Translations under genes and position numbers: made by a program | In this document: piece by piece, positions 1 through 64,000 of the stretch | How positions within the stretch are numbered: position 1 is the stretch's first letter | Layout of the letters: each line of letters begins with the position of its first letter | Notes under the pieces: generated by a model | The model's database searches: none | The model's input: the letters and a program-made list of their open reading frames with translations, nothing else | Told to the model about the DNA's origin: nothing | DNA from: the human T2T-CHM13v2.0 reference genome, Homo sapiens | NCBI RefSeq assembly: GCF_009914755.1 | Contig: NC_060933.1 | Length of the DNA stretch: 64,000 nucleotides | Direction: 5' to 3' (one strand)

Positions 1-3000
1 TTGCATTCCATTCCATTCCTTTCCCCTGCACTCGGGTTAATTCCATTCCATTCCATTCCATTTAATTCCATTCCATTCCATTCCATTCCATTCCAATCCG
101 TTCCATTCCAGTCCATTCTATTCCATTGCAATCGACTTGATTCCATTCCATTCCATTCCATTCCATTCTATTCCATTCCATTCCATTCCATTCCATTTTT
201 TTCCAATCCATTCTATTCCGAACCATTCCATTCCATTCCATTTTTTTCCAATCCATTCTATTCCGAACCATTCCATTCCATTCCATTCCATTCCATTCCA
301 TTCCAGCCATTCCACTCGGGTTGATTCCATTCCTTTCCATTCCATTCGGGTTGAATCCATTCCACTCCATTCCATTCCATTCGAATCCATTCCATTGCAC
401 TCGGGTTGATTCCATTCCATTCCATTCCATTCGATTCCATTCCATTCCATTCCATTCCGTTCCATTCCATTGCATTACATTCACATTGATTCTATTCAAT
501 TCCCTTACACTCCATTATATTCCAATCCATTCTGGTTGTTTCCATTCCATTCCATTCCATTTCACTCCATTCCATTGCACTCGGTTTGATTCCATTCCAT
601 TCCATTCCATTCCATTCCGGATGATTCCATTCCATTGCATTCCATTCCATTCCATTCCCCTGCACTCAGGTTGATTCCATTCCATTCCATTCCACTGCAT
701 TCGGTTCCGTTCCATTCCATTCTATTGCATTCCATTCTATTCGGGTTAATTCCATTCCATTCTATTCCATTCCATTCCATTCCATTGTAATGGAGTTGAT
801 TCCCTTCCATTCCATTCCATTCCGGATGATTCCATTCCATTGCATTCCATTCCATTCCATTTCCCTGCACTCGTGTTGATTCCATTACCTTCCATTCCAT
901 TCCATTCCGTTCCATTCCATTGCATTCCATTCTATTCCGGTTAATTCCATTCCATTCCATTCCATTCCATTCCATTCCATTGCAATCGAGTTGATTGCAT
1001 TCCATTCCTTTCCATTCCATTCCATTGCCTTGCATTCCAATCGGATTGATTCCATTCCCTTCTTTCCACTCCATTACATTCCCTTCCATTCCACTCGGAA
1101 TGATTGATTCCATTCCATTCCATTCCATTTCATTCCGTTGCAATCCATTCCAATCTATTCCATTCCATTCCATTCCACTCGAGTTGATTTCATTCCATTC
1201 CTTTCCATTCCATTCCATTCCTTTCCACTCGAGTTGATTCCATTCCATTCCATTCCATTGCATTCCATTCCATGCCATTCCACTCGGGTTGATTCCATTC
1301 CTTTGCATTCCATTCCATTCCATTCCATTCCATTCCATTCCATTCCATTCCATTCCATTCCGTTGCATTCCATTCCATTACATTCGGATTGATTCTATTC
1401 AACTCCCTTACTCTCCATTACATTACATTCCATTCGGGTTGTTCCATTCCATTCCATTCCATTCCGAATGATTCCATTCCATTGCATTCCATTCGATTAC
1501 ATTCCCCTGCACTCGCGTTGATTCCATTCCATTCCATTCCATTCCATTCTATTCCATTCTATTACAATTCGTTCCATTCCATTCTATTCCGTACCATTCC
1601 ATTCCATTCCATACCATTCCATTCCATTCCATTCCATTCCATTCCATTCCATTCCATTCCGTTCCATTCCGTTCCATTCCATTCCATTTTATTCGGGTTA
1701 ATTCCATTCCATTCCATTCCATTCCATTCTTTTCCATTCCATTGCAATCGAGTTGAATCCATTGCATTTCATTCCATTCCATTCCATTCCATTGCATTCC
1801 GGAAGATTCCATTCCATTGCATTCCATTCCATTCCATTCCCCTGCACTCGCGTTGATTCCATTCCATTCCATTCCATTCCATTCAATTCCATTCCGTTCC
1901 GTTCCATTCCATTCCATTCCATTCCATTCCTTTCCATTCCATTACGGATGATTCCATTCCATTGCATTCCATTCCATTCCATTCCCCTGTACTCGGGATG
2001 ATTCCATTCCATTGCATTCCAATCCATGCCCTTCCACTCGTGTTGATTCCATTCTTTCCATTCCATTCAAGTTGAATCCATTCCATTGTATTCCATTCCA
2101 TTCGATTCCATTCGATTGCACTTGGGTTGATACCATTCCATTGCATTCCATTCCATTCCATTCCATTCCATTCCATTCCGTTCCATTCCATTCCATTACA
2201 TTCGGATTGATTCTATTCAATTCCCTTACACTCCATTACATTCCATTCCATTCGGGTAGTTTCCATTCCATTCCATTCCATTCCTCTCCATTCCATTGCA
2301 CTCGGGTTGATTCCATTCCATTGCATTCCATTCCATTCCATTCAATTCCATTCCGTTCCATTCCATTCCATTACATTCGGATTGACTCTATTCAACTCCC
2401 TTACTCTCCATTACATTCCATTCCATTCGGGTTGTTCCATTCCATTCCATTCCATTCCACTCCATTCCATTGCACTCGGGTTTATTCCATTCCATTCCAC
2501 AACATTCCATTCCATTCCATTCCATTCCATTCCGGAAGATTCCATTCCATTGCATTCCATTCCATTACATTCCCCTGCACTCGCGTTGATTCCATTCCAT
2601 TCCATTCCATTCCATTCCATTCCATTCCTTTCCGTTCCATTGCATTCCATTCCATTCCATTCGATTCCATTCCATTCCGTTCCGTTCCGTTCCGTTCCGT
2701 TCCATTCCATTCCATTCCATTCTATTCGGGTTAACTCCATTCCATTCCATTCGATTGCAATCGAGTTGATTCCATTCCATTCCATTCCATTCCATTCCAT
2801 TCCATTCCATTCCATTACGGATGATTCCATTCCATTGCATTCCATTCCATTCCATTCCCCTGTACTCGGGTTGATTCCATTCCATTCCATTCCAATCCAT
2901 GCCATTCCACTCGTGTTGATTCCATTCTTTCCATTCCATTCAAGTTGAATCCATTCCATTGCATTCCATTCCATTCCATTCCCCTGCAGTCGGGTTGACT

Positions 3001-3620
3001 CCATTCCATTCCATTCCTTTCCATTCCATTCCATTCCATTCCGTTCCGTTCCGTTCCGTTCCATTCCATTCCATTCTATTCGGGTTAATTCCATTCCATT
3101 CCATTCCATTCCAATCGAGTTGATTCCATTCCATTCCATTCCATTCCATTCCACTCCATTCCAGTCCTTTCCATTCCATTCCACTCGTGTTGATTCCATT
3201 CCCTTCCATTCCATTCCATACCATTCCATTCCATTCCATTCCGTTCCATTCCGTTCCATTCCATTCCATTCCATTCTATTCGGATTAATTCCATTCCATT
3301 CCATTCCATTCCATTCTATTCCATTCCGTTGCAATCGAGTTGAATCCATTGCATTTCATTCCATTCCATTCCATTCCATTCCATTCCGGAATTTTCCATT
3401 CCATTGCGTTCCATTCCATTCCATTCCATTCCGGTCCTTTCCATTCCATTCCATTCCATTCCGTTCCGTTCCATTCCATTCCATTCCATTCTATTCTGGT
3501 TAATTCCATTCCATTCCATTCCATTCCATTCCATTCCATTCCATTCCATTCCGTTCCATTCCGGAAGATTCCATTCCATTGCATTCCATTCCATTCCATT
3601 CCCCTGCACTCGCGTTGATT
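1..3620 (+). repeat. Long-range direct copy of ~29929-33650 (offset ~29.9 kb), also homologous to ~24.87-28.35 kb
   Basis: Shared markers: T7 run 196/25073/30124, TCACATTG 481/25363/30404, GTCGGGTTGACTCC 2989/27851/32922. The start CCCCTGCACTCGGGTTAA matches the copy at ~29951. Confidence 0.85.
1796..1810. promoter_or_regulatory. Consensus three-unit heat-shock element (nTTCn-nGAAn-nTTCn), representative of a recurrent site
   Basis: aTTCc-gGAAg-aTTCc. It recurs at 2529, 3558, 3703, 6324, 11166, 13533, 15356, 44760, 44805 and elsewhere, and reverse-complemented at 52958 and others. This is a motif match only; binding is not shown. Confidence 0.55.
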
Positions 3621-6600
3621 CCATTCCATTCCATTCCATTCCATTCCATTCCATTCCATTCCTTTCCGTTCCATTCCATTCCATTCCATTCCATTCCATT
3701 CCATTCCGGAAGATTCCATTCCATTGCATTCCATTCCATTCCCCTGCACTCGCGTTGATTCCATTCCATTCCATTCCATTCCATTCCATTCCATTCCATT
3801 CCTTTCCGTTCCATTCCATTCCATTCCATTCCATTCCATTCCATTCCGTTCCGTTCCGTTCCTTTCCATTCCATTCCATTCCATTCCATTCCATTCGGGT
3901 TAATTCCAGTCCATTCCATTCGATTGCAATCGAGTTGATTCCATTCCATTCCATTCCATTCCATTCCATTCAATTCCATTCCTTTCCATTCCACTACGGA
4001 TGATTCCATTCCATTGCATTCCATTCCATTCCATTCCCCTGTACTCGGGTTCATTCCATTCCATTCCATTCCAATCCATGCCATTTCACTCGTGTTGATT
4101 CCATTCTTTCCATTCCATTCAAGTTGAATCCATTCCTTTGCATTCCATTCCATTCCATTCCCCTGCAGTCGGGTTGATTCCATTCCATTCCATTCCATTC
4201 CATTCCATTCCATTCCGTTCCTTTCCATTCCATTCCATTCCTTTCCATTCTATTCAGGTTAATTCCATTCCATTCCATTCCATTCCAATCCATTCCATTC
4301 CAATCGACTTTATTCCATTCCATTCCATTCCATTCCATTCCACTCCATTCCAGTCCTTTCCATTGCATTCCACTCGGGTTGATTCCAATGTATTCCTTTC
4401 CATTCCGTTCCATTCCATTGCAATCGAGTTGATTCCATTTCTTTGCATTCCATTCCATTCCATTCCATTCCATTCCATTCGGATTCATTCTATTCAATTC
4501 CCTTACACTCCATTACATTCCATTCCATTCGTGTAGTTTCCATTCCATTCCATTCCTCTCCATTCCATTGCACTCGGGTTGATTCCATTCCATTCCATTC
4601 CATTCCATTCCATTCCATTCCATTCCATTCCATTCCGGATGATTCCATTCCATTGAATGCCATTGCATTCCATTCCCCTGCACTTGGGTTGATTCCATTC
4701 CATTCCATTACATTCCTTTCTTTTCCATTCCATTCCATTCCATTCCATTCTTTCGTGTTAATTCCATTCCATTCTCTTCCATTCCATTCCATTGAAATCG
4801 AGTTGATTCCATTCCATTCCATTCCATTCCATTCCATTCCATTCCATTCCGGATGATTCCATTCCTTTCCATTCCATTCTATTCCATTCCATTGTACTCG
4901 GGTTGATTCCATTCCATTGCATTCCATTCCATTCCATTCCATTCCATTCCGTTGCATTCCATTCCATTACATTCGGATTGATTCTATTCAACTCCCTTAC
5001 TCTCCATTACATTCCATTCCATTCGGGTTGTTCCATTCCATTCCATTCCATTCCACTCCATTCCATTGCACTCGGGTTGATTCCATTCCATTCCATTCCA
5101 TTCCATTCCATTCCGGATGATTCCATTCCATTGCATTCCGTTCCATTACATTCCCCTGCACTCGCGTTGATTCCATTCCATTCCATTCAATTCCATTCCA
5201 TTACAATTCGTTCCATTCCATTCTATTCCGTACCATTCCATTCCATTCCATACCATTCCATTCCATTGCATTCCATTCCTTTCCATTCCGTTCCATTGCA
5301 TTCTATTCGGGTTAATTCCATTCCATTCCATTCCATTCCATTCTATTCCATTCCATTGCAATCGAGTTGAATCCATTGCATTTCATTCCATTCCATTCCA
5401 TTCCATTCCATTCCGGAATATTCTATTCCATTGCATTCCATTCCATTCCATTCCCCTGCACTCGCGTTGATTCCATTCCATTCCATTCCATTCCATTCCA
5501 TTCCATTCCATTCCATTCCGTTCCGTTCCGTTCCATTCCATTCCATTCCATTCCATTCCAATCCATTCCGTTCCGTTCCATTCCATTCCATTCCATTCTA
5601 TTCGGGTTAATTCCATTCCATTCCATTCGATTGCAATCGTGTTGATTCCATTCCATTCCATTCCATTCCATTCCATTCCATTGCATTCCTTTCCATTCCA
5701 TTACGGATGATTCCATTTCATTGCATTCCATTCCATTCCATTCCCCTGTACTCGGGTTGATTCCATTCCATTGCATTCCAATCCATGCCCTTCCAGTCGT
5801 TTTGATTCCATTCTTTCCATTCCATTCAAGTTGAATCCATTCCATTGCATTCCATTCCATTCGATTCCATTCGATTGCACTCGGGTTGATTCCATTCCAT
5901 TGCATTCCATTCATTTCCATTCCATTCCATTCCATTCCATTCCATTCCATTCCATTCCATTCCGTTCCGTTCCATTCCATTCCATTACATTCGGATTGAT
6001 TCTATTCAATTCCCTTACACTCCATTACATTCCATTCCATTCGGGTAGTTTCCATTCCATTCCATTCCATTCCTCTCCATTCCATTGCACTCGGGTTGAT
6101 TCCATTCCATTGCATTCCATTCCATTCCATTCAATTCCATTCCGTTCCATTCCATTCCATTACATTCGGATTGATTCTATTCAACTCCCTTACTCTCCAT
6201 TACATTCCATTCCATTTCATTCCATTCCATTCCATTCCATTCCACTCCATTCCATTGCACTCGGGTTTATTCAATTCCATTCCATTCCATTCCATTCCAT
6301 TCCATTCCATTCCATTCCATTCCATTCCGGAAGATTCCATTCCATTGCATTCCATTCCATTCCATTCCCCTGCACTCGCGTTGATTGCATTCCATTCCAT
6401 TCCATTCCATTCCATTCCTTTCCGTTCCATTCTATTCCATTCCATTCGATTGCAATCGAGTTGATTCCATTCCATTCCATTCCATTCCATTCCATTCCTT
6501 TCCATTCCATTACGGATGATTCCATTCCATTGCATTCCATTCCATTCCATTCCCCTGTACTCGGGTTGATTCCATTTCATTCCATTCCATTCCATTCTAT

Positions 6601-9600
6601 TCCATTCCATTCCATTCCATTCCAGAAGTTTCCATTCCATTGCATTCCATTCCATTCCATTCCCCTGCACTCGCGTTGATTCCATTCCATTCCATTCCAT
6701 TCCATTCCATTGCATTCCATTCCGATCCATTCCATTCCATTCCATTCCATTCCATTCCGTTCCGTTCCATTCCATTCCATTCCATTCCATTCCATTCTAT
6801 TCGGGTTAATTCCATTCCATTCCATTCAATTGCAATCGAGTTGATTCCATTCCATTCCATTCCATTCCATTCCATTCCATTCCATTCCATTCCATTCCTT
6901 TCCATTACATTACGGGTGATTCCATTCCATTTCATTCCATTCCATTCCATTCCCCTGTACGCGGGTTGATTCTATTCCATTCCATTCCAATCCATGCCAT
7001 TCCACTCGTGTTGATTCCATTCTTTCCATTCCATTCAAGTTGAATCCATTCCATTGCATTCCATTCCATTCGATTCCATTCGATTGCACTCGGATTGATT
7101 CCATGGCATTGCATTCCATTCCATTCCATTCCAATCCATTCGTTTCCATTCCATTCCATTCCATTCCATTCGGATTCATTCTATTCAATTCCCTTACACT
7201 CCATTAGATTCCATGCCATTCGTGTAGTTTCCATTCCATTCCATGCCATTCCTCTCCATTCCATTGCACTCGGGTTGATTCCATTCCATTCCATTCCATT
7301 CCATTCCATTCCATTCCATTCCATTCCATTCCATTCCGGATGATTCCATTCCATTGAATTCCATTCCATTCCATTCCCCTGCACTTGTGTTGATTCCATT
7401 CCATTCCATTCCGTTCCTTTCTGTTCCATTCCATTCCATTCCATTCTATTCTTGTTAATTCCGTTCCATTCTATTCCATTCCATTCCATTGAAATCGAGT
7501 TGATTTCATTCCATTCAATTCCATTCCATTCCATTCAATTCCATTCGGGATGATTCCATTCCATTTTATTCCATTCCATTCCATTCCACTGCACTCGGGT
7601 TGATTCCATTCCATTCCATTCCATTACATTCCATTCCATTCCGTTCCATTTCATTCTATTCGGGTTAATTCCATTCCATTCCATTCCACTCCATTCCAGT
7701 CCTTTCCATTCCATTCCACTCGGGTTGATTCCATTCTATTCCTTTCAATTCCATTCCATTCCATTGCAATCGAGTGGATTCCATTCGAGTTGAATCCATT
7801 CCATTCCATTCCATTCCATTCCATTGCACACGGGTTCATTCCATTCCATTACATTCCATTCCATTCCATTCCATTCCATTTCATTCCATTCCATTCTATT
7901 CCGTACCATTCCATTCCATCCCATTCCATTCCGTTCCATTCCATGACATTACACTCGGGTTGATTCCATTCCTTTCCATTCCATTCTTGTTGAATCCATT
8001 CCATTCCATTCCATTCCATTCGAATCCATTCCATTGCACTCGGGTTGATTCCATTCCATTCCATTCCATTCCATTTCATTCCATTCCATTCCGTTACATT
8101 CGGATTGATTCTATTCAATTCCCTTACACTCCATTACATTCCATTCCATTCGGGATGTTTCCATTCCATTCCATTCCATTCCACTCCATTCCATTGCATC
8201 AGGTTGATTGCATTGCATTCCATTCCATTCCATTCCGGATGATTCCATTCCATTGCATTCCATTCTATTCCATTCCCCTGCACTCGGGTTGATTCCATTC
8301 CATTCCATTCCAATCCATTCCATTCCATTCCATTCCATTCCGTTCCATTACATTCCATTCCATTCTATTCCGGTAAATTCCATTGCATTCCATTCGATTC
8401 CATTCCATTCCATTCCATTCCATTGCAGTCGGGTTGATTCCATTCCATTGCATTCCATTCCATTCCATTCCGTTCCATTCCATTCCATTCCATTCTATTC
8501 GGGTTAATTCTATTCCATTCCATTCCATTCCATTCCATTCCATTCCGTTCCATTCCATTCCATTCCATTCTATTCGGGTTAATTCCATTCCATTCCATTC
8601 CATTCCATTGCATTCCATTCCATTCCATTCCCCTGCACTCGGGTTGATTCCATTCCATTCCACTCCATTCCGTTCCATTCCATTCCATTCCATTTTATTC
8701 GGGTTAATTCCATTCCATTCCATTCCATTCCATTCCATTCCATTCCATTCCATTCCATTCCATTACAATCGAGTTGATTCCATTTCATTTCATTCCATTC
8801 CATTAAATTCCATTCCAGTCCTTTCCATTCCATTCCACTCGGGTTGATTCCATTCTATTAGTTTGCATTCCATTCCATTCCCTTCCATTCCACTCTGGTT
8901 GATTCCATTCCTTTCCATTCCACTCGAATTCATTCCCTCCTATTCCACTCGGAACGATTCCATTCCATTCCATTCCATTCCATTCCATTCCATTCCAGTT
9001 CCTTCCATTCCATTCTATTCCGTACCATTCCATTCCATTCCATTCCTTTCCATTCCATTCCTTTCCACTCGTGTTGATTCCATTCCTTTCCATTCCATTC
9101 GGTTTGAAGGCATTCCATTCCATTCCATTCCATTCCATTCCATTCCGTTCCGTTCCATTCCATTCCATTCCATTCCATTCCATTCCATTCCATTCCGTTC
9201 CGTTCCATTCCATTCCATTCCATTCTATTCGGGTTAATTCCATTCCATTCCATTCGATTGCCATCGAGTTGATTCCATTCCATTCCATTCCATTCCATTC
9301 CATTCCATTCCATTCCATTCCATTCCATTCCATTCCATTCCATTCCTTTCCATTCCATTACGGATGACTCCATTCCATTGCATTCCATTCCATTCCATTC
9401 CCCTGTACTCGGGTTGATTCCATTCCATTCCATTACACTCCATTCGGTTCCGTTGCATTCCATTCTATTGCATTCCATTCTATTCTGGTTAATTCCATTC
9501 CATTCTATTCCATTCCATTCCATTCCATTCCATTGCAATGGAGTTGATTCCATTCCATTCCATTCCATTCCGGATGATTCCATTCCATTGCATTCCATTC

Positions 9601-11759
9601 CATTCCATTGCACTGCACTCGTGTTCATTCCATTCCGTCCATTCCATTCCATTCCATTCTATTCCGGTTAATTCCATTCCATTCCATTCCATTCCATTCC
9701 ATTCCATTGCAATCGAGTTGATTCCATTCCATTCCTTTCCATTCCATTCCATTGTCTTGCATTCCACTCGGGTTGATTCCATTCCCTTCTTTCCACTCCA
9801 TTACATTCCCTTCCATTCCACTCGGAATGATTGATTCCATTCCATTCCATTCCATTTCATTCCATTGCAATCCATTCCAATCCATTCCATTCCATTCCAT
9901 TCCACTCGAGTTGACTTCATTCAATTCCTTTCCATTCCATTCCATTCCTTTCCACTCGAGTTGATTCCATTCCATTCCAATCCATTGCATTCCATTCCAT
10001 GCCATTCCACTCGGGTTGATTCCATTCCTTTGCATTCCATTCCATTCCATTCCATTCCATTCCGTTGCATTCCATTCCATTACATTCGGATTGATTCTAT
10101 TCAACTCCCTTACTCTCCATTACATTCCATTCCATTCGGGTTGTTCCATTCCATTCCATTCCATTCCACTCCATTCCATTGCACTCGGGTTGATTCCATT
10201 CCATTCCATTCCATTCCATTCCATTCCATTCCGGATGATTCCATTCCATTACATTCCGTTCCATTACATTCCCCTGCACTTGCGTTGATTCCATTCCATT
10301 CCATTCCATTCCATTCCATTCAATTCCATTCCATTACAATTCGTTCCATTCCATTCTATTCCGTACCATTCCATTCCATTCCATACCATTCCATTCTATT
10401 CCATTCCATTCCATTCCATTCCATTCCGTTCCATTCCGTTCCATTCCATTCCATTCCATTCTATTCGGGTTAATTCCATTCCATTCCATTCGATTGCAAT
10501 CGTGTTGATTCCATTCTATTCCATTCCATTCCATTCCATTCCATTCCATTCCATTCCATTCCTTTCCATTCCATTACGGATGATTCCATTCCATTGCATT
10601 CCATTCCATTCCATTCCCCTGTACTCGGGTTGATTCCATTCCATTGCATTCCAATCCATGCCCTTCCACTCGTGTTGATTCCATTCTTTCCATTCCATTC
10701 AAGTTGAATCCATTCCATTGCATTCCATTCCATTCGATTCCATTCGATTGCACTCGGGTTGATTCCATTCCATTGCATTCCATTCCATTCCATTCCATTC
10801 CATTCCATTCCATTCCATTCCGTTCCATTCCATTCCACTACATTCGGATTGATTCTATTCAATTCCCTTACACTCCATTACATTCCATTCCATTCGGGTA
10901 GTTTTCATTCCATTCCATTCCATTCCTCTCCATTCCATTGCACTCGGGTTGATTCCATTCGATTGCATTCCATTCCATTCCATTCAATTCCATTCCGTTC
11001 CATTCCATTCCATTACATTCGGATTGATTCTATTCAACTCCCTTACTCTCCATTACATTCCATTCCATTCGGGTTGTTCCATTCCATTCCATTCCATTCC
11101 ACTCCATTCCATTGCACTCGGGTTGATTCCATTCCATTCCATTCCATTCCATTAAATTCCATTCCATTCCGGAAGATTCCATTCCATTGCATTCCATTCC
11201 ATTCCATTCCCCTGCACCCGCGGTGATTCCATTCCATTCCATTCCATTCCATTCCATTCCATACCTTTCCGTTCCATTCCATTCCATTCCATTCCATTCC
11301 ATTCCATTCCGTTCCGTTCCATTCCCTTCCATTCCATTCCATTCCATTCCATTCGGGTTAATTCCAGTCCATTCCATTCGATTGCAATCGAGTTGATACC
11401 ATTCCATTCCATTCCATTCCATTCCATTCCATTCCATTCCTTTCCATTCCATTACGGATGATTCCATTCCATTGCATTCCATTCCATTCCATTCCCCTGT
11501 ACTCGGGTTCATTCCATTCCATTCCATTCCAATCCATGCCATTCCACTCGTGTTGATTCCATTCTTTCCATTCCATTCAAGTTGAATCCATTCCATTGCA
11601 TTCCATTCCATTCCATTCCCCTGCAGTTGGGTTGATTCCATTCCATTCCATTCCATTCCATTCCATTCCATTCCATTCCGTTCCGTTCTGTTCCGTTCCG
11701 TTCCATTCCATTCCTTTCCATTCTATTCGGGTTAATTCCATTCCATTCCATTCCATTCC

Positions 11760-12850
11760 ATTCCATTCCATTCCATTCCAATCGAGTTGATTCCATTCCA
11801 TTCCATTCCATTCCATTCCACTCCATTCCAGTCCTTTCCATTCCATTCCACTCGGGTTGATTCCAATGTATTCCTTTCCATTCCGTTCCATTCCATTGCA
11901 ATCGAGTTGATTCCATTTTTTGCATTCCATTCCATTCCGGATGATTCCATTCCATTGCATTCCATTCCATTCCATTCCCCTGCACTCGGGTTGATTCCAT
12001 TCCATTCCATTCCATTCCGTTGCATTCCATTCCATTCCAATGTATTCGGAATAATTCCATTCCATTCCATGCCATTCCATTCCATTCCATTTCAATCGAG
12101 TTGAATCCATTCCATTCCATTCCATTCCAGTCCTTTCCATTCCATTCCACTCGGGTTGATTCCATTCTATTAGTTTCCATTCCATTCCATTCCCTTCCAT
12201 TCCACTCTGGTTGATACCATTCCTTTCCATTCCACTCGAATACATTCCCTCCTATTCCACTCGGAACGATTCCATTCCATTCCATTGCATTTCATTCCAT
12301 TCCATTCCAATCGAGTTGATTCCATTCCATTCCATTCCATTCCATTCCACTCCATACCAGTCCTTTCCTTTCCGTTCCACTCGGGTTGATTCCAATATAT
12401 TCCTTTCCATTCCATTCCATTCCATTGCAATCGAGTTGATTCCATTGCTTTGCATTGCGTTCCATTCCATTCCATTCCGGATGATTCCATTCCATTGTAT
12501 TCCATTCCATTCCACTCCCCTGCACTCGGGTTGATTCCATTCCATTCCACTCCATTCCGTTCCATTCCATTCCATTGCATTGTATTCGGGTTAATTCCAT
12601 TCCATTCCATTCCATTCCATTCCATTCCATTCCATTCCATTACAATTGAGTTGATTCCATTCCATTCCATTCCATTCCAGTCATTTCCATTCCATTCCCC
12701 TCGCGTTGATTCCATTCTATTAGTTTCCATTCCATTCCATTCCCTTCCATTCCACTCAGGTTTTTTCCATTCCTTTCCATTCCACTCGAATACATTCCCT
12801 CCTATTCCACTCGGAAGGATTCCATTCCATTCCATTCCATTCCTTTCCAT
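11760..12850 (+). repeat. ~530-550 bp diverged tandem duplication
   Basis: TCCAATGTATTCC ~11862 vs TCCAATATATTCC ~12391; TATTAGTTTCC ~12168/12718; CTCGAATACATTCCCTCC ~12235/12785. Confidence 0.7.
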
Positions 12851-14784
12851 TCCATTCCATTCCATTCCATTCCATTCCATTCCATTTCGTTCCATTCCAT
12901 TCTATTCCGTATCATTCCATTCCATTCCATTCCATTCCATTCCATTCCATTCCATTCCATTCCATTCCATTCCATTCCATTCCATTGTACTCGGGTTGAT
13001 TCCATTCCATTCCATTCCATTCCATTCCATTCCATTCCATTCCGTTGCATTCCATTCCATTACATTCGGATTGATTCTATTCAACTCCCTTACTCTCCAT
13101 TACATTCCATTCCATTCGGGTTGTTCCATTCCATTCCATTCCATTCCACTCCATTCCATTGCACTCGGGTTGATTCCATTCCATTCCATTCCATTCCATT
13201 CCATTCCGGATGATTCCATTCCATTGCATTCCGTTCCATTACATTCCCCTGCACTCGCGTTGATTCCATTCCATTCCATTCCATTCCATTCAATTCCATT
13301 CCATTACAATTCGTTCCATTCCATTCTATTCCGTACCATTCCATTCCATTCCATACCATTCCATTCCATTCCATTCCATTCCATTCCATTCCGTTCCATT
13401 CCGTTCCATTCCATTCCATTCCATTCTATGCGAATTAATTCCATTCCATTCCATTCCATTCCATTCTATTCCATTCCATTGCAATCGAGTTGAATCCATT
13501 GCATTTCATTCCATTCCATTCCATTCCATTCCATTCCGGAAGATTCCATTCAATTGCATTCCATTCCATTCCATTCCCCTGCACTCGCGTTGATTCCATT
13601 CCATTCTATTCCATTCCATTCCATTCCATTCCATTCCATTCCATTCCATTCCGTTCCGTTCAATTCCATTCCATTCCATTCCGTTCCGTTCCATTCCATT
13701 CCATTCCATTCTTTTCTGGTTAATTCCATTCCATTCCATTCGATTGCAATCGAGTTGATTCCATTCCATTCCATTCCATTCCATTCCATTCCATTCCTTT
13801 CCATTCCATTACGGATGATTCCATTCCATTGCATTCAATTCCATTCCATTCCCCTGTACTCGGGTTGATTCCATTCCATTCCATTCCAATCCATGCCATT
13901 CCACTCGTGTTGATTCCATTCTTTCCATTCCATTCAAGTTGATTCCATTCCATTCCATTCCATTCCATTCCATTCCATTCCATTCCATTCCGTTCCGTTC
14001 CGTTCCGTTCCGTTCCATTCCATTCCATTCTATTCGGGTTAATTCCATTCCATTCCATTCCATTCCATTCCATTCCATTCCAATCGAGTTGATTCCATTC
14101 CATTCCATTCCATTCCATTCCACTCCATTCCAGTCCTTTCCATTCCATTCCACTCGGGTTGATTCCAATGTATTCCTTTCCATTCCATTCCATTCTATTG
14201 CAATCGAGTTGATTCCATTGCTTTGCATTCCATTCCATTCCATTCCATTCCGGATGATTTCATTCCATTGCATTCCATTCCATTCCATTCCCCTGCACTC
14301 GGGTTGATTCCATTCCTTTCCACTCCATTCCGTTCCATTCCATTCCATTCCATTGTATTCGGGTTAATTCCATTCCATTCCATTCCATTCCTTTACATTC
14401 GAGTTGATTCCATTCCATTCCATTCCATTCCATTTCGTTCCAGTCATTTCCATTCCATTCCACTCGGGTTGATTCCATTCTATTAGTTTCCATTCCATTA
14501 CATTCCCTTCCATTCCACTCTGGTTGATACCATTCCTTTCCATTCCACTCGAATACATTCCCTCCTATTCCACTCGGATCGATTCCATTCCATTCCATTC
14601 CATTCCTTTCCATTCCATTCCATTCAATTTCGTTCCATTCCATTCTATTCCGTATCATTCCATTCCATTCCGTTCCATTCCATTCCATTCCATTCCACTC
14701 GAGTTGATTCCATTCCTTTCCATTCCATTCTGTTTGAAGGCATTCCATTCCATTCCATTCCATTCCATTCCATTCCATTCCATT

Positions 14785-16200
14785 CCGTTGTACTCGGGTT
14801 GATTCGTTTCCATTGCATTCCATTCCATTCTATTCCATTCCAGTCCGTTGCTTTCCATTCCATTACATTCGGGTTGATTCTATTCAACTCCCTTACTCTC
14901 CATTACATTCCATTCCATTCGGGTTGTTCCATTCCATTCCATTCCATTCCATTCCATTCCATTCCATTCCATTGCACTCGGGTTGATTCCATTCCATTCC
15001 ATTCCATTCCATTCCATTCCATTCCATTCCATTCCGGATGATTCCATTCCATTGCATTCCGTTCCATTACATTCCCCTGCACTCGCGTTGATTCCATTCC
15101 ATTCCATTCCATTCCATTCCATTACAATTCTTTCCATTCCATTCTATTCCGTACCATTCCTTTCCATTCCATACCATTCCATTCCATTCCATTCCATTCC
15201 ATTCCGTTCCATTCCGTTCCATTCCGTTCCATTCCATTCCATTCTATTCGGGTTAATTCCATTCCATTCCATTCCATTCCATTCTATTCCATTCCATTGC
15301 AATCGAATTGAATCCATTGCATTTCATTCCATTCCATTCCATTCCATTCCATTCCATTCCGGAAGATTCCATTCCATTGCATTCCATTCCATTCCATTCC
15401 CCTGCACTCGCGTTGATTCCATTCCATTTCATTCCATTCCATTCCATTCCATTCCATTCCGTTCCGTTCCGTTCCATTCCATTCCGTTGTACTCGGGTTG
15501 ATTCCTTTCCATTGCATTCCATTCCATTCTATTCCATTCCAGTCCGTTGCATTCCATTCCATTACATTCGGATTGATTCTATTCAACTCCCTTACTCTCC
15601 ATTACATTCCATTCCATTCGGGTTGTTCCATTCCATTCCATTCCATTCCATTCCATTCCATTCCATTCCATTGCACTCGGGTTGATTCCATTCCATTCCA
15701 TTCCATTCCATTCCATTCCATTCCATTCCATTCCGGATGATTCCATTCCATTGCATTCCGTTCCATTACATTCCCCTGCACTCGCGTTGATTCCAATCCA
15801 TTCCATTCCATTCCATTCCATTCCATTCCATTCCATTACAATTCGTTCCATTCCATTCTATTCCGTACCATTGCTTTCCATTCCATACCATTCCATTCCA
15901 TTCCATTCCATTCCATTCCGTTCCATTCCGTTCCATTCCGTTCCATTCCATTCCATTCTCTTCGGGTTAATTCCATTCCATTCCATTCCATTCCATTCTA
16001 TTCCATTCCATTGCAATCGAATTGAATCCATTGCATTTCATTCCATTCCATTCCATTCCATTCCATTCCGGAAGATTCCATTCCATTGCATTCCATTCCA
16101 TTCCATTCCCCTGCACTCGCGTTGATTCCATTCCATTTCATTCCATTCCATTCCATTCCATTCCATTCCGTTCCGTTCCGTTCCATTCCATTCCATTCCA
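14785..16200 (+). repeat. ~700 bp tandem duplication
   Basis: CCGTTGTACTCGGG at 14785/15484, CCAGTCCGTTG at 14840/15539, and the variant AATCGAATTG at 15301/16015. Near-identical ORF translations start at 14799 and 15498. Confidence 0.85.
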
Positions 16201-18099
16201 TTCCATTCCATTCCGTTCCGTTCCGTTCCGTTCCATTCCATTCCATTCCATTCTATTCGGGTTAACTCCAATCCATTCCATTCGATTGCAATCGTGTTGA
16301 TTCCATTCCATTCCATTCAATTCCATTCCGTTCCATTCCATTCCATTACATTCGGATTGATTCTATTCAACTCCCTTAGTCTCCATTACATTCCATTCCA
16401 TTCGGGTTGTTCCATTCCATTCCATTCCATTCCACTCCATTCCATTGCACTCGGGTTTATTCCATTCCATTCCATTCCATTCCATTCAATTCAATTCCAT
16501 TCCGGAAGATTCCATTCCATTGCATTGCATTCCATTCCATTCCCCTGCACTAGCGTTGATTCCAATCCATTCCATTCCATTCCATTCCATTCCATTCCAT
16601 TCCATTCCATTCCATTCCATTCCATTCCTTTCCAATCCATTCCATTCCATTCCATTCCATTCCGTTCCGTTCCGTTCCGTTCCGTTCCATTCCATTCCAT
16701 TCCATTCTATTCGGTTAATTCCATTCCATTCCATTCGATTGCAATCGAGTTGATTCCATTCCATTCCATTCCATTCCATTCCATTCCATTCCATTCCATT
16801 CCTTTCCATTCCATTACGGAAGATTCCATTCCATTGCATTCCATTCCATTCCATTCCCCTGTACTCGGGTTGATTCCATTCCATTCCATTCCAATCCATG
16901 CCATTCCAATCGTGTTGATTCCATTCTTTCCATTCCATTCAAGTTGAATCCATTCCATTGCATTCAATTCCATTCCATTCCCCTGCAGTCGGGTTGATTC
17001 CATTCCATTCCATTCCATTCCATTCCATTACATTCCATTCCATTCCAATCAAGTTGATTCCATTCCATTCCATTCCATTCCATTCCATTCCATTCCACTC
17101 CATTCCAGTCCTTTCCATTCCATTCCACTCGGGTTGATTCCAATGTATTCCTTTCCATTCCATTCCATTCCATTGCAATCGAGTTGATTCCATTGCTTTG
17201 CATTCCATTCCATTCCATTCCATTCCTGATGATTCCATTCCATTGCATTCCATTCCATTCCATTCCCCTGCACTCGGGTTGATTCCATTCCATTCCACTC
17301 CATTCCATTCCATTCCATTCCATTATATTGTATTCGGGTTAATTCCATTCCATTCCGTTCCATTCCATTCCATTCCGTTACAATCGAGTTGATTCCATTC
17401 CATTCCATTCCATTCCAGTCCTTTCCATTCCAATCCACTCGGGTTGATTCCATTCTATTAGTTTCCATTCCATTCCATTCCCTTCCATTCCACTCTGGTT
17501 GATTCCATTCCTTTCCATTCCACTCGAATACATTCCCACTTATTCCACTCGGAACGATTCCATTCCATTCCATTCCATTCCATTCCATTCCATTCCATTC
17601 CATTCCATTTCGTTCCATTCCATTCTATTCCGTATCATTCCATTCCATTCCATTCCATTCCATTCCATTCCATTCCATTCCATTCCATTGTACTCGGGTT
17701 GATTCCATTCCATTGCATTCCATTCCATTCCATTCCATTCCATTCCGTTGCATTCCATTCCATTACATTAGGATTGATACTATTCAACTCCCTTACTCTC
17801 CATTACATTCCATTCCATTCGGGTTGTTCCATTCCATTCCATTCCATTCCACTCCATTCCATTGCACTCGGGTTGATTCCATTCCATTCCATTCCATTCC
17901 ATTCCATTCCGGATGATTCCATTCCATTGCATTCCGTTCCATTACATTCCCCTGCACTCGCGTTGATTCCATTCCATTCCATTCCATTCCATTCCATTCC
18001 ATTCCATTCCATTCCATTCCTTTCCGTTCCATTCCATTCCATTCCATTCCATTCCAATCCATTCCGTTCCGTTCCGTTCCGTTCCATTCCATTCCATTC

Positions 18100-21000
18100 C
18101 ATTCTTTTCGGTTAATTCCATTCCATTCCATTCGATTGCAATCGAGTTGATTCCATTCCATTCTATTCCATTCCATTCCATTCCATTCCTTTCCTTTCCA
18201 TTCCATTACGGATGATTCCATTCCATTGCATTCCATTCCGTTCCATTCCCCTGTACTCGGGTTGATTCCATTCCATTCCATTCCACTCCATTCGGTTCCG
18301 TTGCATTCCATTCTTTTGCATTCCATTCTATTCGCGTTAATTCCATTCCATTCTATTCCATTCCATTCCATTCCATCCCATTGCAATGGAGTTGATTCCA
18401 TTCCATTCCATTCCATTCCGGATGATTCCATTCCATTGCATTCCATTCCATTCCATTCCCCTGCACTCGTGTTCATTCCATTCCGTTCCATTTCATTCCA
18501 TTCCATTCTATTCCGGTTAATTCCATTCCATTCCATTCCATTCCATTCCATTCCATTGCAATCGAGTTGATTCCATTCCATTCCTTTCCATTCCATTCCA
18601 TTGCCTTGCATTCCACTCGGGTTGATTCCATTCCCTTCTTTCCACTCCGTTACATTCCCTTCCATTGCACTCGGAATGATTGATTCCATTCCATTCCATT
18701 CCATTTCATTCCATTTCAATCCATTGCAATCCATTCCATTCCATTCCATTGCACTCGAGTTGACTTCATTCCATTCCTTTCCATTCCATTCCATTCCTTT
18801 CCACTCGAGTTGATTCCATTCCATTCCATTCCATTGCATTCCATTCCATGCCATTCCACTCGGGTTGATTCCATTCCTTTGCATTCCATTCCATTCCATT
18901 CCATTCCATTCCATTCCGTTGCATTCCATTCCATTACATTCGGATTGATTCTATTCAACTCCCTTACTCTCCATTACATTCCATTCCATTCGGGTTGTTC
19001 CATTCCATTCCATTCCATTCCACTCCATTCCATTGCACTCGGGTTGATTCCATTCCATTCCATTCCATTCCATTCCATTCCGGATGATTCCATTCCATTA
19101 CATTCCGTTCCATTACATTCCCCTCCACTCGCGTTGATTCCATTCCATTCCATTCCATTCCATTCAATTCCATTCCATTACAATTCGTTCCATTCCATTC
19201 TATTCCGTACCATTCCATTCCATTCCATACCATTCCATTCTATTCCATTCCATTCCATTCCATTCCATTCCGTTCCATTCCGTTCCATTCCATTCCATTA
19301 CATTCTATTCGGGTTAATTCCATTCCATTCCATTCCATCCCATTCTATTACATTCCATTGCAATCGAGTTGAATCCATTGCATTTCATTCCATTCCATTC
19401 CATTCCATTCCATTCCGGAAGATTCCATTCCATTGCATTCCATTCCATTCCATTCCCCTGCACTCGCGTTGATTCCATTCCATTCCATTCCATTCCATTC
19501 CATTCCATTCCATTCCGTTCCGTTCCATTCCATTCCATTCCATTCTATTCGGGTTAATTCCATTCCATTCCATTCGATTGCAATCGAGTTGATTCCATTC
19601 CATTCCATTCCATTCCATTCCATTCCATTCCATTCCATTCCTTTCCATTCCATTACGGATGATTCCATTCCATTGCATTCCATTCCATTCCATTCCCCTG
19701 TACTCGGGTTGATTCCATTCCATTGCATTCCAATCCATGCCCTTCCACTCGTGTTGATTCCATTCTTTCCATTCCATTCAAGTTGAATCCATTCCATTGC
19801 ATTCCATCCCATTCGATTCCATTCGATTGCACTCGGGTTGATTCCATTCCATTGCATTCCATTCCATTCCATTCCATTCCATTCCATTCCATTCCATTCC
19901 GTTCCATTCCATTCCATTACATTCGGATTGATTCTATTCAATTCCGTTACACTCCATTACATTCCATTCCATTCGGGTAGTTTCCATTCCATTCCATTCC
20001 ATTCCATTCCTCTCCATTCCATTGCACTCCGGTTGATTCCATTCCATTGCATTCAATTCCATTCCATTCAATTCTATTCCGTTCCATTCCATTCCATTAC
20101 ATTCGGATTGATGCTATTCAACTCCCTTACTCTCCATTACATTCCATTCCATTCGGGTTGTTCCATTCCATTCCATTCCAATCCACTCCATTCCATTGCA
20201 CTCGGGTTTATTCCATTCCATTCCATTCCATTCCATTCCATTCCATTCCATTCCGTTCCATTCCATTCCATTACATTCGGATTGATTCTATTCAATTCCC
20301 TTACACTCCATTACATTCCATTCCATTCGGGTAGTTTCCATTCCATTCCATTCCATTCCTCTCCATTCCATTGCACTCGGGTTGATTCCATTCCATTGCA
20401 TTCCATTCCATTCCATTCAATTCCATTCCGTTCCATTGCATTCCATTACATTCGGATTGATTCTATTCAACTCCCTTACTCTCCATTACATTCCATTCAA
20501 TTCGGGTTCTTCCATTCCATTCCATTCCATTCCACTCCATTCCATTGCACTCGGGTTTATTCCATTCCATTCCATTCCATTCCATTCCATTCCATTCCAT
20601 TGCATTCCGGAAGATTCCATTCCATTGCATTCCATTCCATTCGATTCCCCTGCACTCGCGTTGATTCCATTCCATTCCATTCCATTCCATTCCATTCCAT
20701 TCCATTCCGTTCCATTCCATTCCATTCCATTCCATTCCAATCCATTCCATTCCGTTCCGTTCTGTTCCATTCCATTCCATTCCATTCTTTTCGGTTAATT
20801 CCATTCCATTCCATTCGATTGCAATCGAGTTGATTCCTTTCCATTCCATTCCATTCCATTCCATTCCTTTCCTTTCCATTCCATTACAGATGATTCCATT
20901 ACATTGCATTCCATTCCATTCCATTCCCCTGTACTCGGGTTGATTCCATTCCATTCCATTCCAATCCATGCCATTCCACTCGTGTTGTTTCCATTCTTTC

Positions 21001-22800
21001 CATTCCATTCAAGTTGAATCCATTCCATTGCATTCCATTCCATTAGATTCCATTCGATTGCACTCGGGTTGATTCCATTCCATTGCATTCCATTCCATTC
21101 CATTTCATTCCATTCCATTCCATTCCATTCCGTTCCGTTCCATTCCATTCCATTCCATTCCATTCCGTTCCGTTCCGTTCCATTCCATTCCATTCCGTTC
21201 TGTTCCATTCCATTCCATTCCATTCTATTCGGTTTAATTCCATTCCATTCCATTCGATTGCCATCGAGTTGATTCCATTCCATTCCATTCCATTCCATTC
21301 CATTCCATTCCTTTCCATTCCATTACGGATTACTCCATTCCATTGCATTCCATTCCATTCCATTCCCCTGTACTCGGGTTGATTCCATTCCATTCCATTC
21401 CACTCCATTCGGTTCCGTTGCATTCCATTCTATTGCATTCCATTCTATTCGGGTTAATTCCATTCCATTCTATTCCATTCCATTCCATTCCATCCCATTG
21501 CAATGGAGTTGATTCCATTCCATTCCATTCCATTCCGGATGATTCCATTCAATTGCATTCCATTCCATTCCATTCCATTCCATTCCATTCCATTGCAATC
21601 GAGTTGATTCCATTCCATTCCTTTCCATTCCATTCCATTGCCTTGCATTCCACTCGGGTTGATTCCATTCCCTTCTTTCCACTCCATTACATTCCCTTCC
21701 ATTCCACTCGGAATGATTGATTCCATTCCATTCCATTCCATTTCATTCCATTGCAATCCATTCCAATCCATTCCATTCCATTCCATTCCACTCGAGTTGA
21801 CTTCATTCCATTCCTTTCCATTCCATTCCATTCCTTTCCACTCGAGTTGATTCCATTCCATTCCATTCCATTGCATTCCATTCCATGCCATTGTACTCGG
21901 GTTGATTCCATTCCTTTGTATTCCATTCCATTCCATTCCATTCCATTCCATTCCGTTGCATTCCATTCCATTACATTCGGATTGATTCTATTCAACTCCC
22001 TTACTCTCCATTACATTCCATTCCATTCGGGTTGTTCCATTCCATTCCATTCCATTCCACTCCATTCCATTGCACTCGGGTTGATTCCATTCCATTCCAT
22101 TCCATTCCATTCCATTCCGGATGATTCCATTCCATTACATTCCGTTCCATTACATTCCCCTGCACTCGCGTTGATTCCATTCCATTCCATTCCATTCCAT
22201 TCCATTCCATTCCATTCAATTCCATTCCATTACAATTCGTTCCATTCCATTCTATTCCGTACCATTCCATTCCATTCCATACCATTCCATTCTATTCCAT
22301 TCCATTCCATTCCATTCCATTCCGTTCCATTCCGTTCCATTCCATTCCATTCCATTCTATTCGGGTTAATTCCATTCCATTCCATTCCATCCCATTCTAT
22401 TACATTCCATTGCAATCGAGTTGAATCCATTGCATTTCATTCCATTCCATTCCATTCCATTCCATTCCATTCCATTCCGTTCCGTTCCATTCCATTTCAT
22501 TCCATTCCATTCCATTCCGTTCCATTCCATTCCATTCCATTCCATTCTATTCGGGTTAATTCCATTCCATTCCATTCGATTGCAATCGAGTTGATTCCAT
22601 TCCATTCCATTCCATTCCATTCCATTCCATTCCTTTCCATTCCATTACGGATGATTCCATTCCATTGCATTCCATTCCATTCCATTCCCCTGTACTCGGG
22701 TTGATTCCATTCCATTGCATACCAATCCATGTCCTTCCACTCGTGTTGATTCCATTCTTTCCATTCCATTCAAGTTGAATCCATTCCATTGCATTCCATT
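18100..22800 (+). repeat. ~3.05-3.1 kb-offset duplication (~18.1-19.8 kb repeated at ~21.2-22.8 kb)
   Basis: Distinctive variants CATCCCATTGCAATGGAG at 18374/21491 and CATCCCATTCTATTACATT at 19336/22388, with the same module order. Confidence 0.75.
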
Positions 22801-25800
22801 CCGTTCCATTCCCCTGCAGTCGGGTTGACTCCATTCCATTCCATTCCATTCCATTCCATTCCATTCCATTCCGTTCCGTTCCGTTCCGTTCCGTTCCATT
22901 CCATTCCATTCTATTAGGGTTAATTCCATTCCATTCCATTCCATTCCATTCCATTCCACTCCATTCCAGTCCTTTCCATTCCATTCCACTCGTGTTGATT
23001 CCATTCCCTTCCATTCCATTCCATACCATTCCATTCCATTCTATTCCGTTCCATTCCGTTCCATTCCATTCCATTCCATTCTATTCGGATTAATTCCATT
23101 CCATTCCATTCCATTCCATTCTATTCCATTCCATTGCAATCGAGTTGAATCCATTGCATTTCATTCCATTCCATTCCATTCCATTCCATTCCGGAAGTTT
23201 CCATTCCATTGCATTCCATTCCATTCCATTCCATTCCGTTCCGTTCCATTCCATTCCATTCCATTCCGTTCCGTTCCATTCTATTCCATTCCATTCTATT
23301 CTGGTTAATTCCATTACATTCCATTCGATTGCAATCCAGTTGATTCCATTCCATTCCATTCCATTCCATTCCATTCCATTCCATTCCATTCCATTCCTTT
23401 CCTTTCCATTACGGATGATTCCATTCCATTGCATTCCATTCCATTCCATTCCCCTGTACTCGGGTTGATTCCATTCCATTCCATTCCAATCCATGCCATT
23501 CCACTCGTGTTGATTCCATTCTTTCCATTCCATTCAAGTTGAATCCATTCCATTGCATTCCATTCATTCGATTCCATTCGATTGCACTCGGGTTGATTCC
23601 ATTCCATTGCTTTCCATTCCATTCCATTCCATTCCATTCCATTCCGTTCCATTCCATTCCATTACATTCGGATTGATTCTATTCAATTCCCTTACACTCC
23701 ATTACATTCCATTCCATTCGGGTAGTTTCCATTCCATTCCATTCCATTCCTCTCCATTCCATTGCACTCGGGTTGATTCCATTCCATTGCATCCCATTCC
23801 ATTCCATTCAATACCATTCCGTTCCATTCCATTCCATTACATTCGAATTGATTCTATGCAACTCCCTTAGTCTCCATTACATTCCATTCCATTCGGGTTG
23901 TTCCATTCCATTCCATTCCATTCCACTCCATTCCATTGCACTCGGGTTTATTCCATTCCATTCCATTCCATTCCATTGCATTCCGGAAGATTCCATTCCA
24001 TTGCATTCCATTCCATTCGATTTCCCTGCACTCGCGTTGATTCCATTCCATTCCATTCCATTCCATTCCATTCCATTCCATTCCATTCCTTTCCGTTCCA
24101 TTCCACTCCATTCCATTCCATTCCAATCCATTCCATTCCGTTCCGTTCCGTTCCATTCCATTCCATTCCATTCTTTTCGGGTTAATTCCATTCCATTCCA
24201 TTCGATTGAAATCGAGTTGATTCCATTCCATTCCATTCCATTCCATTCCTTTCCTTTCCATTCCATTACGGATGATTCCATTCCATTGCATTCCATTCCA
24301 TTCCATTCCCCTGTACTCGGGTTGATTCCATTCCATTCCATTCCAATCCATGCCATTCCACTCGTGTTGTTTCCATTCTTTCCATTCCATTCAAGTTGAA
24401 TCCATTCCATTGCATTCCATTCCATTCGATTCCATTCGATTGCACTCGGGTTGATTCCATTCCATTGCATTCCATTCCATTCCATTTCATTCCATTCCAT
24501 TCCTTTCCATTCCATTCCATTCCATTCCATTCCATTGCAATCGAGTTGATTCCATTCCATTCCTTTCCATTCCATTCCATTGCCTTTCATTCCAGTCGGG
24601 TTGATTCCATTCCCTTCTTTCCACTCCATTACATTCCCTTCCATTCCACTCGGAATGATTGATTCCATTCCATTCCATTCCATTTCATTCCGTTGTAATC
24701 CATTCCAATCCATTCCATTCCATTCCATTCCACTCGAGTTGATTTCATTCCATTCCTTTCCATTCCATTCCATTCCTTTCCACTCGAGTTGATTCCATTG
24801 CATTCCATTCCCTTGCATTCCTTTCCATGCCATTCCACTCGGGTTGATTCCATTCCATTCCATTCCATTCCATTGCATTCCATTCCATTCCTTTCCCCTG
24901 CTCTCGGGTTGATTCCATTGCATTCCATTCCATTTAATTCCATTCCATTCCATTCCATTCCATTCCATTCCAATCCGTTCCATTCCATTCCATTCTATTC
25001 CATTGCAATCGACTTGATTCCATTCCATTCCATTCCATTCCATTCTATTCCATTCCATTCCATTCCATTCCATTTTTTTCCAATCCATTCTATTCCGAAC
25101 CATTCCATTCCATTCCATTGTTTTCCAATCCATTCTATTCCGAACCATTCCATTCCATTCCATTCCATTCCATTGCATTCCATTCCAGCCATTCCACTCG
25201 GGTTGATTCCATTCCTTTCCATTCCATTCGGGTTGAATCCATTCCACTCCATTCCATTCCATTCGAATCCATTCCATTGCACTCGGGTTGATTCCATTCC
25301 ATTCCATTCCATTCGATTGCATTCCATTCCATTCCATTCCGTTCCATTCCATTGCATTACATTCACATTGATTCTATTCAATTCCCTTACACTCCATTAT
25401 ATTCCAATCCATTCTGGTTGTTTCCATTCCATTCCATTCCATTTCACTCCATTCCATTGCACTCGGTTTGATTCCATTCCATTCCATTCCATTCCATTCC
25501 GGATGATTCCATTCCACTGCATTCCATTCCATTCCATTCCCCTGCACTCAGGTTGATTCCATTCCATTCCATTCCACTGCATTCGGTTCCGTTCCATTCC
25601 ATTCTATTGCATTCCATTCTATTCGGGTTAATTCCATTCCATTCTATTCCATTCCATTCCATTCCATTCCATTGTAATGGAGTTGATTCCATTCCATTCC
25701 ATTCCATTCCGGATGATTCCATTCCATTGCATTCCATTCCATTCCATTCCCCTGCACTCGTGTTGATTCCATTACCTTCCATTCCATTCCATTCCGTTCC

Positions 25801-28800
25801 ATTCCATTGCATTCCATTCTATTCCGGTTAATTCCATTCCATTCCATTCCATTCCATTCCATTCCATTGCAATCGAGTTGATTGCATTCCATTCCTTTCC
25901 ATTCCATTCCATTGCCTTGCATTCCAATCGGATTGATTCCATTCCCTTCTTTCCACTCCATTACATTCCCTTCCATTCCACTCGGAATGATTGATTCCAT
26001 TCCATTCCATTCCATTTCATTCCGTTGCAATCCATTCCAATCTATTCCATTCCATTCCATTCCACTCGAGTTGATTTCATACCATTCCTTTCCATTCCAT
26101 TCCATTCCTTTCCACTCGAGTTGATTCCATTCCATTCCATTCCATTGCATTCCATTCCATGCCATTCCACTTGGGTTGATTCCATTCCTTTGCATTCCGT
26201 TCCATTCCATTCCATTCCATTCCATTCCATTCCATTCCGTTGCATTCCATTCCATTACATTCGGATTGATTCTATTCAACTCCCTTACTCTCCATTACAT
26301 TACATTCCATTCGGGTTGTTCCATTCCATTCCATTCCATTCCGAATGATTCCATTCCATTGCATTCCATTCGATTACATTCCCCTGCACTCGCGTTGATT
26401 CCATTCCATTCCATTCCATTCCATTCTATTCCATTCTATTACAATTCGTTCCATTCCATTCTATTCCGTACCATTCCATTCCATTCCATACCATTCCATT
26501 CCATTCCATTCCATTCCATTCCATTCCGTTCCATTCCGTTCCATTCCATTCCATTTTATTCGGGTTAATTCCATTCCATTCCATTCCATTCCATTCTATT
26601 CCATTCCATTGCAATCGAGTTGAATCCATTGCATTTCATTCCATTCCATTCCATTCCATTGCATTCCGGAAGATTCCATTCCATTGCATTCCATTCCATT
26701 CCATTCCCCTGCACTCGCGTTGATTCCATTCCATTCCATTCCATTCCATTCAATTCCATTCCGTTCCGTTCCATTCCATTCCATTCCATTCCATTCCTTT
26801 CCATTCCATTACGGATGATTCCGTTCCATTGCATTCCATTCCATTCCATTCCCCTGTACTCGGGATGATTCCATTCCATTGCATTCCAATCCATGCCCTT
26901 CCACTCGTGTTGATTCCATTCTTTCCATTCCATTCAAGTTGAATCCATTCCATTGTATTCCATTCCATTCGATTCCATTCGATTGCACTCGGGTTGATTC
27001 CATTCCATTGCATTCCATTCCATTCCATTCCATTCCATTCCGTTCCATTCCATTCCATTACATTCGGATTGATTCTATTCAATTCCCTTACACTCCATTA
27101 CATTCCATTCCATTCGGGTAGTTTCCATTCCATTCCATTCCATTCCTCTCCATTCCATTGCACTCGGGTTCATTCCATTCCATTGCATTCCATTCCATTC
27201 CATTCAATTCCATTCCGTTCCATTCCATTCCATTACATTCGGATTGACTCTATTCAACTCCCTTACTCTCCATTACATTCCATTCCATTCGGGTTGTTCC
27301 ATTCCATGCCATTCCATTCCACTCCATTCCATTGCACTCGGGTTTATTCCATTCCATTCCATTCCATTCCATTCCACTCCATTCCATTCCGGAAGATTCC
27401 ATTCCATTGCATTCCATTCCATTCCATTCCCCTGCACTCGCGTTGATTCCATTCCATTCCATTCCATTCCATTCCATTCCATTCCATTCCTTTCCGTTCC
27501 ATTCCATTCCATTCCATTCCATTCCATTCCATTCCATTCCGTTCCGTTCCGTTCCGTTCCGTTCCATTCCATTCCATTCCATTCTATTCGGGTTAACTCC
27601 ATTCCATTCCATTCGATTGCAATCGAGTTAATTCCATTCCATTCCATTCCATTCCATTCCATTCCTTTCCATTCCATTACGGATGATTCCATTCCATTGC
27701 ATTCCATTCCATTCCATTCCCCTGTACTCGGGTTGATTCCATTCCATTCCATTCCAATCCATGCCATTCCACTCGTGTTGATTCCATTCTTTCCATTCCA
27801 TTCAAGTTGAATCCATTCCATTGCATTCCATTCCATTCCATTCCCCTGCAGTCGGGTTGACTCCATTCCATTCCATTCCATTCCGTTCCGTTCCGTTCCG
27901 TTCCATTCCATTCCATTCTATTCGGGTTAATTCCATTCCATTCCATTCCATTCCATTCCATTCCAATCGAGTTGATTCCATTCCATTCCATTCCATTCCA
28001 TTCCACTCCATTCCAGTCCTTTCCATTCCATTCCACTCGTGTTGATTCCATTCCCTTCCATTCCATTCCATACCATTCCATTCCATTCCATTCCGTTCCA
28101 TTCCGTTCCATTCCATTCCATTCCATTCTATTCGGATTAATTCCATTCCATTCCATTCCATTCCATTCTATTCCATTCCATTGCAATCGAGTTGAATCCA
28201 TTGCATTTCATTCCATTCCATTCCATTCCATTCCATTCCGGAAGTTTCCATTCCATTGCATTCCATTCCATTCCATTCCATTCCGTTCCGTTCCATTCCA
28301 TTCCATTCCATTCCGTTCCGTTCCATTCTATTCCATTCCATTCTATTCTGGTTAATTCCATTCCATTCCATTCGATTGCAATCGAGTTGATTCCATTCCA
28401 TTCCATTCCATTCCATTCCATTCCATTCCATTCCATTCCTTTCCATTCCATTACGGATGATTCCATTCCATTGCATTCCATTCCATTCCATTCCCCTGTA
28501 CTCGGGTTGATTCCATTCCATTCCATTCCAATCCATGCCATTCCACTCGTGTTGATTCCATTCTTTCCATTCCATTCAAGTTGAATCCATTCCATTGCAT
28601 TCCATTCATTCGATTCCATTCGATTGCACTCGGGTTGATTCCATTCCATTGCATTCCATTCCATTCCATTCCATTCCATTCCATTCCGTTCCATTCCATT
28701 CCATTACATTCGGATTGATTCTATTCAATTCCCTTACACTCCATTAAATTCCATTCCATTCGGGTAGTTTCCATTCCATTCCATTCCATTCCTCTCCATT

Positions 28801-31800
28801 CCATTGCACTCGGGTTGATTCCATTCCATTGCATTCCATTCCATTCCATTCAATTCCATTCCGTTCCATTGCATTCCATTACATTCGGATTGATTCTATT
28901 CAACTCCCTTACTCTCCATTACATTCCATTCCATTCGGGTTGTTCCATTCCATTCCATTCCATTCCACTCCATTCCATTGCACTCGGGTTTATTCCATTC
29001 CATTCCATTCCATTCCATTGCATTCCGGAAGATTCCATTCCATTGCATTCCATTCCATTCGAATCCCCTGCACTCGCGTTGATTCCATTCCATTCCATTC
29101 CATTCCATTCCATTCCATTCCATTCCATTCCATTCCTTTCCGTTCCATTCCATTCCATTCCATTCCATTCCAATCCATTCCATTCCGTTCCGTTCCGTTC
29201 CGTTCCATTCCATTCCATTCTTTTCGGGTTAATTCCATTCCATTCCATTCGATTGAAATCGAGTTGATTCCATTCCATTCCATTCCATTCCATTCCTTTC
29301 CTTTCCATTACGGATGATTCCATTCCATTGCATTCCATACCATTCCATTCCCCTGTACTCGGGTTGATTCCATTCCATTCCATTCCAATCCATGCCATTC
29401 CACTCGTGTTGTTTCCATTCTTTCCATTCCATTCAAGTTGAATCCATTCCATTGCATTCTATTCCATTCGATTCCATTCGATTGCACTCGGGTTGATTCC
29501 ATTCCATTGCATTCCATTCCATTCCATTTCATTCCATTCCATTCCTTTCCATTCCATTCCATTCCATTCCATTCCATTGCAATCGAGTTGATTCCATTCC
29601 ATTCCTTTCCATTCCATTCCATTGCCTTGCATTCCAGTCGGGTTGATTCCATTCCCTTCTTTCCACTCCATTACATTCCCTTCCATTCCACTCGAATGAT
29701 TGATTCCATTCCATTCCATTCCATTTCATTCCATTGCAATCCATTCCAATCCATTCCATTCCATTCCATTCCACTCGAGTTGATTTCATTCCATTCCTTT
29801 CCATTCCATTCCATTCCTTTCCACTCGAGTTGATTCCATTGCATTCCATTCCGTTGCATTCCGTTCCATGCCATTCCACTCGGGTTGATTCCATTCCATT
29901 CCATTCCATTCCATTCCATTCCATTCCATTGCATTCCATTCCATTCCTTTCCCCTGCACTCGGGTTAATTCCATTCCATTCCATTCCATTTAATTCCATT
30001 CCATTCCATTCCATTCCATTCCAATCCGTTCCATTCCATTCCATTCTATTCCATTGCAATCGACTTGATTCCATTCCATTCCATTCCATTCCATTCTATT
30101 CCATTCCATTCCATTCCATTCCATTTTTTTCCAATCCATTCTATTCCGAACCATTCCATTCCATTCCATTTTTTTCCAATCCATTCTATTCCGAACCATT
30201 CCATTCCATTCCATTCCATTCCATTCCAGCCATTCCACTCGGGTTGATTCCATTCCTTTACATTCCATTCGGGTTGAATCCATTCCACTCCATTCCATTC
30301 CATTCGAATCCATTCCATTGCACTCGGGTTGATTCCATTCCATTCCATTCCATTCGATTCCATTCCATTCCATTCCATTCCGTTCCATTCCATTGCATTA
30401 CATTCACATTGATTCTATTCAATTCCCTTACACTCCATTATATTCCAATCCATTCTGGTTGTTTCCATTCCATTCCATTCCATTTCACTCCATTCCATTG
30501 CACTCGGTTTGATTCCATTCCATTCCATTCCATTCCATTCCGGATGATTCCATTCCATTGCATTCCATTCCATTCCATTCCCCTGCACTCAGGTTGATTC
30601 CATTCCATTCCATTCCACTGCATTCGGTTCCGTTCCATTCCATTCTATTGCATTCCATTCTATTCGGGTTAATTCCATTCCATTCTATTCCATTCCATTC
30701 CATTCCATTCCATTGTAATGGAGTTGATTCCTTTCCATTCCATTCCATTCCGGATGATTCCATTCCATTGCATTCCATTCCATTCCATTCCCCTGCACTC
30801 GTGTTGATTCCATTACCTTCCATTCCATTCCATTCCGTTCCATTCCATTGCATTCCATTCTATTCCGGTTAATTCCATTCCATTCCATTCCATTCCATTC
30901 CATTCCATTGCAATCGAGTTGATTGCATTCCATTCCTTTCCATTCCATTCCATTGCCTTGCATTCCAATCGGATTGATTTCATTCCCTTCTTTCCACTCC
31001 ATTACATTCCCTTCCATTCCACTCGGAATGATTGATTCCATTCCATTCCATTCCATTTCATTCCGTTGCAATCCATTCCAATCTATTCCATTCCATTCCA
31101 TTCCACTCGAGTTGATTTCATTCCATTCCTTTCCATTCCATTCCATTCCTTTCCACTCGAGTTGATTCCATTCCATTCCATTCCATTGCATTCCATTCCA
31201 TGCCATTCCACTCGGGTTGATTCCATTCCTTTGCATTCCATTCCATTCCATTCCATTCCATTCCATTCCATTCCATTCCATTCCATTCCGTTGCAATCCA
31301 TTCCATTACATTCGGATTGATTCTATTCAACTCCCTTACTCTCCATTACATTACATTCCATTCGGGTTGTTCCATTCCATTCCATTCCATTCCGAATGAT
31401 TCCATTCCTTTGCATTCCATTCGATTACATTCCCCTGCACTCGCGTTGATTCCATTCCATTCCATTCCATTCCATTCAATTCCATTCTATTACAATTCGT
31501 TCCATTCCATTCTATTCCGTACCATTCCATTCCATTCCATACCATTCCATTCCATTCCATTCCATTCCATTCCATTCCATTCCGTTCCATTCCGTTCCAT
31601 TCCATTCCATTTTATTCGGGTTAATTCCATTCCATTCCATTCCATTCCATTCTATTCCATTCCATTGCAATCGAGTTGAATCCATTGCATTTCATTCCAT
31701 TCCATTCCATTCCATTGCATTCCGGAAGATTCCATTCCATTGCATTCCATTCCATTCCATTCCCCTGCACTCGCGTTGATTCCATTCCATTCCATTCCAT

Positions 31801-33450
31801 TCCATTCAATTCCATTCCGTTCCGTTCCATTCCATTCCATTCCATTCCATTCCTTTCCATTCCATTACGGATGATTCCATTCCATTGCATTCCATTCCAT
31901 TCCATTCCCCTGTACTCGGGTTGATTCCATTCCATTGCATTCCAATCCATGCCCTTCCACTCGTGTTGATTGCATTCTTTCCATTCCATTCAAGTTGAAT
32001 CCATTCCATTGTATTCCATTCCATTCGATTCCATTCGATTGCACTCGGGTTGATTCCATTCCATTGCATTCCATTCCATTCCATTCCATTCCATTCCATT
32101 CCATTCCATTCCGTTCCATTCCATTCCATTACATTCGGATTGATTCTATTCAATTCCCTTACACTCCATTACATTCCATTCCATTCGGGTAGTTTCCATT
32201 CCATTCCATTCCATTCCTCTCCATTCCATTGCACTCGGGTTGATTCCATTCCATTGCATTCCATTCCATTCCATTCAATTCCATTCCGTTCCATTACATT
32301 TGGATTGACTCTATTCAACTCCCTTACTCTCCATTACATTCCATTCCATTCGGGTTGTTCCATTCCATTCCATTCCATTCCACTCCATTCCATTGCACTC
32401 GGGTTTATTCCATTCCATTCCATTCCATTACATTCCATTCCATTCCATTCCATTCCGGAAGATTCCATTCCATTGCATTCCATTCCATTCCATTCCCCTG
32501 CACTCGCGTTGATTCCATTCCATTCCATTCTTTTCCATTCCATTCCATTCCATTCCATTCCTTTCCGTTCCATTCCATTCCATTCCATTCCATTCCATTC
32601 CATTCCATTCCGTTCCGTTCCGTTCCGTTCCGTTCCATTCCATTCCATTCCATTCTATTCGGGTTAACTCCATTCCATTCCATTCGATTGCAATCGAGTT
32701 GATTCCATTCCATTCCATTCCATTCCATTCCATTCCTTTCCATTCCATTACGGATGATTCCATTCCATTGCATTCCATTCCATTCCATTCCCCTGTACTC
32801 GGGTTGATTCCATTCCATTCCATTCCAATCCATGCCATTCCACTCGTGTTGATTCCATTCGTTCCATTCCATTCAAGTTGAATCCATTCCATTGCATTCC
32901 ATTCCATTCCATTCCCCTGCAGTCGGGTTGACTCCATTCCATTCCATTCCATTCCATTCCATTCCATTCCATTCCGTTCCGTTCCGTTCCGTTCCATTCC
33001 ATTCCATTCTATTCGGGTTAATTCCATTCCATTCCATTCCATTCCATTCCATTCCAATCGAGTTGATTCCATTCCATTCCATTCCATTCCATTCCATTCC
33101 ACTCCATTCCAGTCCTTTCCATTCCATTCCACTCGTGTTGATTGCATTCCCTTCCATTCCATTCCATACCATTCCATTCCATTCCATTCCGTTCCATTCC
33201 GTTCCATTCCATTCCATTCCATTCTATTCGGATTAATTCCATTCCATTCCATTCCATTCCATTCTATTCCATTCCATTGCAATCGAGTTGAATCCATTGC
33301 ATTTCATTCCATTCCATTCCATTCCATTCCATTCCGGAAGTTTCCATTCCATTGCATTCCATTCCATTCCATTCCATTCCATTCCGTTCCATTCCATTCC
33401 ATTCCATTCCGTTCCGTTCCATTCCATTCCATTCCATTCTATTCTGGTTA
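22800..33450 (+). repeat. ~5.04 kb tandem higher-order duplication (~2.1 copies)
   Basis: Rare markers recur at ~5.04 kb offset: CATTCATTCG 23561/28603, CGTGTTGTTT 24363/29405, T7 run 25073/30124, TCACATTG 25363/30404, GTCGGGTTGACTCC 22819/27851/32922. Confidence 0.85.
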
Positions 33451-36400
33451 ATTCCATTCCATTCCATTCCATTCCATTCCATTCCGTTCCTTTCCATTCC
33501 ATTCCATTCCATTCTATTCTGGTTAATTCCATTCCATTCCATTCCATTCCATTCCATTCCATTCCATTCCATTCCGTTCCATTCCGGAAGATTGCATTCC
33601 ATTGCATTCCATTCCATTCCATTCCCCTGCACTCGCGTTGATTCCATTCCATTCCATTCCATTCCATTCCATTCCATTCCATTCCATTCCATTCCTTTCC
33701 GTTCCATTCCATTCCATTCCGTTCCGTTCCGTTCCGTTCCGTTCCATTCCATTCCATTGCATTCTATTCGGGTTAATTCCATTCCATTCCATTCGATTGC
33801 AATCGAGTTGATTCCATTCCATTCCATTCCATTCCATTCCATTCCATTCCATTCCATTCCATTCCTTTCCATTCCATTACGGATGATTCCATTCCATTGC
33901 ATTCCATTCCATTCCATTCCCCTGTACTCGGGTTGATTCCATTCCATTCCATTCCAATCTATGCCATTCCACTCGTGTTGATTCCATTCTTTCCATTCCA
34001 TTCAAGTTGAATCCATTCCATTGCATTCCATTCCATTCCATTCCCCTGCAGTCGGGTTGTCTCCATTCCATTCCATTCCATTCCATTCCATTCCGTTCCA
34101 TTCCATTTCATTACATTCAGATTGATTCTATTCAATTCCCTTACACTCCATTATATTCCAATCCATTCTGGTTGTCTCCATTCCATTCCATTCAATTTCA
34201 CTCCATTCCATTGCACTCGGGTTGATTCCATTCCATTCCATTCCATTGCATTCCATTCCATTCCATTCCGGATGATTCCATTCCATTGAATTCCATTCCA
34301 TTCCATTCCCCTGCACTCGGTTTGATTCCATTCCATTCCATTCCATTACATTCCGTTCCATTCCATTCCATTCCATTCGGATTGATTCTATTCAATTCCC
34401 TTACACTCCATTACATTCCATTCCATTCGGGTAGTTTCCATTCCATTCCATTCCTTTCCATTCCATTGCACTCGGGTTGATTCCATTCCATTGCATTCCA
34501 TTCCATTATATTACATTCCATTCCATTCCGTTCCATTGTACTCGGGTTGATTCCATTCCATTGCATTCCATTCCATTCCATTCAATTCCATTCCATTCTA
34601 TTCCATTCCGTTCCATTCCATTACATTCGGATTGATTCTATGCAACTCCCTTACTCTCCATTACATTCCATTCCATTCGGGTTGTTCCATTCCATTCCAT
34701 TCCATTCCACTCCATTCCATTGCGCTCGGGTTGATTCCATTCAATTCCATTCCATTCCATTCCATTCCATTCCATTCCGGATGATTCCATTCCATTGCAT
34801 TCCGTTCCATTACATTCCCCTGCACTCGGGTTGATTCCATTCCATTCCATTCCATTCCATTCGATTCCATTCCATTCCAATTCTTTCCATTCCATTCTAT
34901 TCCGTACCATTCCATTCCATTCCATACAATTCCATTCCATTCCATTCCACTCCGTTCCGTTCCGTTCCGTTCTGTTCCGTTCCATTCCATTCCATTCCAT
35001 TCTATTCGGTTTAATTCCATTCCATTCCATTCCATTCCATTCTATTCCATTCCATTGCAATCGAGTTGAATCCATTGCATTCCACTCCATTCCATTCCAT
35101 TCCATTCCATTCCATTCCGGAAGATTCCATTCCATTGCATTCCATTCCATTCCATTCCATTCCATTCCATTCCATTCCGTTGTACTCGGGTTGATTCCAT
35201 TCCATTGCATTCCATTCCATTCCATTCCATTCCATTCCGTTCCATTCCATTCCATTACATTCGGATTGATTCTTTTCAACTCCCTTACTCTCCATTACAT
35301 TCCATTCCATTCGGGTTGTTCCATTCCATTCTTTCCATTCCACTCCATTCCCTTGCACTCGGGTTGATTCCATTCCATTCCATTCCATTCCATTACGGAT
35401 GATTCCATTCCATTGCATTCCATTCCATTCCATTCCATTCCTTTCCATTCCATTACGGATGATTCCATTCCATTGCATTCCATTCCATTCCATTCCCCTG
35501 TACTCGGGTTATTCCATTCCATTCCATTCCAATCCATGCCATTCCACTCGTGTTGATTCCATTCTTTCCATTCCATTGAAGTTGAATCCATTCCATTGCA
35601 TTCCATTCCATTCGATTCCATTCGATTGCACTCGGGTTGATTCCATTCCATTGCATTCCATTCCATTCCATTCCATTCCATTCCATTCCATTCCGTTCCA
35701 TTCCATTCCATTACATTCGGATTGATTCTATTCAATTCCCTTACACTCCATTACATTCCATTCCTTTCGGGTAGTTTCCATTCCATTCCATTCCATTCCT
35801 CTCCATTCCGTTGAACTCGGGTTGATTCCATTCCATGCATTCCATTCCATTCCATTCAATTCCATTCCGTTCCATTCCATTCCATTACATTCGGATTGAT
35901 TCTATTCAACTCCCTTACTCTCCATTACATTCCATTCCATTCGGGTTGTTCCATTCCATTCCATTCCATTCCACTCCATTGGATTGCACTGGGGTTGATT
36001 CCATTCCATTCCATTCCATTCCATTCCATTCCATTCCATTCCGGAAGATTCCATTCCATTGCATTCCATTCCATTCCATTCCCCTGCACTCGCGTTGATT
36101 CCTTTCCATTCCATTCCATTCCATTCCATTCCTTTCCGTTCCATTCCATTCCATTCCATTCCATTCCATTCCGTTCCGTTCCATTCCATTCCATTCTATT
36201 CTATTCGGGTTAATTCCATTCCATTCCATTCGATTGCCATCGAGTTGATTCCATTCTATTCCATTCCATTCCATTCCATTCCATTCCTTTCCATTCCATT
36301 ACGGATGACTCCATTCCATTGCATTCCATTCCATTCCATTCCCCTGTACTCGGGTTGATTCCATTCCATTCCATTCCACTCCATTCGGTTCCGTTGCATT

Positions 36401-39400
36401 CCATTCTATTGCATTCCATTCTATTCGGGTTAATTCCATTCCATTCTATTCCATTCCATTCCATTCCATTGCAATGGAGTTGATTCCATTCCATTCCATT
36501 CCATTCCGGATGATTCCATTCCATTGCATTCCATTCCATTCCATTCCCCTGCACTCGTGTTGATTCCATTCCCTTCCATTCCATTCCATTCCGTTCCATT
36601 CCATTCCATTCCATTCTATTCCGGTTAATTCCATTCCATTCCATTCCATTCCATTCCATTCCATTCCATTGCAATCGAGTTGATTCCATTCCATTCCTTT
36701 CCATTCCATTCCATTGCCTTGCATTCCACTCGGGTTGATTCCATTCCCTTCTTTCCACTCCATTACATTCCCTTCCATTCCACTCGGAATGATTGATTCC
36801 ATTCCATTCCATTCCATTTCATTCCATTGCAATCTATTCCAATCCATTCCATTGCATTCCATTCCACTCGAGTTGACTTCAGTCCATTCCTTTCCATTCC
36901 ATTCCATTCCTTTCCACTCGAGTTGATTCCATTCCATTCCATTCCATTGCATTCCATTCCATGCCATTCCACTCGGGTTGATTCCATTCCATTCCATTCC
37001 ATTCCATTCCATTCCATTCCATTCCGTTGCATTCCATTCCATTACATTCGGATTGATTCTATTCAACTCCCTTACTGTCCATTACATTCCATTCCATTCC
37101 ATACCATTCCATTCCATTCCATTCCATTCCATTCCGTTCCATTCCGTTCCATTCCGTTCCATTGCATTCCATTCTATTCGGGTTAATTCCATTCCATTCC
37201 ATTCCATTCCATTCTATTCCATTCCATTGCAATCGAGTTCAATCCATTGCATTTCATTCCATTCCATTCCATTCCATTCCATTCCGGAAGATCCCATTCC
37301 ATTGCATTCCATTCCATTCCATTCCCCTGCACTCGCGTTGATTCCATTCCATTCCATTCCATTCCATTCCATTCCATTCCATTCCGTTCCGTTACATTCC
37401 ATTCTATTCCATTCCATTCCATTCCGTTCCGTTCCATTCCATTCCATTCCATTCTATTCGGGTTAATTCCATTCCATTCCATTCGATTGCAATCGTGTTG
37501 ATTCCATTCCATTCCATTCCATTCCATTCCATTCCTTTCCATTCCATTACGGATGATTCCATTCCATTGCATTCCATTCCATTCCATTCCCCTGTACTCG
37601 GGTTGATTCCATTCCATTGCATTCCAATGCATGCCCTTCCACTCGTGTTGATTCCATTCTTTCAATTCCATTCAAGTTGAATCCATTCCATTGCATTCCA
37701 TTCCATTCGATTCCATTCAATTGCACTCGGGTTGATTCCATTCCATTGCATTCCATTCCATTCCATTCCATTCCATTCCATTCCGTTCCATTCCATTCCA
37801 TTACATTCGGATTGATTCTATTCAACTCCCTTACTATACATTACATTCCATTCGATTCGGGCTGTTCCATTCCATTCCATTCCATTCCACTCCATTCCAT
37901 TGCACTCGGGTTTATTCCATTCCATTCCATTCCATTCCATTCCATTCGATTCCATTCCGGAAGATTCCATTCCATTGCATGCCATTGCATTCCATTCCCC
38001 TGCACTCGCGTTGATTCCATTCCATTCCATTCCATTCCATTCCATTCCATTCCATTCCATTCCTTTCCGTTCCATTCCATTCCATTCCATTCCATTCCAT
38101 TCCGTTGCGTTCCGTTCCGTTCCATTCCATTCCATTCCATTCTATTCGGGTTAATTCCATTCCATTCCATTCTATTCGGGTTAATTCCATTCCATTCCAT
38201 TCTATTCCATTCCATTCCATTCCAATCGAGTTCATTGCATTCCATTCCATTCCATTCCATTCCATTCCATTCCATTCCACTGCATTCCACTCCTTTCCAT
38301 TCCATTCCACTCGGGTTGATTCCAATGTATTCCTTTCCATTCCATTCCATTCCATTGCAATCGAGTTGATTCCATTGCTTTGCATTCCATTGCATTCCAT
38401 TCCATTCCGGATGATTTCATTCCATTGCATTCCATTCCATTCCATTCCCCTGCACTCGGGTTGATTCCATTCCATTCCACTCCATTCCGTTCCATTCCAT
38501 TCCATTCCATTGTATTCGGGTTAATTCCATTCCATTCCATTCCATTCCATTCCATTCCATTCCATTCCATTCCATTACAATCGAGTTGATTCCATTCCAT
38601 TCCATTCCATTCCAGTCCTTTCCATTCCATTCCACTCGGGTTGATTCCATTCTATTAGTTTCCATTCCATTCCATTCCCTTCCATTCCAATCTGGTTGAT
38701 TCCATTCCTTTCCATTCCACTCAAAAACATTCCCTCCTATTCCACTCGGAACGATTCCATTCCATTCCATTCAATTCCATTCCATTCCATTCAATTCCAT
38801 TCCATTCCATTTCGTTCCATTCCATTCTATTCCGTATCATTCCATTCCATTCCATTCCATTCCATTAAATTCCATTCCATTCCATTCCATTCCATTGTAC
38901 TCGGGTTGATTCCATTCCATTGCATTCCATTCCATTGCATTCCATTCCATTCCGTTGCATTCCATTCCATTACATTCGGATTGATTCTATTCAACTCCCT
39001 TACTCTCCATTACATTCCATTCTATTCGGGTTGTTCCATTCCATTCCATTCCATTCCACTCCATTCCATTGCACTCGGGTTGATTCCATTCCATTCCATT
39101 CCATTCCATTCCATTCCGGATGATTCCATTCCATTGCATTCCGTTCCATTACATTCCCCTGCACTCGCGTTGATTCCATTCCATTCCATTCCATTCCATT
39201 CAATTCCATTCCATTACAATTCGTTCCATTCCATTCTATTCCGTACCATTCCATTCCATTCCATACCATTCCATTCCTTTCCATTCCATTCCTTTCCATT
39301 CCATTCCATTCCATTCCATTCCGTTCCATTCCATTCCATTCCATTCTATTCGGATTAATTCCATTCCATTCCATTCCATTCCATTCCATTCCATTGCATT

Positions 39401-42400
39401 CTATTCCATTCCATTGCAATCGAGTTGAATCCATTGCATTTCATTCCATTCCATTCCATTCCATTCCATTCCGGAAGATTCCATTCCATTGCATTCCATT
39501 CCATTCCATTCCCCTGCACTCGCGTTGATTCCATCCCATTCCATTCCATTCCATTCCATTCCATTCCGTTCCGTTCCATTCCATTCCATTCCATTCCATT
39601 ACATTCCGTTCCGTTCCATTCCATTCCATTCCATTCCATTCCGTTCCATTCCATTCCATTCCATTCCATTCTATTCGGGTTAATTCCATTCCATTCCATT
39701 CGATTGCAATCGAGTTGATTCCATTCCATTCCATTCCATTCCATTCCATTTCATTCCTTTCCGTTCCATTACGGATGATTCCATTCCATTGCATTCCATT
39801 CCATTCCATTCCCCTGTACTCGGGTTGATTCCATTCCATTCCATTCCAATCCATGCCATTCCACTCGTGTTGATTCCATTCTTTCCATTCCATTCAAGTT
39901 GAATCCATTCCATTGCATTCCATTCCATTCGATTCCATTCGATTGCACTCGGGTTGATTCCATTCCATTCCATTCCATTCCATTCCGTTCCATTCCATTC
40001 CATTACATTCGGATTGATTCAATTCTATTCCCTTACACTCCATTACATTCCATTCCATTCGGGTAGTTTCCATTCCATTCCTTTCCATTCCTCTCCTTTC
40101 CATTGCACTCGGGTTGATTCCATTCCATTGCATTCCATTCCATTCCATTCAATTCCATTCCGTTCCATTCCATTCCATTACATTCGGATTGATTCTATTC
40201 AAGTCCCTTACTCTCCATTACATTCCATTCCATTCGGGTTGTTCCATTCCATTCCATTCCATTCCACTCCATTCCATGGCACTCGGGTTGATTCCATTCC
40301 ATTCCATTGCATTCCATTCCATTCCATTCCATTCCGGAAGATTCCATTCCATTGCATTCCATTCCATTCCATTCCCCTGCACTCGCGTTGATTCCATTCT
40401 ATTCCATTCTATTCCATTCCATTCCCTTCCTTTCCGTTCCATTCTATTCCATTCCATTGCATTCCATTCCATTCCATTCCGTTCCGTTCCATTCCATTCC
40501 ATTCCATTCTATTCGGTTAATTCCATTCCATTCCATTCGATTGCAATCGAGTTGATTCCATTCCATTCCATTCCATTCCATTCCATTCCATTCCTTTCCA
40601 TTCCATTACGGATGATTCCATTCCATTGCATTCCATTCCATTCCATTCCCCTGCACTCGGGTTGATTCCATTCCATTCCATTCCATTCCATTCCGTTCCA
40701 TTCCATTCCATTCCATTCGGATTGATTCTATTCAATTCCCTTACACTCTATTACATTCCATTCCATTCGGGTAGTTTCCATTCCATTCCATTCCATTCCT
40801 CTCCATTCCATTGCACTCGAGTTGATTCCATTCCATTCCATTCCATTCCAGTCCTTTCCATTCCATTCCAATCGGGTTGATTCCATTCTATTAGTTTCCA
40901 TTCCATTCCATTCCCTTCCATTCCACTCTGGTTGATTCCATTCCTTTCCATTCCACTCGAATACATTCCCTCCTATTCCACTCGGAACGATTCCATTCCA
41001 TTCCATTCCATTCCATTCCATTCCATTCCATTCCATTTCGTTCCATTCCATTCTATTCCGTATCATTCCATTCCATTCCATTCCATTCCATTCCACTCGT
41101 GTTGATTCCATTCCTTTCCATTCCATTCGGTTTGAAGGCATTCCATTCCATTCCATTCCATTCCATTCCATTCCATTCCATTCCATTGTACTCTGGTTGA
41201 TTGCATTCCATTGCATTCCATTCCATTCCACTCCCCTACACTCGCGTTGATTCCATTCCATTCCATTCCATTCCATTCCGTTCCGTTCCATTCCATTCCA
41301 TTCCATTCAATCCCATTCCATACCATTCCGTTCCGTTCCATTCCATTCCATTCCATTCCATTCCATTCCATTCCATTCCATTCCGTTCTTTTCCATTCCA
41401 TTCCATTCTATTCGGGTTAATTCCATTCCATTCCATTCGATTGCAATCGTGTTGATTCCATTCCATTGCATTCCATTCCATTCGATTCCATTCGATTGCA
41501 CTCAGGTTGATTCCATTCCATTGCATTCCATTCCATTAAATTCTATTCCATTCCATTCCATTCCGTTCCATTCCTTTCCATTACATTCGGATTGATTCTA
41601 TTCAATTCCCTTACACTCCATTACATTCTATTCCATTCGGGTAGTTTCCACTCCATTCCATGCCATTCCTCTCCATTCCATTGCACTCGGGTTGATTCCA
41701 TTCCATTGCATTCCATTCCATTCCATTCAATTCCATTCCGTTCCATTCCATTCCATTACATTCGGATTGATTCTATTCAACTCCCTTACTCTCCATTACA
41801 TTCCATTCCATTCGGGTTGTTCCATTCCTTTCCATTCCATTCCACTCCATTCCATTGCACTCGAGTTTATTCCGTTCCATTCCATTCCATTCCATTCCAT
41901 TCCATTCCATTCCATTCCATTCCTTTCTGTTCCATTCCATTCCATTCCATTCCATTCCGTTCCGTTCCGTTCCGTTCCGTTCCATTCCATTCCATTCCAT
42001 TCTATTCGGGTTAATTCCATTCCATTCCATTCGACTTCAATCGAGTTGATTCCATTCCATTCCATTCCATTCCATTCCATTCCATTCCATTCTTTCCATT
42101 CCATTCAAGTTGAATCCATTCCTTTGCATTCCATTCCATTCCATTCCCCTGCAGTCGGGTTGATTCCATTCCATTCCATTCCATTCCATTGCACTCCATT
42201 CCATTCCGTTCCGTTCCGTTCCATTCCATTCCATTCCATTCCATTCTATTCGGGTTAATTCCATTCCATTCCATTCCATTCCATTCCATTCCAATCGAGT
42301 TGATTCCATTCCATTCCATTCCATTCCATTCCACTCCATTCCAGTCCTTTCCATTCCATTCCACTCGGGTTGATTCCAATGTATTCCTTTCCATTCCATT

Positions 42401-44759
42401 GCATTCCATTGCAATCGAGTTGATTCCATTGCTTTGCATTCCATTCCATTCCATTGCATTCCGGATGATTCCATTCCATTGCATTCCATTCCATTCCATT
42501 CCCCTGCACTCGGGTTGATTCTATTCCATTCCATTCCGTTCCGTTCCATTCCATTCCATTCCATTCTATTCGGGTTAATTCCATTCCATTCCATTCGATT
42601 GCAATCGTGTTGATTCCATTCCATTCCATTCCATTCCATTCCATTCCATTCCTTTCCATTCCATTACGGATGATTCCATTCCATTGCATTCCATTCCATT
42701 CCATTTCCCTGTACTCGGGTGGATTCCATTCCATTGCATTCCAATCCATGCCCTTCCACTCGTGTTGATTCCATTCTTTCCATTCCATTCAAGTTGAATC
42801 CATTCCATTGCATTCCATTCCATTCGATTCCATTCGATTGCACTCGGGTTGATTCCATTCCATTGCATTCCATTCCATTCCATTCCATTCTGTTCCATTC
42901 CATTCCATTACATTCGGATTGATTCTATTCAATTCCCTTACACTCCATTACATTCCATTGCATTCGGGTAGTTTCCATTCCGTTCCATTCCATTCCTCTC
43001 CATTCCATTGCACTCGGGTTGATTCCATTCCATTGCATTCCATTCCATTCCATTCAATTACATTCCGTTTCATTCCATTCCATTTCATTCTGATTGATTC
43101 TATTCAACTCCCTTACTCTCCGTTACATTCCATTCCATTCGGGCTGTTCCATTCCATTCCATTCCATTCCACTCCATTCCTTTGCACTCGGGTTTATTCC
43201 ATTCCATTCCATTCCATTCCATTCCATTCCATTCCATTCCATTCCGGAAGATTCCATTCCATTGCATTCCATTCCATTCCATTCCCCTGCACTCGCGTTG
43301 ATTCCATTCAATTCCATTCCATTCCATTCCATTCCTTTCCGTTCCATTCCATTGCATTCCATTCCATTCCATTCCATTCCATTCCGTTCCCTTCCGTTCC
43401 ATTCCATTCCATTCCATTCTATTCGGGTTAATTACATTCCATTCCATTCGATTGCAATCGAGTTGATTCCATTCCATTCCATTGCATTCCATTCCATTCC
43501 ATTTCTTTCCATTCCATTACGGATGATTCCATTCCATTGCATTCCATTCCGTTCCATTCCCCTGTACTCGGGTTCATTCCATTCCATTCCATTCCAATCC
43601 ATGCCATTCCACTCGTGTTGAATCCATTCTTTCCATTCCATTCAAGTTGAATCCATTCCATTGCATTCCATTCCATTCCATTCCCCTGCAGTCGGGTTGA
43701 TTCCATTCCATTCCATTCCATTCCATTCCATTCCATTCCATTCCATTCCGTTCCTTTCCGTTCCATTCCATTCCATTCCATTCTATTCGGGTTAATTCCA
43801 TTCCATTCCATTCCATTCCATTCCATTCCATTCCAATCGAGTTGATTCCATTCCATTCCATTCCATTCCATTCCACTGCATTCCAGTCCTTTCCATTCCA
43901 TTCCACTCGGGTTGATTCCAATGTATTCCTTTCCATTCCATTCCATTCCATTGCAATCGAGTTGATTCCATTGCTTTGCATTCCATTCCATTCCATTCCA
44001 TTCCGGATGATTGCATTCCATTGCATTCCATTCCATTCCATTCCCCTGCACTCGGGTTGATTCCATTCCATTCCACTCCATTCCGTTCCATTCCATTCCA
44101 TTCCACTGTATTCGGGTTAATTCCATTCCATTCCATTCCATTCCATTCCATTCCATTCCTTTACAATCGAGTTGATTCCATTCCATTCCATTCCATTCCA
44201 TTCCATTCCATTCCAGTCCTTTCCATTCCATTCCACTCGGGTTGATTCCATTCTATTAGTTTCCATTCCATTCCATTCCCTTCCATTCCACTCTGGTTGA
44301 TTCCATTCCTTTCCATTCCACTCGAATACATTCCCTCCTATTCCACTCGGAACGATTCCAATCCATTCCATTCCGTTCCATTCCATTCCATTCCATTCCA
44401 TTTCGTTCCATTCCATTCTATTCCGTATCATTCCATTCCATTCCATTCCATTCCATTCCATTCCACTCGTGTTGATTCCATTCCTTTCCATTCCATTCGG
44501 TTTGAAGGCATTCCATTCCATTCCATTCCATTCCATTCCATTCCGTTCCTTTCTGTTCCGTTCCGTTCCGTTCCATTCCATTCCATTCCATTCTATTCGG
44601 GTTAATTCCATTCCATTCCATTCCATTCCATTCCATTCTATTCCATTCCATTGCAATCGAGTTGAATCCATTGCATTCAATTCCATTCCATTCTATTCCA
44701 TTCCATTGCAATCGAGTTGAGTCCATTGCATTCCATTCCATTCCATTCCATTCCATTCC

Positions 44760-44819
44760 ATTCCGGAAGATTCCATTCCATTGCATTCCATTCCATTCCA
44801 TTCCATTCCGGAAGATTCC
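44760..44819. promoter_or_regulatory. Two consensus HSE motifs 45 bp apart (local duplication)
   Basis: ATTCCGGAAGATTCC at 44760-44774 and 44805-44819. Confidence 0.5.
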
Positions 44820-45099
44820 ATTCCATTGCATTCCATTCCATTCCATTCCCCTGCACTCGCGTTGATTCCATTCCATTCCATTCCATTCCATTCCATTCCA
44901 TTCCTTTCCGTTCCATTCCATTCCATTCCATTCCATTCAATTCCGTTCCGTTCCATTCCATTCCATTCCATTCTATTCGGGTCAATTCCATTCCATTCAA
45001 TTCGATTACAATCGAGTTGATTCCATTCCATTCCATTCCATTCCATTCCATTCCATTCCTTTCCATTCCCCTGCACTCGGGTTGATTCCATTCCATTAC

Positions 45100-46100
45100 A
45101 CTCCATTCTTTCCGTTCCATTCCATTCCATTCCATTCCTTTCTATTCGTGTTAATTCCATTCCATTTTATTCCATTCCATTCCATTGAAATCGAGTTGAT
45201 TCCATTCCATTCCATTCCATTCCATTCCATTCCATTCCATTCCGGATGATTCCATTCCATCGCATTGCATTCGATTCCATTCCCCTGCACTCGGGTTGAT
45301 TCCATTCCATTCCATTACATTCCGTTCCACTCCATTCCATTCTAATCTATTCGGGTTAATTCCATTCCATTCCATTCCATTGCATTCCATTCCATTCCAT
45401 TGCAATAGAGTTGATTCCATTCCATTCCATTCCATTCCATTCCAATCGATTTGATTCCATTCCATTCCATTCCATTCCACTCCATTCCAGTCCTTTCCAT
45501 TCCATTCCACTCTGGTTGATTCCATTCTATTCCTTTCCATTCCATTACATTCCATTGCAATCGAGTTGATTCCTTTCGAGTTGAATCCATTCCATTCCGT
45601 TCCATTCCATTACATTGCACACGGGTTCATTCCATTCCATTCCATTCCATTCCATTCCATTCCATTTCATTCCATTCCATTCTATTCCGTACCATTCCAT
45701 TCCATCCCATTCCATTCCATTCCATTCCATGCCATTACACTCGGGTTGATTCCATTCCTTTCCATTCCATTCTTGTTGAATCCATTCCATTCCATTCTAT
45801 TCGATTCCATTCCATTGCACTCAGGTTGATTCCATTCCATTCCATTCCATTCGATTTCATTCCATTCCATTCCATTACATTCGGATTGATTCTATTCAAT
45901 TCCCTTACACTCCATTACATTCCATTCCATTCGGGATGTTTCCATTCCATTCCATTCCATTCCACTCCATTCCATTGCATCGGGTTGATTCCATTCCATT
46001 CCATTCCATTCCATTCAATTCCATTCCATTCCATTCCATTCGATTCCGGATGATTCCATTCCATTGCATTCCATTCCATTCCATTCCCCTGCACTCGGGT
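45100..46100 (+). repeat. Diverged long-range direct copy of ~7400-8300 (offset ~37.8 kb)
   Basis: Markers I found only in these two places: GCACACGGGTTC 7826/45617, TTCTTGTTGAATCC 7984/45770, CGGGATGTTT 8151/45932. Confidence 0.75.
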
Positions 46101-48532
46101 TGATTACATTCCATTCCCTCCCCTTCCATTCCTTTCCATTGCATTCCATTCCATTCTATTCGGGTGAATTCCATTCCATTCCATTCCATTCCATTTCATT
46201 CCATTCCATTCCATTGCAATCGAGTTGATTCCATTCCATTCCATTCCATTCCTTTCCAGATTATTCCATTCCATTGCATTCCATTCCATTCCATTCCCCT
46301 GCACTCGGGTTGATTCCTTTCCATTCCATTCCCTTCCATTCCATTCTATTCCATTCCGTTCCATTCCATTCCATTCCATTCTATTCGGGTTAATTCCAGT
46401 CCATTCCATTCCATTCCATTCCATTCCAATCGAGTTGATTCCATTCCATTCCATTCCATTCCACTCCATTCCAGTCCTTTCCATTCCATTCCACTCGGGT
46501 TGATTCCATTCTATTCCTTTCCATTCCATTCCATTGCAATCGAGTTGATTCCATTGCATTGCATTCCATTCCATTCCATTACATTCCGGATGATTCCATT
46601 CCATTGCATTCCATTGCATTCCATTCCCCTGCACTCGGGTTGATTCCATTCCATTCCACTGCATTCCATTCCATTCCATTCCATTCCATAGTATTCGGGT
46701 TAATTCCATTCCATTCCATTCCATTCCATTCCATTCCACTCTATTACAATCGAGTTGATTCCATTCCATTCCATTCCATTCCATTCCATTCCTTTGCATT
46801 CCATTCCACTCGGGTTGATTCCATTCTATTAGTTTCCATTCCATTCCATTCCCTTCCATTCCACTCTGGTTGATTCCACTCCTTTCCATTCCACTCGTAT
46901 ACATTCCCTCCTAATCCACTCGGAACAATTCCATTCCATTCCATTCCATTCCATTCCATTCCATTTCGTTCCATTCCATTCTATTCCGTACCATTCCATT
47001 CCATTCCATTCCATTCCATTCCATTCCACTCGTGTTGATTCCATTCCTTTCCATTCCATTCGGTTTGAAGCCATTCCATTCAATTCCATTCCATTCCATT
47101 CCATTCCATTCCATTCCATTCCATTCCATTCCATTTCATTCCATTGTGCTCGGGTTGATTCCATTCCATTGCATTCCATTCCATACCATTCAATTCCATT
47201 CCGTTCCATTCCATTCCATTACATTCGGATTGATTCTATTCAACTCCCTTACTTTCAATTACATTCCATTCCATTCGGATTGATTGTATTCAACTCCCTT
47301 ACTCTCCATTACATTCCATTCCATTTGGGTTGTTCCATTCCATTCCATTCCATTCCACTCCATTCCATTCCATTCTATTCGGATTAATTCCATTCCATTC
47401 CATTCCATTCCATTCTATTCCATTCCATTGCAATCGAGTTGAATCCATTGCATTTCCTTCCATTCCATTCCATTCCATTCCATTCCGGAAGTTTCCTTTC
47501 CATTGCATTCCATTCCATTCCATTCCCCTGCACTCGCGTTGATTCCATTCCATTCCATTCCATTCCATTCCACTCCGTTCCATTCCGTTCCATTCCATTC
47601 CATTCCATTCCATTCCGTTCCGTTCCGTTCCATTCCATTCCATTCCATTCTATTCGGGTTAATTCCATTCCATTCCATTCGATTGCAATCGAGTTGATTC
47701 CATTCCATTCCATTCCATTCCATTCCATTCCTTTCCATTCCATTACGGATGATTCCATTCCATTGCATTCCATTCCATTCCATTCCCCTGTACTCGGGTT
47801 GATTCCATTCCATTCCATTCCAATCCATGCCATTCCACTCGTGTTGATTCCATTCTTTCCATTCCATTCAAGTTGAATCCATTCCATTGCATTCCATTCC
47901 ATTCGATTCCATTCGATTGCACTCGGGTTGATTCCATTCCATTGCATTCCATTCCATTCCATTCCATTCCATTACATTACATTCCATTACATTCGGATTG
48001 ATTCTATTCAATTCCCTTACACTCCATTACATTCCATTCCATTCGGGTAGTTTCCATTCCATTCCATTCCATTGCTCTCCATTCCATTGCACTCGGGTTG
48101 ATTCCATTCCATTGCATTCCATTCCATTCCATTCCTTTCCATTCCATTCCATTACATTCGGATTGATTCTATTCAACTCCCTTATTCTCCATTACATTCC
48201 ATTCCATTTGGGTTGCTCCATTCCATTCCATTCCATTCCACTCCATTCCATTGCACTCGGGTTGATTCCATTCCATTCCATTCCATTCCATTCCATTCCA
48301 TTCCATTCCGGAAGATTCCATTCCATTGCATTCCATTCCATTCCATTCCCCTACACTCGCGTTGATTCCATTCCATTCCATTCTATTTCATTCCATTCCC
48401 TTCCTTTCCGTTCCATTCCATTCCATTCCATTCCATTCCATTCCATTCCGTTCCGTTCGATTCCATTCCATTCCATTCTATTCGGGTTAATTCCATTCCA
48501 TTCCATTCGATTGCAATCGAGTTGATTCCATT

Positions 48533-48636
48533 CCATTCCATTCCATTCCATTCCATTCCATTCCATTCCTTTCCATTCCATTACGGAATGGAATGGAATG
48601 GAATGGAATGGAATGGTATGGAATGGAATGGAATGG
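48533..48636. other. Inversion (strand-switch) breakpoint within the satellite array
   Basis: The sequence reads ...TTCCTTTCCATTCCATT-ACGG-AATGGAATGGAATGG... Elsewhere CATTACGGA continues as TGATTCC (e.g. ~47743, ~43514); here it runs directly into GGAAT repeats. Confidence 0.95.
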
Positions 48637-51600
48637 TATTGAATAGAATGGAATGGAACGAATTGTAATGGAATGGAATTGAATGGAATGGAATGGAATC
48701 AACGCGAGTGCAGGGGAATGTAATGGAACGGAATGCAATGGAATGGAATCATCCGGAATGGAATGGAATGGAATGGAATGGAATGGAATGGAATGGAATG
48801 GAATCAACCCGAGTGCAATGGAAAGGAGTGGAATGGAATGGAATGGAATGGAACAACCCGAATGGAGTGGAATGTAATGGAGAGTAAGGGAGTTGAATAG
48901 AATCAATCCGAATGTAATGGAATGGAATGCAACGGAATGGAATGGAATGGAATGGAATGGAATGCAATGGAATTGAATCAACCCGAGTACAATGGAATGG
49001 AATGGAATGGAATGGAATGGAATGGAATGGAATGGAATGGAATGATACGGAATAGAATGGAATGGAACGAAATGGAATGGAATGGAATGGAATGGAATGG
49101 AATGGAATGGAATGGAATGGAATTGTTCCGAGTGGAATAGGAGGGAATGTGTTCGAGTGGAATGGAAAGGAATGGTATCAACCAGAGTGGAATGGAAGGG
49201 AATGGAATGGAATGGAAACCAATAGAATGGAATCAACCCGAGTGGAATGGAATGGAAAGGACTGGAATGGAATGGAATGGAAAGGAATCAACTCGATTGT
49301 AATGGAATGGAATGGAATGGAATGGAATGGAATGGAATTAACCCGAATACAATGGAATGGAATGGAATGGAACGGAATGGAGTGGAATGGAATGGAATCA
49401 ACCCGAGTGCAGGGGAATGGAATGGAATGGAATGCAATGGAATGGAATCATCCGGAATGGAATGGAATGGAATGGAATGGAATGCAAAGCAATGGAATCA
49501 ACTCGATTGCAATGGAATGGAATGGAATGGAAAGGAATACATTGGAATCAACGCGTGTGGAATGGAATGGAATGGAAAGGACTGGAATGGAGTGGAATGG
49601 AATGGAATGGAATGGAATGGAATCAACTCGATTGGAATGGAATGGAATGGAATGGAATGGAATTAACCCGAATAGAATGGAATGGAATGGAATGGAACGG
49701 AACGGAATGGAATGGAATGGAATGGAATGGAATGGAATGGAATGGAATCAACCCGACTGCAGGGTAATGGAATGGAATGGAATGCAATGGAATGGATTCA
49801 ACTTGAATGGAATGGAAAGAATGGAATTAACACGAGTGGAATGGCATGGATTGGAATGGAATGGAATGGAATCAACCGGAGTACAGGGGAATGGAATGGA
49901 ATGGAATGCAATGGAATGGAATCATACGGAATGGAATGGAATGGAATGGAATGGAATGGAATGGAATGGAATGGAATGGAATCAATCCGAGTGCAATGGA
50001 ATGGAGTGGAATGGAATGAAATGGAATGGAACAACCCGAATGGAATGGAATGTAATGGAGAGTAAGGGAGTTGAATAGAATCAATCCGAATGTAATGGAA
50101 TGGAATGCAACGGAATGGAATGGAATGGAATGGAATGGAATGCAATGGAATGGAATCAACGGGAGTACAATGGAATGCAATGGACTGGAATGGAATGGAA
50201 TAGAATGGAATGGAATGAAATGGGATGCCTTCAAACCGAATGGAATGGAAAGGAATGAAATCAACACGAGTGGAATGGAATGGAATGGAATGGAATGGAA
50301 TGATACGGAATAGAATGGAATGGAACGAAATGGAATGGAATGGAATGGAATGGAATGGAATGGAATGGAATGGAATGGAATGGAATCGTTCCGAGTGGAA
50401 TAGGAGGGAAAGTATTCGTGTGGAATGGAAAGGAATGGAATCAACCAGAGTGGAATGGAAGGGAATGGAATGGAATGGAAACTAATAGAATGGAATCAAC
50501 CCGAGTGGAATGGAATGGAAAGGACTGGAATGGAAAGGAGTGGAATGGAATGGAATGGAATGGAATGGAATGGAATGGAATGGAATGGAATCAACGCGAG
50601 TGCAGGGGAATGGAATGGAATCGAATGGAATGGAATGGAATGGAATGGAATCAACCCGAGTGCAGGGGACTGTAATGGAACGGAATGCAATGGAATGGAA
50701 TCATCCGGAATGGAATGCAATGGAATGGAATGGAATCAACCCGAGTGCAATGGAATGGAGTGGAATGGAATGGAATGGAATGGAACAATCCGAATGGAAT
50801 GTAATGTAATGGAGAGTAAGGGAGTTGAAAAGAATCAATCCAAATGTAATGGAATGGAACGCGATGGAATGGAATGGAATGGAATGGAATGGAACGGAAT
50901 GCAATGGAATGGAATCAAACCGAGTACAATGGAATGGAATGGAATGGAATGGAATGGAATGGAATGGAATGGAATGGAATGATACGGAATAGAATGGAAT
51001 GGAACGAAATGGAATGGAATGGAATGGAATGGAATGGAATGGAATGGAATGGAATCGTTCCGAGTGGATTAGGAGAGAATGTATTCGAGTGAAATGGAAA
51101 GGAATGGAATCAACCAGAGTGGAATGGAAGGGAATGGAATGGAATGGAAACTAATAGAATGGAATCAACCCGAGTGGAATGGAATGGAAAGGACTGGAAT
51201 GGAATGGAATGGAATGGAATCAACTCGATTGTAATGGAATGGAATGGAATGGAATGGAATGGAATGGAATGGAATCAACCCGAGTGGAATGGAATGGAGT
51301 GGAATGGAATGGAATGGAATGGAGAGTAAGGGAGTTGAATAGAATCAATCCGAATGTAATGGAATTGAATGGAACGGAATGGAATGGAATGGAATGGAAT
51401 GGAAACTACCCGAATGGAATGGAATGTAATGCAGTGTAAGGGAATTGAATAGAATCAATCCGAATGTAATGGAAAGGAATGGAACGGAATGGAATGGAAT
51501 GGAATGGAATGGAATGGAATGGAATGGAATGCAATGGAATGGAATCAACCCGAGTGCAATCGAATGGAATCAAATTGAATGGAATGCAATGGAATGGATT

Positions 51601-54600
51601 CAACTTGAATGGAATGGAAAGAATGGAATGAACACGAGTGGAATGGCATGGATTGGAATGGAATGGAATGGAATCAACCCGAGTACAGGGGAATGGAATG
51701 GAATGGAATGCAATGGAATGGAATCATCCGTAATGGAATGGAAAGGAATGGAATGGAATGGAATGGAATGGAATGGAATGGAATGGAATGGAATCAACTC
51801 GATTGCAATCGAATGGAATGGAATGGAATTAACCCGAATAGAATGGAATGGAATGGAATGGAACGGAACGGAATGGAATGGAATGGAATGGAACGGAACG
51901 GAATGGAACGGAATGGAATGGAATGGAATCAACGCGAGTGCAGGGGAATGGAATGGAATGGAATGCAATGGAATGGAAACTTCCGGAATGGAATGGAATA
52001 GACTGGAATGGAATGGAATGAAATGCAATGGATTCAACTCGATTGCAATGGAATGGAATAGAATGGAATGGAATGGAATGGAATGGAATGGAATGGAATT
52101 AATCCGAATAGAATGGAATGGAATGGAATGGAACGGAATGGAACGGAATGGAATGGAATGGAATGGAATGGAATGGAATGGCATGGAATGGAATGGAATG
52201 GTACAGAAAAGAATAGAATGGAACGAATTGTAATGGAATGGAATTGAATGGAATGGAATGGAATGGAATGGAATCAACGCGAGTGCAGGGGAATGTAATG
52301 GAACGGAATGCAATGGAATGTAATCATCCGGAATGGAATGGAATGGAATGGAAAGGAATGGAATCAACCTGAGTGCAATGGAATGGTGTGGAATGGAATG
52401 GAATGGAATGGAACAACCCGAATGGAATGGAATGTAATGGAGAGTAAGGGAGTTGAATAGAATCAATCCGAATGTAATGGAATGGAATAGAACGGAATGG
52501 AATGGAATGGAATGGAATGCAATGGAATGGAATCAACCCGAGTGCAATCGAATGGAATCACATTGAATGGAATGCAATGGAATGGATTCAACTTGAATGG
52601 AAAGGAAAGAATGGAATCAACACGAGTGGAAGGGCATGGATTGGAATGCAATGGAATGGAATCAACCCGAGTACAGGGGAATGGAATGGAATGGAATGCA
52701 ATGTAATGGAATCATCCGTAATGGAATGGAAGGGAATGGAATGGAATGGAATGGAATCAACACGATTACAATCGAATGGAATGGAATGGAATTAACCCGA
52801 ATAGAATGGAATGGAATGGAATGGAACGGAACGGAATGGAATGGAATGGAATGGAATGGAATGGAACGGAACGGAACGGAATGGAATGGAATGGAATGGA
52901 ATGGAATGGAATCAACGCGAGTGCAGGGGAATGGAATGGAATGGAATGCAATGGAATGGAATCTTCCGGAATGGAATGGAATGGAATGGAATAGAATGGA
53001 ATGGAATGGAATGGAATGGAATCAACCCGAGTACAGGGGAATGGAATGGAATGTATTGCAATGGAATGGAATCATCCGTAATGGAATGGAAAGGAATGGA
53101 ATGGAATGGAATGGAATGGAATGGAATGGAATCAACTCGATTGCAATCGAATGGAATGGAATGGAATTAACCCGAATAGAATGGAATGGAATGGAACGGA
53201 ACGGAACGGAACGGAATGGAATGGAATCGAGTGGAACGGAACGGAATGGAATGGAATGGAATGGAATGGAATGGAATGGAATCAACGCGAGTGCAGGGGA
53301 ATGGAATGGAATGGAATGCAATGGAATGGAATCTTCCGGAATGGAATGGAATGGAATGCAATGGATTCAACTCGATTGCAATGGAATGGAATAGAATGGA
53401 ATGGAATGGAATGGAATGGAATTAACCCGAATAAAATGGAATGGAATGGAATGGAACGGAACGGAACGGAACGGAATGGAATGGAATGGAATGGAATGGT
53501 ATGGAATGGAATGGAATGGTACGGAATAGAATGGAATGGAAAGAATTGGAATGGAATGGAATCGAATGGAATGGAATGGAATGGAATGGAATCAACCCGA
53601 GTGCAGGGGAATGTAATGGAACGGAATGTAATGGAATGGAATCATCCGGAATGGAATGGAATGGAATGGAATGGAATGGAATGGAATGGAACCAACTCGA
53701 TTGTGATGGAATGGAATGGAATGGAATGGAATGGAATTAACCCGAATACAATGGAATGGAATGGAATGGAACGGAATGGAGTGGAATGGAATGGAATCAA
53801 CCCGAGTGCAGGGGAATGGAATGGAATGGAATGCAATGGAATGGAATGCAATGGAATGGAATGGAATGGAATGGAATGCAAAGCAATGGAATCAACTCGA
53901 TTGCAATGGAATGGAATGGAATGGAAAGGAATACATTGGAATCAACCCGAGTGGAATGGAATGGAAAGGACTGGAATGGAGTGGAATGGAATGCAATGGA
54001 ATGGAATGGAATCAACTCGATTGGAATGGAATGGAATGGAATGGAATGGAATGGAATGGAATGGAATTAACCCGAATAGATTGGAATGGAATGGAATGGA
54101 ATGGAACGGAACGGAACGGAATGGAATGGAATGGAATGGAATGGAATGGAATGGAATCAACCCGACTGCAGTGGAATGGAATTGAATGGAATGCAATGGA
54201 ATGGATTCAACTTGAATGGAATGGAAAGAATGGAATCAACACGAGTGGAATGGCATGGATTGGAATGGAATGGAATGGAATCAACCCGAGTACAGGGGAA
54301 TGGAATGGAATGGAATGCAATGGAATGGAATCATCCGTAATGGAATGGAAAGGAATAGAACGGAATGGAATGGAATGGAATGGAATGGAATGGAATCAAC
54401 TCGATTGCAGTCGAATGGAATGGAATGGAATTAACCCGAATAGAATGGAATGGAATGGAATGGAACGGAACGGAAGGGAACGGAACGGAATGGAATGGAA
54501 TGGAATGGAATGGAACGGAAAGGAATGGAATGGAATGGAATGGAATGGAATGGAATGGAATCAACGCGAGTGCAGGGGAATGGAATGGAATGGAATGCAA

Positions 54601-57600
54601 TGGAATGGAATCTTCCGGAATGGAATGGAATGGAATGGAATGGAATGGAATTAACCCGAATAGAATGGAATGGAATGGAATGGAACGGAACGGAATGGAA
54701 TGGAATGGAATGGAATGGAATGGAATGGAATGGAATCAACGCGAGTGCAGGGGAATGGAATGTAATGGAATGCAATGGAATGGAATCTTCCGGAATGGAA
54801 TGGAATGGAATGGAATGGAATCAACCCGAGTGCAATGGAATGGAGTGGAATGGAATGGAATGGAATGGAACAACCCGAATGGAATGGAATGTAATGGAGT
54901 GTAAGGGAGTTGAATAGAATCAATCCGAATGTAATGGAATTGAATGGAATGGAACGGAATGGAATTGAATGGAATGGAATGGAATGCAATGGAATGGAAT
55001 CAACCCGAGTGCAATGGAATGGAGAGGAATGGAATGGAATGTAGTGGAAACTACCCGACTGGAATGGAATGTAATGGAGTGTAAGGGAATTGAATAGAAT
55101 CAATACGAATGTAATGGAAAGGAATGGAACTGAATGGAATGGAATGGAATGGAATGGAATGGAATGGAATGGAATGCAATGGAATGGAATCAACCCGAGT
55201 GCAATCGAATGGAATCGAATGGAATGGAATGCAATGGAATGGAATCAACTCGATTGCAATCGAATAGAATGGAATGGAATTAACCCGAATAGAATGGAAT
55301 GGAACGGAATGGAAAGGAACGGAATCGAATGGAATGTAATGGAATGGAATGGAACGGAATGGAATGGAATGGAATCAACGCGAGTGCAGGTGAATGTAAT
55401 GGAACGGAATGCAATAGAATGGAATCATCCGGAATGGAATGGAATGGAATCAACCCGAGTGCAATGGAATGGAGTGGAATGGAATGGAATGGAATGGAAC
55501 AACCCGAATGGAATGGAACGTAATGGAGAGTAAGGGAGTTGAATAGAATCAATCCGAATGTAATGGAATGGAATGCAACGGAATGGAATGGAATGGAATG
55601 CAATGGAATGCAATCAACCCGAGTACAATGGAATGGAATGGAATGGAATGGAATGGAATGGAATGGAATGCCTTCAAACCGAATGGAATGGAAAGGAATG
55701 GAATCAACACGAGTGGAATGGAATGGAATGGAATGAAATGGAATGGAATGGAATGATACGGAATAGAATGGAATGGAACGAAATGGAATGGAATGGAATG
55801 GAATGGAATGGAATGGAATGGAATCGTTCCGAGTGGAATAGGAGGGAATGTATTCGAGTGGAATGGAAAGGAATGGAATCAACCAGAGTGGAATGGAAGG
55901 GAATGGAATGGAATGGAAACTAATAGAATGGAATCAACCCGAGTGGAATGGAATGGAAAGGACTGGAATGGAATGGAACGGAATGGAATGGAATGGAATG
56001 GAATCAACTCGATTGTAATGGAATGGAATGGAATGGAATGGAATGGAATGGAATGGAATGGAATTAACTCGAATACAATGGAATGGAATGGAATGAAACG
56101 GAATGGAGTGGAATGGAATGGAATCAACCCGAGTGCAGGGGAATGGAATGGAATGGAATGCAATGGAATGGAATCATCCGGAATGGAATGGAATGAAATG
56201 GAATGCAAAGCAATGGAATCAACTCGATTGCAATGGAATGGAATGGAATGGAAAGGAATACATTGGAATCAACCCGAGTGGAATGGAATGGAATGGAAAG
56301 GACTGGAATGGAGTGGAATGGAATGGAATAGAATGGAATGGAATCAACTCGATTGGAATGGAATGGAATGGAATGGAATGGAATGGAATTAACCCGAATA
56401 GAATGGAATGGAATGGAATGGAACGGAACGGAACGGAATGGAATGGAATGGAATGGAATGGAATGGAATGGAATCAACCCGACTGCAGGGGAATGGAATG
56501 GAATGGAATGCAATGGAATGGAATCATCCGGAATGGAATGGAATGGAATGCAATGGAATGGAATCAACCCGAGTGCAATTGAATAGAGTGAAATGGAATG
56601 GAAACAAGCAGAATGGATTGGAATATAATGGAGTGTAAGGGAATTGAATAGAATCAATCTGAATGTAATGAAATGGAATGGAACGGAATGGAATGGAATG
56701 GAATGGAATGGAATGGAATGGAATGCAATGGAATGGAATCAACCCGAGTGCAATCGAATGGAATCGAATGGAATGGAATGCAATGGAATGGATTCAACTT
56801 GAATGGAAAGGAAAGAATGGAATCAACACGAGTGGAATGTCATGGATTGGAATGGAATGGAATGGAATCAACCCGAGTACAGGGGAATGGAATGGAATGG
56901 AATGCAAAGGAATGGAATCATACATAATGGAATGGAATGGAATGGAATGGAATGGAATGGAATGGAATCAACTCGATTGCAATCGAATGGAATGGAATGG
57001 AATTAACCCAAATAGAATGGAATGGAATGGAATGGAATGGAACGGAACGGAACGGAATGGAATGGAATGGAATGGAATGGAACGGAACGGAACGGAATGG
57101 AATGGAATGGAATGGAATGGAATGGAATCAACGCGAGTGCAGGGGAATGGAATGGAATGGAATGCAATGGAATGGAATCTTCCGGAATGGAATGGAATGG
57201 AATGGAATGGAATGAAATGCAATGGATTCAACTCGATTGCAATGGATTGGAATAGAATGGAATGGAATGGAATGGAATGGAATTAACCTGAATAGAATGG
57301 AATGGAATGCAATGGAACGGAATGGAACGGAATGGAATGGAATGGAATGGAATGGAATGAAATGGTATGGAATGGAATGGAATGGTACGGAATAGAATGG
57401 AATGGAACGAATTGTAATGGAATGGAATTGAATGGAATGGAATGGAGTCAACGCAATTGCAGGGGAATGTAATGGAACGGAATGCAATGGAATGGAATCA
57501 TCCGGAATGGAATGGAATGGAATGGAATGGAATGGAATGGAATGGAATCAACCCGAGTGCAATGGAATGGAGTGCAATGGAATGGAATAGAGTGGAATTG

Positions 57601-60600
57601 AATGGAATTGAATGGAACAACACGAATGGAATGGAATGTAATGGAGAGTAAGGGAGTTGAATAGAATCAATCTGAATGTAATGGAATGCAACGGAATGGA
57701 ATGGAATGGAATGGAATGGAATGCAATGGAATGGAATCAACCCGAGTACAATGGAATGGAATGGAATGGAATGGAATGGAATGGAATGGAATGGAATGGT
57801 ATGGAATGGAATGGAATGGTACGGAATAGAATGGAATGGAACGAATTGTAATGGAATGGAATTGAATGGAATGGAATGGAATGGAATGGAATCAATGCGA
57901 CTTCAGGGGAATGTAATGGAACGGAATGTAATGGAATGGAATCATCCGGAATGGAATGGAATGGAATGGAATGGAATCAACCCGAGTGCAATGGAATGGA
58001 GTGGAATGGAATGGAATGGAATGGAACAACCCGAATGGAATGGAATGTAATGGGGAGTAAGTGAGTTGAATAGAATCAATCCGAATGTAATGGAATGGAA
58101 TGCAACGGAATGGAATGGAATGGAATGGAATGGAATGGAATGCAATGGAACGGAATGCAATGGAATGGAATCAACCCGAGTACAATGGAATGGAATGGAA
58201 TGGAATGGAATGGAATGGAATGGAATGGAATTGAATGGAATGAAATGCCTTCAAACCGAATGGAATGGAAAGGAATGGAATCAACACGAGTGGAATGGAA
58301 TGGAATGGAAAGGAATGGAATGGAATGGAATGATACGGAATAGAATGGAATGGAACGAAATGGAATGGAATGGAATGGAATGGAATGGAATGGAACGGAA
58401 TGGAGTGGAATGGAATGGAATCAACCCGAGTGCAGGGGAATGGAATGGAATGGAATGCAATGGAATGGAATTAACCCGAATAAAATGGAATGGAATGGAA
58501 TGAAACGGAATGGAGTGGAATGGAATGGAATTAACCCGAGTGGAGGGGAATGGAATGGAATGGAATGCAATGGAATGGAATCATCCGGAATGGAATGGAA
58601 TGGAATGGAATGCAAAGCAATGGAATCAACTCGATTGCAATGGAATGGAATGGAATGGAAAGGAATACATTGGAATCAACCCGAGTGGAATGGAATGGAA
58701 AGGAGTGGAATGGAGTGGAATGGAATGGAATGGAATGGAATGGAATCAACTCGATTGGAATGGAATGGAATGGAATGGAATGGAATGGAATGGAATGGAA
58801 TTAACCCGAATAGAATGGAATTGAATGGAATGGAACGGAACGGAACGGAATGGAATGGAATGGAATGGAATCAACCCGACTGCAGGGGAATGGAATGGAA
58901 TGGAATGCAATGGAATGGATTCAACTTGAATGGAATGGAAAGAATGGAATCAACACGAGTGGAATGGCATGGATTGGAATGGAATGGAATGGAATCAACC
59001 CGAGTACAGGGTAATGGAATGGAATGGAATGCAATGGAATGGAATCATCCGTAATGGAATGGAAAGGAATGGAATGGAATGGAATGGAATGGAATGGAAT
59101 GGAATGGAATCAACCCGATTGCAATGGAATGGAATGGAATGGAATTAACCCGAATAGAATGGAATGCAATGTAATGGAACGGAACGGAACGGAATGGAAT
59201 GGAATGGAATGCAATGGAACGGAAAGGAATGGAATGGAATGGAATGGAATGGAATGGAATGGAATGGAATCAACGCGAGTGCAGGGGAATGGAATGGAAT
59301 GGAATGCAGTGGAATGGAATCTTCCGGAAGGGAATGGAATGGAATGGAATGCAATGGAATAAACCCGAGTGCAATGGAATGGAGTGGAATGGAATGGAAT
59401 GGAATGGAACAACCCGAATGGAATGGAATGTAATGGAGAGTAAGGGAGTTGAATAGAATCAATCCGAATGTAATGGAATGGAATGGAACGGAATGGAATT
59501 GAATGGAATGGAATGGAATGCAATGGAATGGAATCAACCCGAGTGCAATGGAATGGAGAGGAATGGAATGGAATGGAGTGGAAACTACCCGAATGGAATG
59601 GAATGTAATGGAGTGTAAGGGAATTGAATAGAATCAATCCGAATGTAATGGAAAGGATTGGAAAGGAATGGAATGGAATGGAATGGAATGGAATGGAATG
59701 CAATGGAATGGAATCAACCCGAGTGCAATCGAATGGAATCGAATGGAATGGAATGCAATGGAATGGAATCAACTCGATTGCAATCGAATGGAATGGAATG
59801 GAATTAACCCGAATAGAAACGAATGGAATGGAATGGAAAGGAACGGAACGGAATGGAATGGAATGGAATGGAATGGAACGGAACAGAATGGAATGGAAAG
59901 GAATGGAATGGAATCAACGCGAGTGCAGGGGAATGGAATGGAATGGAATGCAATTGAATGGAATCTTCCGGAATGGAATGGAATGGAATGGAATGGAATG
60001 AAATGCAATGGATTCAACTCGATTGCAATGGAATGGAATAGAATGGAATGGAATGGAATGGATTGGAATTAACCCGAATAGAATGGAATGTAATGCAATG
60101 GAACGGAATGGAATGGAATGGAATGGAATGGAATGGAATGGAATGGTATGGAATGGAATGGAATGGTACGGAATAGAATGGAATGTAACGAATTGTAATG
60201 GAATGGAATTGAATGGAATGGAATGGAATCAACGCGAGTGCAGGGGAATGTAATGGAACGGAATGCAATGGAATGGAATCATCCGGAATGGAATGGAATG
60301 GAATAGAATGGAATGGAATGGAATCAACCCGAGTGCAATGGAATGGAGTGAAATGGAATGGAATGGAATGGAGACAACCAGAATGGATTGGAATATAATG
60401 GAGTGTAAGGGAATTGAATAGAATCAATCTCAATGTAATGAAATGGAATGGAACGGAATGGAATGGAATGGAATGGAATGGAATAGAATGCAATGGAATG
60501 GAATCAACCCGAGTGCAATCGAATGGAATCGAATGGAATGGAATGCAATGGAATGGATTCAACTTGAATGGAATGGAAAGAATGGAATCAACACGAGTGG

Positions 60601-63600
60601 AATGGCATGGATTGGAATGGAATGGAATGGAATCAACCCGAGTATAGAGGAATGGAATGGTATGGAATGCAATGGAATGGAATCATCCGTAATGGAATGG
60701 AAAGGAATGGAATGGAATGGAATGGAATGCAATGGAATGGAATCAACTCGATTGCAATCGAATGGAATGGAATGGAATTAACCCGAATAGAATGGAATGG
60801 AATGGAATGGAACGGAACGGAATGGAATGGAATGGAATGGAATGGAATGAAACGGAAAGGAAGGGAATGGAATGGAATAGAATGGAATGGAATGGAACCA
60901 ACGCGAGTGCAGGGGAATGGAATGGAATGGAATGCAATGGAATGGAATCTTCCGGAATGGAATGGAATTGAATGGAAGGGAATGGAAACAACCCGAGTGC
61001 AATGGAATGGAGTGGAATGGAATGGAATGGAATGGAACAACCCGAATGGAATGGAATGTAATGGAGTGTAAGGGAATTGAATAGAATCAATCCGAATGTA
61101 ATGGAATGGAATGGAACGGAACGGAATGGAATGGAATGGAATGGAATGGAATGGAATGGAATGCAATGGAATGGAATCAACCCGAGTGCAATCGAATGGA
61201 ATCGAATGGAATGGAATGCAATGGAATGGATTCAACTTGAATGGAATGGAAAGAATGGAATCCACACGAGTGGAATGGCATGGATTGGAATGGAATGGAA
61301 TGGAATCAACCCGAGTACAGGGGAATGGAATGGAATGGAATGCAATGGAATGGAATCATCCGTAATGGAATGGAAAGGAATGGAATGGAAAGGAATGGAA
61401 TGGAATGGAATGGAATCAACTCGATTGCAATCGAATGGAATGGAATGGAATTAACCCGAATAGAATGGAATGGAATGGAATGGAATGGAATGGAACGGAA
61501 TGGAATGGAATGCAATGGAATGGAATCTTCCGGAATGGAATGGAATGGAATGGAATGGAATGGAATGGAATAGAATGGAATCAACCTGAGTGCAATGGAA
61601 TGGAGTGGAATGGAATGGAATGGAATGGAACAACCCGAATGGAATGGAATGTAATGGAGAGTAAGGGAGTTGAATAGAATCAATCCGAATGTAATGGAAT
61701 GGAATGTAACGGAATGGAATGGAATGGAATGGAATGGAATGCAATGGAATGGAATCAAACCGAGTGCAATGGAATGGAGAGGAATGGAATGGAATGGAAT
61801 GGAAACTACCCGAATGGAATGGAATGAAATGGAGTGTATGGGAATTGAATAGAATCAATCCGAATGTAATGGAATGGAATGGAACGGAATGGAATGGAAT
61901 GGAATGGAATGGAATGGAATGGAATGGAATGCAATGGAATGGAATCAACCCGAGTGCAATCGAATGGAATCGAATGGAATGGAATGCAATGGAATGGATT
62001 CAACTTGAATGGAATGGAAAGAATGGAATCAACACGAGTGGAATGGCATGGATTGGAATGGAATGGAATGGAATCAACCCGAGTACAGGGGAATGGAATG
62101 GAATGGAATGCAATGGAATAGAATCATCCGTAAAGGAATGGAAAGGAATGGAATGGAATGGAATGGAATGGAATGGAATGGAATCAACTCGATTGCAATC
62201 GAATGGAATGGAATGGAATGCAAAGCAATGGAATCAACTCGATTGCAATATAATGCAATGGAATGGAAAGGAATACATTGGAATCAACCCGACTGGAATG
62301 GAATGGAAAGGACTGGAATGGAGTGGAATGGAATGGAATGGAATGGAATGGAATGGAATGGAATGGAATGCAAACGAATGGAATCAACCCGAGTGGAATG
62401 GCATGGAATGGAATGCAATGGATTGGAATGGAATGGAATCAACTCGAGGAGAAAGGAATGCAATGGAATGGAAAGGAATGGAATGAAGTCAACTCGAGTG
62501 GAATGGAATGGAATGGAATGGAATGGAATGGATTGCAATGGAATGAAATGGAATGGAATGGAATGGAATCAATCATGGAAGGGAATGTAATGGAGTGGAA
62601 AGAAGGGAATGGAATCAACCCGAGTGGAATGCAAGGCAATGGAATGGAATGGAAAGGAATGGAATGGATTCAACTCGATTGCAATGGAATGGAATGGAAT
62701 GGAATGGAATGAAATGGAATGGAATTAACCGGAATAGAAAGGAATGGAATGGAATGGAACGGAATGGAATGGAATGGAAGGGAATGGAATCAACACGAGT
62801 ACAGGGGAATGGAATGGAATGGAATGAAATGGAATGGAATCATCCGGAATGGAATGGAATGGAATGGAATCAACTCCATTGCAATGGAATGGAATGGAAT
62901 GGAATGGAATGGAATAGAATGGAATGGAATTAACCCGAATACAATGGAATGCAATAGAATGGAATGCAACGGAACCGAATGGAGTGGAATGGAATGGAAT
63001 GGAATCAACCCGAGTACAGTGGAATGGAATGGAATGGAATGCAATGGAATGGAGTCATCCGTAATGGAATGGAAAGGAATGGAATGGAATGGAATGGAAT
63101 GGAATGGAATCAACTCGATGGCAAACGAATGGAATGGAATGGAATTAACCCGAATAGAATGGAATGGAATGGAATGGAAAGGAACGGAATGGAATGGAAT
63201 GGAATGGAATGGAATGGAAAGGAACGGAATGGAATGGAATGGAATGGAATGGAATGGAATTAACGCGAGTGCAGGGGAATGGAATGGAATGGAATGCAAT
63301 GGAATGGAATCTTCCGGAATGGAATGGAATGGAATGGAATGAAAGGCAATGGATTCAACTCGATTGCAATGGAATGGAATAGAATGGAATGGAATGGAAT
63401 GGAATGGAATGGAATGGAATGGAATGGAATGCCTTCAAACCGAATGGAATGGAAAGGAATGGAATCAACACGAGTGGAAAGGAATGGAATGGAAAGGAAT
63501 GGAATGGAATGGAATGGTACGGAATAGAACGGAATGGAAGGAACTGGAATGGAATGGAATGGAATGGAATGGAATGGAACGGAATCGTTCCGAGTGGAAT

Positions 63601-64000
63601 AGGAGGGAATGTATTCGAGTGGAATGGAAAGGAATGGAATCAACCAGAGTGGAAAGGAAGGGAATGGAATGGAATGGAAACTAATAGAATGGAATCAACC
63701 CGAGTGGAATGGAATGGAAAGGACTGGAATGGAATGGAATGGAATGGAATGGAATGGAATGGAATCAACTCGATTGTAATGGAATGGAATGGAATGGAAT
63801 GGAATGGAATGGAATGGAATGGAATTAACCCGAATACAATGGAATGGAATGGAATGGAACGGAATGGAGTGGATTGGAATGGAATCAACCCGAGTGCAGG
63901 GGAATGGAATGGAATGGAATGCAATGGAATAGAATCATCCGGAATGGAATGGAATGGAATGGAATGCAAAGCAATGGAATCAACTCGATTGCAATGGAAT
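48588..64000 (-). repeat. HSat3-type array in inverted orientation, (GAATG)n on + strand
   Basis: The same vocabulary appears reverse-complemented (CAACCCGAGT, CAACTCGATT, CAACGCGAGT, TAACCCGAAT) from 48588 to the window end. The ORF track also flips here, with MEWNG frames moving from - to +. Confidence 0.97.
62350..63800 (-). repeat. Inverted copy of ~8750-10050
   Basis: Reverse-complement markers: GGAAGGAACTGG ~63536 vs CCAGTTCCTTCC ~8995; GAGTCATCCGT ~63052 vs ACGGATGACTC ~9360; CAACTCGATGGCA ~63111 vs TGCCATCGAGTTG ~9259; GAAGTCAACTCGAG ~62485 vs CTCGAGTTGACTTC ~9905. Confidence 0.8.

What the first reader, a model, noticed from the sequence alone, without database searches (positions are those of the whole stretch)
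1796..63320. Recurrent perfect HSE built into one module, with variants that keep the TTC-GAA-TTC core
Seen: ATTCCGGAAGATTCC fits nTTCn-nGAAn-nTTCn and recurs on the order of once per 1-2 kb, usually just upstream of CCCCTGCACTCGCGTTG. Several variants change only the n positions: ATTCCGGAATTTTCC (3383), ATTCCGGAATATTCT (5410), ATTCCAGAAGTTTCC (6619), ATTCCGGAAGTTTCC (~23188, ~28235, ~33331, ~47482). Core-breaking copies also exist (~16817, ~33591, ~37291). The sister module ATTCCGGATGATTCC lacks GAA and serves as an internal non-HSE control. Established: HSF1 binds inverted nGAAn arrays and nucleates nuclear stress bodies on satellite III; the pure pentamer offers only direct repeats. Inference: these 15-mers may be the discrete HSF1 docking sites, and each has a central CpG that could be methylated. 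The CCGGAAGT variant is also an ETS consensus.
Basis: partly seen in the sequence, partly recalled or inferred. Interest (0 to 1): 0.7.

Follow-up and report, generated by a model that had tools for sequence, protein, structure and literature searches.

The report
Heat-shock elements in chromosome 9 satellite
One changed five-base unit in the chromosome 9 satellite creates a perfect heat-shock-factor motif that is repeated over ten thousand times and is likely where HSF1 docks during stress, an idea already supported in print at coarser scale.

Summary
The window is HSat3B5 satellite on chr9. It has 45 perfect three-unit heat shock elements (HSEs; 34 on +, 11 on -), 36 of them the exact 15-mer, one per 1.4 kb on average. 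They are array-wide: 18 of 20 chr9 samples have them, and a 22-mer form has 11,520 exact copies genome-wide. In an (ATTCC)n background one GGAAG pentamer makes a full HSE, so recurrence is descent by amplification, not separate design. Selection is therefore not shown. GAT is a one-mismatch HSE, not a clean negative control. HSF1 motifs in HSat3 with ChIP reads over them are published (Franklin et al.), as are perfect HSEs on chrY. The exact 15-mer was not found in the searched library. Verdict: known in substance, with a useful base-level detail.

The parts
4..48582 (+). HSat3B5 satellite, CATTC on the + strand; holds 34 three-unit HSEs
   Evidence: TRF period 5; the published HSat3B5 marker 24-mer occurs 43 times in the window; HSE list
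48585..63980 (-). The same satellite inverted; holds 11 three-unit HSEs
1796..1810 (+). First exact HSE 15-mer (nTTCn-nGAAn-nTTCn, central CpG)
6324..6383 (+). Representative whole GAA module: HSE, plain pentamers, ATTGC, four plain pentamers, CCTGC-ACTCG-CGTTG landmark; 5,029 exact copies genome-wide (63-base form)
63306..63320 (-). Last exact HSE 15-mer
614..628 (+). First exact GAT sister 15-mer (31 on +, 12 on -); one base from the HSE
23188..33345 (+). Three GGAAGTTTCC variants (23188, 28235, 33331) in a tandem duplication of about 5.05 kb; with 3383 they are paralogues of one site
33581..33595 (+). Core-broken HSE module (third unit TTG)
37281..37295 (+). Core-broken HSE module (third unit TCC)
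16813..16827 (+). TAC-lineage module carrying GAA; not a perfect HSE
48578..48590 (.). Inversion junction, at the start of a TAC-GAT module, with a 4-base overlap shared by both arms

Best explanation
The chr9 HSat3B5 array carries a 60-base module in which one GGAAG pentamer between plain ATTCC pentamers forms a perfect three-unit heat shock element, present in over ten thousand copies, and these copies are likely the main docking sites for activated HSF1 trimers. Shown: the motif, its module, its spread along the array and its one-base relation to three GAT sister lineages. Inferred: it arose once by a T-to-A change in a GAT module and spread through ordinary satellite duplication, with no proven selection on the core; one site about every 1.8 kb would give the local HSF1 density that seeds nuclear stress bodies. 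Untested: binding at base level and any effect of the central CpG.
For: 45 sites in the window. 112 sites in 200 kb of chr9 samples, 18 of 20 samples positive, extrapolating to about 15,500 over 27.6 Mb (bootstrap 11,600-19,500; array size). 11,520 exact 22-mers genome-wide. GAA and GAT modules share spacing and downstream landmark, and three of four lineages have GAT. Paralogous clusters show spread by duplication. HSF1 ChIP-seq reads are enriched in motif-dense parts of HSat3 (bioRxiv 10.1101/2024.10.22.616524). The other primary stress-body locus, chrY, also has perfect HSEs (PMC7889540; 3 and 2 in two 4-kb samples). Five satellite samples from chr15, chr16, chr1 and chr20 have none.
Against: No binding data were analysed here. 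Recombinant HSF1 shifted a chr9 clone whose NGAAN units were described as non-canonical, and shifted only its slow-migrating forms (PMC2173303). One-mismatch centres are commoner in the window than GAA (GTT 106, GAT 49, GAA 45). Against the no-selection part: core changes are 6.7% in GAA versus 18.3% in GAT genome-wide, and still 3.8% versus 7.0% after removing four amplified types, while flanking divergence is alike (1.6% versus 1.6-1.9% per inner site). The other-array samples are small, and 3 of 10 missed satellite.
Confidence: 0.65

Rival explanations
1. The HSE core is actively preserved: array variants that keep TTC-GAA-TTC are favoured in amplification or by selection on stress-body capacity.
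For: Genome-wide n-to-core ratio 2.74 for GAA versus 0.63 for GAT, a 4.3-fold contrast. In 135 anchor-defined GAA modules, 24 n changes versus 6 core changes (15 with sister-type states); p=8e-5 against pooled GAT lineages by copies. None of the 6 core types recurs, while 4 n types do. Flank divergence does not show GAA to be younger. Among strongly diverged landmark frames only 3 of 30 (1 of 30 at a stricter setting) equal its bias.
Against: Copies are not independent. By distinct types p=0.40. Four types make up 62% of GAT core variants, and four make up 42% of GAA n variants. 22 of 104 other frames have an equal or larger edge bias and 16 of 104 an equal or lower inner rate; the median frame already favours edges (log2 0.87), and GAT is itself in the low tail. 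With about 15,000 copies a single broken site should be nearly neutral (inference).
Confidence: 0.15
2. The perfect HSE is incidental: HSF1 loads on the array through the many one-mismatch or direct-repeat sites, DNA structure or condensate spreading, so GAA modules are not special.
For: The 2002 study favoured structure recognition as an alternative because its clone lacked canonical HSE organisation. Non-canonical HSEs with mismatches remain functional (PMC13072094). 214 G-retaining imperfect centres versus 45 perfect ones in the window.
Against: Published ChIP signal follows motif density rather than being uniform. Both primary stress-body arrays carry perfect HSEs of different sequence, and the five other satellite samples carry none.
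Confidence: 0.2

Closest known systems
HSF1 motifs in HSat3 sub-regions (Franklin et al., bioRxiv 10.1101/2024.10.22.616524; passages and section 5 read, figures and supplements not seen)
   Same: Same genome assembly and satellite family; HSF1 motifs mapped, and heat-shock ChIP reads enriched where they are dense.
   Different: The text read gives motif density, not the 15-mer, its module or its GAT sister; which array Fig. 2b shows could not be seen.
Perfect HSEs in chrY SatIII (PMC7889540; passages read, supplements unreadable)
   Same: Canonical HSEs scattered in HSat3 at a primary stress-body locus, with HSF1 ChIP nearby.
   Different: Different subfamily and different HSE sequences, so likely an independent origin.
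Putative HSEs at 9q12 (review PMC9032817; passages read)
   Same: Same locus and same claim.
   Different: Given as an unpublished observation, without sequence; the number of sites is stated to be unknown.
pHuR98 binding by HSF1 (PMC2173303; passages read)
   Same: Direct HSF1 binding to chr9 SatIII, competed by an HSE.
   Different: That clone had non-canonical NGAAN units; here the elements are canonical.

Membership tests
Canonical heat shock element | Alternating inverted nGAAn pentamers, three in a row | tested here: met
   45 sites with three units; none with four
Canonical heat shock element | Bound by activated HSF1 | not testable with these tools
   No ChIP reads available; published support is regional only
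Canonical heat shock element | Drives heat-induced transcription nearby | not testable with these tools
   HSF1-dependent SatIII transcription is known for the locus, not per site
Constrained regulatory element | Core positions change less than spacer positions, beyond array background | tested here: inconclusive
   4.3-fold contrast with GAT, but within the spread of other frames and not significant by types
HSat3B5 | (CATTC)n-derived tandem array | tested here: met
HSat3B5 | Subfamily marker 24-mer (PMC4022460 table) | tested here: met
   43 copies in the window and present in 20 of 20 chr9 samples; the three other markers tried gave 0
ETS site | CCGGAAGT consensus (recalled) and ETS binding | tested here: inconclusive
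   5 matches in the window, 3 of them paralogues; binding untested

The most novel reading that the evidence does not exclude
A single base change gave chromosome 9 its stress-body competence, and the satellite has since preferentially kept and amplified copies with an intact HSE core: sequence-level constraint on a transcription-factor site inside a 27-Mb satellite, with chrY reaching the same state independently.
Probability: 0.15. Interest if true: 0.75.

Novelty: already known. Interest (0 to 1): 0.3.

Why it matters
What HSF1 reads on 9q12 was left open in 2002 (canonical sites or DNA structure), and a 2022 review called the number of sites unknown. This gives a concrete candidate, an estimate of about 15,000 sites, and a sister module one base away. 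Existing ChIP reads can then answer the question by k-mer counting, without mapping. The concept itself is not new.

Tried and rejected
Chance test by pentamer shuffling: of little value, since copies descend from each other. Treating copy counts as independent events: rejected after finding paralogue clusters. A younger age of the GAA lineage as the cause of its low core rate: not supported by flank divergence. GAT as a strict negative control: rejected. ETS function: nothing beyond the motif. A fold-back origin of the inversion: no long inverted duplication seen. Three of ten other-chromosome samples (L028-L030) missed satellite, so chr13, chr21 and chr22 are untested. Literature: no paper held the 14-base core in either orientation; searches on methylation and HSF1 binding in satellite III gave 0 papers and 2 unrelated papers; HSF1 + ChIP-seq + HSATIII + HSE + T2T gave 0. 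Two papers looked up by id were not held.

Full report
What the window is. One period-5 satellite array: CATTC on + from 4 to 48582, inverted from 48585 to 63980. The HSat3B5 marker from PMC4022460 (passages read) occurs 43 times; three other subfamily markers tried do not occur.

The observation. The exact 15-mer occurs 27 + 9 times, and all three-unit HSEs 34 + 11 times. Mean spacing is 1.4 kb, and 33 of 45 have the exact downstream landmark within 60 bp. No four-unit HSE exists in the window or in the chr9 samples. The element is ATTCC-GGAAG-ATTCC. Its outer units are the plain satellite pentamer, so any in-phase nGAAn pentamer among plain neighbours makes a perfect HSE. There are 48 such pentamers, and shuffling pentamers still gives a mean of 23.7 HSEs (maximum 35 in 200 shuffles).

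Anatomy. Anchoring on the downstream landmark in the window plus 20 chr9 samples found 641 anchors. 55 had no recognisable centre, and 34 fell in ambiguous or minor classes left out of the test. The rest form four homologous lineages: one GAA (141 anchored) and three GAT (79, 191 and 141). I infer that GAT is ancestral. It holds three of four lineages, and the GAT 22-mer appears from 48.79 Mb whereas the GAA 22-mer first appears at 49.16 Mb (first listed places).

Spread. 112 HSEs lie in 200 kb of evenly spaced chr9 samples, 18 of 20 positive, range 0-12 per 10 kb. That extrapolates to about 15,500 (11,600-19,500). Genome-wide exact counts are 11,520 for the GAA 22-mer and 18,003 for GAT. Only the first 100 places are listed, all on contig 9, so restriction to chr9 is likely but not shown. 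Of ten 4-kb samples elsewhere (places chosen from recall, contig numbers read as chromosomes), two on chrY had 3 and 2 HSEs of other sequence, five satellite samples (chr15 twice, chr16, chr1, chr20) had none, and three missed satellite.

Local sample: of 141 GAA-lineage anchors, 6 were dropped as non-homologous; of 135 kept, 103 are exact and 122 have an intact core. There are 24 n changes and 15 core changes, 6 after removing sister-lineage states. The GAT lineages show 49 n and 74 core changes pooled (53 of 411 anchors dropped as non-homologous). By copies p=8e-5; by distinct types p=0.40. Genome-wide, in a 34-base frame covering 18 n types and 22 of 27 core types: GAA has 9,862 exact, 1,807 n-only (18.3%) and 659 core-only (6.7%); GAT has 14,566 exact, 1,692 (11.6%) and 2,671 (18.3%). 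The asymmetry is real in the counts.

Why it does not show selection. Four types chosen after the fact carry 62% of GAT core variants; without them the rates are 7.0% versus 3.8%. Four types carry 42% of GAA n variants; without them GAA is at 10.6%, close to GAT. Across abundant in-phase 25-mer frames the median already favours pentamer edges. 22 of 104 other frames equal or exceed GAA, and GAT lies in the low tail (16 of 104 at or below it). Among strongly diverged landmarks, 3 of 30 equal GAA, or 1 of 30 at a stricter setting (frames overlap, so these are ranks, not p-values). I call it inconclusive, leaning neutral.

Control, CpG and ETS. GAT keeps both TTC units and the G. Mismatched HSEs can bind (PMC13072094, passages), and the standard HSE probe quoted itself has a GAC unit (my reading). 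CpG transitions occur in 4 of 135 GAA and 7 of 218 GAT modules, about 1.5% per type against 0.2-0.4% for non-amplified core types. This fits germ-line methylation of both (inference, small numbers). Whether methylation blocks HSF1 is untested, and two searches found nothing relevant. The ETS-like variant has 5 window copies.

Mechanism. Activated HSF1 binds inverted nGAAn repeats. One perfect site about every 1.8 kb over 27.6 Mb would concentrate HSF1 and seed stress bodies and SatIII transcription (inference). Locus-level binding is established; base-level binding is not.

Prior art. Franklin et al. report HSF1 motifs in sub-regions of HSat3 with heat-shock ChIP reads enriched there. PMC7889540 reports four perfect HSEs in a 3,564-bp chrY repeat with ChIP nearby. 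PMC9032817 mentions putative HSEs at 9q12 as unpublished. PMC10505914 (passages) speaks of HSE-like sequences scattered in HSat3. PMC2173303 left canonical versus structural recognition open. PMC5499866 and PMC13705371 (passages) added only background. The 14-base core was in no paper of the searched library. Most subscription papers are missing from it, and the figures and supplements of the Franklin and chrY papers, which I could not see, may show this motif.

Verdict. A real feature, known in substance, with a base-level description that makes a cheap decisive test possible. Interest 0.3.

Noticed in passing
window 48578-48590: Strand inversion whose junction falls at the start of a TAC-GAT module, with a 4-base overlap shared by both arms. 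HSat3B5 is known to hold many inversion breakpoints (bioRxiv 10.1101/2021.07.12.452052, passages). Whether breakpoints favour these CGGA sites is open.
   Followed up: partly
window 23185-34000 and 1-4300: Tandem duplication of about 5.05 kb; the first 4.3 kb of the window recurs at offsets of about 24.9 and 29.9 kb.
   Followed up: partly
L003 and L009 (G000:C9 52.30 Mb and 60.70 Mb): Two 10-kb chr9 samples with no HSE and few landmark modules: natural HSE-free controls within the array.
   Followed up: no
L023, L024: chrY satellite samples carry three-unit HSEs unrelated in sequence to the chr9 one, at higher density (5 in 8 kb), suggesting an independent origin.
   Followed up: partly
window 44760-44819: Two HSEs only 45 bases apart, the closest pair in the window.
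   Followed up: no

What the first reader, a model, noticed from the sequence alone, without database searches (positions are those of the whole stretch)
48533..48636. Clean inversion junction with ACGGA microhomology and no inserted sequence
Seen: the left arm ends in the common module ...TTCCATTACGGA, which normally continues TGATTCC. The right arm starts with CGGAATGG..., the reverse complement of the ...CATACCATTCC(ATTCC)nG module, which normally reads GGAACGGAATGG. (A)CGGA at 48583-48587 therefore fits both parental modules. Inference: the inversion formed by microhomology-mediated joining or template switching at one of the few purine-containing CpG words that both strands share. Established: strand switches occur in large HSat arrays of complete human assemblies, so this class of event is known. 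I cannot tell whether this particular junction has been described.
Basis: partly seen in the sequence, partly recalled or inferred. Interest (0 to 1): 0.8.

Follow-up and report, generated by a model that had tools for sequence, protein, structure and literature searches.

The report
Amplified founder inversion junction in HSat3
The strand flip in this chromosome 9 satellite array is real and was joined cleanly at a five-base overlap, but it is one of eleven copies of a single old junction spread by large duplications, in an array already known to be full of such flips.

Summary
At window 48583-48587 the satellite switches from CATTC-type to GAATG-type text, and this is the only switch in the window. 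No base is unaccounted for. ACGGA fits both reconstructed parents: 27 of 32 left-arm modules continue ATGATTCC, and the right-hand module's run ends GTTCC in 13 of 20 copies. Random break pairs in this sequence give an overlap of 5 or more bases in only 0.15-0.19% of trials.

It is not a private local inversion. The same junction, with the same flanks, occurs 11 times on chr9 (52.7-74.8 Mb; 7 forward, 4 reverse). These are six distinct copies, 84-99% alike in their flanks. Five of them have near-identical twins 8.7-10.6 Mb away, from the published 9qh+ duplication of CHM13.

The next reverse switch lies 19.1 kb to the right, outside the window. It occurs only here and in the twin, is younger, has about 1 base of overlap, and lacks the complementary module end.

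Other junction types in the array have 80, 38 and 28 copies.

Best reading: one old microhomology-mediated founder event, later amplified and flipped. End-joining and template switching cannot be told apart. The class is published (Altemose, Nurk). Interest is modest.

The parts
1..48583 (.). Left arm: HSat3 text in CATTC orientation. It runs beyond the window's left edge.
   Evidence: GC skew about -0.6; CATTC/GAATG counts.
48570..48587 (+). Broken left parental module TTTCCATTCCATTACGGA. Intact copies continue TGATTCC.
   Evidence: 27 of 32 other left-arm copies continue ATGATTCC. The left parent matches the product through 48587 in 1062 anchor hits.
48583..48587 (.). Junction J1: 5-base overlap ACGGA shared by both parents, with no inserted base.
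   Evidence: Chance of an overlap of 5 or more is 0.0015-0.0019. The word is intact in 11 of 11 chr9 copies.
48584..48620 (-). Broken right parental module. On the minus strand it reads CATACC(ATTCC)6G; intact copies continue TTCC.
   Evidence: 13 of 20 window copies and 36 of 59 copies in 264 kb end the run with GTTCC. Long-context paralogs lie at 13387, 19261 and 39297.
48584..64000 (.). Right arm: inverted block in GAATG orientation. It continues 3.7 kb past the window, to chr9:52,767,697, for a total of 19,114 bases.
   Evidence: the 200 kb fetched to the right.
48533..48636 (.). Near-palindrome around the junction: a 48-bp stem with 2 mismatches and an ACGG loop. This follows from joining two pure pentamer runs head to head.
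   Evidence: Single-strand DNA fold -54.4 kcal/mol; shuffles -17.4 +/- 3.0; z -12.3.
48270..49700 (.). Core block that all six distinct copies of the junction share: about 300 bases of left arm and about 1.1 kb of right arm, at 87-100% identity per 150-column bin.
   Evidence: Binned identity of copies L003, L009, L002 and L004 to this copy; pairwise identities.

Best explanation
This is a genuine head-to-head strand switch inside the chr9 HSat3 array, and it descends from a single founder event.

Inferred origin. In that event a CATTC-strand module broken after ...TTTCCATTCCATTACGGA was joined to an inverted copy of the module CATACC(ATTCC)nG|TTCC. The join used the 5-base word ACGGA, whose complement TCCGT is present in the other module, and no base was added. 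Two mechanisms fit: alternative end-joining of two breaks, or a replicative template switch primed by the overlap. They cannot be separated here.

Shown afterwards. The junction, with at least about 0.3 kb of left flank and about 1.1 kb of right flank, was carried along by repeated large duplications of the array, and some copies were flipped. CHM13 now holds 11 copies. Five of the six distinct copies were doubled by the recent multi-megabase 9qh+ tandem duplication.

Shown here. The 19.1-kb inverted block in this window is closed on its far side by a later, unrelated junction. It is therefore not a simple two-break inversion made in place.
For: Real switch, with both parents reconstructed from many paralogs.

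A 5-base overlap against a chance of 0.0015-0.0019.

Copy number:
- The 31-mer across the junction occurs 9 times.
- The 14-mer core occurs 11 times on chr9, plus one unrelated chr8 hit in non-satellite text.
- Allowing 3 mismatches adds only one dissimilar site at 76.54 Mb.

All 11 copies show the same flanking modules on both sides.

Flank identity between distinct copies is 83.6-98.5% on the left and 94.2-98.9% on the right over 1.5 kb each.

The six twin pairs (five J1 pairs and the J2 pair), 8.74-10.63 Mb apart, differ by 1 mismatch and 30 gap bases in about 18.1 kb. [quoted passage not shown] (passages read).

The far junction J2 occurs only twice, here and in the twin. Its GAATG-side parent is carried unbroken by 4 paralogs in copy L003's inverted arm.

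The partner junction differs between copies: L003's inverted arm is 29.8 kb long and ends in another junction type.

Amplification is general in this array. Other junction types have 80, 38 and 28 exact copies, all on chr9.
Against: The parents are inferred from paralogs, not observed. 7 of 20 window copies of the right-hand module do not end the run with GTTCC.

No reciprocal partner of the founder event was found, so neither sub-mechanism is shown.

No reads and no other human or ape assemblies could be examined. Read support and the age of the junction therefore rest on the published validation of the assembly and on the divergence between copies.

Left-arm homology ends about 300-450 bases from the junction in two copies. 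This shows later turnover and limits how much of the founder can be reconstructed.

Only about 2.4 Mb of the generic switch scan was listed, so the share of all switches explained by the named families is a sample, not a census.
Confidence: 0.8

Rival explanations
1. A local, private two-break inversion of the 19.1-kb block made in place. The junction in the window would be one end and the switch 19.1 kb to the right would be its reciprocal end.
For: The block is short and bounded by one switch of each type. The sequence just right of the far junction holds an intact copy of the very module that is broken at J1, 45 bases in.
Against: J1 has 11 copies, while J2 has only 2, this one and its twin.

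J2's GAATG-side parent is a (GGAAT)n run continuing GGAATGGAATCAACCCAAG, not the reverse complement of TGATTCC.

The best paralogs of J1's left flank (95-96%) have downstream parts only 82-86% like the sequence right of J2. The correlation is 0.05 over 108 modules.
Confidence: 0.03
2. The founder event was a fold-back, that is, a template switch onto the complementary strand close by. It would have made an inverted duplication whose arms were once mirror copies.
For: A 5-base overlap with no insertion is typical of microhomology-primed template switching (established knowledge, recalled). In intact units the CATACC module lies about 390-470 bases upstream of the ATTACGG module, so a nearby donor existed. 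No reciprocal junction is found, as expected for a one-ended replicative event.
Against: The arms are not mirror copies now. The best reverse-complement match of the right arm within 3 kb of the junction is 84.6%, and the best in the whole window is 85-90% at sites 9-35 kb away. Right arms of different junction copies are 94-99% alike. No long near-identical source lies within 264 kb. Later turnover could have erased the signal.
Confidence: 0.3
3. The founder event was a two-break inversion or inverted insertion sealed by microhomology-mediated end-joining. Its reciprocal end was later lost or overwritten.
For: The junction is clean with a 5-base overlap. Another abundant junction type of the array (38 copies) also has a 5-base overlap, CGAGT, between its reconstructed parents. 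One type has about 1 base and one has none, a spread typical of end-joining.
Against: No junction with the complementary module ends exists in CHM13 under the motif tried: 0 of 6 hits fit. No junction type keeps a fixed distance to J1 copies.
Confidence: 0.4
4. The same junction formed independently many times, because ACGGA/TCCGT is a hot spot.
For: The other large head-to-head family also starts its GAATG arm at ...ACGGAATGG. TCCGT is frequent, at 378 per 48.6 kb.
Against: All 11 copies share the same two specific modules and more than 1 kb of flank at 94-99%. The array background is about 80-90%. Independent events would pair different module copies.
Confidence: 0.03
5. An assembly artefact, that is, a chimeric join of reads from opposite strands.
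For: The chr9 HSat3 array was a complex part of the CHM13 graph. No reads could be examined here.
Against: A chimeric join would be unique. This junction recurs in six distinct sequence contexts. [quoted passage not shown]
Confidence: 0.02

Closest known systems
Mosaic inversion structure of the chr9 HSat3B5 array in T2T-CHM13 (Altemose et al., preprint 10.1101/2021.07.12.452052; Nurk et al., preprint 10.1101/2021.05.26.445798)
   Same: Same array and same kind of feature. [quoted passage not shown] Nurk mentions a mosaic inversion structure in some HSat arrays (passages read).
   Different: The passages I read give counts and strand tracks. They give no base-level junctions, parental modules, overlaps or junction families. 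Their supplements (Tables S6 and S7, Fig. S34) were not open to me and may hold more.
[quoted passage not shown]
   Same: It explains the five near-identical twin copies of the junction, 8.74-10.63 Mb apart.
   Different: It accounts only for the last doubling. The six distinct copies, 84-99% alike, need earlier rounds of amplification and flipping.
Microhomology-mediated rearrangement junctions: alternative end-joining, or fork-stalling/template-switching and microhomology-mediated break-induced replication (established knowledge, recalled)
   Same: A short overlap of 5 bases, no inserted bases, and unrelated flanking modules.
   Different: The substrate is a pentameric satellite in which only about a dozen words of 5-6 bases are shared between the strands. 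The product was later amplified. No reciprocal or donor copy is left to tell the mechanisms apart.
Inversions inside alpha-satellite arrays, e.g. the 1.7-Mb inversion in the active chr1 array (Altemose et al.)
   Same: A strand switch inside a long tandem array.
   Different: Those are single large events. Here short inverted blocks (3-30 kb in the 294 kb I read) recur as copies of a few junction types.

Membership tests
Inversion breakpoints (strand switches) of the chr9 HSat3 array | Lies within the chr9 pericentromeric HSat3 array | tested here: met
   The window is chr9:52,700,001-52,764,000 (hub note) and is made of CATTC/GAATG pentamer text throughout.
Inversion breakpoints (strand switches) of the chr9 HSat3 array | Abrupt change of satellite strand | tested here: met
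   The skew flips sign and motif counts flip at 48583-48587.
Inversion breakpoints (strand switches) of the chr9 HSat3 array | Subfamily B5 assignment | not tested
   No subfamily classifier was on hand. The B5 label for this array comes from Altemose et al..
Microhomology-mediated junction | Both parents share a short identical word at the break, more than chance gives | tested here: met
   ACGGA, 5 bases. P(overlap >= 5) = 0.0015-0.0019.
Microhomology-mediated junction | No long homology between the joined flanks | tested here: met
   The left flank is the ATTACGG module. The right flank is the reverse complement of the CATACC module. These are different modules.
Simple two-break inversion | A reciprocal junction carries the complementary ends of both parental modules | tested here: not met
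   The nearest opposite switch is younger and unrelated. 0 of 6 motif hits in the genome fit.
Fold-back inverted duplication | The arms are mirror copies around a short spacer | tested here: not met
   The best nearby arm-to-arm identity is 84.6%, no better than array background. There is no near-identical source within 264 kb. Erasure by later turnover cannot be excluded.
Inversion by recombination between inverted repeats | The breakpoint lies inside long inverted homologous copies | tested here: not met
   For the founder junction, the flanks at the join are different modules sharing only 5 bases. The later flipping of whole copies (4 of 11 reversed) could still be of this kind; this was not tested.

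The most novel reading that the evidence does not exclude
Most strand switches of the 28-Mb chr9 HSat3 array descend from only a handful of founder junctions. Five types seen here have 80, 38, 28, 11 and 2 copies. At least two founders were sealed at 5-base words that both strands share (ACGGA, CGAGT). If so, inversion in this satellite is rare, while block amplification and flipping are frequent. The junction words would then be natural barcodes for reconstructing how 9q12 heterochromatin grew and how it varies between people (9qh+/9qh-).
Probability: 0.55. Interest if true: 0.45.

Novelty: new member of a known kind. Interest (0 to 1): 0.3.

Why it matters
Strand switches in the chr9 satellite block are already on record, so the existence of this one is ordinary.

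The analysis here adds three things:
- The switches fall into a few multi-copy junction families.
- This family's founder was joined at a 5-base overlap, far beyond chance.
- The blocks are later reshaped by younger junctions.

This gives a practical handle. Short junction words are unique within a 28-Mb repeat, and could be used to trace the amplification history and the population variation of 9q12 heterochromatin in pangenome assemblies.

A transcript crossing the junction would fold back on itself. Whether that matters for satellite III RNA from this region is speculation.

Tried and rejected
1. Fold-back or mirror-copy arms. A BLAST of 3 kb on each side against the window found only background identity of 80-90%. 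A 28-mer diagonal scan of the whole 19.1-kb block against 264 kb found no near-identical source.

2. 'Inverted block inserted with a roughly 48-base target duplication'. This was suggested by the intact module 45 bases right of J2. The test was whether the flank left of J1 and the flank right of J2 look like halves of one unit. They do not: r = 0.05 over 108 modules, and the left flank's best paralogs are only 82-86% like the right flank. The nearness of the module remains unexplained. At the module density my own estimate of chance is about 2-3%.

3. J2 as the exact reciprocal with a small deletion. I rejected this once L003's four unbroken paralogs showed the parent to be a (GGAAT)n run.

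4. A conserved partner junction for the J1 family. L003's partner type has 38 copies, with no fixed distance to J1 copies.

5. A DNA similarity search of the genome with the 91-base junction gave nothing, because that mode skips simple repeats. Exact pattern searches worked.

Only 30 kb of copy L003 could be added.

8. The published Science version under the PMC id I recalled for it is not held.

9. Literature:
- No held paper contains 'satellite' + 'inversion breakpoints' + 'microhomology' + 'HSat'.
- 'HSat3B5' gives 4 papers.
- 'HSat3' + 'inversions' + '9q12' gives 2.
- 'human satellite 3' + 'strand' + 'inverted' + 'template switching' gives 1.
- In the passages read, none describes junction sequences.

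Full report
**1. The observation**

The window is pentameric satellite throughout. GC skew is -0.55 to -0.69 in every 1-kb bin up to 48000 and +0.58 to +0.65 from 49001 on. In 200-base bins, CATTC and GAATG counts flip between 48401 and 48601. Only 13 left-arm bins hold a single stray GAATG, and no right-arm bin holds CATTC, so this is the only strand switch in the window. The text reads ...(ATTCC)8 TTTCC ATTCC ATT-ACGGA-ATGG AATGG..., with ACGGA at 48583-48587.

**2. The two parents**

- *Left parent.* ATTACGG occurs 32 times elsewhere in the left arm, almost always as CCTTTCCATTCCATTACGG. Of these, 27 continue ATGATTCC and 31 have A after ACGG. There are 8 further copies, reverse-complemented, in the right arm. 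An anchor-extension test puts the end of the left-parent match at 48587 in 1062 hits.
- *Right parent.* The right arm read on the minus strand ends ...ATTACAATTCGTTCC...CATACC(ATTCC)6G. Its long-context paralogs at 13387, 19261 and 39297 run on as (ATTCC)nGTTCC; a fourth, at 57768, does not.
- *Right-parent counts.* 13 of the 20 other CCATTCCATACC(ATTCC)n copies in the window end the pure run with GTTCC, as do 36 of 59 in window plus 200 kb.
- *Result.* The right parent read GGAACGGAATGG on the plus strand. ACGGA fits both parents, and every base of the product is accounted for.

**3. Chance**

I drew 400,000 random break pairs between CATTC-type text of this window and GAATG-type text, using either the reverse complement of the left arm or the real right arm. 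An overlap of 5 or more bases arose in 0.19% and 0.15% of pairs, and the mean overlap was 0.53. ACGGA is among the dozen or so words of 5-6 bases that give such overlaps.

**4. The junction is not private**

- An exact search of the whole assembly with the 31-mer across the junction found 9 sites, all on chr9.
- The 14-mer core found 11 chr9 sites, plus one in non-satellite text on chr8.
- Allowing 3 mismatches added only one dissimilar site at 76.54 Mb.
- The 11 sites lie at 52.75, 53.80, 53.84, 54.58, 59.67, 61.49, 62.56, 62.60, 63.39, 70.30 and 74.77 Mb. Seven are forward and four reversed.
- All show the same modules on both sides.
- Over 1.5 kb per side, distinct copies are 83.6-98.5% alike on the left and 94.2-98.9% alike on the right. 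The array background is 80-90%.
- The block shared by every distinct copy runs from about 48270 to about 49700.

Five of the six distinct copies have a twin 8.74, 8.76, 8.76, 8.81 or 10.63 Mb further on. Across six twin pairs, including the far junction, I counted 1 mismatch and 30 gap bases in about 18.1 kb. [quoted passage not shown] (passages read).

**5. The other end of the inverted block**

I fetched 200 kb to the right of the window. In window-equivalent coordinates (window plus the fetched 200 kb) the GAATG block ends at 67697, which is chr9:52,767,697. The block is 19,114 bases long. Further blocks of about 21.4 kb and 3.4 kb follow at 215.3-236.7 kb and 254.5-257.9 kb.

The closing junction J2 reads ...AAAGGAATGGAATGGAAT|CCATTCC.... 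Three findings separate it from J1:

- Its 35-mer and its 22-mer occur only twice in the genome, here and in the twin.
- In copy L003 the inverted arm is 29.8 kb long and ends in a different junction.
- L003's arm holds four paralogs of the last 800 bases before J2, and all four run through the break as GGAAT|GGAATGGAATCAACCCAAG.

J2 is therefore younger than J1 and has about 1 base of overlap. Its GAATG side is not the reverse complement of TGATTCC. A motif scan for a clean reciprocal (GGAATGGAATCA, 0-6 bases, TCCATTCC) gave 6 hits. Four, on chr9, read GGAATCAAC|TCCATTCC and lie far from any J1 copy. The other two are on chr7. None fits.

One oddity remains. An intact copy of the module broken at J1 sits 45 bases right of J2. 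I tested whether the two outer flanks were once contiguous, and they do not look so.

**6. Context in the array**

- The two other head-to-head switches in the fetched stretch are one type, CCATTCCATTGCACACGGAATGGAATGG, which has 80 exact copies (47 forward, 33 reverse), all on chr9 at 52.3-76.4 Mb.
- The two tail-to-tail switches there are one type with 28 copies.
- L003's partner type has 38 copies. Its parents share CGAGT, again 5 bases: 50 of 53 CATTC-side paralogs read TGCAATCGAGTT|GATTCC, and the GAATG side reads CCCGAGTGCA.
- The 80-copy type shows no overlap between its reconstructed parents, and the CATTC-side parent of the 28-copy type could not be reconstructed.
- In the listed part of a generic head-to-head scan (chr9 52.3-54.76 Mb), 17 sites appear. 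Twelve are of the 80-copy type, 4 of the J1 type and 1 other. 450 further matches were not listed.

**7. Mechanism**

*Shown:* one founder junction, clean, with a 5-base overlap, flanked by unrelated modules, later copied and flipped.

*Inferred:* microhomology-mediated joining. A fold-back origin finds no support in the present arms. The best arm-to-arm identity near the junction is 84.6%, and no near-identical source lies within 264 kb. However, left-arm turnover in two copies shows that such a signal could have been erased. A two-break origin lacks its reciprocal junction. I put about 0.4 on end-joining and about 0.3 on template switching.

As single-stranded DNA, the 104 bases of the finding fold into a 48-bp stem with two mismatches and an ACGG loop (-54.4 kcal/mol, z -12.3). 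Any head-to-head join of two pentamer runs would do this.

**8. What is known**

[quoted passage not shown] Nurk et al. mention a mosaic inversion structure in some HSat arrays. I saw search listings and passages only. The bioRxiv supplements are closed, and the Science version under the PMC id I recalled is not held. No held paper combines the terms satellite, inversion breakpoints, microhomology and HSat. Other searches and the passages read gave no base-level description.

**9. Verdict**

Noticed in passing
chr9 52.75-59.67 Mb versus 61.49-70.30 Mb (loci L001-L008, L012/L017, L042/L043): Six marker pairs are near-identical: 1 mismatch and 30 gap bases in about 18.1 kb. The offset between pair members grows from 8.74 to 10.63 Mb, so the two copies of the published 9qh+ duplication differ by about 1.9 Mb of insertions or deletions between the markers.
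   Followed up: partly
chr9 51.07-76.4 Mb (positions listed): Three other junction types have 80, 38 and 28 exact copies, in both orientations and all on chr9. The strand switches of this array therefore fall into a few amplified families.
   Followed up: partly
just outside the window, chr9:52,767,698-52,767,760 (locus L022): An intact copy of the module that is broken at the finding sits 45 bases right of the younger closing junction. A former-contiguity test was negative. It is either coincidence (my estimate of chance is about 2-3%) or a break-prone context.
   Followed up: yes
L044-L046 (chr9:54,581,701-54,611,700): The inverted arm of copy L003 holds about four tandem paralogs of the last 5-6 kb of this window's inverted block, with a period of about 11 kb. 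This shows local tandem duplication inside inverted blocks.
   Followed up: partly
window 1941-48580: The ATTACGG module recurs at irregular spacings, clustering near 0.8-0.9 kb, 1.2-1.7 kb and 2.2-3.0 kb. This is a loose nested periodicity rather than a fixed higher-order unit.
   Followed up: no
chr7 58.73-59.04 Mb: On chr7, head-to-head junction words occur at 58,725,948 and 59,037,544, and tail-to-tail words at 58,746,840 (reverse) and 59,010,660 (forward). Each pair reads as mirror images, which suggests a large inverted duplication in pentameric satellite there.
   Followed up: no
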